This document shows positions 1 through 39,625 of a DNA stretch of 39,625 nucleotides, in pieces (position 1 is the stretch's first letter; each line of letters begins with the position of its first letter). Made by a program: the position numbers and the translations under genes. Source of the stretch: an uncultured Defluviitaleaceae bacterium (GTDB lineage Bacteria > Bacillota > Clostridia > Lachnospirales > WRAX01); NCBI GenBank assembly GCA_964449985.1, contig CAYVCG010000008.1:7805-47429 (forward strand), given 5' to 3'. The notes under the pieces were generated by a model. It was given only the letters and a program-made list of their open reading frames with translations. It was not told the DNA's origin and did no database searches.

Positions 1-977
1 ATATATTCGATTTCATCGCCTTCTTGAAGAACATAAAGCCCGATGACTATGCCGCCATAATACACAACCGCATCCCGTTCAGGATGATAGCTTATAGAAT
101 CGACGGTTCCATCAGCAGTTCTTATCAAAACATTCCGCCAAGCAACGCCCTGACCGGTGGTCGTATATTGATTATCCACAGTCGCACCAACAGTGCCGGT
201 TTTCTTTTCATATCCCATCAGGTTAAAATAAAATTCATCAAGGTTTCTAAGCACCTGAGCCATTTCGGAACGCCTCATGCCAGCTTTGGGATTGAATCTT
301 CCCATATTGTCGCCGTTCATTATTCCGTTTACGGCCAAAGTTTCGACAGATCCCAATCTTTGGATAGAAATGTCATTAAAGTCAGAATAATTTAGCGCGC
401 CCTGAACGGTTTTATTAGGCCCGAAAACGTTTGGATCCAGCGATTTCATTGCAAGCACAATCCAATCTGCGACGCGTTCCCTTGTTGCAGGGGCTTCTCT
501 TAAAAAAACAAGACCGCTTTGGACAGGATTCAAAGCATCTATATATTCCTCCGGCGTTATAAGCGCCATTTGATTCGCTAGCTCTATATATCCCAGAGCC
601 CAAGCCGAAGGCAAATCAGGTCTAATCAGCCCGGAAGCACTCAACTCAGCCCCGGCAGTAATCGCATCATTTTCAAGATTTATAAGGCGAAGCGCAAACG
701 CCAGAGCTTCCTGATTCGTAACATATCCGTCCGGCATGTATTGCCTTCCATAACCTTTAACAAGGTTAAGCGCACCATCCCGCACAATCGCTTCTTGCGC
801 CCAATGGCCATCTACATCATTAAATTGCAGATTTACTATAGCAGCACTGGCCTCAACCCGGCCTTGATAAGTATTTTTCACTTCATCGTTTAAAATATAG
901 CTATCAGTCAACGCATAGGCGTTTATATTCGGAATAAAAAACATAACAGCCATAAAGGCCGCAACAAGCTTTTTCAT
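1..977 (-). CDS. SLH-domain cell-surface protein, N-terminal part only (ORF runs off the window start)
   Basis: ATG at 977-975. The frame stays open to position 1, so it is absent from the complete-ORF track. Signal peptide MKKLVAAFMAVMFFIPNINAYA, followed by S-layer-homology repeats (FNDVDGHWAQEAI...GYVTNQEALAFALRL; YSDFNDISIQRLGSVETLAVNGIMNGD..GRFNPKAGMRRSEMAQVLRNL). Confidence 0.8.
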   Translation of the reverse strand, partial: MKKLVAAFMAVMFFIPNINAYALTDSYILNDEVKNTYQGRVEASAAIVNLQFNDVDGHWAQEAIVRDGALNLVKGYGRQYMPDGYVTNQEALAFALRLINLENDAITAGAELSASGLIRPDLPSAWALGYIELANQMALITPEEYIDALNPVQSGLVFLREAPATRERVADWIVLAMKSLDPNVFGPNKTVQGALNYSDFNDISIQRLGSVETLAVNGIMNGDNMGRFNPKAGMRRSEMAQVLRNLDEFYFNLMGYEKKTGTVGATVDNQYTTTGQGVAWRNVLIRTADGTVDSISYHPERDAVVYYGGIVIGLYVLQEGDEIEY

Positions 978-1069
978 CAAAGCGCCCCCAATTTTTAAAA
1001 TTAACATACATATATTATGTCGAAATAAAAGCAAAATTAATTAACCCTTTTAATGGTAAATTTGAATAT

Positions 1070-1110
1070 AAAAAACTCTTTAAATTTTGTAGGTTTAAAG
1101 AGTTTTTTTA
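1070..1110 (-). terminator. Rho-independent terminator after the first cyclophilin gene
   Basis: 11-bp perfect stem aactctttaaa/tttaaagagtt (1074-1084 / 1094-1104) with a 9-nt loop. It is flanked by A/T runs, giving a T-run on the minus strand. Confidence 0.6.
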
Positions 1111-1118
1111 ACACGTAT

Positions 1119-1868
1119 TTATGACACTGTTTCAATTGTTATACTCTCGATTATAACAGGCTCAAGAGGTTTCGCATTTTCATCAACTTCAACAGCTGCT
1201 ATGTTATCAACAATATCCATGCCCTCAGTAACCATTCCGAAAACAGTATGGCGATAATCAAGCCATGGAGTTCCTCCATTTTGAAGATAATAATCACAAA
1301 TCTTGGATGGATAGAACATATTCATGACGATTTCGGTTCCGTCATCAAGAGTCTGTATAACTTTATCTTGATTTTTGCTTGCATCTTCAAACTTTTGCTT
1401 GTCCTCATCCGTTAACGTCTTGTTCTGGACAATGAAGAACTGGCTTCCGTTAGTGTTGGCACCAGAATTTGCCATAGAAACCGCACCGCGAACATTACGA
1501 ACCTCAGGAGCAAATTCATCCTCAAACGGCGCTCCGTAAATGCTTTCGCCGCCAATTCCCGTTCCTTCCGGATCTCCGCCTTGGATCATAAAGTCGTTCA
1601 TAACCCTGTGGAACGTTAAACCGTTATAATAACCGTTTTGCGCATGAGTTGTAAAGTTTTCGACAGCCTTGGGAGCGTATTCCGGGAAGAATTTTATTTT
1701 TATCTCGCCGTAATTCGTCTTCATAACCGCTATTTTGTCCCCGGCTTTTGGAGCCTCAAACATATAATCGCCATTAGCTGGCGGCAAATTCGCTACTTTC
1801 GAACTGCTACAGGATGATAAAGAAAAAGCCATACATGCAACTAACATAACCGCTAATAATTTCTTCAT
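1119..1868 (-). CDS. Cyclophilin-type peptidyl-prolyl cis-trans isomerase, lipoprotein
   Basis: Lipoprotein signal MKKLLAVMLVACMAFSLSSC (lipobox LSSC). Cyclophilin core motifs FHRVMNDFMIQGGDP, SMANSG.NTNGSQFFI and HTVFG. Confidence 0.92.
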   Translation of the reverse strand: MKKLLAVMLVACMAFSLSSCSSSKVANLPPANGDYMFEAPKAGDKIAVMKTNYGEIKIKFFPEYAPKAVENFTTHAQNGYYNGLTFHRVMNDFMIQGGDPEGTGIGGESIYGAPFEDEFAPEVRNVRGAVSMANSGANTNGSQFFIVQNKTLTDEDKQKFEDASKNQDKVIQTLDDGTEIVMNMFYPSKICDYYLQNGGTPWLDYRHTVFGMVTEGMDIVDNIAAVEVDENAKPLEPVIIESITIETVS

Positions 1869-1929
1869 ACGTTTTTATCCTTCCATTTCTAAAAAATATT
1901 TATTATCACATGCGGCAAAATAGGCCGCC

Positions 1930-3027
1930 TTAACTCACTGTTTCAACTATAATCTTTTCAATAATAACGTCTTGCATCGGTTTTGACTTAGAGTCTGTTT
2001 TTACTGCTGCTATTTTGTCAACAACGTCCATACCCTCATAAACCATACCAAATACAGTATGGACAAAATCCAACCAAGGCGTCCCACCGTTATTTATATA
2101 GTATTCGCATATTTTCGGGGGCATCAAAAAGCTGACTTTTGTTTTACCGTCGTCATAAAGCTCGTCCTGATTTGCAAGGGCATATTCAAACTCCTGCTGC
2201 TCAAAATCTTGTAAATCAGATTTTTGAACTATAAAAAATTGGCTTCCGTTTGTTCCTGGGCCGGCATTTGCCATAGATAAGGCCCCGCGGATGTTACGCA
2301 AATCCGGGTGGAATTCATCTTCAAACGGCATCCCCCAAATACTTTCTCCACCGCTGCCCGTTGCTGTTGGGTCCCCGCCTTGGATCATGAAATCGTTAAT
2401 AACCCTGTGGAACACCATGCCGTCATAATAACCATCTTGCGCATGGGTCAAAAAGTTTTCAACCGCCTTTGGAGCGTATTTTGGGAAAAACTTTATTTTA
2501 ATATCTCCGTAATTCGTTTTCATAACAGCGATTTTATCGCCGGTTTGTGGGGGCATAAACATATATCCGCCGCCTTCTTCCGTTAAAGTGTTTGTATCAT
2601 TATTGTCCGCCGATTGTTCCGAAGGCTTGCTATCCGGCTGAGACTGGCCGCTTGTATCAGATGGTTTATCTTCGTTTGTCTTAATATTGTTCTGCTGCTT
2701 GTCCAAACTTTTTTCAGAATTATTCGATGAAGCAGCTTGATTTTTTTCCTCCGAAGGATGAGGTGAAACGGCATCATCGGCAATTTGTGGGGTAGGCGAA
2801 GCAATGTCAACCACCGGCGTTTGAGTCGGCTGGCTATCAGTTGCAACAGGCAATTCACTGGCCAAAACATCGCCCGGTTCAGGGGTTTGGCTAGGAGAAT
2901 CGATAGAGTCTATAGAAGCAATTTCAGTTCCGCCCGATTCATTTCCTGTATTATCGGAATTGCATGATATAAGGGAAAAGGATATGCAGACGAATAACAT
3001 AAAAACGACAACTCGTTTAAATAACAT
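1930..3027 (-). CDS. Cyclophilin-type PPIase lipoprotein with a long low-complexity S/T/P/Q/D linker (tandem paralogue)
   Basis: Same cyclophilin motifs (FHRVINDFMIQGGDP, SMANAG.GTNGSQFFI, HTVFG). Lipobox LISC after MLFKRVVVFMLFVCISFS. About 140 aa of low-complexity linker precede the catalytic domain. I prefer the ATG at 3027 (SD AAGGA 8 nt upstream) over the track start at 3081. Confidence 0.88.
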   Translation of the reverse strand: MLFKRVVVFMLFVCISFSLISCNSDNTGNESGGTEIASIDSIDSPSQTPEPGDVLASELPVATDSQPTQTPVVDIASPTPQIADDAVSPHPSEEKNQAASSNNSEKSLDKQQNNIKTNEDKPSDTSGQSQPDSKPSEQSADNNDTNTLTEEGGGYMFMPPQTGDKIAVMKTNYGDIKIKFFPKYAPKAVENFLTHAQDGYYDGMVFHRVINDFMIQGGDPTATGSGGESIWGMPFEDEFHPDLRNIRGALSMANAGPGTNGSQFFIVQKSDLQDFEQQEFEYALANQDELYDDGKTKVSFLMPPKICEYYINNGGTPWLDFVHTVFGMVYEGMDVVDKIAAVKTDSKSKPMQDVIIEKIIVETVS

Positions 3028-3226
3028 ACATACTATCCTTTCAAATTTGAAATTCCGTTCCAACATATACAAGCTCTGCAAAATATTTCTAGCAATAATC
3101 AGTCTTATTAATTATAACTGAAATTTAGATTTTGTCAACCAACAATATTTATGACTAAATTAAGCAATTCCGTCTTGTGCAAAAACCTTCTCCACGCTTT
3201 CACCAAAAAACATGCAAGTTCCGCCC

Positions 3227-4276
3227 TTATAATACAGCTGGCTCAGCATCGGACATAATCTCTATAGCAGTTTGAGACATATTTCCGGCATAATACTGAC
3301 CAGCAAAGGCTGACCCTATAAGCAATCCCAAAATAATTATAAACATTATCGCAGACGATACAGCTGCCGTTCCTCCAAGCTTTTTGACGACATTTTGCTG
3401 ATGAGGACTGCCGTCGAGCCTGTTTTCTGCAATAAGTCTCTTTAATTTATTAAAATACATACTGTTAAACTTTGAACCGACAACAAACGATATAATAAAC
3501 CAAATGAGCACAAAAGCGGCCAAAACTATATATGATGCTAAAGCATATGTATTATTATTTGTTATAAAACCAAGTGTTAACCCAAAAGCACTTGCCATGG
3601 CAAGCAACAGGGGAATAAAATAATACCCAAAAAATGCTCCATACATTTTCCTGTAAACCATAATTATACCGCCAAAGAAAAATGCCGACCAGTTAAAACT
3701 TTCCCTCCTAGCGGCAACTTCCCTAAAAGCAGAGAAATAATACTCTGTATTAGGCCCGACCATTTCTCGCCAAATAGCAAATTTATCCTGCCTGTAATAA
3801 TCTCCGTCATATAACGGCTGCGGATGTGGTTGCTGTGGAGGAATTTGAGAATGTTGATGTTGCTGTAACGATGGTTGTTGCGGTAGTGGTTGCTGCTGTT
3901 GCAGTAGCTGTTGTGACTGAGGTTGTGGTGGCTGCTGTTGCTGCATTTGTTGTTGTAGTGGTGGTGGTTGTAATGGCGGTTGTTGTAATGGCGGTTGTTG
4001 CATTTGTTGTTGCTCTGTTATAGTCTGTGGCGGTTGCTCGTGCACAGCCTGCTGTGGCATCTGTTGCCACACGAATTGTTCAGGCGGCGTTTGATGCTGG
4101 GGTGATTGCATCTGTGGTAATGGTTGTTGCGGTGATTGCTGTGGTTGTGGTTGCAGTGGCTGTTGCATTGGCGGCATAACCGGCGGTATATACTGCGATT
4201 GTCTCATTTTTGCTCCGCAGTTTTCACAAAATCTAGCCTTGTCTACATTCTTCGTTCCGCATTCTACGCAAAACAT
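3227..4276 (-). CDS. Zinc-ribbon protein with a Q/P-rich tract and a C-terminal multi-pass membrane domain (DUF2628-like by architecture)
   Basis: N-terminus MFCVECGTKNVDKARFCENCGAKM has two CxxC motifs. About 130 aa are almost pure Q/P. After that come 3-4 hydrophobic helices (FFFGGIIMVY, YFIPLLLAMASAFGLTLGFI, IVLAAFVLIWFIISFVV, IMFIIILGLLIGSAF). Confidence 0.8.
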   Translation of the reverse strand: MFCVECGTKNVDKARFCENCGAKMRQSQYIPPVMPPMQQPLQPQPQQSPQQPLPQMQSPQHQTPPEQFVWQQMPQQAVHEQPPQTITEQQQMQQPPLQQPPLQPPPLQQQMQQQQPPQPQSQQLLQQQQPLPQQPSLQQHQHSQIPPQQPHPQPLYDGDYYRQDKFAIWREMVGPNTEYYFSAFREVAARRESFNWSAFFFGGIIMVYRKMYGAFFGYYFIPLLLAMASAFGLTLGFITNNNTYALASYIVLAAFVLIWFIISFVVGSKFNSMYFNKLKRLIAENRLDGSPHQQNVVKKLGGTAAVSSAIMFIIILGLLIGSAFAGQYYAGNMSQTAIEIMSDAEPAVL

Positions 4277-4357
4277 TTGTGCATCAACTCCTTCTATCTT
4301 ACATTTTACTACACCAAATCAATATAAATCAACATTTATTGCAGACAGAAGGAAAGC

Positions 4358-4499
4358 TATAGTAAATTTCTAGTAAAACAGTAATGAAATCGTGAAGTTC
4401 GAAATGGCGAGCGACAACAGCGTTTTCGTAGAAAACGCAAACAGACGAGCCGTTTATGGAGAATAGATTTCGTTACTGTTCCATATGCAATTTACTATA
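4358..4499. other. Long imperfect inverted repeat: candidate rod-like structured RNA or palindromic element
   Basis: Nested complementary arms. P1 is tatagtaaatt (4358-4368) / aatttactata (4489-4499), 11 bp. P2 is 4377-4391 / 4466-4480, 15 bp with one T:G. P3 is aaatggc (4402-4408) / gccgttt (4449-4455) with one T:G. P4 is gcgttttc (4420-4427) / gaaaacgc (4431-4438), loop gta. It lies in the 230-nt spacer between two minus-strand genes. Confidence 0.4.
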
Positions 4500-4506
4500 T
4501 AACCAA

Positions 4507-5316
4507 CTAAAATATAGAACCGGCATATTTTATGGTTTTTGCAAGCTTTGCGTTATAATCTGCGTCATGTTCTATTATTGAGTTTATAAAAACACCGTTG
4601 TTTGCTATAGACGAATGAATGATCTTTCCACTGCCGATATACATGGCAACATGGCCGGGAAAATACAGCAAATCCCCAAATTTAATAGACGATAGAGGTA
4701 TTTTTTTTATCGGTAATGCGCTATTTATTTCTGAATCCCTAAATATAACAACGCCGTTTAAATAATACGCCATAAAGCACAAACCTGAGCAATCTATCCC
4801 TAAAGGAGTTTTACCTCCCCATCTGTATTGCGTTGTCAAATAAGAGCGTGCCGTTTCCACAACCCTCTCCCGAAATACTCTTTCATCCATGTATAATTCC
4901 TTATCTATAGGTTTGTTTAAATATACGTTTCTAATATATCCAAAAGTTCCCCCCGGCAAAATAATTTTTGTATACCCGTCATATACTTCTTCTGTTTTTA
5001 TTACGAAGCATCCAAGCGTTAGGTTTATGATAATATTGGCTTGAACAACGGGCTTAGAGAGTACATCCGCAGAATAATGATTTATAAAATGCAGCTTGTT
5101 AGACTCCCAAAAATCCAAAGCTTCTTCGTTAAGCAATAAATACTTTTTATGCAAAAAGCCTTTATAATAATAATCCGTTATGATTTCAAGCCAATCCCCA
5201 AATGCTCTCACCACATTAACAATCATTCCATGCAAAACCTCATCAACGCACTGGGAATATTCGTCCGGCTCTTTCATAATCGGAGCAAAAGATGAAACAA
5301 CAATACCCCTGTTCAT
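4507..5316 (-). CDS. NlpC/P60 (C40) peptidoglycan endopeptidase with N-terminal SH3b-like domains (YkfC-like)
   Basis: Catalytic Cys motif RWGGKTPLGIDCSGLCFMAY and downstream GHVAMYIG...IIHS. I prefer the ATG at 5316 (SD GGGGGGTGA 4 nt upstream). The track start at 5337 lacks an SD. Confidence 0.85.
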   Translation of the reverse strand: MNRGIVVSSFAPIMKEPDEYSQCVDEVLHGMIVNVVRAFGDWLEIITDYYYKGFLHKKYLLLNEEALDFWESNKLHFINHYSADVLSKPVVQANIIINLTLGCFVIKTEEVYDGYTKIILPGGTFGYIRNVYLNKPIDKELYMDERVFRERVVETARSYLTTQYRWGGKTPLGIDCSGLCFMAYYLNGVVIFRDSEINSALPIKKIPLSSIKFGDLLYFPGHVAMYIGSGKIIHSSIANNGVFINSIIEHDADYNAKLAKTIKYAGSIF

Positions 5317-5340
5317 AACATCACCCCCCCACAGCATAGC

Positions 5341-6252
5341 TCATGAAAATATTATTTCTCCGTTTTTGGCATCAAGCTTTACTTTTGCACCCATCGCTAT
5401 CGTAAGAGTGGGCAGGCAATGGCCACAGGCGATATTATAAACCGTAGGTATGCCTTCTGGAGCAACAATCTCATTCAAAATTTCATCAATAGTCAAGCTG
5501 TTAGAATTACCTGCATTACAGTCCGTAAATGCACCGAAAATAATGCCAGCACAATCAGAAAACTTTCCCGCAAGCTTTAGTTGATTCAGCATTCTATCTA
5601 TTTTATAAGGCTCTTCACCAATTTCTTCGATAAAAACAATCTTCCCGCGGGTTTCTATTTCAAAAGGCGTTCCTATAGACGATGCTATAAGGCTCAAATT
5701 CCCCCCGGTTATTCTGCCCTCTGCAACGCCCGGATTAAGGCACATAATTTCCGAACCTTGAGGATTTGAAACTTTCCCCACGGGCTTATCACGCATAATA
5801 TTGTTTAAAAAACTATCCATTGTATAATCATCCACACCTTTATAAAACTGCGTGCATGGCATTGGCGCATGGTATGTTATAAATCCGCAGGCTTGGTTAA
5901 AAACAGCGTGCAAAGCTGTTATATCGCTATATCCTGCAAAAGTTTTAGCTTTTTTCTTTATCATTGCATAATCCAACTTATTTAAAATGCGCTGTGCGCC
6001 GTATCCCCCACGCATAGCGAATATGCCGTCTATTTCATCATCGGCGAACATATCGTTAATATCGCTTGCACGAGCATCATCCGAACCAGCCAAATATCCA
6101 TGGGATAAATAACATGTCCTTCCAAGGCGCACATTAAAGCCCATGCGTTTTACAGCCGCAACCGCCGCATCAATACGTTCTCTTGCAACATTTCCGGACG
6201 GCGCTAATAATCCTATAGTATCCCCTTTTTTTAAAGCTCTTGGCCTGAACAA
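5341..6252 (-). CDS. ldcA: LD-carboxypeptidase (peptidase S66, muramoyltetrapeptide carboxypeptidase)
   Basis: GDTIGLLAPSG N-terminus, GYSDITALH nucleophile-Ser motif, and a C-terminal GHC region. TTG start at 6252 with GGGGAGGGG SD. Pairing with a YkfC-like endopeptidase fits murein-peptide recycling. Confidence 0.85.
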   Translation of the reverse strand: MFRPRALKKGDTIGLLAPSGNVARERIDAAVAAVKRMGFNVRLGRTCYLSHGYLAGSDDARASDINDMFADDEIDGIFAMRGGYGAQRILNKLDYAMIKKKAKTFAGYSDITALHAVFNQACGFITYHAPMPCTQFYKGVDDYTMDSFLNNIMRDKPVGKVSNPQGSEIMCLNPGVAEGRITGGNLSLIASSIGTPFEIETRGKIVFIEEIGEEPYKIDRMLNQLKLAGKFSDCAGIIFGAFTDCNAGNSNSLTIDEILNEIVAPEGIPTVYNIACGHCLPTLTIAMGAKVKLDAKNGEIIFS

Positions 6253-6272
6253 AAAAATCCCCTCCCCGTAGA

Positions 6273-6312
6273 GAAAAAAACCGCTTTCGCATAATTATAT
6301 GCAAAAAGCGGT
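6273..6312 (-). terminator. Strong rho-independent terminator closing the multi-Hsp70 operon
   Basis: 8-bp outer stem accgcttt/aaagcggt (6280-6287 / 6305-6312) plus a 5-bp inner stem gcata/tatgc. On the minus strand it is followed by a 7-T run (6273-6279), immediately after the TPR gene stop (6315). Confidence 0.8.
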
Positions 6313-6314
6313 TG

Positions 6315-7487
6315 TTAAATCTCATTTTCTCGATATTTTTCCTTAAAGCGTCCTAAAACGTCTTTAAGTATAACCTGATATTCCTTTATCCTACCCATGG
6401 ATTTTTTTATTCTTGCATTTTCTAAACCCGCCTTCTCATTGGATGGCGATAGATCAAGCGCTTTGATTATTGCGCTGTTTGCCCGTGTCAAATCATAATC
6501 CATACGATAATACCTAGCAAGCCTTGTCCAGAGATCAACGCTGTTTTTATCCTGCATAAGTGCTTTTTCTATACAGCGTATTGCCGCAGGGATATTGTTG
6601 TAAGCAACATACACTTCTGCCTGTTTTTTAAGCAAATACTTGTCCTTGCAAGCGATTTTATCCAGTGTTTCAAGAGCCTTGTCATAAAATCTAAGCTTTA
6701 GATATACGTCGCAAAGCCTATACATATATTCCCATCTCTGAGTACTTGTCTCGGCAGCTTCAACAGCTCTTTCAAAATATGATATTGCTTCAAAATATCG
6801 CCCCGAGGAAAACACTAACTCACCATACATATAATAAACATCGCCTGCTTCTCCGTAATGCAGTTTTATCGTTTCGATTATTTTGTTAACACTGTCAAAA
6901 TCCTTATTAAGCAAATGCGCCTCAGCAATATGCAGCAAAAGCTTGTAGTCATGCGGCATCATGCCAAGCGCACGATTCAAGTATTCGATTGCTTCGCTAT
7001 AGCGCTCCATCTTTAGAAGCGTTATGGCAATGTTGTTAAGAAGTTGGGGATTTTCGCCATGTTCCAAGGCTTTTTTGTAATAGCTGTATGCTTTTTCCTC
7101 ATCGCCGTTATTGATGAGGTAGTCTCCGCGTTCCTTTAGTTTTTCCCATTCCTTGCGGTTTTCCCAAAGAGCTATTTCCTTGCGCAAATTCTCTATCTGT
7201 TCATTTGAAAAATAATCTATTAACGACAGAAATTGCGAAAGTTTACGGCTAAGGCTGGGAAAACCGCTTAAATCCTTAATCTTTGCTGCGATAAAGGAAA
7301 GCTTAAGCGCCCGGCTCACCCAGTCTATAAATTCGTCACACATAAAGTCGTCCACCGATTGCTTCCAATAATGGTAGCAATGATAAACAGCCTCTTCAAA
7401 CGAATATACGTTTACATTTGTCATCTTAAATCTATACGGCTTTGAAACCATATCCTGCGACATGCAGAGCAACATATTGGAAGCCAT
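6315..7487 (-). CDS. Tetratricopeptide-repeat (TPR) protein, last gene of the multi-Hsp70 operon
   Basis: Repeated 34-aa TPR-like units (GDEEKAYSYYKKALE, ERYSEAIEYLNRAL, GRYFEAISYFERAVE, RFYDKALETLDKI, NNIPAAIRCIEKAL, YDLTRANSAIIKALDLSP). The start is 42 nt downstream of the Hsp70-vWA stop. Confidence 0.85.
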   Translation of the reverse strand: MASNMLLCMSQDMVSKPYRFKMTNVNVYSFEEAVYHCYHYWKQSVDDFMCDEFIDWVSRALKLSFIAAKIKDLSGFPSLSRKLSQFLSLIDYFSNEQIENLRKEIALWENRKEWEKLKERGDYLINNGDEEKAYSYYKKALEHGENPQLLNNIAITLLKMERYSEAIEYLNRALGMMPHDYKLLLHIAEAHLLNKDFDSVNKIIETIKLHYGEAGDVYYMYGELVFSSGRYFEAISYFERAVEAAETSTQRWEYMYRLCDVYLKLRFYDKALETLDKIACKDKYLLKKQAEVYVAYNNIPAAIRCIEKALMQDKNSVDLWTRLARYYRMDYDLTRANSAIIKALDLSPSNEKAGLENARIKKSMGRIKEYQVILKDVLGRFKEKYRENEI

Positions 7488-7529
7488 TTAAACACCAACC
7501 CGAAAAAGCAGATGAAATCATAACCCCTT

Positions 7530-9608
7530 TTACAGCCTTATAAGCTCGGCTATGCTCATCGCTATATTGTCCAAAATATCATAGAACTTATCATTTAAAT
7601 CATAATATTTGCCGCTAGGCTTTGTCAACGGGTCATAAGCTTCTATGCTTTCTCTATCTTTTCTGGCCACAACGTATGTGGTGACGTTATTATCCATAAG
7701 CATATCACAAATATCTGCAACGTGCCTTCCGCTGTTTGTCGGAACATGAGGCGGCGCATCAGTTATTAGGATAAACATATTTTTCGTATCCGGCTCTGCG
7801 CCTTTGGAACGAAGCAAATCCACGCCGGTTTCCAGCGCATCCAAGGATGATTCCGGTATATCTCCTCCGTATGTCCTTGGTATATTTTTAACCTGCTTCT
7901 GGAACTTTTCTATGTCATCGGTAAAGTTATAAACGCTCGGCTTTTCCTTTTCGTTTAAATCTCCAAAGCCGATAAGCCCCAGCTTATAACCTGCTCCCTT
8001 GGAGTTTAGTATGTTGGAAAACTCTATCGCCCTGTCTTTAACGCCGTTTATATACGTATCCATACTGCCAGTTGTGTCTATAAGGAATACGATATTTACT
8101 TTGCCGCCCATTACTTTCATTTCTTCCCTCGGCGGCGGAGCAGATGTCTTTGTTCTGTCAAACTCTGCCCTTTCAGTTCTGCCTGTTTCCAAATCCTTAA
8201 CATAAACCTCAAACAGATTGTTTTCGTCTATAGCATAAGTTATCTCCAACTGAGTTGTGCCTTTAAGCCCTGTAAACGTTACGCTTCCGATATATTTTCT
8301 TTCAGCTTCATGGCCATCTTCCCATTGATAAACGTCTACGCTGACCATCGTAGCGCCAGACATACTGGCAAAGTTTGCATCGGAAAAGCTGCTGGGGATT
8401 GGGCTGCCCATCGGTATAATTGGTATAAGCCCGCGCTCCATCGTAGAGATATTAGTAACCGCTTCCGTTCCGAATATTTGGCGCGTTATCTGCCCTACCT
8501 TAACGTTGCTGTTTGGCAAATGTATCAAATAATTGTATATAGCGGCGCCCATGGCAACGCTTTTTGCAGGGTCTGTCGCACGGTACGGCTCTTTTAATAA
8601 TCCTGCCACCATACGTTTTACCATAGGTATAAGCGTTGAACCGCCAACAAGAATTACCTTTGAGATTTCATCAGCATCCTTGCCGGAGCGTTTTAACGCC
8701 TCCTCGACTATATCACGGCTTCTATCCACATACTTGCGGATCATCGCTTCAAATTCTTCTCGGGTTATCTCAAGAGATAAATTTTTCGGAACACCTTCAT
8801 GGATAATAAGCGGATGTATACGAACGGCTACTTTATTCGTGCCGGATAACTTTTTCTTTGTTTGTTCCGCTTCCTGCTTTAGCTTTTGGATGACGCGTTT
8901 CCGTTCGGAATTCTCAAGCGAATCCAAATCAATGTCATGCTGGGCTTTAAACTGCTCCTTCATCCATTTTATCAGCTCCGAATCAAAATCGTCGCCGCCA
9001 AGGCTCATATCGCCCACGTCGGACAATTCCTGAAAAATCTCCTGATCGTTTTCATCTTTAGAAACCTTTAAAACGCAAGCATCAAACGTTCCACCGCCAA
9101 GGTCATAAACCAAAAGCGTCTGGGCATAGCTCTGTTTAAAGCCGTATTCAATCGCTGCCGCCAAAGGCTCTGATAACAAATAAACCGTTTTAAAGCCGGC
9201 CATAAGCCCCGCTTGCTTTGTTGCAAAAATCTGCCTATCGTTAAAATATGCAGGATGGGTTATAACAACCTCGTCGAAAGTCTCCCCAGCTTGTTCCTCT
9301 GCCGCGGTTTTAAGCCGCTTTAAAATCTCAGAGCTTATTTCCTCAGGTGTTTTCTCCAGCTCACCTATGTTTATTTTTTCGCTGGAGCCCATAAAACGTT
9401 TGATAGAAATAACCGTGGTTTCCGGGTATATGATAGCGCCGGATTTCGCTTCGTTGCCCACAATAACGCCATCATTCGTATAGCTGACAACGCTGGGCAG
9501 AATTTCATCTGTCCCGTCAATTTTAACAACCTCCAGGCTGTCCTTTTTATCGTTATAAATAATCGCTACTGAGTTTGTTGTTCCCAGGTCTATGCCTAAG
9601 TAAGCCAA
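7530..9608 (-). CDS. Hsp70 (NBD plus beta-sandwich SBD) fused to a C-terminal von Willebrand factor A domain
   Basis: Hsp70 motifs GIDLGTTNS, LLVYDLGGGTFDACVL and ILVGGSTLIPMV. SBD-beta strand TQLEITYAIDENNLFEVYVKD. Then comes a short PPP linker and a vWA domain with MIDAS-type NIVFLIDTTGSMD (DTTGS at 8064-8078) and FILITDAPPH. I prefer the TTG start at 9608 (GGGGAGGG SD 5 nt upstream); the track start at 9722 would overlap the upstream gene by 77 nt. Confidence 0.88.
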   Translation of the reverse strand: MAYLGIDLGTTNSVAIIYNDKKDSLEVVKIDGTDEILPSVVSYTNDGVIVGNEAKSGAIIYPETTVISIKRFMGSSEKINIGELEKTPEEISSEILKRLKTAAEEQAGETFDEVVITHPAYFNDRQIFATKQAGLMAGFKTVYLLSEPLAAAIEYGFKQSYAQTLLVYDLGGGTFDACVLKVSKDENDQEIFQELSDVGDMSLGGDDFDSELIKWMKEQFKAQHDIDLDSLENSERKRVIQKLKQEAEQTKKKLSGTNKVAVRIHPLIIHEGVPKNLSLEITREEFEAMIRKYVDRSRDIVEEALKRSGKDADEISKVILVGGSTLIPMVKRMVAGLLKEPYRATDPAKSVAMGAAIYNYLIHLPNSNVKVGQITRQIFGTEAVTNISTMERGLIPIIPMGSPIPSSFSDANFASMSGATMVSVDVYQWEDGHEAERKYIGSVTFTGLKGTTQLEITYAIDENNLFEVYVKDLETGRTERAEFDRTKTSAPPPREEMKVMGGKVNIVFLIDTTGSMDTYINGVKDRAIEFSNILNSKGAGYKLGLIGFGDLNEKEKPSVYNFTDDIEKFQKQVKNIPRTYGGDIPESSLDALETGVDLLRSKGAEPDTKNMFILITDAPPHVPTNSGRHVADICDMLMDNNVTTYVVARKDRESIEAYDPLTKPSGKYYDLNDKFYDILDNIAMSIAELIRL

Positions 9609-9645
9609 AACGCCCTCCCCTTTCGTGTATGTGATTAACCAAAAT

Positions 9646-11283
9646 CTATGATATAATCGTCTTTTTAAACCTATCCGGCGCAAAGTTTTGTTTAAACCCG
9701 CTCGGTGCAATTTCCTCGACAAAGCCCAAATCCTCTACCATGCCTTTAACCAGACCGCCGTCTTCTTCCGCCATAAGCGTTATTTTAAGCTTAGTCTTTC
9801 CGCTTGGTCGCTCTGGCAAGCCCTTTATCTCAACATCGCCGATAAGCTTGCAGTTTTCAAAGCTGTCTTCTTTATCAATGCGCTCTAAAATTCTTAAATC
9901 AAACTCCGTCATATCGCTTGGCTTGTCTCCAGACAATGTAAATATAGAGTTTTTCTTAGCCAAAGCATAGGGTGTGCCACGCCTTATCATCGTGAAAAAT
10001 GATTTCCTTACTCCATTAGTAACTTCTAAGCCAATATCATGCGGAACAGTTACCTCAAATTCAACGGACATTTTTTCCGTTTCCATTTCCGGCTGGGATA
10101 AAAGCCCCATTTTCATAGCGGCGTAATACGTAGCACCGAGGGATATATCCAACGCCGGGCGTTCCGACGTATAAATCTTAGTTTCGTCATTGAATATGCC
10201 GATAAGCATATCCTTCACCCACGGCATTTGTGATGAACCGCCCTCCAAAAGCACCCTGTCTATATTATCAGGTATGAGCGCGCCTGTATACGTTTCCCGC
10301 AAGGCTTTTAATACAAGCTTTCTCGTCTTTTCTATAAAATCACCGATAAGCTCCTCAAACTGGTCTCTAGTTATGTTTTCAACAAAAGGCGGGATGCAAA
10401 ACGTAAACGGGATACGGAAGCTTTTAACCCCGGATAGTCGCTCCTTTGCTTCTCTGGCACGCAAGGCAAGCTCTATTTGGTTTTCTATTGATATGTCTTC
10501 ACGTTCCTGCCCTGTTTTGTTTTTTATGAACTCAAAGCATTTGTTCATCAAAACGTCATCTATATTATCGCCGCCATGATAAGCTTCTCCGCCCTCGCTT
10601 ATTACTTGCAGTTTAACATGTTTATCGGTTTTTTCTAACACATGGAATATCGTTATATCCAGCGTTCCGCCGCCGAAATCAAACACCATGATTTTTTCGC
10701 CATCACTTAGCTGATGCCGGAAGTTATAAGCCAAAGCAGCAGCCTTTGGTTCTTCTATAAGGCAAATGAGATTATCCGAAAGCCCGGCTATTTCACAAGC
10801 CCGCATCGTGGCTTTTTTCGCCGCATCATCAAAGTCATACGGCACGGAAACCACAAGCCCGGCTATCTCCGCTTTTGGGTTTAGCCCTTGGCAATGCTCC
10901 ACAAGCTCACAAAGTATCTTTGCCGAAATATCCTCAGGCAAATATGCCTTGCCGTCTATTATTATCGTTTCATTCGTTCCCATTTTGCGCTTAATAGAGC
11001 GCACAGTTGTTTCCGGATAAATCTTAATGGAACGGTATGCTTCTTCACCGATAACCCATTCGCCGCCGGATGGTTCGTCCTCATCTTTTCTGTATTGAAC
11101 AACAGAAGGCAAGGGCACCTTTCCAAAGCCGTTGCTTATATCTATCGGCTCGCATCTTTTGCCCGTATTGTCCCAATAGCTGATTATGGAGTTGGTCGTG
11201 CCTAGGTCTATGCCAAGGATATACCACTCTTCCGGCAGGGAACCTTTTTCTTCAATACTCCGTTTATATTCCTCCCAATTCAT
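9646..11283 (-). CDS. Hsp70-family ATPase, lidless paralogue
   Basis: GIDLGTTNSIISYW, IMVFDFGGGTLDITIF, LLEGGSSQMPWV. C-terminal SBD-beta (GLPERPSGKTKLKITLMAEEDGGLVKGMVEDLG) with no helical lid. 545 aa. Confidence 0.9.
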   Translation of the reverse strand: MNWEEYKRSIEEKGSLPEEWYILGIDLGTTNSIISYWDNTGKRCEPIDISNGFGKVPLPSVVQYRKDEDEPSGGEWVIGEEAYRSIKIYPETTVRSIKRKMGTNETIIIDGKAYLPEDISAKILCELVEHCQGLNPKAEIAGLVVSVPYDFDDAAKKATMRACEIAGLSDNLICLIEEPKAAALAYNFRHQLSDGEKIMVFDFGGGTLDITIFHVLEKTDKHVKLQVISEGGEAYHGGDNIDDVLMNKCFEFIKNKTGQEREDISIENQIELALRAREAKERLSGVKSFRIPFTFCIPPFVENITRDQFEELIGDFIEKTRKLVLKALRETYTGALIPDNIDRVLLEGGSSQMPWVKDMLIGIFNDETKIYTSERPALDISLGATYYAAMKMGLLSQPEMETEKMSVEFEVTVPHDIGLEVTNGVRKSFFTMIRRGTPYALAKKNSIFTLSGDKPSDMTEFDLRILERIDKEDSFENCKLIGDVEIKGLPERPSGKTKLKITLMAEEDGGLVKGMVEDLGFVEEIAPSGFKQNFAPDRFKKTIIS

Positions 11284-11306
11284 TTACCTTCACCTCAAAC
11301 TATATA

Positions 11307-12884
11307 TCAAACAATGGACTCAGTATCAAACACAAACTCACGCTCATAATCCGATGATGGGAACAACTCCCCAAAGCCTAAATCCCGCACCTTCGCCTTT
11401 ATAACATTACTACCGGAAAATCCGATGGATATGGAAAGCCTCGTTACCCCGGCAGGCCTATCCGGCAAACCATCCAACGCTAGGCTCTTAATCGGCGTCA
11501 TTGTGCCGGATTTATCCCTTTTAAACATTTGTATATGAGCCGCAGGGCTTGTTGGCTCTGTAAGTATAAACTGCTTCGGGGGATGAGTTTGCCACCAAAA
11601 TGTACTACTCTCAACAATCGGGGTAAAACGCTCCCTGTTGTCCCGCAGTATTTTAAATCCAATGTCATAATCAATCCTGTTTTTATCCTTTATCAAGAAC
11701 TTTTTGCCGGAAAACGCACAAAGCTCCGTTGCAGCGGCAACGCTTGCACCCTCGGCTGTAACACCTTTTGGATTTTTATAAATTGCTATTTCCGATTCAG
11801 GGAATGCTTCTGAAACAACCTCTCTGGCCCATAACATCTCGAAACCGCCTCCGACGCAAATAACAGACGATATATCTTTAATATCGATACGTTTGCCATC
11901 AGATGTTTTGCGAGCCTCCATCAAAAAAGCCTCAACGCATTCCTTTAATGGACCGACAATCTCTTGCGCCATATCATGCGAAATACTTGCCTGAAACGGG
12001 GGATAAGCAAAATTGTAATAAATTTTAAGCGGCTTCGACTTTATATCCTTTCTAAACAACAAATCCTTATGCTGATACGAAAATATTTCAAGCTGTTCCC
12101 TTTGCCGCTGATCAAGCCGCTCTGGCGGTATATTAAAATGCCCGCAGTATATGTTCTGAAACATTTGAGAAACAACTTCATCAACAATATCTGTTCCTAG
12201 CGATTTATCAAACAAAAATGAACGACAGTCCACACTGACATTTCCATCATCTTCGGGGCAAATATCATAAACACCAGCCCTTAATTCTCTTGCGCCAAAA
12301 TCTATTATCATTACTGTTTCTTTTTTTATAGCTCTATCAAAATAAAACCTGTTTAAAACACATTCCCTATCATCCAAAAAACCGAGCAACGGCTTTTCAT
12401 AACCTGCACTCTTTAAAACCGCCGAAAGCTCGGCTTCGGCCTCCTTGCCCAAATAAGCAGGAACACTAACAGCAATCCCTGCTATCTCTGCCTTAGGATT
12501 TATATTTTTGCAGTTTCCGACGAGCTCTTTTATATACAAGCCCAAAATGGATGTAACACTAACAGGCTTTCCGGAAACATCAACATACTCACCCAACCCC
12601 AGCTTTTGAACCAACGACAGAATCGTTATATCTTTGCTCCCAGAGCGATTGGCCATGGCATATTCCCCAAAAACCCATTCCTTAGTATCCGCAACATATT
12701 GCATAACCGTTGGAACAGAAGGCTTTCCATAGCCGCCGGATATATCAATAATCTCAGGGGCGCTTTGATTAAGATCAAAATAAGCGATAGCAGACGTTGC
12801 GCTTCCGATATCAAGGCCAAGGATAAAATAATTCTCTTGCCTTATGCCGTTTTTAAACAGCTCCGTAAACTTTCGCCTGCTCAT
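11307..12884 (-). CDS. Hsp70-like protein with degenerate nucleotide-binding motifs (predicted pseudo-ATPase)
   Basis: Same overall layout, including SBD-beta (GLPDRPAGVTRLSISIGFSGSNVIKAKVRDLG). Phosphate-1 reads GLDIGSATSA instead of DLGTTNS. Phosphate-2 reads IIDFGARELRAGVY instead of DxGGGTxD. The adenosine motif reads CVGGGFEMLW. Confidence 0.8.
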   Translation of the reverse strand: MSRRKFTELFKNGIRQENYFILGLDIGSATSAIAYFDLNQSAPEIIDISGGYGKPSVPTVMQYVADTKEWVFGEYAMANRSGSKDITILSLVQKLGLGEYVDVSGKPVSVTSILGLYIKELVGNCKNINPKAEIAGIAVSVPAYLGKEAEAELSAVLKSAGYEKPLLGFLDDRECVLNRFYFDRAIKKETVMIIDFGARELRAGVYDICPEDDGNVSVDCRSFLFDKSLGTDIVDEVVSQMFQNIYCGHFNIPPERLDQRQREQLEIFSYQHKDLLFRKDIKSKPLKIYYNFAYPPFQASISHDMAQEIVGPLKECVEAFLMEARKTSDGKRIDIKDISSVICVGGGFEMLWAREVVSEAFPESEIAIYKNPKGVTAEGASVAAATELCAFSGKKFLIKDKNRIDYDIGFKILRDNRERFTPIVESSTFWWQTHPPKQFILTEPTSPAAHIQMFKRDKSGTMTPIKSLALDGLPDRPAGVTRLSISIGFSGSNVIKAKVRDLGFGELFPSSDYEREFVFDTESIV

Positions 12885-12910
12885 TTCGCATACACACCCC
12901 TTTTACAAAA

Positions 12911-14848
12911 CTATCTTGCAGCGATAACATTTGCTCTTATCAAAACCCTTTCGCCGCTTTTATAACCCCGGTTCATAAGCTTTATAATCTCGCCTTTTTT
13001 ATAATCTTCGTTTTTCTCCGCCATAAGCACCTCATGTTCCTTTGCATTAAACATATCATGGGCCACAGGCGCTATTGGCGTTATGCCGTTTATTTTCAAT
13101 ATATTGTCAAGCTCTGCCGCCTTATTATAAATAAAATCAGCAAAACCCGATACATTTTCGTCTTCGCTCGCTTTTAACAGCGAAACCGAATAATTCATAA
13201 TCTCTTCAAAAGTGGACATTTCAAATAAAACGTAATCTTTTACAAAACCGTCAGTCTTTTTGACCACTTCGTCGATCTTTCTTTCATATGCCTTTTTCTG
13301 CTTTTCCTTATGCTCCAAAGCCAAATCACAGTTTTCTATATCAGCAAGCATACGTCGAATAACAAATGAACCGCGCCTATCATCTCTTGAAAGTGCAGCA
13401 AGCCGCAAAACAAGCTCTCCCATGCATTGACTAGCCTGGTTTTTTATCTCGCTCTTTTGCGTATCACTTATGGCCAATTCATCATTTTCCTTAGAATAGC
13501 TGACATGGGCATACGCATCAGACTCTGCCTTAAATTCGTTTTTGTTTTCATCAATGCTTTGGATCTTTATAGCAACCGTCTCTGCCACACCCGTTATTAT
13601 CTCAGCTTTTTCGCTGGATGTAAGCGCTTTATTAATATCCTCTTCGTTATAATAATCTAATATGGATTTAAACACGCCGTTCATCTCATCAGCCATAACA
13701 ATGGCATGAGAAAACACCTTTTTTATTTCATAATATTGTTTTATCGAATTATTTTTCTTTACAATCCGCTCCAACGTGTTTATTATCTCTTTTTCCATAT
13801 GCTTGCAAAAATCATCCATACGGCCTTCCAGAGAAAGCGCAAACCCTTCAAATACAGAAATCTTTATAAAAGAAACACCACTGGTATGAGAAAGAAGGCT
13901 TTCCGAAAACTGCTCGCGGCTTTGAGCAAGGCTTGTCTGCCCTTCATCCGCCTTGCTTTCCCGCGCGGCCTTTAGCCTTGATATTATATCAGCAGTTTCT
14001 TTGCCATATCGCTGATAAGCTTCTCTAAGAAGATACAGCATCTGTCTTATAATCGAAACTGTGCTTTCATTCTCGATTCCGTTTTCCAAATAGCTTTCCA
14101 AAACCCCTGCCTGAACCTTTATTATTGCACCCAATATCTGGTATTCTTCGTTTAGCATAGTGATATAATGATCAACGGACTTTCTTTTCTCAAGGTCATT
14201 TATATCTGTCACGGCTCTTTCGGTTGTATTGCAATAAATAGCATAAAATTCCTCAAAGCAATTCTTTTCTATGCATGAACCCATAAGATTAATAAGCTCT
14301 ATACCGTTGCTCAAATCAACAGACTGCAAAAACAAACGCCTCGCATGATACACAACGTCTTTTTGCTTTTCCATCTTAAATTTATAACAGACGGAATCAA
14401 AGGCCTTGTCAAAAGATTTTAAAGCCTTGGCTATAATCTCTCTTTTTTCAATGGAAACCGGATTTGAGCCATCCGCTTGTGGGCGCTCTTCAAAAGCTTT
14501 TAGGCGTGATACGATTATAGAATAAAGCCCGTCATAAATATTCTTTATTTGTATATCAGAAAACTCCAATGGATTTTCCTCATAAACACTTACAGCGGAT
14601 GCATAACAGCCCATAAGCTTACAATAATAATCATAAATACTTTCGTCATAAGCGCTTAGCTTTGAATCAGACATGGATGCCGAATATATTTTATCGCTAA
14701 TAACCTTTTTAATAAGGCGCAATAACTCGTCAAGGCTATCCGCCGCATAATCATCAATAAATGCGGCGGCGGCGTTCCATTTTTTTAATATTAAATTTTC
14801 AGCACTACCGGCATTCCTTGCCCTAACGGACGACTTTGCCATTTCCAC
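12911..14848 (-). CDS. Large helical protein with a C-terminal GrpE-like nucleotide-exchange domain
   Basis: The last ~110 aa (about 12914-13250) match the GrpE four-helix/beta-domain pattern: INGITPIAPV.HDMFNAKEHEVLMAEKNEDYKKGEIIKLMNRGYKSGERVLIRANVIAAR (compare GrpE G.e.i...G..FDP..HEAv...e.....v..v...GY....rvlRpA.V.V). The preceding ~530 aa have no counterpart in ~190-aa housekeeping GrpE. The start is GTG 14848 or ATG 14842. Confidence 0.75.
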   Translation of the reverse strand: MEMAKSSVRARNAGSAENLILKKWNAAAAFIDDYAADSLDELLRLIKKVISDKIYSASMSDSKLSAYDESIYDYYCKLMGCYASAVSVYEENPLEFSDIQIKNIYDGLYSIIVSRLKAFEERPQADGSNPVSIEKREIIAKALKSFDKAFDSVCYKFKMEKQKDVVYHARRLFLQSVDLSNGIELINLMGSCIEKNCFEEFYAIYCNTTERAVTDINDLEKRKSVDHYITMLNEEYQILGAIIKVQAGVLESYLENGIENESTVSIIRQMLYLLREAYQRYGKETADIISRLKAARESKADEGQTSLAQSREQFSESLLSHTSGVSFIKISVFEGFALSLEGRMDDFCKHMEKEIINTLERIVKKNNSIKQYYEIKKVFSHAIVMADEMNGVFKSILDYYNEEDINKALTSSEKAEIITGVAETVAIKIQSIDENKNEFKAESDAYAHVSYSKENDELAISDTQKSEIKNQASQCMGELVLRLAALSRDDRRGSFVIRRMLADIENCDLALEHKEKQKKAYERKIDEVVKKTDGFVKDYVLFEMSTFEEIMNYSVSLLKASEDENVSGFADFIYNKAAELDNILKINGITPIAPVAHDMFNAKEHEVLMAEKNEDYKKGEIIKLMNRGYKSGERVLIRANVIAAR

Positions 14849-14909
14849 AATTCCCCTTGCTTATGTTTTGCAACCGCTTATTAATTCAATTCTAACTAAA
14901 TCAGTCGCT

Positions 14910-16589
14910 TTATGAATACAGTTCATCAACGGAAAGCTCCGTTGTTACGCCGTCAAGGCTTGTGCTCTTTGCCATAACTTTAAGCATATTGTCTTGGCTA
15001 ATATGAAAAACAATCTTGACCTTTTCCTGACCCTTAGGCCCTTGCGGGATGCCGCGCAAAGATGTACCAGCAAGGCGTTTCATTCCCTCTTGGTTTACGA
15101 ACTCTGTCTTGCCGTCTAGCGCTGGTATCGCGTTTTCATAAACAACTATAGCCATGCTCGTTACATTATCAAAATTAGTCGTCAAAAGCTCATCTGCTTC
15201 AATCGTAAGGCCATCCTTAGGGATATCCAATCCCTGAGACACTATCTTCATGAACCGTCTTCCTGCGATTTCTAGCCCAAGCGGATGGATCGTCTTTTCA
15301 TGGACAACCGGCCCTTTAACAGTCGGCATCATTATCATATTACAATAATACGCCGCTCCTTGGGATATGCTAAGCGCAGGGCTTATCTTAGATTTAAACG
15401 GCTCTTTGCCAAACTTTTCGGATATTCTTTCGCCAACTGAGTTTATAGACGAACTGCCTCCAACAAGGAATATCTCGTCAACCTCGTCTGCCTTTATATT
15501 GGCAGCCTGCAAACAGTTGTCAATACATGAAAGGGTAATTTCGATAATATCGTTTAATGTTTTGCCGTTAAATTTATCAAAAATCTCCGGCTTATCACCA
15601 AGCTGGTTTACGCGGGCATGATTCATAAAATCTTCCCTTGTTATTTCCATATTTATGTTTATAATCTTTGGCTCTTGAATAAACGGAGCAAGCGTTACCT
15701 TCGTGCTCTTAGCCTGAGAAAGGCGTTCTTTTGCCTGATTTGCCACCTGCTGCAAACGCACCAAAGCGACCTTCTTTTGGCGTTTAGAAACACCGTCATC
15801 AACATCTTCATTAAAAAGGTCTATCTCATTATTAGTGAGCTTTTTAAACTCCTCATAAATCATATCCATAATGATTTTGTCTATATCATTACCGCCAAGG
15901 TCATTATCGCCATATGTGCTTAATATGGAGATACTCGGTTCATTAGCTTCGTCCGCCTTTATTTGGAGAATGCAAGCATCAAATGTTCCGCCGCCGAAGT
16001 CATAAACCAAAACCTTTTTGTCGCTTGTCTCGTTTATCGCATAGCTTATTGCGGCAGCTGCCGGCTCTAGCCTCAAATATATATTTTCTTCATCAAAACC
16101 GGCCAAAAGAGCAGCCTGCTTTGTCATTTGCTTTTGCTTGTCCGTAGAGTTTGCAGGAACGGTTATAACACAGCCGGAAAATTCTCCGGAAATATTAAGC
16201 TCCTCTTGAGCATATTCATCAGCCTTTTGCTTTAAATAACCCAAAATCTCGCCGGCAATCTGCTCCGGCGTAAAAACATGCTCTGCCTCGTCCACAACAA
16301 CAGTTATCTTTTCATCAGATCCGAGAAGTCTTTTTATAGACAAAACGGTGCTTTGGGGGTAAATAATGGCAGCTTCTTTAGCCTGAACTCCAAATATTCT
16401 GGAAAGCTTCTTTTCATCCTCCGGATCGGTTTCAAACTGGATAGCCGTTGGGAAGATGTTGCTACCGTCGATGGGTATGGTTTGCGCCTCACCGTCTTTA
16501 AAATTATAAATGCTGACGACAGAGTTTGTCGTTCCAAAATCAATACCGAGATACAGGCCTCTTTCCAAATCAAGCCCTAGCGTTCCCAT
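14910..16589 (-). CDS. Hsp70-family ATPase, lidless paralogue
   Basis: GIDFGTTNSVVSIY, VLVYDFGGGTFDACIL, FLVGGSSSINSV. SBD-beta (HPLGLEI..., GIPQGPKGQEKVKIVFHISQDNMLKVMAKS). The protein ends 20 aa after the last beta strand. AAGGAGGG SD. Confidence 0.9.
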   Translation of the reverse strand: MGTLGLDLERGLYLGIDFGTTNSVVSIYNFKDGEAQTIPIDGSNIFPTAIQFETDPEDEKKLSRIFGVQAKEAAIIYPQSTVLSIKRLLGSDEKITVVVDEAEHVFTPEQIAGEILGYLKQKADEYAQEELNISGEFSGCVITVPANSTDKQKQMTKQAALLAGFDEENIYLRLEPAAAAISYAINETSDKKVLVYDFGGGTFDACILQIKADEANEPSISILSTYGDNDLGGNDIDKIIMDMIYEEFKKLTNNEIDLFNEDVDDGVSKRQKKVALVRLQQVANQAKERLSQAKSTKVTLAPFIQEPKIININMEITREDFMNHARVNQLGDKPEIFDKFNGKTLNDIIEITLSCIDNCLQAANIKADEVDEIFLVGGSSSINSVGERISEKFGKEPFKSKISPALSISQGAAYYCNMIMMPTVKGPVVHEKTIHPLGLEIAGRRFMKIVSQGLDIPKDGLTIEADELLTTNFDNVTSMAIVVYENAIPALDGKTEFVNQEGMKRLAGTSLRGIPQGPKGQEKVKIVFHISQDNMLKVMAKSTSLDGVTTELSVDELYS

Positions 16590-16622
16590 AAAAAATCCCT
16601 CCTTAAAACATGTTTTATATCA

Positions 16623-19319
16623 CTATAAAATCCAGCTCTTAATACGCGGCTTTTCCCTAAGCTTTTCTGTAATTATGCCCTCAACCATATCATATTTAAA
16701 CAGGCGTTCATAAATAAGGGCGTTGTTAATAACAAAAAAAGAATCATCTTTTATTTCAGACAGTTTCATATCAGAATTCTCAACAACACTTTGCTTGGAA
16801 ACGATGCTGCCCGTTTCCATTTCTTCACTGAAATAATACGTTATTTTTTCACCGTAAAAATGCGTCACATGGGCAAAATACAGCCCAAACCTTAAATAAC
16901 GCATCCTTTTGCTCCGAAACTCGGGCTCGTTGTCTGTTTTGTAATAAAGCTTTATTATTTTATCAGGAAAACCATGGTATATAAAAGGCTGATTCTTTTC
17001 TATATACGCACTTGTGAATTTTTTGTCTTTTATATGTTTTAATACCGGGAAAATAAAGGCGTCGTCTTCGCATAGCTTCACAGCTTGTTTTATAATCTCA
17101 TCAGACTTAAACGTTGTTATGCCATACCGTGCATATACATGGCAAAGAGCGTATGCAATAAAGCTATCTCCGCTTCCAAAGAACATCCTTTCCATAATTT
17201 CAATCGTTTCATATTCCGGCTTTATATTGTTTATTATTATTTCATAAACGCAAAAAGCAACAAATTCCTCAACAAGCGTATTTTTCGAGTTCATCTCAAA
17301 CATACGTTGGAACACCTTTTGAGAACCTTTATCCATCTGGTGCATAACTATTGCATTTTTAAGAATTATTTCGTCAAGCCCTTGCTCTGCGATAGACATA
17401 TGCGACAGCGCACGGCTTAGCTCTTGCCATTCTTCCTGGCTTCCACGATAGTGGGAAAATATGATTTCCACAAGCGTTTTGTCATACCAGCTTTTTAAGA
17501 CAAGCTCATATGCAACGTTTGCAATGTCTCTATCATAAATATTCTTCACAGCGATTTGTTTAAGCGCATAGAATAGATTTCTGTCAGATATACATTCGGC
17601 TTTTTTAACTATAAGGCTGACAGCTTTTTTATAATCATTCGCATTTATATAAGCTATAAGCATTTGCTCTATATAATTATCATTAAGTTTATTTTCATCA
17701 ACATCCTTATAATACGAAACGGCTTTTGAATAAGCTCCTAAAGATGCATAATAATTCCCTGTTGCTGCACTAATGAGCATCTTAAATGATGCAGACAAGT
17801 CCGCCCTTGCCACAGCAAGCTTAAAAACCCCAATGCTCTCCTCCGGCAAAACCTCCAGCGACATATAGTGCTTTGAAAGCGCGACTATAAGCTCTGGGCT
17901 TGTCATGCCTTTCCCAAAAAAACGTTTATATAGCTCGATATCTGCATTCTCCACAAGCCTCACAGCTGTATACGGCGTTTCTACCAAAGACCTCTGGTCA
18001 GAATCCAAAAACCAACAGGAAAAGCTGGGGCCAGAAGCAATTATAACCTTCGACTTGCCGGTAATGGCATATTTATTCATGTCCCTCCGCTCCGGCTCAG
18101 ACACCCAAATATACTTTGCACTGTCGTTTTCAATAAGAACCCTGAATTTAAACAAATCCTCCCACAAAATCTTTTCTGCCAAGTCCATAAGGCTTTTATC
18201 AGAAGCAGTAACAGCTTCTGATAGATAAAACCTGTAAATACTGTTATAATACCTGCCTGATTCACCCTTTTTTAAGCTTTCAACCGCAAAATCAATAATC
18301 CTGTCTTTATATGCATCAAGCAATTCAAAATTCTTTGGCTTTGTTATTACAAGATGATACGCAAACGGAAGCAGCATAGCCTCCAAATATCCGGTTTTAA
18401 AAAACATATCCAGTGTATAACGGCTTATGTTTTCAACATTGTTATTTGCGGCGGATTTTATAAGCATGTTATAAATATTCGGCAGTTCAATCTGTTTTAG
18501 CTCTGCTTCTTTATAAAAATAAAATGCCGATGACGAATAATCCATCCGCTCCATAAGAGCAGAACAAATACTAGCCAAAACCTCATCATGAGGATACAGC
18601 CTATAAACCTCTTCCACAAGCTTTGGATAAACATTAAAATAAGCCGCCATTGCATATTTAAATTTAAAAACAGCTTCAGAAATATCAAGCTTTTTATTAA
18701 GCGCCCATCTCACGAACCCAAAAAACATCCCGTCATCCACTTTAGAAACGTCTACCGGGGCGTTATTAAAACAATCAAGAAGATATGCAAACATCATTGC
18801 GCTTCGTTCGCCTTTTGCATAAGCCTTCGCAAACAGTAATACAGCTCCGTTATAATCACCATATTCATAAGCTGATACCGCCATAAGCATATCAAACAAT
18901 CCGTTATGGGTATTATCACGAAAATCATTCATGGTTTTCTGCTGTTTCTCAAAAGCGCGGATTTTACCAAGGCGTATGTTATAAAACCCATTAAGAAACG
19001 TATACAGCATAAACCTCTGTGGTTCGTTATTTTTAAAATAGTTTTTGCTGCCTTTTAGAAGATCAAGCAACTGCTTTGCATTATCGAAATTTTCCATCTC
19101 TATGCTAAGAAAGACATCGATGAAATAATGATCAAAACATGCAAAATTTGTTTTGAACACAGAACGGTTTATATGATATCCCTTATAAAGATGGGCTTTA
19201 TCACCCTGAGCCTTATACAAAAGCCAACAGCGCATAGCGACGGCAATAGCGCTCTCGCTTGATTTGTCTATATTAAATTTTTGCTCTATATCATCCAATT
19301 TGTTTTGCAGAACATCCAT
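16623..19319 (-). CDS. 898-aa alpha-helical repeat (TPR-like) protein with a beta-rich C-terminal ~130 aa, function unknown
   Basis: Clean ORF with GGAGG SD. Recurrent TPR-like helices (GDYNGAVLLFAKAYAKGE, GAYSKAVSYYKDVDE, NDYKKAVSLIVKKAE). No enzymatic motif recognised. Sits 33 nt upstream of the first Hsp70. Confidence 0.7.
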   Translation of the reverse strand: MDVLQNKLDDIEQKFNIDKSSESAIAVAMRCWLLYKAQGDKAHLYKGYHINRSVFKTNFACFDHYFIDVFLSIEMENFDNAKQLLDLLKGSKNYFKNNEPQRFMLYTFLNGFYNIRLGKIRAFEKQQKTMNDFRDNTHNGLFDMLMAVSAYEYGDYNGAVLLFAKAYAKGERSAMMFAYLLDCFNNAPVDVSKVDDGMFFGFVRWALNKKLDISEAVFKFKYAMAAYFNVYPKLVEEVYRLYPHDEVLASICSALMERMDYSSSAFYFYKEAELKQIELPNIYNMLIKSAANNNVENISRYTLDMFFKTGYLEAMLLPFAYHLVITKPKNFELLDAYKDRIIDFAVESLKKGESGRYYNSIYRFYLSEAVTASDKSLMDLAEKILWEDLFKFRVLIENDSAKYIWVSEPERRDMNKYAITGKSKVIIASGPSFSCWFLDSDQRSLVETPYTAVRLVENADIELYKRFFGKGMTSPELIVALSKHYMSLEVLPEESIGVFKLAVARADLSASFKMLISAATGNYYASLGAYSKAVSYYKDVDENKLNDNYIEQMLIAYINANDYKKAVSLIVKKAECISDRNLFYALKQIAVKNIYDRDIANVAYELVLKSWYDKTLVEIIFSHYRGSQEEWQELSRALSHMSIAEQGLDEIILKNAIVMHQMDKGSQKVFQRMFEMNSKNTLVEEFVAFCVYEIIINNIKPEYETIEIMERMFFGSGDSFIAYALCHVYARYGITTFKSDEIIKQAVKLCEDDAFIFPVLKHIKDKKFTSAYIEKNQPFIYHGFPDKIIKLYYKTDNEPEFRSKRMRYLRFGLYFAHVTHFYGEKITYYFSEEMETGSIVSKQSVVENSDMKLSEIKDDSFFVINNALIYERLFKYDMVEGIITEKLREKPRIKSWIL

Positions 19320-19347
19320 GCATTTGCCTCCGGGCGGTTACAGCGTT

Positions 19348-20568
19348 TTACGCTTCAAAATATAAGCCTCCGATAAAAACTTTTAACACCTTTTTAAACG
19401 GCTTTTCATCAACATACGCTTTTACGGTTATAAATGTTTCTAAAACAGGCTGTTTTTTTAGCGCGAATTGCGCTGCCGCCAGCCCTGTTAGCCGGACAGA
19501 AAACGGTATCTCTGCATAACCACTCACCAAATACCGCTTTCCCTCAAACTTTATGAAAGTATCCTCCGCCAAAACCTCCAGCATCATATCTTTAAACGTA
19601 TTGTTAATAACGATTATTCTTCCCATGTCTTCAAAACCAAATGACTGGCGGGATAAAGACAAATCAAGCGGATTCTCTTTGCACACATTAACGAATATAT
19701 TCGTATTAGTGTTAACGAGCCTTAACGTTGCTGATGCAAATTTTTGCCGCAAAAGATTCGGATAAATAATATAGCTTGCTTCAAAAAAACCCGCCTCGTC
19801 AAAATCCGCTGCTGTTATACTATCAGTCATAAGCTTTATCCACGGAGTATCTTTCGAGTTTATAATTTCAATCCGCTCATCAAGATAGCCCCAGCCTTTA
19901 AGCCTGAGCGGTATAACGCCTGTTACGGCGTCTGTTTCTGCCGGCCTTATCCTTGTTGACAATCTGTTTTCAATGACGGATATTTCGGCCTTGTTTTTTA
20001 GGCCATTTAATACAAGAAAATTATCAATCGCCCGTTCTTTGTTCGGATCTCTGGCAAAATGCTCATACATATCCATATGCTCATAATTCATGCTTAACAG
20101 CCACATCAAAAATTCCTTCTGCGAAAACAGCTTCCGTGATTCTACAGGGCTTTTCTTTACATAAAGCAAAAAGTCTTTAAGGGTGCCCAACCGGCTTCCA
20201 TCTTTTGCTATAACGGCTGGTGGGATAATTTTTATTAAAACAGGGATTATTGCCTCTCCGCCGTTTGATGTTATTAATGCGCTTGTATGGATTGTATCGC
20301 CTTTTTTATAAATGTCCAAATTAAATCTATATGTTATTTTAATATTATTTCCACGAAATTCCGTCGGAGAAAATTCCAGCCCATGGGAGTTGGAGGTTAT
20401 TGTTCCAAAAAGCTCACCCCCGCCTATATTGGACACACAAAATCCACCCTCAAAGCACTCCGATGTCTCGATGGATATATTATCGGTATCGACTTGTATT
20501 ACAGGCAAAGGGTATTCAAATTGTTTTAGTATATCCGATTTTTTATTATCAACTTGTTTTATATCCAT
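19348..20568 (-). CDS. 406-aa protein of unknown function with an N-terminal Ig-like/beta-sandwich signature
   Basis: Clean ORF with AAGAAGG SD. The N-terminal segment FEGGFCVSNIGGGELFGTITSNSHGLEFSPTEFRGNNIKITYRF resembles PapD/ASH-type beta-sandwich modules. No signal peptide or TM segment seen. Confidence 0.65.
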   Translation of the reverse strand: MDIKQVDNKKSDILKQFEYPLPVIQVDTDNISIETSECFEGGFCVSNIGGGELFGTITSNSHGLEFSPTEFRGNNIKITYRFNLDIYKKGDTIHTSALITSNGGEAIIPVLIKIIPPAVIAKDGSRLGTLKDFLLYVKKSPVESRKLFSQKEFLMWLLSMNYEHMDMYEHFARDPNKERAIDNFLVLNGLKNKAEISVIENRLSTRIRPAETDAVTGVIPLRLKGWGYLDERIEIINSKDTPWIKLMTDSITAADFDEAGFFEASYIIYPNLLRQKFASATLRLVNTNTNIFVNVCKENPLDLSLSRQSFGFEDMGRIIVINNTFKDMMLEVLAEDTFIKFEGKRYLVSGYAEIPFSVRLTGLAAAQFALKKQPVLETFITVKAYVDEKPFKKVLKVFIGGLYFEA

Positions 20569-20612
20569 ATGAAAAACCTTCTTTTAAAAAACAAACGTTT
20601 GTACCCAAGGCA

Positions 20613-21962
20613 TTATCGACCAAGCATCTTGAAGTTCATATCCATTTGCTCTTTTATGCTCATTATTGCATTCATTTCAGACCTGCTTTGCTCTTGCATT
20701 TGGGCAAACACGCTTTGCAGCCGTTCGATAAGCTCTGAGTTGGATTTTATAATTGAATCAAGATTTTGGCGCAAAGATTCATTTATGCCATTATAAGCCT
20801 CTTGCACCTGAAAATCAATTATCCTGCCCATTCCTTCGCCAATCTGCGATGTTATTTCTTTCAATGTCAGCTCGTATTGCTGCAAACTGTTCTCTAAAGC
20901 AATTTGGTTCGTTTTTAAATATTTGAGCTGCTGCTCGACTTCATCGTTTCTTGCCATATAGTTCGAATTACTGGTATACAAGGCATCCGCCGTCTTCTCC
21001 AGGCTTGCTACCTGTTTTGAAAGAGATGAAAAATAATCACCCATGCTGCCAGACATCTTCGCAAACCCACCATCAACAATATTTGATAGCTTCTCAACGC
21101 CCTGAATGGATACGTTTAGCGAAGCAAGCGTCTTGTTAAAGTTATCCTGCCCTTTGACAGCTTCATTGATTGTATCGCGCCATTTTTTAATAGGCTCATC
21201 CAATATTTCTTTATGATTTAACACAGATGTCATAGCGTTTTCAACGTTTTCTGTCATTGCCGCCATGGATTTTCCCATCGCCTCTCCAAGCTCAGTGCCC
21301 AGCATACTTATGGTCTCTCTAAGGCCGGACGTTTGCGCCTGAATAGAATTCTTTATATCCACCCTAAGCAGATTAATAGCCGAAACAGGATCCTTACCAA
21401 AAAACTTGTTGATTTCTATTTCCATAAAGTTGGACATTTCGAAAACTATCTTGCTTTCAACAGCTGTATAATCCAAGAATAAGCCAACAACCTTTATGAC
21501 GACAAACAAAAATACGCAAATCGCAGCTACGGTAGCTTTTTCATTCACCGTTAGCGTTAAAATAATCCCTATTAGGAGTATGCTTTTTTCAAACGTGTCC
21601 AAAACACCTTTATAGCTTTTTAAGTTAAGCAAAAGAAAGCGCGATCTTCCCAACTGCCGCTCAACAACATCTCTGGGAGACAGATGAACAACACCTTTTT
21701 CCACAACGGAAACGTAAAACTTAACGACCTTGCTGAAAAACCCAAATTTTATATTTTCTAATTCCTTTTTTTCGTTAATCTCTTTAGACTGCAACAAATA
21801 TGTGGCATAAATATTCTGATAAGCGATGAATAACGCGATTCTAAAGATAAGAGCCAAAAGAGAAACGCCTATAAGGCATTGCAGCCCCATCTGAGCGCCA
21901 TAGTCATATATCCCTATTGATGTATAAAACTCTGTATAAAATACCGGTATTTGAAATGGCAT
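20613..21962 (-). CDS. 449-aa membrane-anchored coiled-coil protein, first gene of the operon
   Basis: About three hydrophobic helices (LQCLIGVSLLALIFRIALFIA; ILLIGIILTLTV; VAAICVFLFVVIKVVGLFL). These are followed by ~270 aa of heptad-like, Q/E/S/N-rich helical sequence. GGAGG SD 7 nt upstream of the ATG. Confidence 0.75.
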   Translation of the reverse strand: MPFQIPVFYTEFYTSIGIYDYGAQMGLQCLIGVSLLALIFRIALFIAYQNIYATYLLQSKEINEKKELENIKFGFFSKVVKFYVSVVEKGVVHLSPRDVVERQLGRSRFLLLNLKSYKGVLDTFEKSILLIGIILTLTVNEKATVAAICVFLFVVIKVVGLFLDYTAVESKIVFEMSNFMEIEINKFFGKDPVSAINLLRVDIKNSIQAQTSGLRETISMLGTELGEAMGKSMAAMTENVENAMTSVLNHKEILDEPIKKWRDTINEAVKGQDNFNKTLASLNVSIQGVEKLSNIVDGGFAKMSGSMGDYFSSLSKQVASLEKTADALYTSNSNYMARNDEVEQQLKYLKTNQIALENSLQQYELTLKEITSQIGEGMGRIIDFQVQEAYNGINESLRQNLDSIIKSNSELIERLQSVFAQMQEQSRSEMNAIMSIKEQMDMNFKMLGR

Positions 21963-22005
21963 TAATAAACCTCCAAAAAAAACTTCTGTTTATATTTCGG
22001 AATAT

Positions 22006-22034
22006 ATTATACCATCTTTAATTAATGCTGTATA
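22006..22034 (-). promoter_or_regulatory. Predicted sigma-A promoter of the multi-Hsp70 operon (extended -10)
   Basis: The minus strand reads TATACA, then 17 nt, then TGgTATAAT. The -10 is at 22006-22011, the TG at 22013-22014 and the -35 at 22029-22034. It lies ~45 nt upstream of the ATG at 21962. Confidence 0.55.
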
Positions 22035-22072
22035 CAAGGATTGTTAAAACTTTTTTTACGCAAAACACCCGA

Positions 22073-22101
22073 TTGACAAAGGTTGTGCGCTAAGCTAAAA
22101 T
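22073..22101 (+). promoter_or_regulatory. Predicted sigma-A promoter for the divergent 408-aa gene
   Basis: Consensus TTGACA (22073-22078), a 17-nt spacer, then TAAAAT (22096-22101). It lies 45 nt upstream of the ATG at 22146, which has an AAGGGGG SD. Confidence 0.6.
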
Positions 22102-22145
22102 TGTTTATATTTAACACAGGACTAAAATTTAAGGGGGTAGCTTAA

Positions 22146-23372
22146 ATGGTTATTGACAGGTTAATTATTTATTCGTCAATACATGGTTTTGAGGACAATA
22201 TAACAGCTGTTGAAACGGTATTCCGAAACAGGAAATTTGATATCAAGATTTCTGGCGGAAACATAACAATAGTTAATAAAAAATTGTTTTCCAAACAAAT
22301 AGTAAATGCCGAAATAATAACTCATGAGAACGCCGAGGATAAGTTCTGCGAACAAATAAATAAGCTTAAAAACCGTATGTCAGAAGAAAAATATCAGGAT
22401 GAGGAAACAAAAAAATCAATACTTACCCAAGCTTCATGCACAAATGCAATTATTGTATTTGAATCAGACGGAAACATACCAGAAAATGTAATTGAGGCAA
22501 TTACCGAAGTTGTGGGCAGGCTTTGCGCTATGGCTCTTTCTGAAGACGGAGTTGTTTTTAACAATGAATTCAATCCTATTTACGACTCTAATGGAATACG
22601 GACTGAAGCCAACTTCAACATTTATGCTGATGGCATTGCCGTTAACATTGTTGGGATTGATGAAACTAATGAAAACACTGCTAGAAAGCAAATCTCTATA
22701 TCCCGCCTTAAAGAGCTTGGCATACCTGTTGTGGAAAATATGCCTGTTCTGCCAGATTCCAGTCAGGCGGTTTTTCGTTCGAAAGACGATATTTGCGAAC
22801 GCATGGTTTCTCTAATGTTTCTTATACAATATGCATGTGAGGTTGCGCAGGGAGCGGATTTGGACAATGCACGTGATTCTGTTGTTGATTTGCTGAACAA
22901 ATACGAGGTTTTGGACTGTTTAACGCCGTCGGAGCAACAGTTTTTATATAGGACTATCCCCGATGTTGACGCTGCGGTAAAAATAACTTGGCAATACGAG
23001 GCTTGTTGGATTCTTGCATGGGCGCTCGGATATGCAGAAGACTTGGGGCTTCCTGATGAGATGAGCGATAGCGAGGATATCGCAAAGGCAGTGTTGCAAT
23101 TTGATTGTTATGACGATTTTTATGACAATGCTGCCCTTAGGCCAAAAACCGAAATTCTGGATCATGCCGATTTTACATACCGATTGGATTTGGCGTGTGT
23201 TTCTGCAAAGGCAAAAAAAACTGTTATGCCGCACAATATCAACTCTAAAATAACAGCCGAACGCAATCGGGCGTTTAGCTGGCTTTTAAACAGCAAGGGT
23301 TCCGGCTGGGACGACGTTACCCTTGCTGAGCAGATTTTCAGTAAAGGTCTGCCGCAGGAAATTGACGATTGA
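22146..23372 (+). CDS. Hypothetical two-domain cytoplasmic protein (C-terminal half possibly DUF4272-like)
   Basis: Clean ORF with promoter and SD. The C-terminal motif WQYEACWILAWALGY recalls, from memory, the W..E..W.L.WALG signature of DUF4272. This is unverified. Confidence 0.6.
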   Translation: MVIDRLIIYSSIHGFEDNITAVETVFRNRKFDIKISGGNITIVNKKLFSKQIVNAEIITHENAEDKFCEQINKLKNRMSEEKYQDEETKKSILTQASCTNAIIVFESDGNIPENVIEAITEVVGRLCAMALSEDGVVFNNEFNPIYDSNGIRTEANFNIYADGIAVNIVGIDETNENTARKQISISRLKELGIPVVENMPVLPDSSQAVFRSKDDICERMVSLMFLIQYACEVAQGADLDNARDSVVDLLNKYEVLDCLTPSEQQFLYRTIPDVDAAVKITWQYEACWILAWALGYAEDLGLPDEMSDSEDIAKAVLQFDCYDDFYDNAALRPKTEILDHADFTYRLDLACVSAKAKKTVMPHNINSKITAERNRAFSWLLNSKGSGWDDVTLAEQIFSKGLPQEIDD

Positions 23373-23393
23373 TTTTCGTTTAAAGCATAAAAG

Positions 23394-23423
23394 CAGAGGG
23401 GGTTTTCGGAAAAACTCCCTCTG
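23394..23423. terminator. Convergent-gene terminator hairpin
   Basis: 9-bp stem cagaggggg/ctccctctg (one G:T), 23394-23402 / 23415-23423. It lies between the + gene stop (23372) and the addA stop (23446). A U-rich tail follows only on the minus strand. Confidence 0.5.
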
Positions 23424-23445
23424 GCTGTTGGAAAAACATCCTGAT

Positions 23446-26400
23446 TTATACCTCAAACCACCTGCCCAACTCAAAGAAATAAATGACGGATTGTTTAAGC
23501 CGACCGTTCATCGCCGCCAAAACAGCCCTTTTATATACCCCTATCTGGATTTTATACCGCTCAAGCACTGTTTCCGCCGTACTTGGCATAACCTTATCTG
23601 ATTTGTAGTCCAAAAGCACAAATCCATCCTCCTCTTCAAACAAACAGTCTATAATGCCGTGAACCAAAACCCTTTCATTTTTGCATCCGACCCAAGATGG
23701 ATTTATTTCCTCCGGTTTCATCCCTAAAACGAACGGTATTTCTTTCATAACATTTTTTGATTTCCGCATTCTATCCGCAAGGCTGGACTGTGAAAAGGCC
23801 TCTATTTTTTTTATGTCTATATGCTGTGCATCTTCCTCGCTGAAAATCCCTTTTGCAGTAAGGCTATGTATAAGCTTTTTTATCTCCGAATATTCATGAT
23901 GCATAGAAACATCCAAATGCTCCATAACCGCATGAAGAAGAACGCCTTTTCTTGCCGGGGTGTAAATATTTCTGGATTTACCGCTTTGCAAAAAATCAGG
24001 CCGGCGCAACTCATCAGTAATTTTAGGCGAATAAAAACTCTCGCTGTCTTTCGTTTGAAGCTCATAATTAATCCGCTTTATCTCTGAAATAGATATTTTG
24101 GATGGTATTTCAGCCACAGCGGAATAAGGGTATACGAATGAGATGTTGTTTGTGATCTCGTTTTTTCTGCCGCTATAATCCTTATCTTTATCAATTAGAT
24201 CAAACTGTTGTTTAACATCGAATCCCGCGCCATCTTTAGAACTGTTAGCAACAAAATCAGATTTTTTGTTTATAGCTATACTCCACCGTGATTCATCATT
24301 AAAAAGCTTTTCATTCCATCTTTCTGTTTCGACCGAAAGATGTTTAACTATATCCCTATGCCTTAACAAAGCGCTTATTATCCAATCAAAGAAACAGCGT
24401 TTCTTAGATAAAAAATACGGATTAACAGCTGGTTTGCCATCGCATGAATACCTCTTTATAACATCAATCCTTCTTGCGATATCCTTTATGCAGGCCGAAA
24501 GTATAATCTTTTCCTTTGCCCTCGTGAGCGCCACATAAAGCACGCGCATTTCCTCAGACAAACTCTCTATAATAATCTTTTTTGATATCGCATATCGTGA
24601 AAGCGTATTGTATTTTATGCGCAAATCGCTATCTATACTCACTGCCCCGACGCCCAGCTTTTGATGCAACAAAACCGGGCTTGTCGCGTCAGACAAATTA
24701 AAGCGCCGCCCAAGACCACACACGAAAACGACAGGGAATTCAAGCCCTTTACTCTTATGTATACTCATAACTCGTACTACGTTTTCATTCTCGCTTATTA
24801 CTTTTGCACTGCCGAATTCCGTCTTTCCCTTTTGAATCTTTTCGATATACATTATAAAATTGAACAAGCTTTTTAGCCTTGTCTTCTCATATCTAACAGC
24901 CCGCTCAAAAAGCGCGCGCAAATTCGCCTGACGAACAGCCCCTCCCGGCATTGTACCGGCGTAGTCAAAATAGCCGCTGTCTCCATAAATCGCTTGCAGA
25001 AGTTCGCTTATACTCATATAAACGGCCATATTACGCCATCTATCTAAGTCTGATAAAAATCTGCAAAGCTTTTGGGATAGGCTATCTTCATAAACCCTTG
25101 TATATTCCAAAACGCAATCATAAAACATTCCGCGGGCAAGGCACTGACGAATGCTTAGCAACTCATCCGCTGTAACACCGTAAACCGATGAATACAAGGC
25201 AGATATAAGATGGATATCTTGACGCGGGTTATCCACAATTCTTAAAAGGCTCAGAATCGTCATTATTTCCATTGATTCGAAATAGCCTGTGGATGTATCA
25301 GAAAACGATGGCAAATCAATATCACCCAAAGCCCGAACATAAGCATCTGCAACGTTTCTTGTGGAGCGCAGCAAAATAACGATATCCCTTGGCTCTATAT
25401 CCCGAAAACCGTCTTTTTCAGTGACTTGAAACGGTTTACCGCTATCAGCGCCCAATAGCTGTTTAATCCTGTTTGCAACCATCGTGGCTTCTAGCTCTGC
25501 ATTAGTCAGCTCTGCTATTATTTCATCGCTTTCTTGCTCATTCACGGATTCAGTATTATCCTCAGTTTCAGCATCAATATCGGTATTATCATCAGGCTTT
25601 CCAGTTTCTGACGTATCTAAAACCAATACCTCTGTCTTTTCGGCGTTTGCATCATCAAACGGCAGATAATCAGCTCCATAATACAACATAGCATCCTCAT
25701 CGTATATTACCTCACCCAGATAATCCGTCATGATTTGCTTAAAAATAAAGTTTATGGCGCAAAGAACGCTTTTCCTGCTTCTAAAGTTTTTTGATAAATC
25801 TATTCTTTGCTCCAAATCTCCCTCATTCGTGCCATAGGAATAATACTTTTCACGAAACAACTCAGGATTTGCCATACGAAATCTATATATGCTCTGTTTT
25901 ATATCTCCCACCATAAAGCGGTTTCTCGCATCTCTATTTTTGGAAACGAGCGACAATATAAGCTCTTGAACAAGGTTAGAATCCTGATATTCATCGGTTA
26001 ATACTTCATTAAATTTCTGACGAAGCTCCATAGCTGCGATTGATGGCAATATTTTATCAAATCCGGAATCGGGCTGCGTTAGAGCCTTTATACATAAATG
26101 CTCAAAATCCCCGAAATCCGCTATATTTCTGGCTCTCTTAACGTCGTAAAATCGTTTTGAAAACGCGATTACGACTTTGCACAACGTCCTAATATTCGCA
26201 CAGCTGAAAGAAATGTTTTTTACGATACCTTCTGGGCTTAAAGACAAAGCCTTTTTCTGCATATCTGAAACCGGCTTTTTTATATCCGCCGTTCGAATGT
26301 CTGAAATAAGCTGTTTTAGGGCAATTGTCTCCTCATCGTCATCACTGCTTTTTTTGCCGGGGATAGCAAGGCGCATTGTTGCAAAAGAAAAAGCCATCGC

Positions 26401-27264
26401 TTGATAAAACGCTGAAAAGCCCGAATCCAACGATTTCATAGCACTCGTAAGCTTCTGCCTGTCATCTTCCAAAACTTGGATAGCGGCAGGATTGATTTGG
26501 GGATGGCGGCAAAGCCCTTCGACAATATCAACGGACGATAAGCAGCCAGATAGCGATATCCTTGCATCTTCCGCAAAGTATTTATACCAATCGGTTTGTT
26601 CCAGCTCATCTATGCTTTGCAAATCCAATTTATCTAGCCAATATAATAACCAGCTTTCCGGCCATGGGCAACTCTGAATAAAATCAAACATTTTTAGAGC
26701 CAACTCCTGCAAACCGTCATCCTTTATCTTATCACCAAAGCAGCTCACAAGATTTAAAAAATCGGAATTATCATTGCTTCCGAAAACACTTTGCAAAAAC
26801 TCCTCATCATCGCTTTCGTAAAGCTGTTCAAACAAATCCCTCATGATTTCTGCCTTTAGCAAATCGGATTCCGCTCCGTCAACAATCCGAAAGCTTGGGT
26901 CTATATCGATTAAATAAAAATATTTACGTATTACGCTTAAACAAAACGAATGTATCGTCATTATAGATGAGTTGTTAATAAGCATGGCTTGCTTTTGCAG
27001 ATGAACGCTATCCGGATTTTCAGAAAGCCGCTGTTCAATCCCTTTTAATATTCTTTGCCGCATTTCAGCTGCTGCGGCTTCTGTAAACGTAACGACTAAA
27101 AGCCTGTCGATATCAACAGGCTTTTGCTCATTGGTTATTATTCTTATTATTCTTTCTACAAGCACGGCTGTTTTGCCGGAACCAGCCGCAGCAGATACAA
27201 GCAAATCACAATCCCTTGTTGCTATTGCCCGCTCCTGCTGTGGCGTAAAAACCGTTTTAGGCAT
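23446..27264 (-). CDS. addA: ATP-dependent helicase/nuclease subunit A (AddA/RexA type: UvrD-like helicase plus C-terminal RecB-family nuclease)
   Basis: Walker A VSAAAGSGKT, motif II TDEYQDSN, and helicase motifs through VMSIHKSKGLEFPVVF and YVALTRAKEKI. C-terminal PD-(D/E)xK motif HGIIDCLFEEEDGFVLLDYKSD. I prefer the ATG at 27264 (AAGGTGA SD), which removes the overlap with orf203. Confidence 0.9.
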   Translation of the reverse strand: MPKTVFTPQQERAIATRDCDLLVSAAAGSGKTAVLVERIIRIITNEQKPVDIDRLLVVTFTEAAAAEMRQRILKGIEQRLSENPDSVHLQKQAMLINNSSIMTIHSFCLSVIRKYFYLIDIDPSFRIVDGAESDLLKAEIMRDLFEQLYESDDEEFLQSVFGSNDNSDFLNLVSCFGDKIKDDGLQELALKMFDFIQSCPWPESWLLYWLDKLDLQSIDELEQTDWYKYFAEDARISLSGCLSSVDIVEGLCRHPQINPAAIQVLEDDRQKLTSAMKSLDSGFSAFYQAMAFSFATMRLAIPGKKSSDDDEETIALKQLISDIRTADIKKPVSDMQKKALSLSPEGIVKNISFSCANIRTLCKVVIAFSKRFYDVKRARNIADFGDFEHLCIKALTQPDSGFDKILPSIAAMELRQKFNEVLTDEYQDSNLVQELILSLVSKNRDARNRFMVGDIKQSIYRFRMANPELFREKYYSYGTNEGDLEQRIDLSKNFRSRKSVLCAINFIFKQIMTDYLGEVIYDEDAMLYYGADYLPFDDANAEKTEVLVLDTSETGKPDDNTDIDAETEDNTESVNEQESDEIIAELTNAELEATMVANRIKQLLGADSGKPFQVTEKDGFRDIEPRDIVILLRSTRNVADAYVRALGDIDLPSFSDTSTGYFESMEIMTILSLLRIVDNPRQDIHLISALYSSVYGVTADELLSIRQCLARGMFYDCVLEYTRVYEDSLSQKLCRFLSDLDRWRNMAVYMSISELLQAIYGDSGYFDYAGTMPGGAVRQANLRALFERAVRYEKTRLKSLFNFIMYIEKIQKGKTEFGSAKVISENENVVRVMSIHKSKGLEFPVVFVCGLGRRFNLSDATSPVLLHQKLGVGAVSIDSDLRIKYNTLSRYAISKKIIIESLSEEMRVLYVALTRAKEKIILSACIKDIARRIDVIKRYSCDGKPAVNPYFLSKKRCFFDWIISALLRHRDIVKHLSVETERWNEKLFNDESRWSIAINKKSDFVANSSKDGAGFDVKQQFDLIDKDKDYSGRKNEITNNISFVYPYSAVAEIPSKISISEIKRINYELQTKDSESFYSPKITDELRRPDFLQSGKSRNIYTPARKGVLLHAVMEHLDVSMHHEYSEIKKLIHSLTAKGIFSEEDAQHIDIKKIEAFSQSSLADRMRKSKNVMKEIPFVLGMKPEEINPSWVGCKNERVLVHGIIDCLFEEEDGFVLLDYKSDKVMPSTAETVLERYKIQIGVYKRAVLAAMNGRLKQSVIYFFELGRWFEV

Positions 27265-27277
27265 AGTTATCACCTTG

Positions 27278-27889
27278 TCAATGGGTATTAACGAATGTAT
27301 CGGCTTCATAAAGCCTGCTGTTTAACGAGACATAATGAGTAAATGATTTTAAAAACCCGTCAAACGTACTGCACAGGAAATTATTAACGAATGCTTTGGT
27401 TTCATCATCAGCGGTTTCAAAACCCACAATCTCAGAAACGATAAAGTCCGAGAACTCTGCATTAAAAGCAATCGTGCTATCCCTGCAAAGACCACTAAAA
27501 TGGTTAAACCGCTGTTTTTCGTTCTCATCAAATATAAAAATATCAAACATAAACGGTTCTATTTCCTTACCTTTTAAATGCCTGCCTTTTTTTGCAATAA
27601 ATCTGGACACATGATAAAAGCTTATCCATTTGAACAAATCTGCAAGCATCGCCCTGTCAACAGTGTCAAAAGCGCTATCGCTTACCTGCTTCTTCCTGTT
27701 CGAAAATTCCTTTGATAATTCGAAAATATCTTCTTTCGTACAGTTTATTACCTGGGTATAAAAATTCTTCAAAAATCTGTCAGGTATTTCCGTTTTATTA
27801 AGCAGAGAGTCATATTCTGAGTCTACATTTTTATGCAAATAATAACTTTGCATAAGCCTGCTTCGGCAAATAAAGCTAATAATATCCAT
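27278..27889 (-). CDS. 203-aa hypothetical protein between pcrA and addA
   Basis: Clean ORF with GAGGTGA SD. The stop is 13 nt upstream of the addA ATG. No recognisable motif and no TM segment. It occupies the position where addB normally sits. Confidence 0.6.
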   Translation of the reverse strand: MDIISFICRSRLMQSYYLHKNVDSEYDSLLNKTEIPDRFLKNFYTQVINCTKEDIFELSKEFSNRKKQVSDSAFDTVDRAMLADLFKWISFYHVSRFIAKKGRHLKGKEIEPFMFDIFIFDENEKQRFNHFSGLCRDSTIAFNAEFSDFIVSEIVGFETADDETKAFVNNFLCSTFDGFLKSFTHYVSLNSRLYEADTFVNTH

Positions 27890-27973
27890 GACGATTCACC
27901 TCGTGGAAAATATTACCATATCCATACCGGTGAATAACGGAAAAAAAGCTCGATTATTTAAGCTTTTTTGGCA

Positions 27974-30220
27974 TCACACTTTGACAAGCTTTGACAAATG
28001 AGCCATAAACTTTTTATTTCCAACCGTCGGGAATGAAACCGTAACCTCATAATCAGCCCCTGCCGGAGTAATGTTGATGACCTCTCCAATACCATATTTA
28101 ATCTGTCGCACCTTATCCCCAACAGAAAAATCTGGCGCACCATCCTTTGGCGCCGGTATGTTTTGCGGAGACATATAGCTTTTGCCCCCAAATCCATGAG
28201 GTTTGTTGCCGCTAGATATTTTTGCTCTAAACGTTCCAACGGCTGATTTGCTTTCATTTATTTCAAACTCATCTTCCATAATCACATCAACCTTTTTCTT
28301 ACCAGTGGTATCAAAATATTCCGCCGGTATTTCCTTTAAAAAGCTGGAGGCGGCGTTATAAACGGTATGGCCATGCTGCATCCTTTGATTGGCCATAGTC
28401 AAATAAAGTTTTTCTTTAGCGCGGGTTATACCAACGTAGCACAACCTGCGTTCTTCTTCAAGCTGCTTTATGTCTCCGGAAATAGTGCTTCTATAGCTTG
28501 GGAATATGCCTTCTTCAAAGCCGGAAATGAAAACCACAGGAAATTCCAGACCTTTAGAGCTATGCAAGGTCATCAAAACAACGCATTCGTCGCCTTCGAC
28601 ATAGCTGTCTATATCGGAAACCAATGCAACCTCTTCTAAAAACACAGACAAAAGCGGCGTTTCCGACTGTTTTTCAAACTCAGCAGCCTTTGCAATAAGC
28701 TCGCTTATGTTTTCCAACCGTTCCTTTGATTCTTCTGAGTTTTCCGTTATCATTTCCAGTGTGTATCCTGTTTTTTCGAGCAGTTTATCCATAAGCTCAG
28801 TAACAGGGAGCTCGAAAGAAAGCTCTCTAAGCTTTTCCATCATATCAACAAAAGCTCTGACCTTTGCTGCCTTTGAGGGTGGGCTTATTATGCTTTCAAC
28901 GTCCTTTAAGGCATCAAAAAAAGAAAGATCATTTTCCACAGCGTATTGTGATATTTTTTCGACCGTAGTGTCTCCTATTCCCCTTTTTGGCACGTTTATA
29001 ATACGTTTTAACGCAACACTGTCATAAGGGTTATAAACGGAACGCAAATAGGCCAGAACATCCTTTATCTCCCGCCGCTCATAAAACCGTATGCCGCCGA
29101 AAAGCCTATATGGTATGCCTTTTCTTATCAGGCTATCCTCAAGAGCTCTGGATTGAGAATTCGTTCTATACAGTATGGCAAAATCGCTGTAGATTATACC
29201 TTGCGCCTTTTTTTGAGAAATAACGTCTGTTATAAAATCCGCCTCGCCGACTTCACTGTCGGCCTTGTATGTGGTTATGCGCTCGCCCTCGGCAAGCTCC
29301 GTCCACAATTTTTTTGATTTTCTGTTTATATTATTGCTAATAACTGAGTTTGCGGCGTTAAGAATAATTTTTGTTGAACGATAGTTTTGCTCAAGCTTAA
29401 TAACCTTTGCAGCAGGAAAGTCTTTTTCGAATTCCAGAATATTTCTTATGTTTGCGCCACGCCAGCCGTATATACTTTGATCATCATCGCCAACAACGCA
29501 TAAATTTTTGTATTTCTGGCTTAATAACCGCACAAGCGTATATTGCGCCGTATTTGTATCCTGATATTCATCAATCATTATGTACCTAAACCGTTCCTGA
29601 TATGTATTCAAAACGTCTGAACGGGATAAAAACAGCTCAACAGTTTTAAATATAATATCGTCAAAATCCAGAGCATTGCTTTCTTTAAGCCTTTTCTGAT
29701 ACAATTTATAAGCTTTAGCGATAATACTCATGCGAAAATCGCCTTCGGTTTGCTTTTCATAAACAGCAGGCGTAACAAGCTCGTCCTTTAGCTTGCTTAT
29801 TATACCCATAACGGTTCTTGGCGGAAACTGCTTGTCATTTATGTTTAATTCCTTTATAACAAGTTTAATAAGCCGTTCCGCGTCGTCTGCATCGTATATC
29901 GTAAAGCTGTTGTCAAAATCTATTTTGGAAATCTCACGCCTTAAAATACGCACACAGCAAGCATGAAACGTGCTAACCCACACTCCGCTATTTTCCGAAA
30001 CAAGCTTTTCGACCCTTTCCTTCATCTCTCTGGCCGCTTTGTTTGTAAAAGTTATAGCAATAATATTAAACGGGCTTACGCCCTTTTCAATCAAATATGC
30101 AATACGATGGGTCAAAACCCTTGTCTTTCCGGAACCAGCCCCGGCCAGAAGCAGCAAGGGCCCCTCCGTTGTTAAAACAGCTTCTTTTTGCATAGGGTTT
30201 AAACCACTAAATAAATCCAT
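27974..30220 (-). CDS. pcrA: ATP-dependent DNA helicase PcrA (UvrD/Rep superfamily 1)
   Basis: LLLLAGAGSGKT, MIDEYQDTN, GDDDQSIYGWRGA, QNYRS, LMTLHSSKGLEFPVVF, CYVGITRAKEKLY. C-terminal Tudor-like tail GDKVRQIKYGIGEV. Confidence 0.93.
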   Translation of the reverse strand: MDLFSGLNPMQKEAVLTTEGPLLLLAGAGSGKTRVLTHRIAYLIEKGVSPFNIIAITFTNKAAREMKERVEKLVSENSGVWVSTFHACCVRILRREISKIDFDNSFTIYDADDAERLIKLVIKELNINDKQFPPRTVMGIISKLKDELVTPAVYEKQTEGDFRMSIIAKAYKLYQKRLKESNALDFDDIIFKTVELFLSRSDVLNTYQERFRYIMIDEYQDTNTAQYTLVRLLSQKYKNLCVVGDDDQSIYGWRGANIRNILEFEKDFPAAKVIKLEQNYRSTKIILNAANSVISNNINRKSKKLWTELAEGERITTYKADSEVGEADFITDVISQKKAQGIIYSDFAILYRTNSQSRALEDSLIRKGIPYRLFGGIRFYERREIKDVLAYLRSVYNPYDSVALKRIINVPKRGIGDTTVEKISQYAVENDLSFFDALKDVESIISPPSKAAKVRAFVDMMEKLRELSFELPVTELMDKLLEKTGYTLEMITENSEESKERLENISELIAKAAEFEKQSETPLLSVFLEEVALVSDIDSYVEGDECVVLMTLHSSKGLEFPVVFISGFEEGIFPSYRSTISGDIKQLEEERRLCYVGITRAKEKLYLTMANQRMQHGHTVYNAASSFLKEIPAEYFDTTGKKKVDVIMEDEFEINESKSAVGTFRAKISSGNKPHGFGGKSYMSPQNIPAPKDGAPDFSVGDKVRQIKYGIGEVINITPAGADYEVTVSFPTVGNKKFMAHLSKLVKV

Positions 30221-30235
30221 AATAAAAAAATCTCC

Positions 30236-30538
30236 TTACTCGCCTTTTAATCTGTCAAACACTATTTTGTAACCGTCAGAACCATACACGAGCGACCTGT
30301 TTATTCTGCTGATTGTTGCGGTGGATGCGCCTGTAGCTTCTCCGATTTCGGAATACGTTTTCCCTTCATTAAGCATTGCCGCTATAGAAACTCTCTGCGC
30401 AAAGGCCCTAAGCTCATGTATTGTACACACGTCATCAAAAAACGCATAACACTCTTCAAGCGTTTCAAGTTTAAGCACGCATTCAAACAGCATATCCATA
30501 GATTCGCTTTTTAACCTTTCGTTCATAAATAATGCCAC
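30236..30538 (-). CDS. yerC: YerC/YecD-family TrpR-like DNA-binding protein
   Basis: 100 aa. Helix-turn-helix YSEIGEATGASTATISRINRSL and family-typical LFECVLKLETLEECYAFFDDVCTIHELRAFAQR. Sits immediately upstream of pcrA. Confidence 0.85.
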   Translation of the reverse strand: MALFMNERLKSESMDMLFECVLKLETLEECYAFFDDVCTIHELRAFAQRVSIAAMLNEGKTYSEIGEATGASTATISRINRSLVYGSDGYKIVFDRLKGE

Positions 30539-30783
30539 CCTTGTATTTTGTAAATGCTAGATTATTCAGCACTTACTTATTTTTATAGACATAATTTTAC
30601 CATTTTAGTTAATTAAAGTAAACACAAATTTCCAAAATTAAATATACAAACCCAAGCCGCATTTTTTAGCATATTAATTTTTTCTAACTTAATTTGCATG
30701 TGTACATATATATGTGTTTGGTATATACTAAATCAAAATAATAAATCAATAGCAAGATGAGTGCGCAAGGGGGATTAGGCAAA

Positions 30784-31020
30784 ATGAAGGTTTTAAAGGG
30801 CTATTTCATAAAAAAGCAAAAAGCAGTTAACATATATTGCAACAAATGCTCCAAAGAAATTCCGAAAAAAGATAAAACACATTTTTCCGATTTTCTTGAA
30901 ATAAACAAGCAATGGGGGTATTTCTCCGATTCTGATGGAGAAACACACAGCTTCGACATTTGCCAGGATTGTTATAACGAATTTATCTCTAGTTTTAAAA
31001 TACCTATTGATAAGACTTAA
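30784..31020 (+). CDS. Small zinc-ribbon protein, hypothetical
   Basis: Two CxxC pairs (CNKCSKE, CQDCYNEF). AAGGGGGA SD 9 nt before the ATG at 30784 (the track start at 30757 has no SD). A hairpin lies at 31034-31055, just after the stop. Confidence 0.5.
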   Translation: MKVLKGYFIKKQKAVNIYCNKCSKEIPKKDKTHFSDFLEINKQWGYFSDSDGETHSFDICQDCYNEFISSFKIPIDKT

Positions 31021-31067
31021 AGGCAATAATATTATCCCTTTTATTTTAAAGGGATATACATAAATAA

Positions 31068-31114
31068 GCGCATTTGAAAACCATAGGCAACCAATGATTG
31101 ATTTCCAAATGCGC
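31068..31114 (-). terminator. Hairpin terminator after the TIM-barrel isomerase gene
   Basis: Perfect 9-bp stem gcgcatttg/caaatgcgc (31068-31076 / 31106-31114). A U-rich tract follows on the minus strand. The loop is large (29 nt). Confidence 0.45.
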
Positions 31115-31128
31115 ATTAATTAGTTTTA

Positions 31129-31917
31129 TTATACAGCGCTCAAAAAATGCGGCAAAACGATGCCCGGTTCCTCAAGATTCATATTCCAACGTTTTACCCA
31201 CTCCAAAACCGCAAAGCCATCATATCCGTTTGATTTAAGCAGCTCTAAAGCCTCAGCCACAGGAACGTCCCCATAACCAATCATCTTATAAATAGTCTTA
31301 TCATCACTCATAACAGAATCTTTAACATGAACATGCTTAATATATTTTGACAAATTTTTGTATGTGTGTTCCACACTTTCGTCAAAGTATCTATAGGGAT
31401 GATGTATATCCCACAAAACGCCTAAAGAAGGATGATTAATCCTTTCACATAATTGTTTTAGCTTTAACGAATCAGCATAAACACCATTGGTCTCAATTAA
31501 TAAAGTTATACCTTCCGATTCCGCAAGCGGGAGCAATTCCTTCAAACTTTTTTCGACAGCCTCTTCATCAACATGCCCCGGAGCCGGATCCCTATCCCCA
31601 AGCACACGGATAAACGGTGTATTAAGACAAACCGCAAGCTTTATATAATCCATAACCTCATTTTTGGCTGCATCTGCAAGAGAGCTATCGAAAAGGAATG
31701 CACCGGAAGCAAGACATGGAATCGAAAGACCAAGACGTTGAAGCGTTGATTTAAGCCGAGAAATATTTTCATTAGAAAAAATATTTATTTTAGGCAAATA
31801 AATTTCTTTTCCAACACCCCTTAGCTCTATACCGTCAAACCCAAGATCCGACGCAGCGGTAGTTATATCATCCCAAGACCATTCCGGACAGCCTACTGTA
31901 GAAAAACCATATTTCAT
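31129..31917 (-). CDS. Sugar-phosphate isomerase/epimerase (xylose-isomerase-like TIM barrel)
   Basis: 262 aa. Family-typical GFDGIELR, LLIETNG, WDIHH, HVHVKD and AVLEW metal-ligand pattern. Confidence 0.75.
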   Translation of the reverse strand: MKYGFSTVGCPEWSWDDITTAASDLGFDGIELRGVGKEIYLPKINIFSNENISRLKSTLQRLGLSIPCLASGAFLFDSSLADAAKNEVMDYIKLAVCLNTPFIRVLGDRDPAPGHVDEEAVEKSLKELLPLAESEGITLLIETNGVYADSLKLKQLCERINHPSLGVLWDIHHPYRYFDESVEHTYKNLSKYIKHVHVKDSVMSDDKTIYKMIGYGDVPVAEALELLKSNGYDGFAVLEWVKRWNMNLEEPGIVLPHFLSAV

Positions 31918-31938
31918 AAAACATCGCCCTCCTTTTCA

Positions 31939-33588
31939 CTATTCATTATCGGAAACAAGATTCAAACGTTGGGCAGCCTCCTCACGAAGCTTATACTTTT
32001 GTATTTTGCCACTGGCCGTCATCGGGAATTCCGACATGAATAATATATATTTAGGAACTTTATGCCTCGCAAGATTATCCCGAACGTAGTCTTTCAGCTC
32101 GTCTTCCGTAATCGCTTCATCTTTCCTGAGAACAACGCAGGCACAAACCTCTTCACCGTATTGTTTGCTTGGAACACCAACAACCTGAACATCAAGCACC
32201 TTAGGGTTGGTATATAAAAATTCCTCGATTTCCTTTGGATATATATTTTCTCCGCCCCTAATAATCATATCCTTTATTCGGCCTGTTATTCTGTAATATC
32301 CTTCTTCGTCCTTTGTTGCCAAATCCCCGCTATGCAGCCATCCATCCACTATAACCTGCGCTGTTGCTTCAGGCATATTATAATAACCTTTCATAACGTT
32401 AAATCCTTTAACAACAAACTCTCCAGGAACGTTTGGCGGACATTCTTCACCTGTTTCCGGGTCAATAACCTTGCATTCCATAAACGGCAAAGTTCGACCT
32501 ACAGTCGAAACCCTACACTCGATCGTATCATCCGTTGTTGTTTGCGTACAAACAGGAGATGCTTCCGTAAGGCCGTATGCTATTGTGATTTCACGCATAT
32601 TCATTTGATCAACCGTTTGCTGCATAACCTTTATCGGGCATGGAGAGCCAGCCATTATGCCCGTGCGCAGCGTACTGAAATCATATTCTTTAAAATCAGG
32701 ATGTTCCAACATAGCTATAAACATAGTCGGAACGCCATGAACAGCAGTACATCGTTCTTCCTGAATAGTTTTCATAACAACGAGCGGGTTGAAATGCTCT
32801 ACAGGTACAATAGTCGTTGCATGAGTAAACGCTGCCATAATTCCAAGGACGCATCCAAAGCAATGGAAAAACGGAACAGGGATACACAGCTTATCTTTCT
32901 CAGAAAACTTCATGCATTCCCCAATAAAAAATCCGTCATTTACGATGTTGTAATGCGTTAGCATAACACCTTTCGGAAATCCTGTCGTTCCGGAGGTATA
33001 CTGCATATTAACAACGTCGTGTATGTCCGTAGCTTTTTGCGCCGCTATGAGTTCCTCATCTGATATATTCTTTGCCGATTCATATAAATCGCACCAGTTA
33101 ATAATGCCGTCCAGATTGCCGTTGTTAATATGTATTATATTTTTAAGGCAAGGTAATTTTTTTGACGTCCATTCCCCAGGCTTAGAACCTTTAAGCTCCG
33201 GAACAAGCTCATTAATAATCCCAACATAATCAGAATCTTTAAAACCGCTCATAAGAACAAGCGTGCTTGTATCAGATTGGCGAAGCAAGTATTCAGCCTC
33301 AAATATTTTATAATTAGTATTGACCGTTACCATAACTGCTCCGATTTTAGCTGTGGCAAACATTGTTATGACCCATTCCGGGTAGTTCGTCGCCCAAACA
33401 GAAACATGATCGCCTTTTTTAATGCCGATACTTAAAAACCCTTTAGCAGTTTCGTTCACCAAATCCCTAAACTGGGAATATGTCAGGCGAAAAGGGCGGT
33501 CGTTGTATATAACACAATCGTTGTCGGGAAAGCGATCTGCCATTTCATCCAACAAGCCACCTAAAGTAATTTCCCAAAGTTTTTCCAT
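31939..33588 (-). CDS. AMP-dependent acyl-CoA synthetase/ligase
   Basis: AMP-binding signature YTSGTTGFPKGV, YGLTE, GWLHSGD, GRIKDMIIRGGENIYP, and a C-terminal SGKIQK lysine. I prefer the ATG at 33588 (GGAGG SD 5 nt upstream). Confidence 0.9.
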   Translation of the reverse strand: MEKLWEITLGGLLDEMADRFPDNDCVIYNDRPFRLTYSQFRDLVNETAKGFLSIGIKKGDHVSVWATNYPEWVITMFATAKIGAVMVTVNTNYKIFEAEYLLRQSDTSTLVLMSGFKDSDYVGIINELVPELKGSKPGEWTSKKLPCLKNIIHINNGNLDGIINWCDLYESAKNISDEELIAAQKATDIHDVVNMQYTSGTTGFPKGVMLTHYNIVNDGFFIGECMKFSEKDKLCIPVPFFHCFGCVLGIMAAFTHATTIVPVEHFNPLVVMKTIQEERCTAVHGVPTMFIAMLEHPDFKEYDFSTLRTGIMAGSPCPIKVMQQTVDQMNMREITIAYGLTEASPVCTQTTTDDTIECRVSTVGRTLPFMECKVIDPETGEECPPNVPGEFVVKGFNVMKGYYNMPEATAQVIVDGWLHSGDLATKDEEGYYRITGRIKDMIIRGGENIYPKEIEEFLYTNPKVLDVQVVGVPSKQYGEEVCACVVLRKDEAITEDELKDYVRDNLARHKVPKYILFMSEFPMTASGKIQKYKLREEAAQRLNLVSDNE

Positions 33589-33674
33589 AAAAACCTCCAT
33601 ATCTAATAAGAACATTTATTATCATAATATACATTAGTTTTAATTATCAGTCAAGTATCACTTAAAATTTGCAC

Positions 33675-33712
33675 AAAAAAACAAGGTTTTCCATATGGAA
33701 AACCTTGTTTTC
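33675..33712 (-). terminator. Strong bidirectional-type terminator after the Big_2 protein gene
   Basis: Perfect 12-bp stem acaaggttttcc/ggaaaaccttgt (33681-33692 / 33697-33708) with an A-run on one side and a T-run on the other. Confidence 0.8.
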
Positions 33713-33733
33713 GTCATTATTCTTTTTAATGAA

Positions 33734-34630
33734 TTACGGATTAACCCTCATAGTGAAGGAAGCTTTTGCAGGAGTGCCATCCGGATGAGCTGGATATGTT
33801 GCTGTAATAACAGATACGCCTGCTTTAACAGCGACATAACGGTCAGCACCAACTATTTTAACTACGGATTCGTTAGAAGATGTCCATACTGGTTGAGCGT
33901 TTGCTCCTGTAGGAGTTGGAGTTCCTGTTGCACCTAAAGCACCAGTTGAACCAGCTTTAACGGAATATAAACCATTTGCAGCTGATGCATTGAATGTTAT
34001 CTTTGCAGTTTCTGCATATACAGCAAGACCTGGGTCTCCATCAGAAGAGCCTGGAAGTGTAAAGGAATATTCTACTCCGTTAACTAAAACAGTAAGAACA
34101 TCTCCAACTTTCCAGTTGGACATTGCATTTTTCTCATAAGTAAATGAATAATCTTCAAGAGCATTAACAACTGTTGAGAACTGAACTTTATCTCCGACTG
34201 ACGCTTCAATTGCAATTTCGCTACTTGCTTCAAAGTTTATACCGGAAATAATAAGTTTTTGAGCTGCGGAATTAAAGCTAATATTAACTACAGGCTCAAA
34301 AGAAATAGTTTCTTCATATTGTGCGCCGTTAAGGAGGATGATAATTTTATCCTTATGATTCCAGTCAATTCTGGAAGGATATGTAAACGCAACAACTCCG
34401 TCAGCGTCAGCCGTATATTGATCTAAATAATCAACGGCATCAAAATCAACCGCATTAATAAATGCTACTAATGAAACTTCCTCGCTTGCTTCAAACCCGT
34501 CGGCCGAAACAGATACGGTATTTTCATTAACGTTATAAGTAATCATGGGTTCTGCTGCCAAAGCAGTAAAACAAAATACTTGAAGCATAAGAACTAATGA
34601 CAATAAAGAAGCAAAAATTTGTTTTTTCAT
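33734..34630 (-). CDS. Secreted protein with two N-terminal repeat modules and a C-terminal bacterial Ig-like (Big_2) domain
   Basis: Signal peptide MKKQIFASLLSLVLMLQVFCFTALA. Big_2-like PVWTSSNESVVKIVGADRYVAVKAGVSVITATYP. An internal repeat is visible (TVSVSADGFEASEEVSLVAF versus LIISGINFEASSEIAIEASV). Confidence 0.75.
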   Translation of the reverse strand: MKKQIFASLLSLVLMLQVFCFTALAAEPMITYNVNENTVSVSADGFEASEEVSLVAFINAVDFDAVDYLDQYTADADGVVAFTYPSRIDWNHKDKIIILLNGAQYEETISFEPVVNISFNSAAQKLIISGINFEASSEIAIEASVGDKVQFSTVVNALEDYSFTYEKNAMSNWKVGDVLTVLVNGVEYSFTLPGSSDGDPGLAVYAETAKITFNASAANGLYSVKAGSTGALGATGTPTPTGANAQPVWTSSNESVVKIVGADRYVAVKAGVSVITATYPAHPDGTPAKASFTMRVNP

Positions 34631-35194
34631 TTTATTTCCTCGCCTTCTTCAAAAAATTGGATTTTTTTGTGTGCACAAAAAACTTCAGTTTTAAAATAAT
34701 GGTTTAATTAGCTTAATGCTTACATTAAACACGTTAACAACTTTCCTAATTAATGAATCGCCTCCTTAAATTGTCACTACAAAAAAAATTTTATTCATTG
34801 TAGCAACTAATAACTCAACAATCCGAACGCCCAACGATAACACTAATCATCTAATAGTGGGCATTCTTTAACAAGAAAGCTGCTACTAAGCCGTCATTTG
34901 ATCACTTTTGCCTTGCGGCAAAACAACATGGCAAACCAGAAAATGCAATGTTTTGAAAAAATGCACTAAACGGGGGACTTAGCGCATATTATCAAAAAAA
35001 CGTTGAAATCCTGACTTGCTATCAAACGACAGCTCAAAATGTTAATACGTCTAGCAAAAAACATGGTGTTATATAGGGGAACCCCCCTTTTGTATATATA
35101 ATACCATACATTAATATGATTAATCAAGTATTATTTAAAAAAATATATTAAATTTTTTGTGTTTACTTTAAAAAATAGTACAATTTGCTTATAA

Positions 35195-35223
35195 AATAAA
35201 AAAAGAGCGGTAAAAAACCGCCC
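35195..35223 (-). terminator. Rho-independent terminator after rubrerythrin
   Basis: The minus strand reads gggcgg-tttttta-ccgctc followed by a long T-run, starting 7 nt after the stop at 35230. Confidence 0.65.
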
Positions 35224-35229
35224 AAAATT

Positions 35230-35769
35230 CTAATAATTTTCCACTTTTATCTCAAAATGAGCCTGTGAATGGCCACAAACTGGACAAACCTTAATAGCCT
35301 TATCACCCACATGAACATGCCCACATATTTTGCATACCCATGCCTCGCTTTGATCTTTTTTAAAGACCTTGTCATTGTTGATATTATCTAAAAGCTTATT
35401 AAATCGCTCTTCATGAGTCTTTTCTATTTTACCTACAGCTTCAAACAGAAAAGCAATCTTGTCGAACCCTTCTTCCTTTGCCTGCCTTGCAAATTCCTCA
35501 TACATTTTTGTCCACTCAAAGTTCTCACCTTCAGCTGCATCTTTTAGGTTAATTTCAGTATCAGGAATATGCCCGTCTTTAACAAGCTTGAACCAAATTT
35601 TCGCATGTTGCATTTCATTATATGCAGTTTCCTCAAAGATATCGGCTATTTGCTCATAGCCATCCTTTCTGGCTTGTTTTGCATAATAAGTATATTTGTT
35701 TCTAGCCTGAGATTCACCCGCAAAAGCTGCCAATAAATTCGCCTCGGTCTTGCTACCTTTTAAATTCAT
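35230..35769 (-). CDS. rbr: Rubrerythrin
   Basis: Ferritin-like di-iron domain (TEANLLAAFAGESQARNKYTYYA, YNEMQHAKIW, EWTKMYEEFA, EKTHEERF). C-terminal rubredoxin CKICGH...CPVCGH. Confidence 0.95.
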   Translation of the reverse strand: MNLKGSKTEANLLAAFAGESQARNKYTYYAKQARKDGYEQIADIFEETAYNEMQHAKIWFKLVKDGHIPDTEINLKDAAEGENFEWTKMYEEFARQAKEEGFDKIAFLFEAVGKIEKTHEERFNKLLDNINNDKVFKKDQSEAWVCKICGHVHVGDKAIKVCPVCGHSQAHFEIKVENY

Positions 35770-35827
35770 AAAAAACCTCCTCGTTCGTTATGTTGATTGT
35801 TTTTTAAAAGCATATTGCATTAAAGCA

Positions 35828-36631
35828 CTATTCCTCATAAAAATCTCCAAACTGACGAAAACGGTCGTATCTTTCATTAAGCAGTTGCTCCGGTTGTTTG
35901 CCGGATAATATAAGAATATCCTCTAAAAGAGCATGTTTTAAAATATCTGCGGTACGCTCAAAATCATTATCAGCGCCGCCTTGCGCCTCTTCAATAATTC
36001 TGTCAATAACCTTTAGTTTGAACAAGTCTTTAGCTGTAAGCTTCATAACCTCGGCGGCTTCGTTTGCTCTGGAGCTGTCTTTCCATAAAATGCTGGCAAA
36101 ACCTTCCGGCGAAAGAACAGAATAAATAGAATTTTGAAGCATCCAAACCCTGTCTCCAACAGCAAGAGCCAACGCTCCGCCGCTGCCGCCTTCTCCGATA
36201 ATAATGGAAATAATCGGTATCCTAAGGCCGGACATCTCCGCAAGGTTTCGCGCTATTGCCTCGCCTTGGCCTCTTTCCTCTGCACTAACGCCGCAATACG
36301 CGCCGGATGTGTTTATAAACGTTATAACCGGGCGTTTAAACTTTTCTGCCTGCTTCATAAGACGAAGCGCTTTGCGGTAACCCTCAGGGTGAGGCGAACC
36401 AAAATTCCGCATTATATTTTCCTCTGTGGATTGGCCCTTTTGTATGCCGATAACAGTAACAGGCATACCATCAAGCGTTGCTATGCCACCCACAATAGCC
36501 TTGTCGTCCGCAAAGTTCCTATCACCATGAAACTCTATGAAGCCGTCAAATATATGTTTAATATACTGCAGCGCAGACGGACGATTCAGTTTTCTTGCGA
36601 TTTTAATTATGTCGGAAGCGCTGTTACTCAT
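35828..36631 (-). CDS. accA: Acetyl-CoA carboxylase carboxyltransferase alpha subunit
   Basis: [43 protein letters not shown] prefer the ATG at 36631 (GGAGGTG SD); it overlaps the accD stop in an ATGAGTAA junction. Confidence 0.92.
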
Positions 36632-37517
36632 TTGCAACACCTCCGTCAACATTATTTTGCGTGTGCAAAGCCAAAATATGGCTCAAAGTCTTCTTCATAT
36701 CCTCGCGCTTTACAATAGCGTCTATAAAGCCATGATCCAAAACATGCTCTGCTGTTTGGAAGCCATCCGGCAAGGTTTGTCTTATCGTTTGTTCAATAAC
36801 GCGCCTTCCCGCAAAACCGACCAACGCCTTTGGCTCTGCCAAAATAATATCGCCGAGCATAGCAAAGCTGGCAGTAACGCCGCCTGTTGTTGGGTCAGTC
36901 AAAACAGTCACATACAAAAGACCTTTTTCCGAATGCCGTTTTACCGCCGCGCTGACCTTCGCCATCTGCATGAGCGATATTATGCCTTCCTGCATTCTGG
37001 CTCCGCCGGATGCTGTGAAAACAACAACAGGAAGTTCGTTTTCAATTGCATGTTCAAAAGCCCTAGTAATTTTTTCTCCGACAACCGAACCCATACTGGC
37101 CATAATAAAGTTGGAATCCATAACGCAAATAACGCTTTTTGCACCACCGATTTCGCAAACGCCGGAAACAACAGCATCGTTCAAACCAGTGATCTGCTTA
37201 ATCTTTTTGATTTTGTTTTCATAGTCCGGGTAATCCAAAGGGTTTTTGGAAGATAAACCAGAGTCTATCTCAGTAAATGTGTTTTCGTCCACCGTCAAAG
37301 CGATTCTTTCATAAGCGCCAAGACGGAAACATCCGCCACAGCTAGGACAAACGGAATACACTCCCAATTCCTTCTTATATATAGTCTTTCCGCAACAAAT
37401 ACATTTTACCCATAAACCGTCAGGAATAATCGGCTCGTTTAAAACATCGTCCTGTTGGTCGTTTTTTTGCACATTAATATTTAACGAAACGTATTTTTTC
37501 TTTTTAAAAAGGTTCAA
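36624..37517 (-). CDS. accD: Acetyl-CoA carboxylase carboxyltransferase beta subunit
   Basis: N-terminal NLFKKKKY, zinc ribbon CICCGK...[30 protein letters not shown] start. Confidence 0.92.
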
Positions 37518-37522
37518 TTACA

Positions 37523-38869
37523 TCAAACCCCCAACATCCTGGAAATAAAATTGGTATCAAAGTCACCTTTTACAAAAACTTCATTGTTAAGCAAATCAAG
37601 TTGAAAATCAATATTTGTTTCTATACCCTTTATAACAAATTCGCTCAAAGCTCGTTTCATTTTTGCTATTGCTTCGTCCCGAGTTGGAGCGTGGGTTATA
37701 ACCTTCGCTATCATGGAGTCATAGTATGGCGGGATTGTATATCCTGCAAAAACCGCACTATCCACTCTAAGACCCATATTACCTGCGGGAAGGAATAAAT
37801 AATCAATCATTCCCGGGCAGGGAGCAAAACCACGATCAGGGCATTCGGCATTTATTCTGCATTCAATGGAATGGCCATAAATCGTAACATCGTCCTGAGT
37901 CAGGCTCAAGCGTTCGCCGTTTGCAATGCGTATCTGTTCTTTTACTATATCAATACCTGTAACCATTTCTGTTACAGGGTGTTCCACCTGTATTCTTGTG
38001 TTCATCTCCATGAAATAGAACTTTCCAGTTTTGTCATACAAAAACTCTATCGTTCCTGCGTTTTTATAACCCGCCGCTTTTGCTGCCAAAACAGCCGCTT
38101 CACCCATGGCTTTACGAACCTTGCTGGATATAACAATGGACGGGGCTTCTTCCAAAACCTTCTGGTTTCTTCTTTGCATAGAGCAGTCTCTCTCGCCCAG
38201 ATGCACCACATTGCCTAGCTCATCAGCAAGTATTTGCACTTCTATATGCTTTGCATCAGTAATTACTTTTTCTATATAAACTGTATCATCACCGAATGCG
38301 GCTTTTGCTTCGTTTCTAGCGGAGGTATAAGCGTTTTCTAAATCGTCCTCAGAATGAACGATACGTATACCTTTTCCGCCGCCACCCGCAGATGCCTTTA
38401 TCATAACAGGAAAACCGTATTGCTTGGCAAACTCCCCTGCTTCCTCCACGGATTCAATAGCTCCATCGCTACCCGGTATGACAGGAACGCCTGCCCGAAT
38501 CATGAGCCTTCTGGCGTTGGCTTTGTTGCCTAAAAGATCTATTGCTTCTGGGTCTGGCCCTATAAATTTTATGTTGCATTCGCCGCACATAGAAGCGAAA
38601 ACGCTGTTTTCCGCAAGAAATCCAAAGCCCGGATGTATTGCTTGCGCCTTTGTTTTATACGCGGCGCTTATTATGTTCTGCATGTTTAAGTAGCTGTCCC
38701 TCGCTCTGTTAGAGCCGATACAAACCGCCTCATCCGCTAACTGCGCATGAAGGGCGTCTCTGTCGCATTCGGAAAAAACAGCAACCGTTTGGATGCCCAT
38801 TTCTTTACACGCCCTAATAATTCTAACCGCTATTTCGCCGCGGTTTGCTATTAAGATTTTATTAAACAT
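37523..38869 (-). CDS. accC: Biotin carboxylase
   Basis: MFNKILIANRGEIAVRIIRA, ATP-grasp GGGGKGIR, and EMNTRIQVEHPVTE. Confidence 0.96.
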   Translation of the reverse strand: MFNKILIANRGEIAVRIIRACKEMGIQTVAVFSECDRDALHAQLADEAVCIGSNRARDSYLNMQNIISAAYKTKAQAIHPGFGFLAENSVFASMCGECNIKFIGPDPEAIDLLGNKANARRLMIRAGVPVIPGSDGAIESVEEAGEFAKQYGFPVMIKASAGGGGKGIRIVHSEDDLENAYTSARNEAKAAFGDDTVYIEKVITDAKHIEVQILADELGNVVHLGERDCSMQRRNQKVLEEAPSIVISSKVRKAMGEAAVLAAKAAGYKNAGTIEFLYDKTGKFYFMEMNTRIQVEHPVTEMVTGIDIVKEQIRIANGERLSLTQDDVTIYGHSIECRINAECPDRGFAPCPGMIDYLFLPAGNMGLRVDSAVFAGYTIPPYYDSMIAKVITHAPTRDEAIAKMKRALSEFVIKGIETNIDFQLDLLNNEVFVKGDFDTNFISRMLGV

Positions 38870-38893
38870 ATGAAACCCCCATACGCTTTTGTT

Positions 38894-39313
38894 TTAATCA
38901 AACATAAAAGTAAGCTCTGCTTCGCAAACCTTTTTATCCCCAACATATGCTATGCCCTTGCCTACGCCTGCAAGCGTTTTAAGTTTTAATATCTCCACCT
39001 CAAACCTAAGCGTATCGCCGGGAACGACTTTCGAGCGGAATTTCACCTTATCCAAAGCCGCAAAATAAGCAATTTTGCCCTTATATTCCTCCAACGATAA
39101 AACAGCACACGCACCAGCCTGAGCCATAGCCTCAACGATCAAAACGCCCGGCATAACCGGTTGAGAAGGGAAGTGCCCCTGAAAAAATTGCTCATTCATT
39201 GTGACGTTTTTCATAGCGACTATGCGCTTGCCGGGTTCTATCTCCAAAACCCTGTCTATCAATAAAAATGGGTAACGATGGGGTATTGTCTCCATTATTT
39301 GCATAACATCCAT
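38894..39313 (-). CDS. fabZ: 3-hydroxyacyl-ACP dehydratase
   Basis: [34 protein letters not shown]. 139 aa. AGGAGGGG SD. Confidence 0.95.
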
Positions 39314-39328
39314 AAAACAACCCCTCCT

Positions 39329-39625
39329 CTAAGCTATAACAAACAAACGCTGACCATATTCAACCATATCTTCGTTTTCAACGAGTATTTCAGCAACCGT
39401 TCCATCATAACTGCTCTTTATTTCGTTCATAACCTTCATAGCTTCTATGATGCATAAAACATCGCCCTTTTTCACCTTTGAGCCAACCTGAACAAACGGC
39501 GGCTTATCAGGAGCGGCGCTTTTATAAAACGTTCCTACTAATGGCGCTTCAATAACGTTGCCTTCAATTTTCGGAGGCTTAATTTCAGGAATAATCGTTT
39601 TTGGCTCATCTATAACCTCTGTAAC
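39329..39625 (-). CDS. accB: Biotin carboxyl carrier protein, C-terminal 98 aa (5' end outside the window)
   Basis: My translation of the minus strand is open to the window end and contains the biotinylation motif CIIEAMKVMNEI. The stop TAG is at 39331-39329. It is absent from the ORF track because it has no start codon in the window. Confidence 0.9.
   Translation of the reverse strand, partial: VTEVIDEPKTIIPEIKPPKIEGNVIEAPLVGTFYKSAAPDKPPFVQVGSKVKKGDVLCIIEAMKVMNEIKSSYDGTVAEILVENEDMVEYGQRLFVIA

Follow-up and report, generated by a model that had tools for sequence, protein, structure and literature searches.

The canonical Hsp70 system of Firmicutes, DnaK-DnaJ-GrpE, is encoded in the order hrcA-grpE-dnaK-dnaJ, with a single Hsp70. 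Specialised Hsp70 systems include HscA-HscB, HscC-DjlC and the yeast RAC (Ssz1-Zuo1) with Ssb; in RAC, the partner of the active Hsp70s is Ssz1, an atypical, non-hydrolysing Hsp70 whose substrate-binding domain is truncated. The Bat operon and MoxR-vWA pairs combine an ATPase with vWA and TPR proteins. What defines GAP1-N2 systems is a GTPase together with a protein in which FNIII repeats are fused to DnaJ or TPR (PMC7159879). The locus described here lies in a window of 39,625 nucleotides, the whole stretch of DNA that was analysed, from an uncultured Defluviitaleaceae bacterium. An earlier note on it had recognised no named system, and profile, defence-library and literature searches likewise gave none; in the literature we found no paper describing the operon and no described system that matches it.

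Nine minus-strand ORFs, g1 to g9, were all found where the earlier note had placed them, and the spacers on recount (44, 28, 33, 61, 26, 23, 37 and 42 nt from g1 to g9) agree exactly with its values. As it also held, Shine-Dalgarno sites are general and weak only for the TPR gene: a purine-rich site precedes eight of the nine genes, and g9 has only GGGTTGGTG. The start codon of g5 is GTG. That of g8 is TTG at 9608; the mechanical ORF extends to 9722, and 9608 was taken as the start because the alignment to DnaK fits there (MAYLGIDLGTTNS against MGKIIGIDLGTTNS). The proposed extended -10 promoter and hairpin terminator were both located. A sigmaA-type promoter (22006..22034, minus strand; -35 TATACA, 17-nt spacer, extended -10 TGgTATAAT) lies about 44 nt upstream of g1. 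In many Lachnospiraceae loci DUF5717, the family discussed below, is likewise preceded by a conserved promoter of this type (TTGCGC or TTTACA, a gap of about 17 nt, TGTATAAT). The intrinsic terminator (6273..6312, minus strand) consists of a 14-pair hairpin at 6280-6312 and then T7 at 6273-6279; the folded 65-nt stretch 6256-6320, which includes a second, downstream hairpin, has a total of -24.7 kcal/mol, and terminator-like sites in the scanned region (18) are not commoner than in shuffled sequence (17.5). A strong promoter-like site upstream of g9 counts against the picture of a single transcript. Other genomes carry orthologues of each of the nine ORFs, arranged as here, and g1 to g9 are therefore real genes. 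They form an operon, presumably co-transcribed.

Pfam and NCBIfam profile searches upheld every domain call that had been made for the nine products. The 406-aa g2 and the 898-aa g3 are halves of one ancestral protein, DUF5717: together they span one unsplit DUF5717, with models PF18984 and PF18983 above threshold. They had been described as a beta-rich protein and a helical-repeat protein, which is right for the folds but misses that the two are parts of a split DUF5717. The product of g2 (19348..20568, minus strand) is the N-terminal module (PF18984 positions 12-287, E 5.6e-37, 127.5 bits). It has two ASH/PapD-like beta-sandwiches with a small helical domain between them, and the beta-sandwiches of this region match ASH/SPD-2 domains in Foldseek searches. 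Residues 1-290 of g2 map to residues 1-286 of an unsplit Blautia model, and its C-terminal ~110 residues are without counterpart in unsplit DUF5717. The remainder is g3 (16623..19319, minus strand; PF18984 positions 354-850, 116.6 bits; PF18983, 97.2 bits); because g3 maps to profile positions 293-1174, the split falls at a low-confidence linker, 293-295, of the unsplit model. Its layout is a TPR-type superhelix (aa 1-388), a small beta-domain (391-454), a second superhelix (461-775), a beta-sandwich (776-847) and a helical hairpin (860-897). The modelling that had been proposed for this protein gave an AlphaFold2 model with pLDDT 90, whose only Foldseek matches are TPR scaffolds such as Ski3, Ctr9, IFT-A subunits and Naa15. 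In the DUF5717 models (overall pLDDT 88 and 90) no enzyme fold was found, only the interaction folds, ASH-like beta-sandwiches and TPR superhelices.

Four products match the Hsp70 model PF00012 (g8, 318 bits; g4, 243; g7, 197; g6, 35; cut-off 20.6). The lid is absent from all four, which end at or just past SBD-beta except that g8 continues into a vWA domain, and a segment of DnaK subdomain IB is also missing from all of them. Aligned with a DnaK reference sequence, g4, g7 and g8 have intact catalytic motifs (phosphate-1 DxGTT, K70, E171, DxGGGTxD and the adenosine motif), and the same motifs are lost in g6 and in minimal DUF5716. The product of g4 (14910..16589, minus strand; 559 aa, NBD plus SBD-beta; PF00012 E 5e-72) ends in an acidic tail, TELSVDELYS, at 14913-14942. 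The tail is kept as TELxVDELY(x)-COOH in 13 orthologues; g4 orthologues are 74-82% identical to each other. The protein encoded by g6 (11307..12884, minus strand; 525 aa, NBD plus SBD-beta) aligns to DnaK residues ~5-500 in a PDB search, has GLDIGSATS and IDFGARELR in place of GIDLGTTNS and YDLGGGTFD, and carries a GFGELFP motif close to its C-terminus. It had been called a degenerate Hsp70, and the weak Hsp70 match and degraded motifs agree with that; the family to which it belongs, Pfam DUF5716 (PF18980, 86.1 bits), had not been named. For g7 (9646..11283, minus strand; 545 aa; PF00012 E 5e-58; orthologues 70-78% identical to each other) the PF18980 score, 26.2 bits, is under the DUF5716_C gathering threshold of 34.7, which g6 exceeds. 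The protein is an active paralogue of DUF5716, with which it has the C-terminal motif DLGF.E..PSG in common. In g8 (7530..9608, minus strand; 692 aa; PF00012 E 2e-94) the Hsp70 is followed by a C-terminal vWA domain (aa 505-656, nt 7641-8096), scoring above threshold for PF00092 and PF25106 (41.9 and 37.9 bits). The vWA domain has a MIDAS-like signature spotted by eye, DTTGS...GGD...TDAPP; metal binding is putative. There are 114 metagenomic relatives of g8 at 76-82% identity.

The g1 gene (20613..21962, minus strand) encodes a 449-aa membrane protein for which a hydropathy scan predicts two transmembrane segments, one near aa 24-49 and one near aa 137-169. Its tail, some 280 aa long, is helical and coiled-coil-like; its profile matches are generic coiled-coil only (chemoreceptor cytoplasmic domain, ZorA tail, apolipoproteins), and orthologues with 22-29% identity lie upstream of g2 in 11 loci. 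The 645-aa product of g5 (12911..14848, minus strand) has a C-terminal GrpE domain (aa 511-642, nt 12923-13318; PF01025, 50.3 bits against a cut-off of 25.8). GrpE is the sole domain that recurs among g5 orthologues, in 10 of 10; the N-terminal ~500 aa are helical and without known family, and a PDB search with this part gave no informative match. The 390-aa TPR protein encoded by g9 (6315..7487, minus strand; TPR families, E down to 1e-23) is homologous to a TPR protein of about 260 aa found in a smaller arrangement of these genes (phmmer E 1e-8 to 1e-14); at its N-terminus it has about 110 additional residues that are not TPR.

That smaller arrangement is a trio, DUF5717-DUF5716-TPR in that order, present at about 55 Lachnospiraceae loci, with the g6 orthologue after DUF5717. 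The trio occurs Lachnospiraceae-wide; grouped at 50% identity, DUF5717 proteins fall into 3,126 clusters, almost all of them 1,180-1,200 aa long; both DUF5717 and DUF5716 are already in Pfam, without assigned function. The trio is vertically inherited in a housekeeping gene context: its divergence correlates with that of a flanking RNase J gene at r = 0.85-0.86, equal to the value for two housekeeping genes. The system is modular, with the trio as its older core; its nine-gene arrangement, that of a Defluviitaleaceae-like lineage, adds to the trio three catalytically intact lidless Hsp70s, the 645-aa GrpE protein, the vWA domain and the two-TM coiled-coil protein. Gene order is kept from g1 to g9 in Defluviitaleaceae-type genomes and metagenomes, so the synteny for which the earlier note had proposed to look exists. 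It described a self-contained nine-gene unit, but the unit is not fixed, and the constant co-occurrence that it had put up for testing, of the 898- and 406-aa homologues with several Hsp70s and the long GrpE, does not hold: modular forms and the older trio were found, and in Lachnospiraceae the homologues occur only with DUF5716 and TPR. Among termite-gut relatives the architecture varies widely. There are forms with only g1-g3, with g1-g6 and with only g7-g8, and assorted small genes are inserted, which makes one obligate complex less well supported. The non-ATPase parts evolve fast, orthologues being 22-45% identical as against 70-82% for the Hsp70s. The surrounding genes are housekeeping ones.

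The explanation that we prefer, and hold at about even credence, is a constitutively expressed, membrane-tethered, scaffold-organised Hsp70 machine whose target is a specific client in the cell and not the proteome as a whole. The split DUF5717 would serve as a large platform in which two TPR superhelices are combined with ASH-like beta-sandwiches; DUF5716 (g6) would be the scaffold's ancestral partner, probably a non-hydrolysing holder or adaptor by analogy with Ssz1 in RAC. ATP-driven binding and release would fall to g4, g7 and g8, which the GrpE domain of g5 would reset through nucleotide exchange, while partners or clients may be captured by g9, with its TPRs, and by the vWA part of g8, and g1 may anchor the assembly in the membrane. 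Docking on TPR surfaces is proposed for the conserved peptides at the C-termini (VDELY in g4; GFGELFP in g6 and g7). We infer that there is one complex, its mode of docking, its membrane tethering, its constitutive expression and the nature of its client. Domain content, folds, motif status, conserved gene order, the large and length-constant DUF5717 family, vertical inheritance, sigmaA-type promoters, housekeeping surroundings, the conserved C-terminal peptides and the unbroken recurrence of GrpE in g5 orthologues speak for such a machine. Against it stand the fast-evolving non-ATPase parts, the variable architecture in termite-gut relatives, and the absence of any J-domain or HPD motif, needed in canonical Hsp70 cycles, from the operon proteins.

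It is very improbable that the block is merely a rearranged or duplicated housekeeping dnaK-grpE set serving general protein folding. Like the canonical system, it has NBD and SBD-beta with intact motifs in three catalytically intact Hsp70s and a GrpE-type domain in g5, but scores for the DnaK equivalog (TIGR02350 / NF001413) are 348 bits for g8, 248 for g4, 202 for g7 and 27 for g6, far under the cut-offs of 648-822, and g5, at 16-28 bits against NCBIfam GrpE equivalogs with cut-offs of 137-266, is therefore not the housekeeping GrpE. It has four Hsp70 paralogues rather than one, all without the lid and subdomain IB segment, and a 645-aa GrpE with a new 500-aa N-terminal region; its genes are obligately tied to DUF5717, a giant scaffold, and to DUF5716, and they go together with TPR proteins and a vWA domain. 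Among the window genes neither a DnaJ nor an HrcA family was found, and there is no CIRCE operator within 3 mismatches and no CtsR box; a J-protein and HrcA/CIRCE control are both missing. From the low equivalog scores and the missing lid, dnaJ, hrcA and operators we conclude, as had been proposed, that this is a dedicated set distinct from the housekeeping locus. One report places dnaK in 98.9% of bacteria (PMC11019930), and a canonical copy is therefore expected elsewhere.

We regard as unlikely, and less likely than an Hsp70 machine with a cellular client, an NTP-dependent conflict system, anti-phage or stress-suicide, in which lidless Hsp70s would sense foreign or misfolded proteins, vWA and TPR parts would be sensors or adaptors, and g1 would be the effector. 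ATPase-vWA-TPR and Hsp70-GrpE-TPR themes do occur in predicted conflict systems (PMC7159879), and lidless DnaK-like domains have been described in fusion with protease-effector modules of defence (PMC12642450), but no GTPase, MoxR or McrBC partner is present, and the Pfam and NCBIfam matches of the nine proteins include no effector family, whether nuclease, protease, TIR, pore or other. The weak match of g1 to the ZorA tail may be set against PADLOC-DB 2.0, where the best matches are generic and at noise level: a partial Hsp70-fold likeness to PDC-M61B (E 3e-10), and otherwise noise from coiled coils or TPRs. Fast evolution of the non-ATPase components would fit a conflict system too, as would the modular architecture with inserted small genes in termite-gut relatives and the HTH and NikA-like genes upstream in one locus (L001); the core trio, however, is vertical in a conserved housekeeping context, and the window is without mobile-element genes, as had been noticed. 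Viral contigs and plasmids held no relatives, and no genuine phage or plasmid copy of the system was found; one of four matches labelled "Bacteriophage sp.", MT835486.1, was examined and is an unverified contig from a bacterium, in which the trio stands between MgsA and ValS. The anti-phage suggestion thus gained little. Quite improbable, in our estimate, is a sporulation or cell-envelope morphogenesis machine of Lachnospirales, for example one assembling a spore- or wall-associated structure. The trio has sigK as divergent neighbour at about 25 Blautia-type loci, but this adjacency is limited to one subgroup, other genera having MgsA, an aminotransferase or valS, and the upstream promoters are of the vegetative sigmaA type with extended -10, not of sigmaE/K type. 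Downstream, the window encodes an LD-carboxypeptidase and an NlpC/P60 hydrolase, and such envelope-themed neighbours had been offered as a clue; they are missing from every related locus. Other points in favour are that g1 is a membrane protein, that spoIIAA-spoIIAB-sigF-spoVAA lies 7 kb off in one locus (L003), and that the family occurs in Lachnospiraceae and Defluviitaleaceae, which include many spore-formers.

The preferred Hsp70 machine may also be set beside described systems part by part. GAP1-N2 GTPase-centred systems of Firmicutes and Actinobacteria likewise have Hsp70 and GrpE, sometimes with a second, NBD-only Hsp70 and TPR (Kaur et al. 2020, PMC7159879), but GTPase, FNIII and DnaJ families were not found in the nine proteins by Pfam and NCBIfam, and DUF5717 and DUF5716 are no part of those systems. 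MoxR-vWA pairs and the Bacteroides Bat operon share an ATP-driven remodeller, a MIDAS-bearing vWA and TPR proteins (PMC7159879); here the ATPase is an Hsp70, not a MoxR AAA+ protein, the vWA is fused straight to it, and no AAA+ family was found in the cluster (Pfam, NCBIfam). EACC1-protease fusions (PMC12642450) and CoCoNuT CnuD, Hsp70-like with HEAT (PMC11090510), similarly place lidless or degenerate Hsp70 domains and helical repeats outside general folding. Unlike them, the present locus has no protease, EACC1, McrB/McrC or HEPN partner.

With the specialised Hsp70 systems the locus shares an Hsp70 dedicated to a task, and g6 might partner g4, g7 and g8 as Ssz1 does its active Hsp70s. Each of those systems is defined by a J-protein, of which none was found here, and HscA-HscB, HscC-DjlC and RAC are not known to have a DUF5717-type scaffold, a vWA fusion or a GrpE of their own. 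A bolder proposal, tentative and somewhat doubtful, is a J-protein-free, scaffold-organised bacterial Hsp70 network in which DUF5717, as a giant TPR/ASH platform, would recruit the pseudo-Hsp70 and the active lidless Hsp70s through C-terminal peptides, as an independent counterpart of eukaryotic EEVD-TPR wiring, the trio being a conserved, unnoticed cell-biological machine of Lachnospiraceae. If true, this would hold for the trio in Lachnospiraceae including Blautia from human-gut samples, where the scaffold family is conserved yet unstudied. Bacteria are said to be without a Hop orthologue (PMC7688965). The g4 motif is not EEVD, tail-TPR binding is our conjecture, and the tail is also conserved in six-gene forms without g9; yet, as in eukaryotic Hsp70 and Hsp90 with their TPR co-chaperones Hop, CHIP and Tom70, a strictly conserved acidic tail, VDELY, is encoded beside TPR proteins, here g3 and g9.

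Two of the nine products, g2 and g3, described in the earlier note as separate beta-rich and helical-repeat proteins, proved to be two halves of one family. The descriptions themselves hold, with g2 matching positions 12-287 of the DUF5717_N model and g3 matching positions 354-850 plus the DUF5717 C-terminal model in Pfam and NCBIfam. The supposed degenerate Hsp70, g6, does match Hsp70 weakly, but it also matches DUF5716_C, which newly places it in DUF5716, the partner family of DUF5717. Searches of the same collections agreed with the remaining domain assignments: Hsp70 in g4, g7 and g8, a von Willebrand factor A (vWA) domain at residues 505-656 of g8, TPR repeats in g9, and a GrpE domain at the C-terminus of g5 (residues 511-642). 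A PilZN match in g5 was dismissed as spurious, being seen in one of ten orthologues. For g1, two transmembrane segments are predicted, followed by a helical tail of about 280 residues; none is predicted in g2 through g9. Searches of PDB sequences with g1, g2, g3 and g5 returned nothing specific.

An AlphaFold2 model of an unsplit DUF5717 protein from Blautia schinkii (1,179 residues, 89-sequence alignment, pLDDT 88) shows an N-terminal part made of a beta-sandwich, a small helical domain and a second beta-sandwich, then a linker at residues 293-295, followed by an alpha-solenoid, a small beta-domain, another alpha-solenoid, a beta-sandwich and a helical hairpin. The model of g3 from the window (pLDDT 90) has the architecture of the B. 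schinkii model from the first solenoid onward. Because residues 1-290 of g2 map to model residues 1-286 and g3 maps to profile positions 293-1174, the gene split coincides with the domain linker; a further 110 or so residues of g2 have no counterpart in unsplit DUF5717. Foldseek matches of DUF5717 to PDB structures occur at the domain level only, the beta-sandwiches resembling ASH/PapD-like domains of ciliary central-apparatus proteins, the SPD-2 domain of CEP192 and PDB entry 2qsv, and the helical parts resembling TPR superhelices of Ski3, Ctr9, IFT-A subunits, Naa15 and OGT. These matches included no enzyme fold, and a viral structure library returned only generic repeat proteins for the scaffold.

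The Hsp70 paralogues were aligned with E. coli DnaK and compared motif by motif. In this alignment g4, g7 and g8 retain GIDLGTTNS, K70, E171, DxGGGTxD and the adenosine motif, whereas g6 carries GLDIGSATS and IDFGARELR in place of the DnaK motifs. Against solved DnaK structures g6 aligns over residues ~5-500, that is, the nucleotide-binding domain and the beta part of the substrate-binding domain. The shorter DUF5716 proteins of Lachnospiraceae have lost the DnaK catalytic motifs together with subdomain IIB, and both these proteins and all Hsp70 paralogues of the operon are missing the helical lid and a segment of DnaK subdomain IB. Near the C-terminus, g6, g7 and the shorter DUF5716 share the motif GFGE(L/M)(F/Y)P, and the C-terminal sequence TELxVDELY(x)-COOH is strictly conserved among orthologues of g4. 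Neither a DnaJ match nor an HPD motif was found in any of the nine proteins by Pfam, NCBIfam or motif inspection.

A DUF5717 profile scan of one genome per species confirmed 197 relatives, and 80 loci were fetched and their gene content assigned by ORF calling and phmmer. Gene order falls into two tiers. In about 55 Lachnospiraceae loci (Blautia, Butyrivibrio, Anaerocolumna, Diplocloster, Eubacterium sp. 14-2 and others) the system is a trio of unsplit DUF5717 (~1,180-1,200 residues), DUF5716 (~415-435 residues) and a TPR protein (~260 residues), in that order. In Defluviitaleaceae and related "Clostridiales" MAGs, by contrast, the split DUF5717 and the gene order of the window recur. All nine genes appear in window order in one locus (L007), and g3-g9 in a Defluviitaleaceae MAG (L001), to which L002, from run SRR10912417, is identical; L010, L011, L018 and L020 keep the window order up to the contig end, while L085 holds g1-g4 and L086 g3-g6. 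A second anchor, g8 in metagenomes, returned 114 relatives of 76-82% identity, mostly from termite gut, among which L095, L135, L154 and L166 carry g2/g3 through g9 and eight loci carry g4-g8 to the extent of the fetched flank. An identical g3 protein also occurs in run SRR10912418, and the nearest relative of g3 is 52% identical.

Between the TPR gene and valS, eleven Lachnospiraceae loci encode a protein of about 400 residues without a family match (L041 14623-15825, L049 14405-15658, L003 15744-16913, L168 11002-12180, for example), a possible fourth component of the minimal system. No relation was found between this protein and g1.

The expanded form is modular. After g1-g2-g3 come unrelated genes in L009 (UvrD), L013 (PAS-GGDEF) and L019 (unassigned genes), and in L005, L016 and L023 the locus stops after g6. 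Many contigs carry g7 and g8 alone, with unrelated flanks of 5-10 kb and sometimes one to six small heterogeneous genes between the two. The two scaffold halves can also lie apart: in L014, a Defluviitaleaceae MAG, three opposite-strand genes part g2 from g3 (6648-12727), PAS-GGDEF follows g3, and g1 has no match. Termite-gut loci have same-strand inserts in the g7-g8 or the g4-g5 interval, encoding PNPOx-like, NUDIX and DUF6483 proteins and unknowns (L093 7505-9991, L108 7789-9948, L090 6333-10013, L086 4802-5909, and also L017). These small ORFs are unrelated from locus to locus, and we rejected them as a coherent cassette. Upstream of g3 in L001, where g1 and g2 are absent, an HTH regulator and a NikA-like protein (348-1076) precede about 850 nt without a long ORF, a region where a rearrangement or a mobile element may have left its trace.

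An exhaustive HMMER search found DUF5717 in 3,126 clusters at 50% identity, 1,334 of them at E <= 1e-30, and almost all of the top 150 clusters are 1,180-1,200 residues long. The family is frequent in Blautia-type Lachnospiraceae of gut metagenomes, with up to 7,687 sequences in a single 90% cluster. The same housekeeping genes surround the trio in 25 Blautia-type loci. One flank encodes a MiaB-like protein, RNase J, MltG, an O-methyltransferase, a U32 peptidase and SigK; the other encodes a solute-binding protein along with a two-component system. Pairwise identities of DUF5717, DUF5716 and the TPR protein correlate with those of RNase J at r = 0.85-0.86, equal to the value for RNase J against U32, while the trio has median identities of 57-62%, against 82-84% in the housekeeping genes. 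Divergence that tracks RNase J at a lower level of identity is consistent with a core locus that is inherited vertically and evolves faster. Conservation within the expanded form differs strikingly from gene to gene: among orthologues, g4, g7 and g8 are 70-82% identical and g1, g2, g3, g5, g6 and g9 22-45%.

An ORF check of the window recovered the nine consecutive minus-strand genes exactly as the earlier note had placed them, from g1 (20613-21962) to g9 (6315-7487), with spacers of 44, 28, 33, 61, 26, 23, 37 and 42 nt and a Shine-Dalgarno site that is clear in eight genes and weak in g9. The start codon is GTG in g5 and TTG in g8; the mechanical ORF of g8 reaches 9722, and the DnaK alignment favours the start at 9608. 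The promoter proposed for the block was borne out (TATACA-17 nt-TATAAT with an upstream TG, 22034-22006), as was its closure by a 14-pair hairpin (6280-6312) followed by T7, terminator-like sites being no more common in the scanned region than in shuffled sequence. GC content and skew of the operon are those of its flanks, and no Rfam family or tRNA was found in the window. Within the 3' end of g8 lies a strong promoter-like site, TTGACA-18 nt-TATGAT (7599-7628, minus strand, 11 of 12 matches), roughly 110 nt upstream of g9, the sole gene with a weak Shine-Dalgarno site; to judge from the sequence, g9 may have a transcript of its own.

Promoters of the sigmaA type with an extended -10 occur both in the window and, conserved, upstream of DUF5717 in Lachnospiraceae. 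SigK is the divergent neighbour of the trio in about 25 Blautia-type loci (in L029, 7641-8267 on the minus strand, it scores 292 bits against a cut-off of 252), yet the promoters facing DUF5717 there are sigmaA-type, which speaks against regulation by sigmaK or sigmaE; sporulation control was therefore rejected. Membership in a heat-shock regulon was rejected as well, because no CIRCE element was found for the operon and a single CtsR-like match was at chance level and far from it.

The neighbours in the window include housekeeping genes for fabZ, accC, accD, accA, rubrerythrin, PcrA and an AddA-like helicase. The last is a 1,287-residue helicase-nuclease with UvrD and PD-(D/E)XK domains (23446-27309) and no AddB-sized partner adjoining; a 203-residue ORF without a family match (27278-27889) overlaps its start and is followed by a PcrA/UvrD helicase (27974-30220). 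Divergent from the operon is a gene for a 408-residue DUF4272 protein (22146-23372, plus strand), with a promoter-like site at 22073-22101 and 180 N-terminal residues unassigned. Farther off are tandem cyclophilin-type prolyl isomerase genes (1119-1868 and 1930-3081), the second with an N-terminal extension of ~185 residues, and a 349-residue protein that combines an N-terminal zinc ribbon with a DUF2628 domain but has no NCBIfam match (3227-4276). The flank genes for LD-carboxypeptidase, NlpC/P60 and DUF4272 recur in none of the related loci.

The most economical reading of the operon is that its products make up a dedicated, scaffold-organised Hsp70 machine. The ancestor would have consisted of DUF5717, a pseudo-Hsp70 and a TPR protein. 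In one lineage the scaffold would then have been split and the membrane anchor g1 gained, along with an active Hsp70, g4, with its own exchange factor, g5, and a second active Hsp70 pair, g7 and g8, the latter bearing the vWA domain. The conserved C-terminal peptides may dock on TPR surfaces, and the products would form a single complex, probably tethered to the membrane and presumably expressed constitutively. That the non-ATPase parts evolve rapidly and that the architecture is modular would suit a conflict system instead, but we consider that role unlikely and favour a cellular client for the machine, because the core trio appears to be inherited vertically in a housekeeping context, the promoters are sigmaA-type, and no effector was found. 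PADLOC matches were generic or at noise level, and a defence system was rejected as a match. A scan of viral contigs and a search of plasmids returned no relatives. Four GenBank records from human faeces labelled "UNVERIFIED: Bacteriophage sp." (MT835486.1, MT835988.1, MT837190.1 and MT835719.1) do encode DUF5717 relatives. The one examined, MT835486.1 (L168), reads MgsA-DUF5717-DUF5716-TPR-400 aa-ValS, with valS frameshifted; since this is the chromosomal order of L048 and L049, we rejected it as a phage copy and regard it as a bacterial contig misfiled as phage.

Identification of the client of this Hsp70 machine would give function to two widespread DUF families and could reveal how Hsp70s are driven and targeted without J-domains. 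Literature searches found no relevant paper on DUF5716, DUF5717 or their Pfam accessions, and searches on Hsp70, vWA, GrpE and TPR themes found no description of this system. Related themes do occur elsewhere: GAP1-N2 GTPase systems pair with Hsp70, with GrpE and with TPR or DnaJ-FNIII proteins (PMC7159879), CoCoNuT CnuD combines Hsp70-like and HEAT proteins (PMC11090510), and EACC1-protease modules are fused with lidless DnaK-like domains (PMC12642450). Each of these, however, lacks the defining parts of the operon, and the operon lacks theirs. The bacterial Hsp70 model is one lidded DnaK with a J-protein and a small GrpE. In striking contrast to that set, the operon encodes four paralogues without a lid, including a pseudo-ATPase, together with an Hsp70-vWA fusion and a GrpE of three times the usual length; it lacks a J-protein, and all its parts are tied to a scaffold of ~1,300 residues.

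Follow-up and report, generated by a model that had tools for sequence, protein, structure and literature searches.

The window analysed here is a stretch of 39,625 nucleotides from an uncultured Defluviitaleaceae bacterium. On its minus strand, at 7530..9608, it carries a gene (Hsp70-vWA) whose 692-aa product joins an Hsp70 to a C-terminal vWA domain. The surrounding open frame spans 7530..9722(-); translation starts at a TTG codon (9608-9606), with the ribosome-binding site GGGGAGGG 6-7 nt before it, and ends at a TAA stop (7532-7530), while the GTT codon preceding the TTG does not serve as a start. The initial annotation had given the same, correct coordinates and left the strand unstated, and all the motifs it quoted are found in the translation: DLGTTNS (7-13), DLGGGTFD (169-176), VGGST (321-325), LEITY...RAEF (454-483), SAPPPREE (489-496), IVFLIDTTGSMD (506-517), GLIGFGD (544-550) and FILITDAPPH (612-621). 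The product is 100% identical to database protein P0001, and proteins of this type are named only 'Hsp70 family protein' in the databases.

Hsp70-vWA belongs to a nine-gene operon, as had been implied earlier. A promoter-like site (22034-22006(-)) lies ahead of the first gene, which encodes a membrane-anchored coiled-coil protein (449 aa, 20613..21962(-)) with two hydrophobic segments in a hydropathy scan and only weak ZorA/MotA-like matches; its ortholog was seen only in locus L047. Two DUF5717 genes follow, one for an N-terminal protein of beta-sandwich type with BACON-like repeats (406 aa, 19348..20568(-); Pfam DUF5717_N, profile positions 12-287) and one for a large protein of helical repeats with a DUF5717 C-terminal domain (898 aa, 16623..19319(-); Pfam DUF5717_N, profile positions 354-850, and DUF5717), the latter being syntenic in related loci. 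DUF5717 is likewise split into two genes in Anaeropeptidivorans aminofermentans, and in the divergent system L058 a beta-sandwich homologous to DUF5717_N comes directly after DnaJ.

The central part of the operon encodes further Hsp70 paralogs and their presumptive exchange factor. Hsp70a (559 aa, 14910..16589(-)) and Hsp70b (545 aa, 9646..11283(-)) are lidless paralogs according to Pfam and NCBIfam, both with intact ATPase motifs; Hsp70a has a conserved C-terminal ...ELSVDELY(S), and Hsp70b, whose C-terminal half is of the DUF5716_C type, has an ortholog upstream of the fusion in about 37 of 50 related loci. Between them lie a GrpE-domain protein (645 aa, 12911..14848(-); Pfam GrpE, E 2.8e-13) and a DUF5716 protein (525 aa, 11307..12884(-); Pfam DUF5716_C, E 2.6e-24, and HSP70, E 6.6e-9). 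The former consists of a helical N-terminal region of about 500 aa and a C-terminal GrpE domain (aa 511-642), which is the conserved part among orthologs, and is the predicted exchange factor for the lidless Hsp70s including Hsp70-vWA; the latter is a degenerate Hsp70-like paralog with GLDIGSATS and IIDFGARE at the phosphate-motif positions. The last conserved gene, downstream of Hsp70-vWA, encodes a TPR-repeat protein (390 aa, 6315..7487(-); Pfam TPR families), with orthologs in the same place in 23 related loci and in the A. aminofermentans genome. This protein might clamp the conserved Hsp70a tail (...SVDELY) in the manner of an EEVD-type carboxylate clamp, but this is no more than a lead, the TPR residues seen being generic consensus only. 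Neither a Pfam DnaJ match nor an HPD motif was found among the proteins of the Hsp70 cluster, the part of the genome covered by this search; the cluster has no Pfam match to AAA+ or MoxR ATPases, and a Walker A motif is missing from all 14 proteins examined. Its neighbours in the window are acc genes, fabZ, PcrA and an AddA-like helicase.

The proposal that the Hsp70 part of the fusion retains its ATPase core intact, together with SBD-beta, is upheld by Pfam and by alignment to DnaK. Specifically, the Pfam HSP70 profile matches residues 5-490 (E 1.8e-94; profile positions 2-502 of 599), and an end-to-end alignment with DnaK (38-40% identity over residues 4-481) stops around DnaK residue 500, where SBD-beta ends. 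The nucleotide-binding domain (NBD), an actin-like ATPase, covers aa 1-360 (8529..9608(-)) and has intact phosphate-1 (DLGTTNS), phosphate-2 (DLGGGTFD) and adenosine (VGGST) motifs, together with equivalents of DnaK K70 and E171 in alignments to the Geobacillus kaustophilus and Escherichia coli proteins. The interdomain linker and SBD-beta sandwich occupy aa 361-484 (8157..8528(-)), where a full-length AF2 model of low confidence has eight strands (378-484) followed by no helix. Residues 1-484 form a catalytically intact NBD and SBD-beta and have no lid helices.

With canonical DnaK, Hsp70-vWA shares an NBD with all catalytic motifs, the SBD-beta sandwich and a GrpE-domain factor encoded in the same operon, but it is without the helical lid and C-terminal tail, carries a vWA domain and has no J-protein in its operon. 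An insertion of about six residues is present in the first substrate loop (L1,2) of SBD-beta, and NVKVGQI aligns at the position of the DnaK interdomain linker DVLLLD; because this hydrophobic linker is not conserved, classical NBD-SBD allostery may not operate. The canonical-DnaK equivalogs of NCBIfam are missed by a wide distance (TIGR02350, 347.9 bits vs a cut-off of 822.55; NF001413, 347.6 vs 648), as is the HscA equivalog, and NCBIfam gave no specific family assignment.

The initial annotation described the vWA domain as standing in place of the lid, which is correct as to position and incorrect as to replacement. Positions 503-599 of the Pfam HSP70 profile, corresponding to the alpha-helical lid, are unmatched, and no helices are present between residue 484 and the vWA domain in the full-length AF2 model, again at low confidence. 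The lid-start position is occupied by a variable linker (aa 485-503, 8100..8156(-), RTKTSAPPPREEMKVMGGK), which is short and Pro-rich and leads into the C-terminal vWA domain, as had been noted; its mean identity among orthologs is 44%, as compared with about 80% in the flanking domains, and it has pLDDT <50 and no secondary structure in the full-length model. The three other Hsp70 paralogs of the operon likewise stop directly after SBD-beta by Pfam and NCBIfam, so lid loss is shared by the paralog group as a whole, one of whose lidless members has gained the vWA domain as an addition.

For the C-terminal domain (aa 504-692, 7533..8099(-)), the assignment to the vWA fold, made earlier from motifs, is now borne out by agreement between Pfam, a profile search of PDB sequences, AF2 and Foldseek. 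Pfam VWA_4 matches with E 1e-10 (41.9 bits; cutoff 27) and Pfam VWA matches residues 506-657 with E 2.8e-9 (37.9 bits; cutoff 23.8). An AF2 model of residues 501-692 (pLDDT 89.1, pTM 0.90) has beta-alpha-beta topology, in the order b1-a1-b2-b3-a2-a3-b4-a4-b5-a5-b6-a6, that is, a Rossmann-like fold around a central six-stranded sheet. Foldseek with this model gives 343 matches in the PDB at E<=1e-3, many vWA and I domains being matched at probability 1.00, and integrin beta I domains are on top (E 1.5e-11, TMq 0.72-0.80); the profile search returns integrin beta6, beta3 and beta8 at E 4.5e-13 to 1e-10. Going by these profile and model comparisons, the fold assignment is far beyond chance and, among solved structures, integrin beta I domains come closest, placing the domain in an integrin-beta-I-like subtype. 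Among 46 orthologs it is under about the same constraint as the NBD (mean identities of 81% and 79%), and conservation extends to the last residue, including a C-terminal helix equivalent to the allosteric alpha7 of I domains.

The resemblance extends to the metal sites. The DxTxS motif recognized earlier as MIDAS-type holds up and belongs to what is, by alignment, a complete MIDAS residue set, predicted to comprise D511, T513, S515, E586 and D617. In an hhalign comparison with the beta-I domain of integrin beta3, which agrees with the PDB profile alignment, D511-T-T513-G-S515 (8064..8078(-)) corresponds to beta3 D119/S121/S123, and D550 of F-G-D550 (7959..7967(-)) to the SyMBS residue D158. 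In the loop G581-G-D583-I-P585-E586-S (7848..7868(-)), E586 corresponds to E220, shared by MIDAS and SyMBS, and D583 and P585 to the SyMBS residues D217 and P219; D617 of I-L-I-T-D617-A-P-P-H621 (7746..7772(-)) aligns with D251, the fifth MIDAS residue. The predicted MIDAS is therefore, by its residues D-x-T-x-S ... E ... D, of the integrin-beta type, with Glu586 replacing the usual Thr of alpha-I domains. Four of the five beta3 SyMBS positions (D158, N215, D217, P219, E220) are matched, by D550, D583, P585 and E586, while N215 corresponds to G581, suggesting that a second, SyMBS-like metal site is largely conserved. D511, T513, S515, D550, D583, P585, E586 and D617 are each 100% conserved in the 46 orthologs; across divergent fusions (30-40% identity) D511, S515, G582, D583 and D617 do not vary, and T513, D550 and E586 are nearly invariant, with D550 fully invariant in the vWA-only alignment A3. 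There are differences from integrin beta I domains as well. The ADMIDAS Asp pair (beta3 D126/D127) is not conserved (T518 and Y519 at those positions), the specificity-determining loop, an insertion of about 30 residues after beta2, is absent in the same alignment, and the bacterial, cytoplasmic domain lies C-terminal to an Hsp70 instead of being inserted in a hybrid domain, and has no alpha-subunit partner.

The architecture, at 688-696 aa, recurs in assemblies from NCBI, JGI, ENA and Logan, where over 120 independent clusters (at 90% identity) share it, and the fusion is present in 46 of 51 genome loci and in the complete genome of a cultured Lachnospiraceae isolate, A. aminofermentans. It is abundant among gut Lachnospirales, including termite-gut Defluviitaleaceae, Epulopiscium-like MAGs and a cultured Lachnospiraceae species, and is highly conserved, related loci being 75-86% identical. 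About 20 related genomes, as well as the closed A. aminofermentans genome, have complete synteny (both DUF5717 genes, Hsp70a, GrpE, DUF5716, Hsp70b, Hsp70-vWA and TPR); in the latter, RlmL, LeuRS and SMC are the neighbours of the cluster. In several Defluviitaleaceae MAG contigs (e.g. L014, L026, L039) the 5-10 kb of upstream sequence covered contains no Hsp70b, and therefore physical linkage of the Hsp70-vWA gene to the cluster is not universal.

At least 12 divergent Hsp70-vWA families, at 30-40% identity, occur in other phyla, with counterparts in Bacillaceae, one Deinococcus MAG and further lineages. A homolog search with the diverse alignment A2 was dominated by the window's own family and added nothing; a metagenome scan with vWA patterns gave 80 loci, mostly of the same termite-gut family, and 14 of the 17 most divergent were analysed further, with informative results. 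Six divergent Hsp70-vWA loci were examined, and each has at least one further atypical Hsp70 next to the fusion, with a GrpE gene in three and a DnaJ-DUF5717_N-like protein in one; L058 encodes such a protein with PEGA (DnaJ-DUF5717_N-like-PEGA). The fusion is widespread and is found nearly always beside atypical Hsp70 paralogs and often beside GrpE. Single-sequence phmmer searches of the divergent loci matched no homologs of the GrpE-fusion, DUF5717 or TPR proteins and returned Hsp70-type matches only; what they have in common is the Hsp70/GrpE/vWA core alone. The metagenomic locus L136 is a Rosetta-stone case, with separate adjacent genes for GrpE, Hsp70, a protein of unknown type and a vWA of the same subtype standing by itself, and the subtype is also fused to unrelated N-termini, e.g. 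zinc ribbons.

Known systems offer partial parallels. Atypical DnaK paralogs have been proposed to be dedicated cochaperones or specialised machines (PMC13580251), and like HscC, YegD and the 'DnaK derivatives' of that work, Hsp70-vWA is an extra DnaK-derived paralog with altered or missing C-terminal parts, beside a presumed canonical DnaK. It differs from HscC, which keeps a shortened lid, and from YegD, which is an NBD only, and for none of these proteins has a vWA domain been described, nor an operon of four paralogs that includes a GrpE fusion of its own. MoxR-family ATPases cooperate with vWA adaptor proteins (PMC7159879; NorQD in PMC13036017), and in RavA-ViaA, CbbQ-CbbO, NorQ-NorD, CoxD-CoxE and the ternary systems (PMC7159879) an ATP-driven remodeller is coupled to a MIDAS vWA thought to hold the target, often with co-encoded TPR proteins, as here; in contrast, the ATPase of the present system is an Hsp70 of actin fold and not AAA+, ATPase and vWA are in one polypeptide, and there is no MoxR gene. 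More distantly, and by analogy only, several Hsp70 paralogs including a degenerate one act as one machine in the eukaryotic Ssz1-Zuotin-Ssb RAC and in Hsp110-Hsp70 pairs, some with a truncated SBD, but these have neither orthology nor a ribosome link with the bacterial cluster.

The reading we favour, and to which we would give about an even chance, is that several Hsp70 paralogs make up one dedicated machine, with Hsp70-vWA as its adaptor or anchor subunit. Such a machine would comprise three ATPase-competent lidless Hsp70s (Hsp70a, Hsp70b and Hsp70-vWA), the degenerate DUF5716 Hsp70-like protein, the GrpE domain fused to its 500-aa helical region, the TPR protein, the two DUF5717 proteins and the membrane-anchored coiled-coil protein. 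MIDAS sites of vWA domains bind acidic residues of protein ligands. Here the vWA domain, if it binds divalent cations at its MIDAS and SyMBS-like sites, would grip one specific partner or client by an acidic side chain; the Hsp70 core attached to it would then remodel or assemble the tethered protein through its ATP/ADP cycle, which the operon's GrpE would reset. In function Hsp70-vWA would then be like a MoxR-vWA pair in which an Hsp70 stands in for the AAA+ ATPase and a single chain carries both functions. Tethering of this kind is consistent with the dedicated operon, with the fully conserved metal-site residues and with the separate genes of L136.

Alternatively, Hsp70-vWA could be a component of a biological-conflict system, anti-phage or abortive-infection-like, which we regard as unlikely. 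Typical conflict genes do adjoin divergent fusions: a WHH/colicin-DNase toxin with SUKH immunity, three dynamin-like GTPases and an Hsp70-PIN fusion at the Peribacillus kribbensis locus, an NB-ARC/TPR STAND NTPase with a CHAT protease at another, and elsewhere CHAT-TPR with TraG-like genes, or an RHS protein. In the window's own family, moreover, the partner proteins diverge fast (25-50% identity, vs 64-84% for the ATPases), and one theme among the GAP1-N2 DO-GTPase conflict systems is HSP70 and GrpE accompanied by a protein in which FNIII repeats are joined to DnaJ or TPR (Kaur et al. 2020, PMC7159879). HSP70, GrpE and a second atypical HSP70 are common to both, and DUF5717 and the DnaJ-DUF5717_N-like-PEGA protein are counterparts of the beta-sandwich-repeat-DnaJ/TPR protein, but GAP1, which has no profile in the libraries used, was not recognised in the cluster, and the lack of a Walker A motif in every cluster protein excludes a DO-GTPase; nor is an HSP70-vWA fusion mentioned in that paper, and the supplement examined has no HSP70 entry. 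The cluster also sits among housekeeping genes both in the window and in A. aminofermentans, is syntenic across Lachnospirales families between which the ATPases remain 64-84% identical, and encodes no recognisable effector (nuclease, protease or pore). PADLOC-DB 2.0 gives no defence-system assignment for the cluster proteins, the matches being weak, partial and generic: PDC-M61B over the actin-fold NBD (E 2.9e-10 to 3.9e-5), and ZorA/LmuB over the coiled coil.

It is rather improbable that the vWA domain acts within its own chain as a surrogate lid or regulator, docking on SBD-beta and either trapping the client through MIDAS contact with an acidic residue or gating the cleft. The alpha-helical lid of DnaK controls how long a client stays bound, and the vWA domain, with its alpha7-equivalent helix conserved to the last residue, is found exactly at the lid position after a linker of 19 residues. 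However, the three sister paralogs have neither lid nor substitute, the linker is poorly conserved, and the occurrence of the subtype on its own in L136 and on unrelated N-termini argues for an autonomous binding module. The full-length AF2 model has no confident interdomain contact; it derives from a shallow alignment (36 sequences, 78-86% identity) and, at pLDDT 64.5, was left unused for interdomain geometry.

There is still less to recommend a purely structural role, in which the vWA domain would drive self-assembly and the Hsp70 paralogs, joined head to tail through MIDAS contacts, would build up a scaffold or filament at the membrane; we consider it very unlikely. Four actin-fold paralogs and a membrane-anchored coiled-coil protein share one operon, and multimeric assemblies of conflict-system HSP70 components have been the subject of speculation (Kaur et al., PMC7159879), but the likeness to ParM, MreB and MamK is of generic fold only, with scores far below family cut-offs, and evidence of polymerisation interfaces was not found. 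The retention of SBD-beta and of a GrpE exchange factor points instead to a nucleotide-cycled client-binding activity. Finally, a sequencing or assembly frameshift artificially joining an Hsp70 gene to a separate vWA gene, the artefact of which the initial annotation had warned, is rejected with near certainty: nothing was found in its favour, the one fact of any bearing being that other systems have this vWA subtype as a gene of its own, and the frame is uninterrupted, the junction is identical in divergent fusions and the same architecture recurs in many independent assemblies and a complete genome.

Hsp70-vWA is confirmed as a real, widely conserved and unstudied bacterial Hsp70 with an integrin-beta-like vWA domain at the lid position. 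Full-text literature searches found no paper on the fusion or on this gene cluster; the nearest are PMC7159879, PMC13580251 and PMC11090510, the last covering the Hsp70-like CnuD of CoCoNuT systems in an unrelated context. As a compact bacterial relative of integrin beta I domains with predicted MIDAS and SyMBS sites, the protein is useful for studies of domain evolution. A broader possibility, which we put forward tentatively and with some doubt, is that Hsp70-vWA, GrpE and lidless paralogs form a widespread, unrecognised class of bacterial Hsp70 machines in which the target is caught by integrin-style, metal-dependent adhesion, through MIDAS and a second cation site, instead of lid closure. 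In that case the alpha7-like helix conserved at the C terminus might serve as an allosteric link from ligand binding to the chaperone cycle or the TPR partner. The mechanism of Hsp70 is known almost entirely through the NBD, SBD-beta, the lid and targeting by J-proteins. A lidless core with apparent target selection by MIDAS and co-encoded paralogs served by a private exchange factor would show a different route to Hsp70 specificity, and the broader possibility, if true, would amount to a new principle of client capture for Hsp70 and an Hsp70-based counterpart of the MoxR-vWA systems.

The gene at 7530-9608 (minus strand) lies in one unbroken reading frame, as the initial annotation had placed it; the open frame spans 7530..9722, and the stop of the gene upstream is at 9646. 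The start is a TTG codon (9608-9606) preceded by a ribosome-binding site, GGGGAGGG, while GTT, the codon ahead of it, is no start codon; the product, termed Hsp70-vWA here, is therefore a protein of 692 aa beginning M-A-Y-L-G-I-D-L-G. Database protein P0001 (692 aa) is 100% identical to it, and every motif originally quoted is found in the translation, at residues 7-13, 169-176, 321-325, 454-483, 489-496, 506-517, 544-550 and 612-621.

The fusion of the two domains is genuine. A first homolog search returned at least 120 clusters at 78-100% identity from NCBI, JGI, ENA and Logan assemblies, all of 688-696 aa and each with both Pfam domains. A genome scan gave 51 loci, chiefly from termite-gut Defluviitaleaceae and Clostridiales MAGs, with a full-length ortholog in 46, and a copy 79% identical to Hsp70-vWA is encoded in the closed genome (OW711693.1) of Anaeropeptidivorans aminofermentans, a cultured member of the Lachnospiraceae. 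An artefactual origin is excluded, since the two-domain architecture recurs in clusters from several assembly sources and in this closed genome. When the library is clustered at 50% identity, the entire close family is reduced to one full-length representative (P0121), and at least 12 further representatives show 30-40% identity in alignments that extend through the vWA domain, including proteins from a Deinococcus MAG and from Peribacillus kribbensis. Those divergent fusions that carry a name are annotated, without exception, as 'Hsp70 family protein' or 'molecular chaperone DnaK'. Another relative in the representative library, P0133 (1549 aa), aligns over seven separate stretches; the strongest places query residues 491-668, the vWA region, on residues 680-858. 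P0133 is possibly a multi-domain Hsp70/vWA protein of larger size.

The N-terminal part is a member of the Hsp70 family and not a DnaK, HscA or HscC equivalog. The Pfam HSP70 profile covers residues 5-490 with its positions 2-502 of 599 (E 1.8e-94), leaving the lid portion of the profile without a counterpart in Hsp70-vWA, which bears out the proposed absence of a helical lid. In phmmer searches against the PDB, Geobacillus DnaK is aligned end to end with residues 4-481, and residues 85-482 are aligned with E. coli DnaK 109-500. The NBD had been described as canonical, and the DnaK alignment agrees, in that Hsp70-vWA retains the phosphate-1, phosphate-2 and adenosine motifs together with the catalytic Lys and Glu. 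Where DnaK has the linker DVLLLD, Hsp70-vWA has NVKVGQI, and there is an insertion in the first substrate loop. The Pro-rich linker noted previously corresponds to residues 485-503 and shows only 44% conservation among the orthologs. The full-length AF2 model is poor (pLDDT 64.5) and was used solely for the absence of a helix between SBD-beta and the vWA domain, where none is predicted.

The assignment of the C-terminus to the vWA superfamily stands at both the profile and the fold level. For residues 504-692, the Pfam families VWA_4 (E 1e-10) and VWA (E 2.8e-9) each score better than their curated cut-offs. AF2, given 13 diverse sequences, models the same region with confidence (pLDDT 89.1, pTM 0.90), its beta-alpha-beta elements running in the order typical of vWA domains. 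Among the best 50 Foldseek matches in the PDB (E 1.5e-11 to 7e-9, TMq 0.62-0.80), nearly all are integrin beta I domains, the others being alpha-I and vWF-A3 domains. Similarly, a profile of the domain run against PDB sequences ranks integrins beta6, beta3 and beta8 first (E 4.5e-13 to 1e-10), and hhalign pairs it with the beta-I domain of beta3 at a probability of 96.9% (E 2e-10).

The HMMER alignment to beta6 and the hhalign alignment to the beta3 sequence agree on the metal-site equivalences. In beta3 numbering, we take the metal-ion-dependent adhesion site (MIDAS) to be represented by D511/T513/S515 (D119/S121/S123), E586 (E220) and D617 (D251), and the further cation site SyMBS presumably by D550 (D158), D583 (D217), P585 (P219) and E586 (E220); the remaining SyMBS residue aligned, N215 of beta3, falls on G581. 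Neither the Asp pair of the integrin ADMIDAS nor the specificity-determining loop is found in the alignments to beta6 and beta3. The MIDAS- and SyMBS-equivalent residues are 100% conserved across the 46 orthologs, and across the divergent fusions, at only 30-40% identity, D511, S515, D583 and D617 never vary while T513, D550 and E586 come close to invariance. Mean identity among the orthologs is 81% in the vWA domain versus 79% in the ATPase domain, and constraint on the former extends to the last residue. Judging from these residues, the domain probably binds metal. It is a vWA domain nearest to the integrin beta I domains, yet no integrin.

Hsp70-vWA is the eighth of nine closely packed minus-strand genes, with intergenic gaps of 23-61 nt and a promoter-like site upstream of the first. 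The protein encoded by this first gene (20613-21962) is membrane-anchored, has hydrophobic segments at ~aa 22-50 and ~137-170 as well as a long coiled coil, and shows no more than weak similarity to ZorA/MotA/ExbB-like and LmuB-like families. After this gene lie those for a DUF5717_N beta-sandwich protein (19348-20568, 406 aa; DUF5717_N profile positions 12-287) and a DUF5717 helical-repeat protein (16623-19319, 898 aa; positions 354-850 plus a C-terminal domain). Pfam treats the DUF5717_N region as a single profile of 875 positions, and the window has two ORFs; this is not a frameshift, because the closed A. aminofermentans genome shows the same split (400 + 892 aa). Next come Hsp70a (14910-16589, 559 aa), a GrpE-domain protein (12911-14848, 645 aa), the degenerate Hsp70-like protein DUF5716 (11307-12884, 525 aa; degenerate ATPase motifs GLDIGSATS and IIDFGARE) and Hsp70b (9646-11283, 545 aa), and a TPR protein (6315-7487) closes the operon after Hsp70-vWA. 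Hsp70a and Hsp70b have intact ATPase motifs and end where SBD-beta ends (DnaK-equivalent positions ~499 and ~509), and DUF5716 likewise terminates directly after it, so that all Hsp70 paralogs of the operon are lidless. The GrpE domain (aa 511-642) is joined to a helical N-terminal region of ~500 aa with only a weak PilZN match; in its orthologs, conservation is limited to the GrpE domain and a handful of short motifs in the N-terminal region (25-36% identity overall). Pfam and motif searches detected no J-domain, HPD motif or Walker A motif in any protein of the cluster.

The gene order from the large DUF5717 gene through the TPR gene is complete in ~20 related loci and in A. aminofermentans. 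The small DUF5717_N gene is also present upstream in A. aminofermentans and in several loci with enough upstream sequence, and DUF5717 is therefore split alike in those genomes, into ~400 and ~890 aa. Conservation of the coiled-coil gene is seen in one other locus (L047) because the flanks elsewhere are too short. Identity across related loci is 64-84% for the ATPases and only 25-50% for the GrpE protein, DUF5716, DUF5717 and TPR proteins. In six Defluviitaleaceae MAG contigs (L011, L012, L014, L026, L039 and L048), either Hsp70b and Hsp70-vWA are set apart by an additional 2-7 kb or the upstream flank examined has no Hsp70b, and no TPR gene was detected downstream of Hsp70-vWA; the cluster is thus rearranged or interrupted in part of the family. 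Elsewhere the window carries ordinary chromosomal genes (acc genes and those for FabZ, rubrerythrin, PcrA and an AddA-like helicase), and the downstream peptidoglycan-hydrolase genes are not conserved beside the cluster in related loci. A tandem pair of cyclophilin-type PPIase genes (1119-3081, minus strand) sits downstream of LD-carboxypeptidase and SH3-NlpC/P60 hydrolase genes, none of which is conserved beside the Hsp70 cluster in other genomes; the second PPIase (383 aa) has an N-terminal extension of ~185 aa and a cyclophilin domain matched in two pieces. The gene at 3227-4276 (minus strand, 349 aa) combines an N-terminal zinc ribbon, a Q/P run of ~130 residues and a DUF2628-type membrane domain with three hydrophobic segments.

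The initial annotation had called for a survey of other Hsp70-vWA fusions and their neighbours, and further atypical Hsp70 genes adjoin the fusion in all six divergent loci examined. In Peribacillus kribbensis (AUMQ01000016.1, 1-21285) the fusion is the last of a five-Hsp70 array that starts with an Hsp70 (781 aa) containing a PIN_4 nuclease domain as an insertion or fusion, three more Hsp70s alternating with unknown genes in between; a WHH/colicin-DNase toxin, a SUKH immunity protein, three dynamin-like GTPases and a TPR protein (821 aa) follow. Two metagenomic or MAG loci read Hsp70-vWA, Hsp70, GrpE, Hsp70 and Hsp70-vWA, GrpE, Hsp70, the latter adjoining an NB-ARC STAND gene and a CHAT gene; another divergent locus reads Hsp70-vWA, small gene, Hsp70, unknown gene, Hsp70, and the Deinococcus MAG has a row of four Hsp70 genes. 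At L058 the order is Hsp70-vWA, GrpE, Hsp70 and a 769-aa protein (14454-16763, plus strand) with a DnaJ domain (aa 186-250; 31.6 bits, cut-off 27.8), a DUF5717_N/BACON-like beta-sandwich (aa 268-370) and PEGA, a fusion that ties the DUF5717 proteins of the window to the J-protein position or role of related systems.

These neighbours suggest that Hsp70-vWA could be a component of a biological-conflict system, as does the HSP70+GrpE theme of Kaur et al. (PMC7159879), where the pair is treated only inside GTPase-centred conflict systems. For the family in the window, however, the case is weakened by the housekeeping context and high conservation, and GTPase and effector are absent from the cluster, which makes such a role unlikely there.

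In a metagenome scan with vWA patterns, the same vWA subtype is also found in proteins lacking Hsp70, where zinc ribbons or other short N-termini precede it. The unfused locus L136 (Ga0207070_1093, 3-11450) encodes an RHS-repeat protein, GrpE (312 aa), Hsp70 (612 aa), an unknown protein (606 aa) and a separate vWA protein of this subtype (404 aa), in that order, together with a CarboxypepD_reg-vWA protein and zinc-ribbon/HEAT proteins, and is a fission counterpart of the fusion. That the vWA domain replaces the missing lid as its surrogate is quite improbable, given that the sister paralogs Hsp70a, Hsp70b and DUF5716 are lidless too and that the subtype is also encoded as stand-alone genes. 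A vWA-driven self-assembling scaffold is very improbable.

The comparisons point to a dedicated Hsp70 module, built on a constant core of Hsp70-vWA (or Hsp70 plus vWA), additional lidless Hsp70s and often GrpE. The leading hypothesis is that of the initial annotation, a tether to a dedicated partner or client through the MIDAS. We see about an even chance that the vWA domain is an autonomous module that would grip one specific partner or client through an acidic residue, in a cation-dependent manner; remodelling of what is held would fall to the Hsp70 cycle, which the GrpE protein encoded in the operon would reset. Candidate ligands, offered as leads, are (i) the Hsp70a tail ...ELSVDELY, (ii) the D-x-G-F-G/V-E tails of DUF5716 and Hsp70b and (iii) the N-terminal domain of the TPR protein, with its conserved acidic motif YSFEEA. 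The Hsp70a C-terminus, ...TELSVDELY(S) (14910-14936, minus strand), is conserved in 19 orthologs. The EEVD tail of eukaryotic Hsp70 is a binding site for TPR cochaperones; the acidic Hsp70a tail recalls it, and a TPR gene ends the operon, but a role as MIDAS ligand would be just as plausible for this tail.

The proposed logic would be that of MoxR-vWA pairs with a different ATPase. The operon belongs to neither the MoxR-vWA nor the DO-GTPase systems. Truncated DnaK paralogs are treated in general terms only in PMC13580251, and no description of an Hsp70-vWA fusion was found in the accessible literature. With its function put forward as a proposal, Hsp70-vWA should be of interest to specialists in chaperones and in vWA/integrin evolution.

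Follow-up and report, generated by a model that had tools for sequence, protein, structure and literature searches.

The gene analysed here encodes a giant GrpE-like protein, a genuine GrpE module preceded by a large helical region, which probably serves as a second, specialised exchange factor for the active lidless Hsp70s (A, C and D-vWA) of its own operon and not for the housekeeping DnaK. It occupies positions 12911-14848 of the window, the whole 39,625-nucleotide stretch that was analysed, from contig CAYVCG010000008.1 of an uncultured Defluviitaleaceae bacterium (fragmented assembly, 102 contigs). All features given below are on the minus strand. The gene was taken from the ORF list and its translation, with the stop codon at 12911-12913, and neither flanking gene in the window shares its frame. 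Counted from a GTG at 14848 the ORF has 645 aa; counted from an ATG at 14842 it has 643 aa. A Shine-Dalgarno motif read from the sequence, AAGGGGA (14852-14858), lies 9 nt 5' of the ATG and only 3 nt from the GTG. Since this spacing and the length of the publicly called gene (643 aa) both favour the shorter product, ATG 14842 is most likely the start. Residue numbers below refer to the 643-aa protein; those of an earlier, sequence-only reading are higher by two. Public databases already annotate the protein as GrpE, and a literature search that included atypical, lidless and extended GrpE and Hsp70 proteins found no paper on the giant GrpE or on the DUF5716/DUF5717 operon.

The C-terminus of the protein is a GrpE module whose resemblance to known GrpE is far beyond chance. 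The Pfam GrpE family (PF01025) matched residues 509-640 (12923-13318) over profile positions 34-162 of 165, and the score of 50.3 bits (E 2.8e-13) exceeded the gathering threshold of 25.8. The same model matched 29 of 30 members of the giant family, and all 20 giant copies tested from other genomes scored above its cut-off. When the C-terminus of the family was compared with a canonical GrpE profile by hhalign, residues 560-641 were paired with residues 112-192 of E. coli GrpE (probability 96.2%, E 2.2e-9, 81 columns). A search of the PDB with the C-terminal family profile returned GrpE chains only (4ANI at 4.4e-7, GrpEL1 at 1.8e-4, 1DKG at 1e-3). A single-sequence phmmer search of the PDB with the giant GrpE gave no GrpE match, so that the family profile was required and the relation to known GrpE must be remote.

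The beta-wing (residues 585-643; 12914-13090) is the best-conserved part of the family, with a column conservation of 0.6-0.8 against 0.2-0.5 elsewhere and the signature PHDxFNxKEHEVLMAEKxEGFKKGEIIKxMNSGY....VIxRANVIAAK. Both strings that the sequence-only reading had quoted as the diagnostic beta-domain pattern were located here, G-I-T-P-I-A-P-V-A-H-D-M-F-N-A-K-E-H-E-V at residues 586-605 and G-Y-K-S-G-E-R-V-L-I-R-A-N-V at residues 626-639. The residues of E. coli GrpE that contact DnaK, which we take to be F86, G122, P151, M174, R183 and V192, have a mixed fate in the hhalign pairing. The equivalents of H154 and M174 are retained, and that of R183 is an Arg in the window's protein and variable across the family. 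G122, P151 and V192 are paired with F570, A600 and A641, respectively, and F86 lies beyond the aligned stretch; the canonical G122 and P151 positions show no conservation in the giant family. All ten matching NCBIfam GrpE equivalogs (PRK14140-PRK14161) scored far below their cut-offs, the best at 28.3 bits against 266.

The predicted structure extends the module to residues 455-643 (12914-13480). AF2 gave a mean pLDDT of 87.6 for the whole protein and of 89.9 for the module alone, in whose model a stalk/bundle helix of 52 residues (506-557) precedes another bundle helix (562-584) and a beta-wing of six strands (587-642). The long stalk helix, bundle helices and C-terminal beta-wing by which a GrpE fold is recognised are thus all present in the model. 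Ranks 1-12 of a Foldseek search with this module were all GrpE (probability 1.00, E between 2e-9 and 3e-3); the first other fold came at E 1.5, an E-value gap of 500-fold. TM scores to the GrpE chains were 0.35-0.52 when normalised by query length and 0.39-0.60 by target. Profile or structure comparison of the C-terminus with GrpE had been proposed in the sequence-only reading as a check, and the match is significant in Pfam, hhalign, the PDB profile search and Foldseek. Its assignment to GrpE is therefore sustained by Pfam, hhalign and Foldseek, but its estimate of about 110 aa for the GrpE-like part was too low, the Pfam match covering about 130 aa and the fold about 185 aa.

A helical domain that is not GrpE makes up about three quarters of the protein. 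The N-terminal region comprises residues 1-454 (13481-14842), and the stretch to about residue 505 possibly lies outside the GrpE module as well. By DSSP on the AF2 model it consists of helices only, and it is confidently folded. The same earlier reading had described some 530 aa as helical, charged and without motif. The helical character and the lack of a family stand; the charge does not, as the composition (K+R 13%, D+E 16%, hydrophobic 34%) is not notably charged, and because the GrpE-like part is larger than 110 aa the region shrinks to about 455-505 aa. No Pfam family was common to the N-terminal regions of 30 family members. Comparison of five blocks of the region against each other by hhalign revealed no internal repeats (all probabilities <19%), and comparison with every other operon protein and with the DnaK lid gave probabilities <=1%. 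Foldseek found no significant structural neighbour, all non-GrpE matches having E > 0.4. A PilZN match (20.6 bits, below cut-off, in the window's member only) was dismissed as chance, and helical matches to ZorA, MakB, apolipophorin and BAR/eisosome proteins (E 0.07 to 3) as noise of helical composition.

The giant GrpE is an extra paralogue beside the housekeeping protein. A canonical GrpE (157 bits, 212-aa ORF) is encoded elsewhere in the source genome, and one was also present in 20 of 20 other carrier genomes tested (ORFs of 177-225 aa). Among 201 genomes sampled from one order of anaerobic Clostridia, giant GrpE and Hsp70A occur together in 89 of 89, and the former was never found without the latter. 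The DUF5716_C pseudo-Hsp70 was present in 18 genomes devoid of both; since this family can occur apart from the giant GrpE, it is the active motors that the giant GrpE tracks. Searches of some 290 genomes belonging to other orders of the class yielded no copy, nor was one found on plasmids or phages, the distribution being chromosomal and clade-wide. The counts come from exhaustive and whole-genome searches, a word-indexed homologue search having returned 3 matches. A family profile built from three full-length sequences retrieved 354 cluster representatives from 1.84 billion proteins, 218 of them at E <= 1e-30. Culturable carriers include Defluviitalea saccharophila, D. phaphyphila, Petrocella atlantisensis and Anaeropeptidivorans aminofermentans, which makes the function of the protein directly testable. 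The DUF5716/DUF5717 operon is frequent among Clostridia of termite guts, the rumen and digesters. In PADLOC-DB the giant GrpE had no match and its operon partners only weak partial ones (14-38 bits); a reading as a defence system was rejected on the lack of a PADLOC match, the absence of plasmid or phage copies and the clade-wide chromosomal distribution.

The gene lies in a conserved nine-gene operon. At its head, assigned by Pfam and conserved synteny, a gene for a membrane coiled-coil protein (20613-21962) precedes those for a DUF5717_N protein (19348-20568) and a DUF5717 protein (16623-19319). Hsp70A (14910-16589), which is lidless with all ATPase motifs intact (Pfam HSP70 243 bits; motif check in 18 orthologues), is the upstream neighbour, and the degenerate Hsp70B (DUF5716_C; 11307-12884; Pfam and motif check) the downstream one, as had been noted from the sequence at the outset. 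They are followed by Hsp70C, lidless with ATPase motifs intact (9646-11283; Pfam and motif check), by Hsp70D, fused to a vWA domain with ATPase motifs intact (7530-9722; Pfam, synteny and motif check), whose likely start is at 9608 because orthologues align from residue 39, and by a TPR protein (6315-7487; Pfam and synteny) as the last gene of the conserved operon. The gene order was followed in 80 related loci, obtained from a search with a 30-sequence alignment; a 3-sequence alignment confirmed none. Median gaps around the giant GrpE are 23 nt upstream and 10 nt downstream. Hsp70A is the upstream neighbour in 61 of the 74 loci with enough flank. Of the 80 loci, 67 carry Hsp70B at a distance of up to 300 nt downstream, and in 75 it follows as the next gene of the operon. 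The ATPase-dead Hsp70B is thus the most constant neighbour, split-operon loci included: the pair is intact where Hsp70A sits on another contig, and stands by itself in locus L026. Pfam found no J-protein in the operon, the sole J-domain gene of the genome being dnaJ beside dnaK, and no GTPase domain in the nine operon proteins or the flanking genes scanned. The giant gene lies outside the hrcA-grpE-dnaK-dnaJ context (canonical grpE on contig C28, dnaK-dnaJ on C72), and the window contains no CIRCE element even with 3 mismatches allowed, which led us to reject CIRCE/HrcA control. That the factor is a dedicated one, as first suggested from the sequence, is supported by the separate canonical GrpE, the one-to-one co-occurrence with Hsp70A and the fixed gene order.

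Judged by their residues, three of the four Hsp70 paralogues are predicted to be ATPase-competent. Every catalytic and nucleotide-binding residue checked is retained in Hsp70A, C and D (16-19 orthologues each). In Hsp70B the Hsp70 fold persists, but K70, the GGG-T199 loop, D201, K270 and S274 are gone, and in 20 homologues the protein is without the residues needed for ATP binding or hydrolysis. An HscC-like deletion of DnaK 76-101 occurs in all four paralogues, and the DnaK salt-bridge pairs are mostly lost. The GrpE-signature loop has the DnaK length in Hsp70D and is shorter by 6 residues in Hsp70C; on such loop criteria, GrpE compatibility seems greatest for Hsp70D and Hsp70A. Lobe IIB of Hsp70B aligns too poorly to DnaK for its GrpE docking site to be judged.

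The components of the operon evolve at different rates. Mean p-distances are 0.59-0.79 for the giant GrpE, 0.66 for Hsp70B and 0.25-0.28 for the active motors. The latter are 72-83% identical between families, and the strong conservation of the beta-wing is as expected if it contacts them. Mirror-tree correlations were r 0.81-0.85 for all paralogues and did not discriminate a partner. With the shared phylogenetic trend removed, partial correlations of the GrpE C-domain were 0.42-0.54 with the active NBDs and 0.24 with Hsp70B, and the distances of the N-domain followed the scaffold proteins. These values are suggestive, and only that, of a C-domain coupled to the active NBDs and an N-domain coupled to the scaffold proteins.

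We favour, as the more probable account, an exchange factor devoted to Hsp70A, Hsp70C and Hsp70D-vWA. By analogy with canonical GrpE, the C-terminal 185 aa or so would dimerise through stalk and helical bundle, and the beta-wing would enter an Hsp70 NBD between its lobes IB and IIB and thereby release ADP. The helical N-terminal region may anchor the factor in a larger assembly with the DUF5717 scaffold, the pseudo-Hsp70B, the TPR protein and the membrane coiled-coil protein; an anchor or scaffold in place of the short disordered N-terminus of ordinary GrpE is its most likely role. We infer binding, exchange activity, dimerisation, client choice and the scaffold role alike. Several observations count against exchange: the HscC-like NBD deletions, the DnaK salt-bridge pairs mostly lost, the shortened Hsp70C loop, the lack of GrpE dependence in HscA and HscC, the loss of G122 and P151, and a steadiest neighbour that is the ATPase-dead Hsp70B. 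This constant adjacency also fits a non-catalytic partnership, and the mirror trees do not single out a partner.

Such a partnership is the basis of a less likely explanation, which we would nevertheless keep in mind, namely that giant GrpE and Hsp70B form a stable, largely non-catalytic complex, as in the yeast ribosome-associated complex, that regulates or adapts the three active motors. GrpE binding to an Hsp70 NBD is very tight when the NBD is free of nucleotide, and Hsp70B lacks the ATP-binding and hydrolysis residues in all 20 homologues; it is the next downstream gene in 75 of 80 loci at a median gap of 10 nt, the two genes stay joined when Hsp70A is elsewhere, and both proteins evolve fast relative to the active motors. 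Yet DUF5716_C occurs without giant GrpE in 18 genomes, giant GrpE is never found without Hsp70A, Hsp70B gives the lowest residual rate correlation with the C-domain, and the poor lobe IIB alignment gives no basis for judging a docking site. The pair would in any case be compatible with exchange activity on the other paralogues. In its boldest form, also doubtful, the permanent complex would replace a J-protein, sit on the DUF5717/TPR/membrane scaffold and gate the three lidless motors, while the N-terminal region would serve, in trans, as a client platform or in place of the missing lid. If true, prokaryotes would have a fourth kind of Hsp70 system in addition to those of DnaK, HscA and HscC, one in which an exchange factor and not a J-domain is the driver.

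It is considerably less probable that the GrpE module binds ordinary DnaK and that the N-terminal region tethers DnaK to the machine of the operon. GrpE modules are known to act on DnaK-type Hsp70s only (Mayer 2021, PMC8215388), all four paralogues carry the HscC-like NBD deletion, and with DnaJ as the single J-protein of the genome, cross-talk with the housekeeping system would be plausible; but DnaK already has a canonical GrpE of its own in each genome, the giant beta-wing signature is invariant and distinct from the canonical one, and co-occurrence with Hsp70A is perfect. That the family profile retrieved only 354 cluster representatives, which we read as ordinary GrpEs not being retrieved, likewise argues for a binding partner other than DnaK. 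We find it about equally improbable that the GrpE fold was kept for dimerisation or packing alone, with neither Hsp70 binding nor exchange. The size of the non-GrpE domain, the loss of the G122 and P151 positions and the low equivalog scores would agree with a scaffold of this kind, but conservation is strongest in the beta-wing, the part that contacts Hsp70 rather than the one that dimerises, and in nearly all loci the gene has Hsp70 genes as its immediate neighbours on both sides. Finally, an artefact can be practically dismissed, be it an ORF wrongly called or fused or a chimeric assembly of a short grpE with an unrelated upstream gene. Apart from the fragmentation of the source assembly nothing was found in its favour, and it is refuted by uninterrupted ORFs of 560-680 aa that align end to end in 89 genomes, closed genomes included, by the 218 representatives at E <= 1e-30, and by recovery of the same sequence from four separate runs of one metagenome study, all runs holding it being DNA.

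In the current picture, GrpE has one compact architecture and serves DnaK only (PMC8215388; PMC12987570). The giant family reverses it, with a lidless Hsp70 set that has a private, enlarged GrpE and no J-protein. If the preferred reading is correct and the giant GrpE exchanges nucleotide on the operon's motors, GrpE-type factors have been re-used outside the DnaK cycle, and the operon would offer a natural system for Hsp70 cycling without J-domain or lid as well as a first mechanistic handle on DUF5716/DUF5717.

Compared with known systems, the C-terminal 185 aa or so have the same fold as canonical GrpE (1DKG of E. coli, 4ANI of Geobacillus kaustophilus, 8GB3 of M. tuberculosis) and mitochondrial GrpEL1 (9BLS, 9BLT), share the F-[DN]-x-x-x-H and G-Y...R-A-x-V motifs with canonical GrpE and are likewise encoded next to Hsp70 genes. 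In contrast to canonical GrpE, the giant protein is three times longer, is a second copy without CIRCE, falls below the NCBIfam equivalog cut-offs and has lidless Hsp70 paralogues, not DnaK, as presumed partners. The standard architecture of about 180-220 aa, conserved across kingdoms including a short disordered N-terminus of 40-50 aa (2025 review, PMC12987570), is not that of a 643-aa protein with a folded helical N-terminal region. According to a preprint (bioRxiv 10.1101/2025.04.14.648684), Anabaena All4144 is a GrpE fused to a helix-turn-helix domain, with DnaK as partner. Both proteins carry an extra domain beyond the standard architecture, but in All4144 it is a small DNA-binding HTH, whereas the giant GrpE adds a large unrecognised helical domain and belongs to a multi-Hsp70 operon.

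In GAP1-N2 GTPase conflict systems an accessory Hsp70 is accompanied by a GrpE of its own, by TPR and vWA proteins and sometimes by a second Hsp70 consisting of the NBD alone (Kaur, Burroughs, Iyer and Aravind 2020, PMC7159879). The operon described here shares with them an Hsp70 with its own GrpE, TPR and vWA proteins and a site outside the housekeeping locus. Unlike those systems, which have a core TRAFAC GTPase and a patchy distribution, it has neither GTPase domain nor PADLOC defence match and is chromosomal and clade-wide, with slow-evolving motors. In the yeast ribosome-associated complex, the atypical Hsp70 Ssz1 and the J-protein Zuo1 pair to control an active Hsp70. Degenerate Hsp70B is similarly in constant pairing with a co-chaperone gene, here a pair of genes whose complex is hypothetical; the co-chaperone is a GrpE and not a J-protein, and no homology is implied. 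The specialised bacterial Hsp70s HscA and HscC have lost GrpE dependence, and work with a dedicated J-protein (HscA-HscB, HscC-DjlB/DjlC) without need of an exchange factor (Mayer 2021, PMC8215388). The Hsp70s of the operon resemble them in being non-housekeeping and in the HscC-type deletion of DnaK 76-101, yet the arrangement is the reverse: the operon is equipped with a dedicated GrpE but lacks a J-protein.

A single open reading frame on the minus strand fills positions 12911-14848 and specifies 645 amino acids if started at the GTG codon at 14848. The Shine-Dalgarno sequence AAGGGGA (14852-14858, minus strand) lies just 3 nt from this GTG and 9 nt from the ATG at 14842. In view of this spacing and of the public gene call of 643 amino acids, we adopted the 643-residue numbering for the giant GrpE (the sequence-only reading numbered residues two higher). 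The two C-terminal strings quoted in that reading were recovered by translation, at residues 586-605 and 626-639.

That the C-terminus of the protein is GrpE is shown by evidence of five independent kinds. The profile checks proposed in the sequence-only reading all gave significant matches. The Pfam GrpE family aligned to residues 509-640 (profile positions 34-162 of 165) with 50.3 bits against a cut-off of 25.8 bits (E 2.8e-13), and matched 29 of 30 members of the giant GrpE family. In hhalign, the family's C-terminal profile paired with a canonical GrpE profile at 96.2% probability (E 2.2e-9), residues 560-641 corresponding to E. coli GrpE 112-192. The canonical profile comprised 13 GrpEs from the window's order and the E. 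coli sequence, which agreed with known residue names. A profile of the last 189 residues matched five distinct sequences in the PDB, all GrpE: 4ANI (E 4.4e-7), GrpEL1 (1.8e-4 to 4.1e-4) and 1DKG (1e-3, chain residues 37-194) among the matches. AlphaFold2 models built on a 30-sequence alignment reached a mean pLDDT of 87.6 (entire protein) and 89.9 (C-terminal 189 residues). When the whole model was compared with the PDB by Foldseek, ranks 1-10 were exclusively GrpE chains; with the C-terminal module alone, ranks 1-12 were (E 2e-9 to 3e-3, probability 1.00; next fold E 1.5), comprising GrpEs of E. coli, G. kaustophilus, T. thermophilus and M. tuberculosis and human GrpEL1. TM-scores were moderate (0.35-0.60), which we attribute to a variable angle between stalk and beta-wing. 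In the model, a 52-residue helix (506-557), preceded by two shorter ones, leads into another helix (562-584) and then into a beta-wing of six strands (587-642), where the strongest conservation falls. The GrpE-like part had thus been drawn too small at about 110 residues, since all these helices belong to it. A single-sequence search of the PDB found no match and the NCBIfam GrpE equivalog models scored far under their cut-offs; therefore, the giant GrpE belongs to the family as a remote member and is no orthologue of housekeeping GrpE.

The model of residues 1 to about 455-505 consists of helices only, predicted with high confidence and mostly 23-52 residues long. This region had been described as helical and charged, with no recognisable motif. 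The helices are borne out, but the composition (34% hydrophobic, net charge -15 over 505 residues) is that of a folded domain and not of a charged coiled coil. As to motifs, the searches agreed with the description: homologues share no Pfam family here, no internal sequence repeats were found, nor any similarity to other operon proteins or to the DnaK lid, and structural comparison yielded only BAR/eisosome-like folds and designed helical bundles at a non-significant E of 0.07 to 3. The region diverges faster than the GrpE module (mean p-distance 0.79 vs 0.59), with conserved islands at 66-70 (DE.IY), 127-133 (NP...EK), 274-277 (E.YQ) and 415-426 (II.G..ET..IK).

The gene is part of a nine-gene, same-strand series, found again across many families of the order: membrane coiled-coil protein, DUF5717_N, DUF5717, Hsp70A (14910-16589), giant GrpE, Hsp70B (DUF5716_C; 11307-12884), Hsp70C (9646-11283), Hsp70D-vWA (7530-9722) and TPR protein. 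At 67 of 80 further loci, Hsp70B follows the giant GrpE within 300 nt, and at 75 it is the operon gene that comes next; of 74 loci whose flank was long enough, 61 have Hsp70A no more than 300 nt upstream. The median gap is 10 nt on the downstream side and 23 nt on the upstream side. No convincing terminator was found within the operon. A promoter-like sequence (TATACA-17-TATAAT with extended TG; 22006-22034, minus strand), a consensus match only, precedes the first gene (start 21962) by 44 nt. In family f6 (genomes G005, G038, G130, G138, G146) the operon is split, Hsp70A and the giant GrpE-Hsp70B(-Hsp70C-Hsp70D) block lying on different contigs. In some termite-gut Defluviitaleaceae relatives, small genes on the same strand interrupt the Hsp70 series of an otherwise tight operon (locus L031: 5949-6440, 10926-11684, 11760-12482, 14547-15188; L021: 4332-5318, 6976-7626; L033: 5895-6779, 6815-7492); their products are two MBL-fold proteins, NUDIX hydrolases, an HD/HDOD protein, a SAM methyltransferase and an Mrr-type restriction endonuclease.

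The placement of the gene between an intact and a degenerate Hsp70 held up. In every one of the 16-19 orthologues checked for each, Hsp70A, C and D retain D8, the GTTN loop, K70, E171, D194, the GGG-T199 loop, D201, K270, S274 and G341/G342; Hsp70B (20 homologues) has lost K70, G197/G198/T199, D201, K270 and S274. All four sequences stop after the beta-sandwich and are therefore lidless. Between families, the active motors are 72-83% identical, Hsp70B 30-50% and the giant GrpE 24-41%. Compared with related loci L015-L034, the operon falls into two sharply different rate classes, active Hsp70s at 72-83% and every other protein at 23-50%. Compatibility with GrpE was judged by published criteria (Mayer 2021, PMC8215388). 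Hsp70D-vWA has a GrpE-signature loop of DnaK length (GVPK vs TGPK) and the K55/E267 pair; the loop is of similar length in Hsp70A and six residues shorter in Hsp70C. All four lack the lobe-I segment equivalent to DnaK 76-101, a deletion typical of HscC (Mayer 2021, PMC8215388). Hsp70A carries an insertion of about 20 residues in lobe IIB and another after it. The longest Hsp70D-vWA frame begins at TTG and overlaps Hsp70C by 77 nt; since orthologues (691-699 residues) align from residue 39, the real start is probably 9608.

Searched exhaustively with HMMER, 1.84 billion cluster representatives yielded 354 relatives (282 at E ≤ 1e-10, 218 at E ≤ 1e-30), a small total which suggests that ordinary GrpEs are not retrieved. 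The matches listed are mostly 500-680 residues long, shorter entries resembling fragments. Of 201 genomes sampled from the order, 92 had a match and, once three weak or spurious ones were discarded, 89 a full-length, stop-free copy; that the protein is an artefact has a negligible probability. Genomes of other orders of the class, about 290 in all, had no copy, nor did plasmids or phages. Carriers comprise Defluviitaleaceae, Epulonipiscium, Tyzzerella, Vallitaleaceae/Petrocella and Anaeropeptidivorans, and many of them are MAGs from termite gut, rumen or digesters. The domain call is already public, since homologues are annotated as "nucleotide exchange factor GrpE" at NCBI and IMG. A literature search turned up no paper on this protein or on the operon.

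The giant GrpE is strictly coupled to a J-less operon with four Hsp70s, three of them competent ATPases and the fourth dead. Our preferred reading, which we consider fairly probable, is that the GrpE module would dimerise and wedge open the nucleotide-binding domain of at least one active paralogue to release ADP, Hsp70D and Hsp70A being the best candidates, while the N-terminal domain may dock the protein onto the scaffold proteins. The divergence of this domain tracks theirs (r 0.84-0.88). Distance-matrix correlations did not discriminate between paralogues as partner. The clearest discriminator is the phyletic pattern: the giant GrpE is accompanied by Hsp70A in 89 of 89 genomes, and 18 genomes, mostly of family f9, have the DUF5716_C pseudo-Hsp70 and neither of the two. 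Thus, the giant GrpE tracks active motors and not the pseudo-Hsp70 as such, and f9 attests to a reduced system without them. The f9 proteins (G008, G041, G061, G076 and others) are full-length and match DUF5716_C strongly (225-358 bits; frames mostly of 385-510 residues, one of 729). This pattern speaks against a stable complex with Hsp70B resembling the yeast ribosome-associated complex, which we regard as rather unlikely, even though the giant GrpE/Hsp70B pair, the most persistent gene unit, is kept where Hsp70A sits on another contig and stands alone in locus L026.

The giant GrpE is a second, paralogous copy. A canonical GrpE (157 bits, 212-residue frame) is encoded on a different contig of this genome, and 20 of 20 other carriers tested have one as well (129-177 bits, 177-225 residues); 12 non-carriers have the canonical copy only. 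The one J-domain gene in this 91%-complete genome is dnaJ, beside dnaK, and Pfam found no J-domain in the nine operon proteins. As dnaK is truncated by the end of contig C72 (7880-9809), with dnaJ just downstream, and canonical grpE is found where contig C28 begins (215-691), the hrcA-grpE-dnaK-dnaJ locus was probably split by assembly. That the giant GrpE recruits DnaK appears very improbable, and that it serves purely as a scaffold about equally so.

By sequence and fold the giant GrpE belongs with the GrpE family and is predicted to work like GrpE, but it departs from the standard architecture and from the housekeeping equivalogs. With exchange function predicted, it should truly interest specialists in Hsp70. 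Among described accessory themes, the nearest is the HSP70-GrpE module of GAP1-N2 GTPase systems, which requires a GTPase (PMC7159879); in contrast, Pfam detected no GTPase domain in this operon or in the flanking proteins scanned. HscA and HscC systems have a private J-protein without an exchange factor (Mayer 2021, PMC8215388) and are the mirror image of this J-less operon with its own GrpE.
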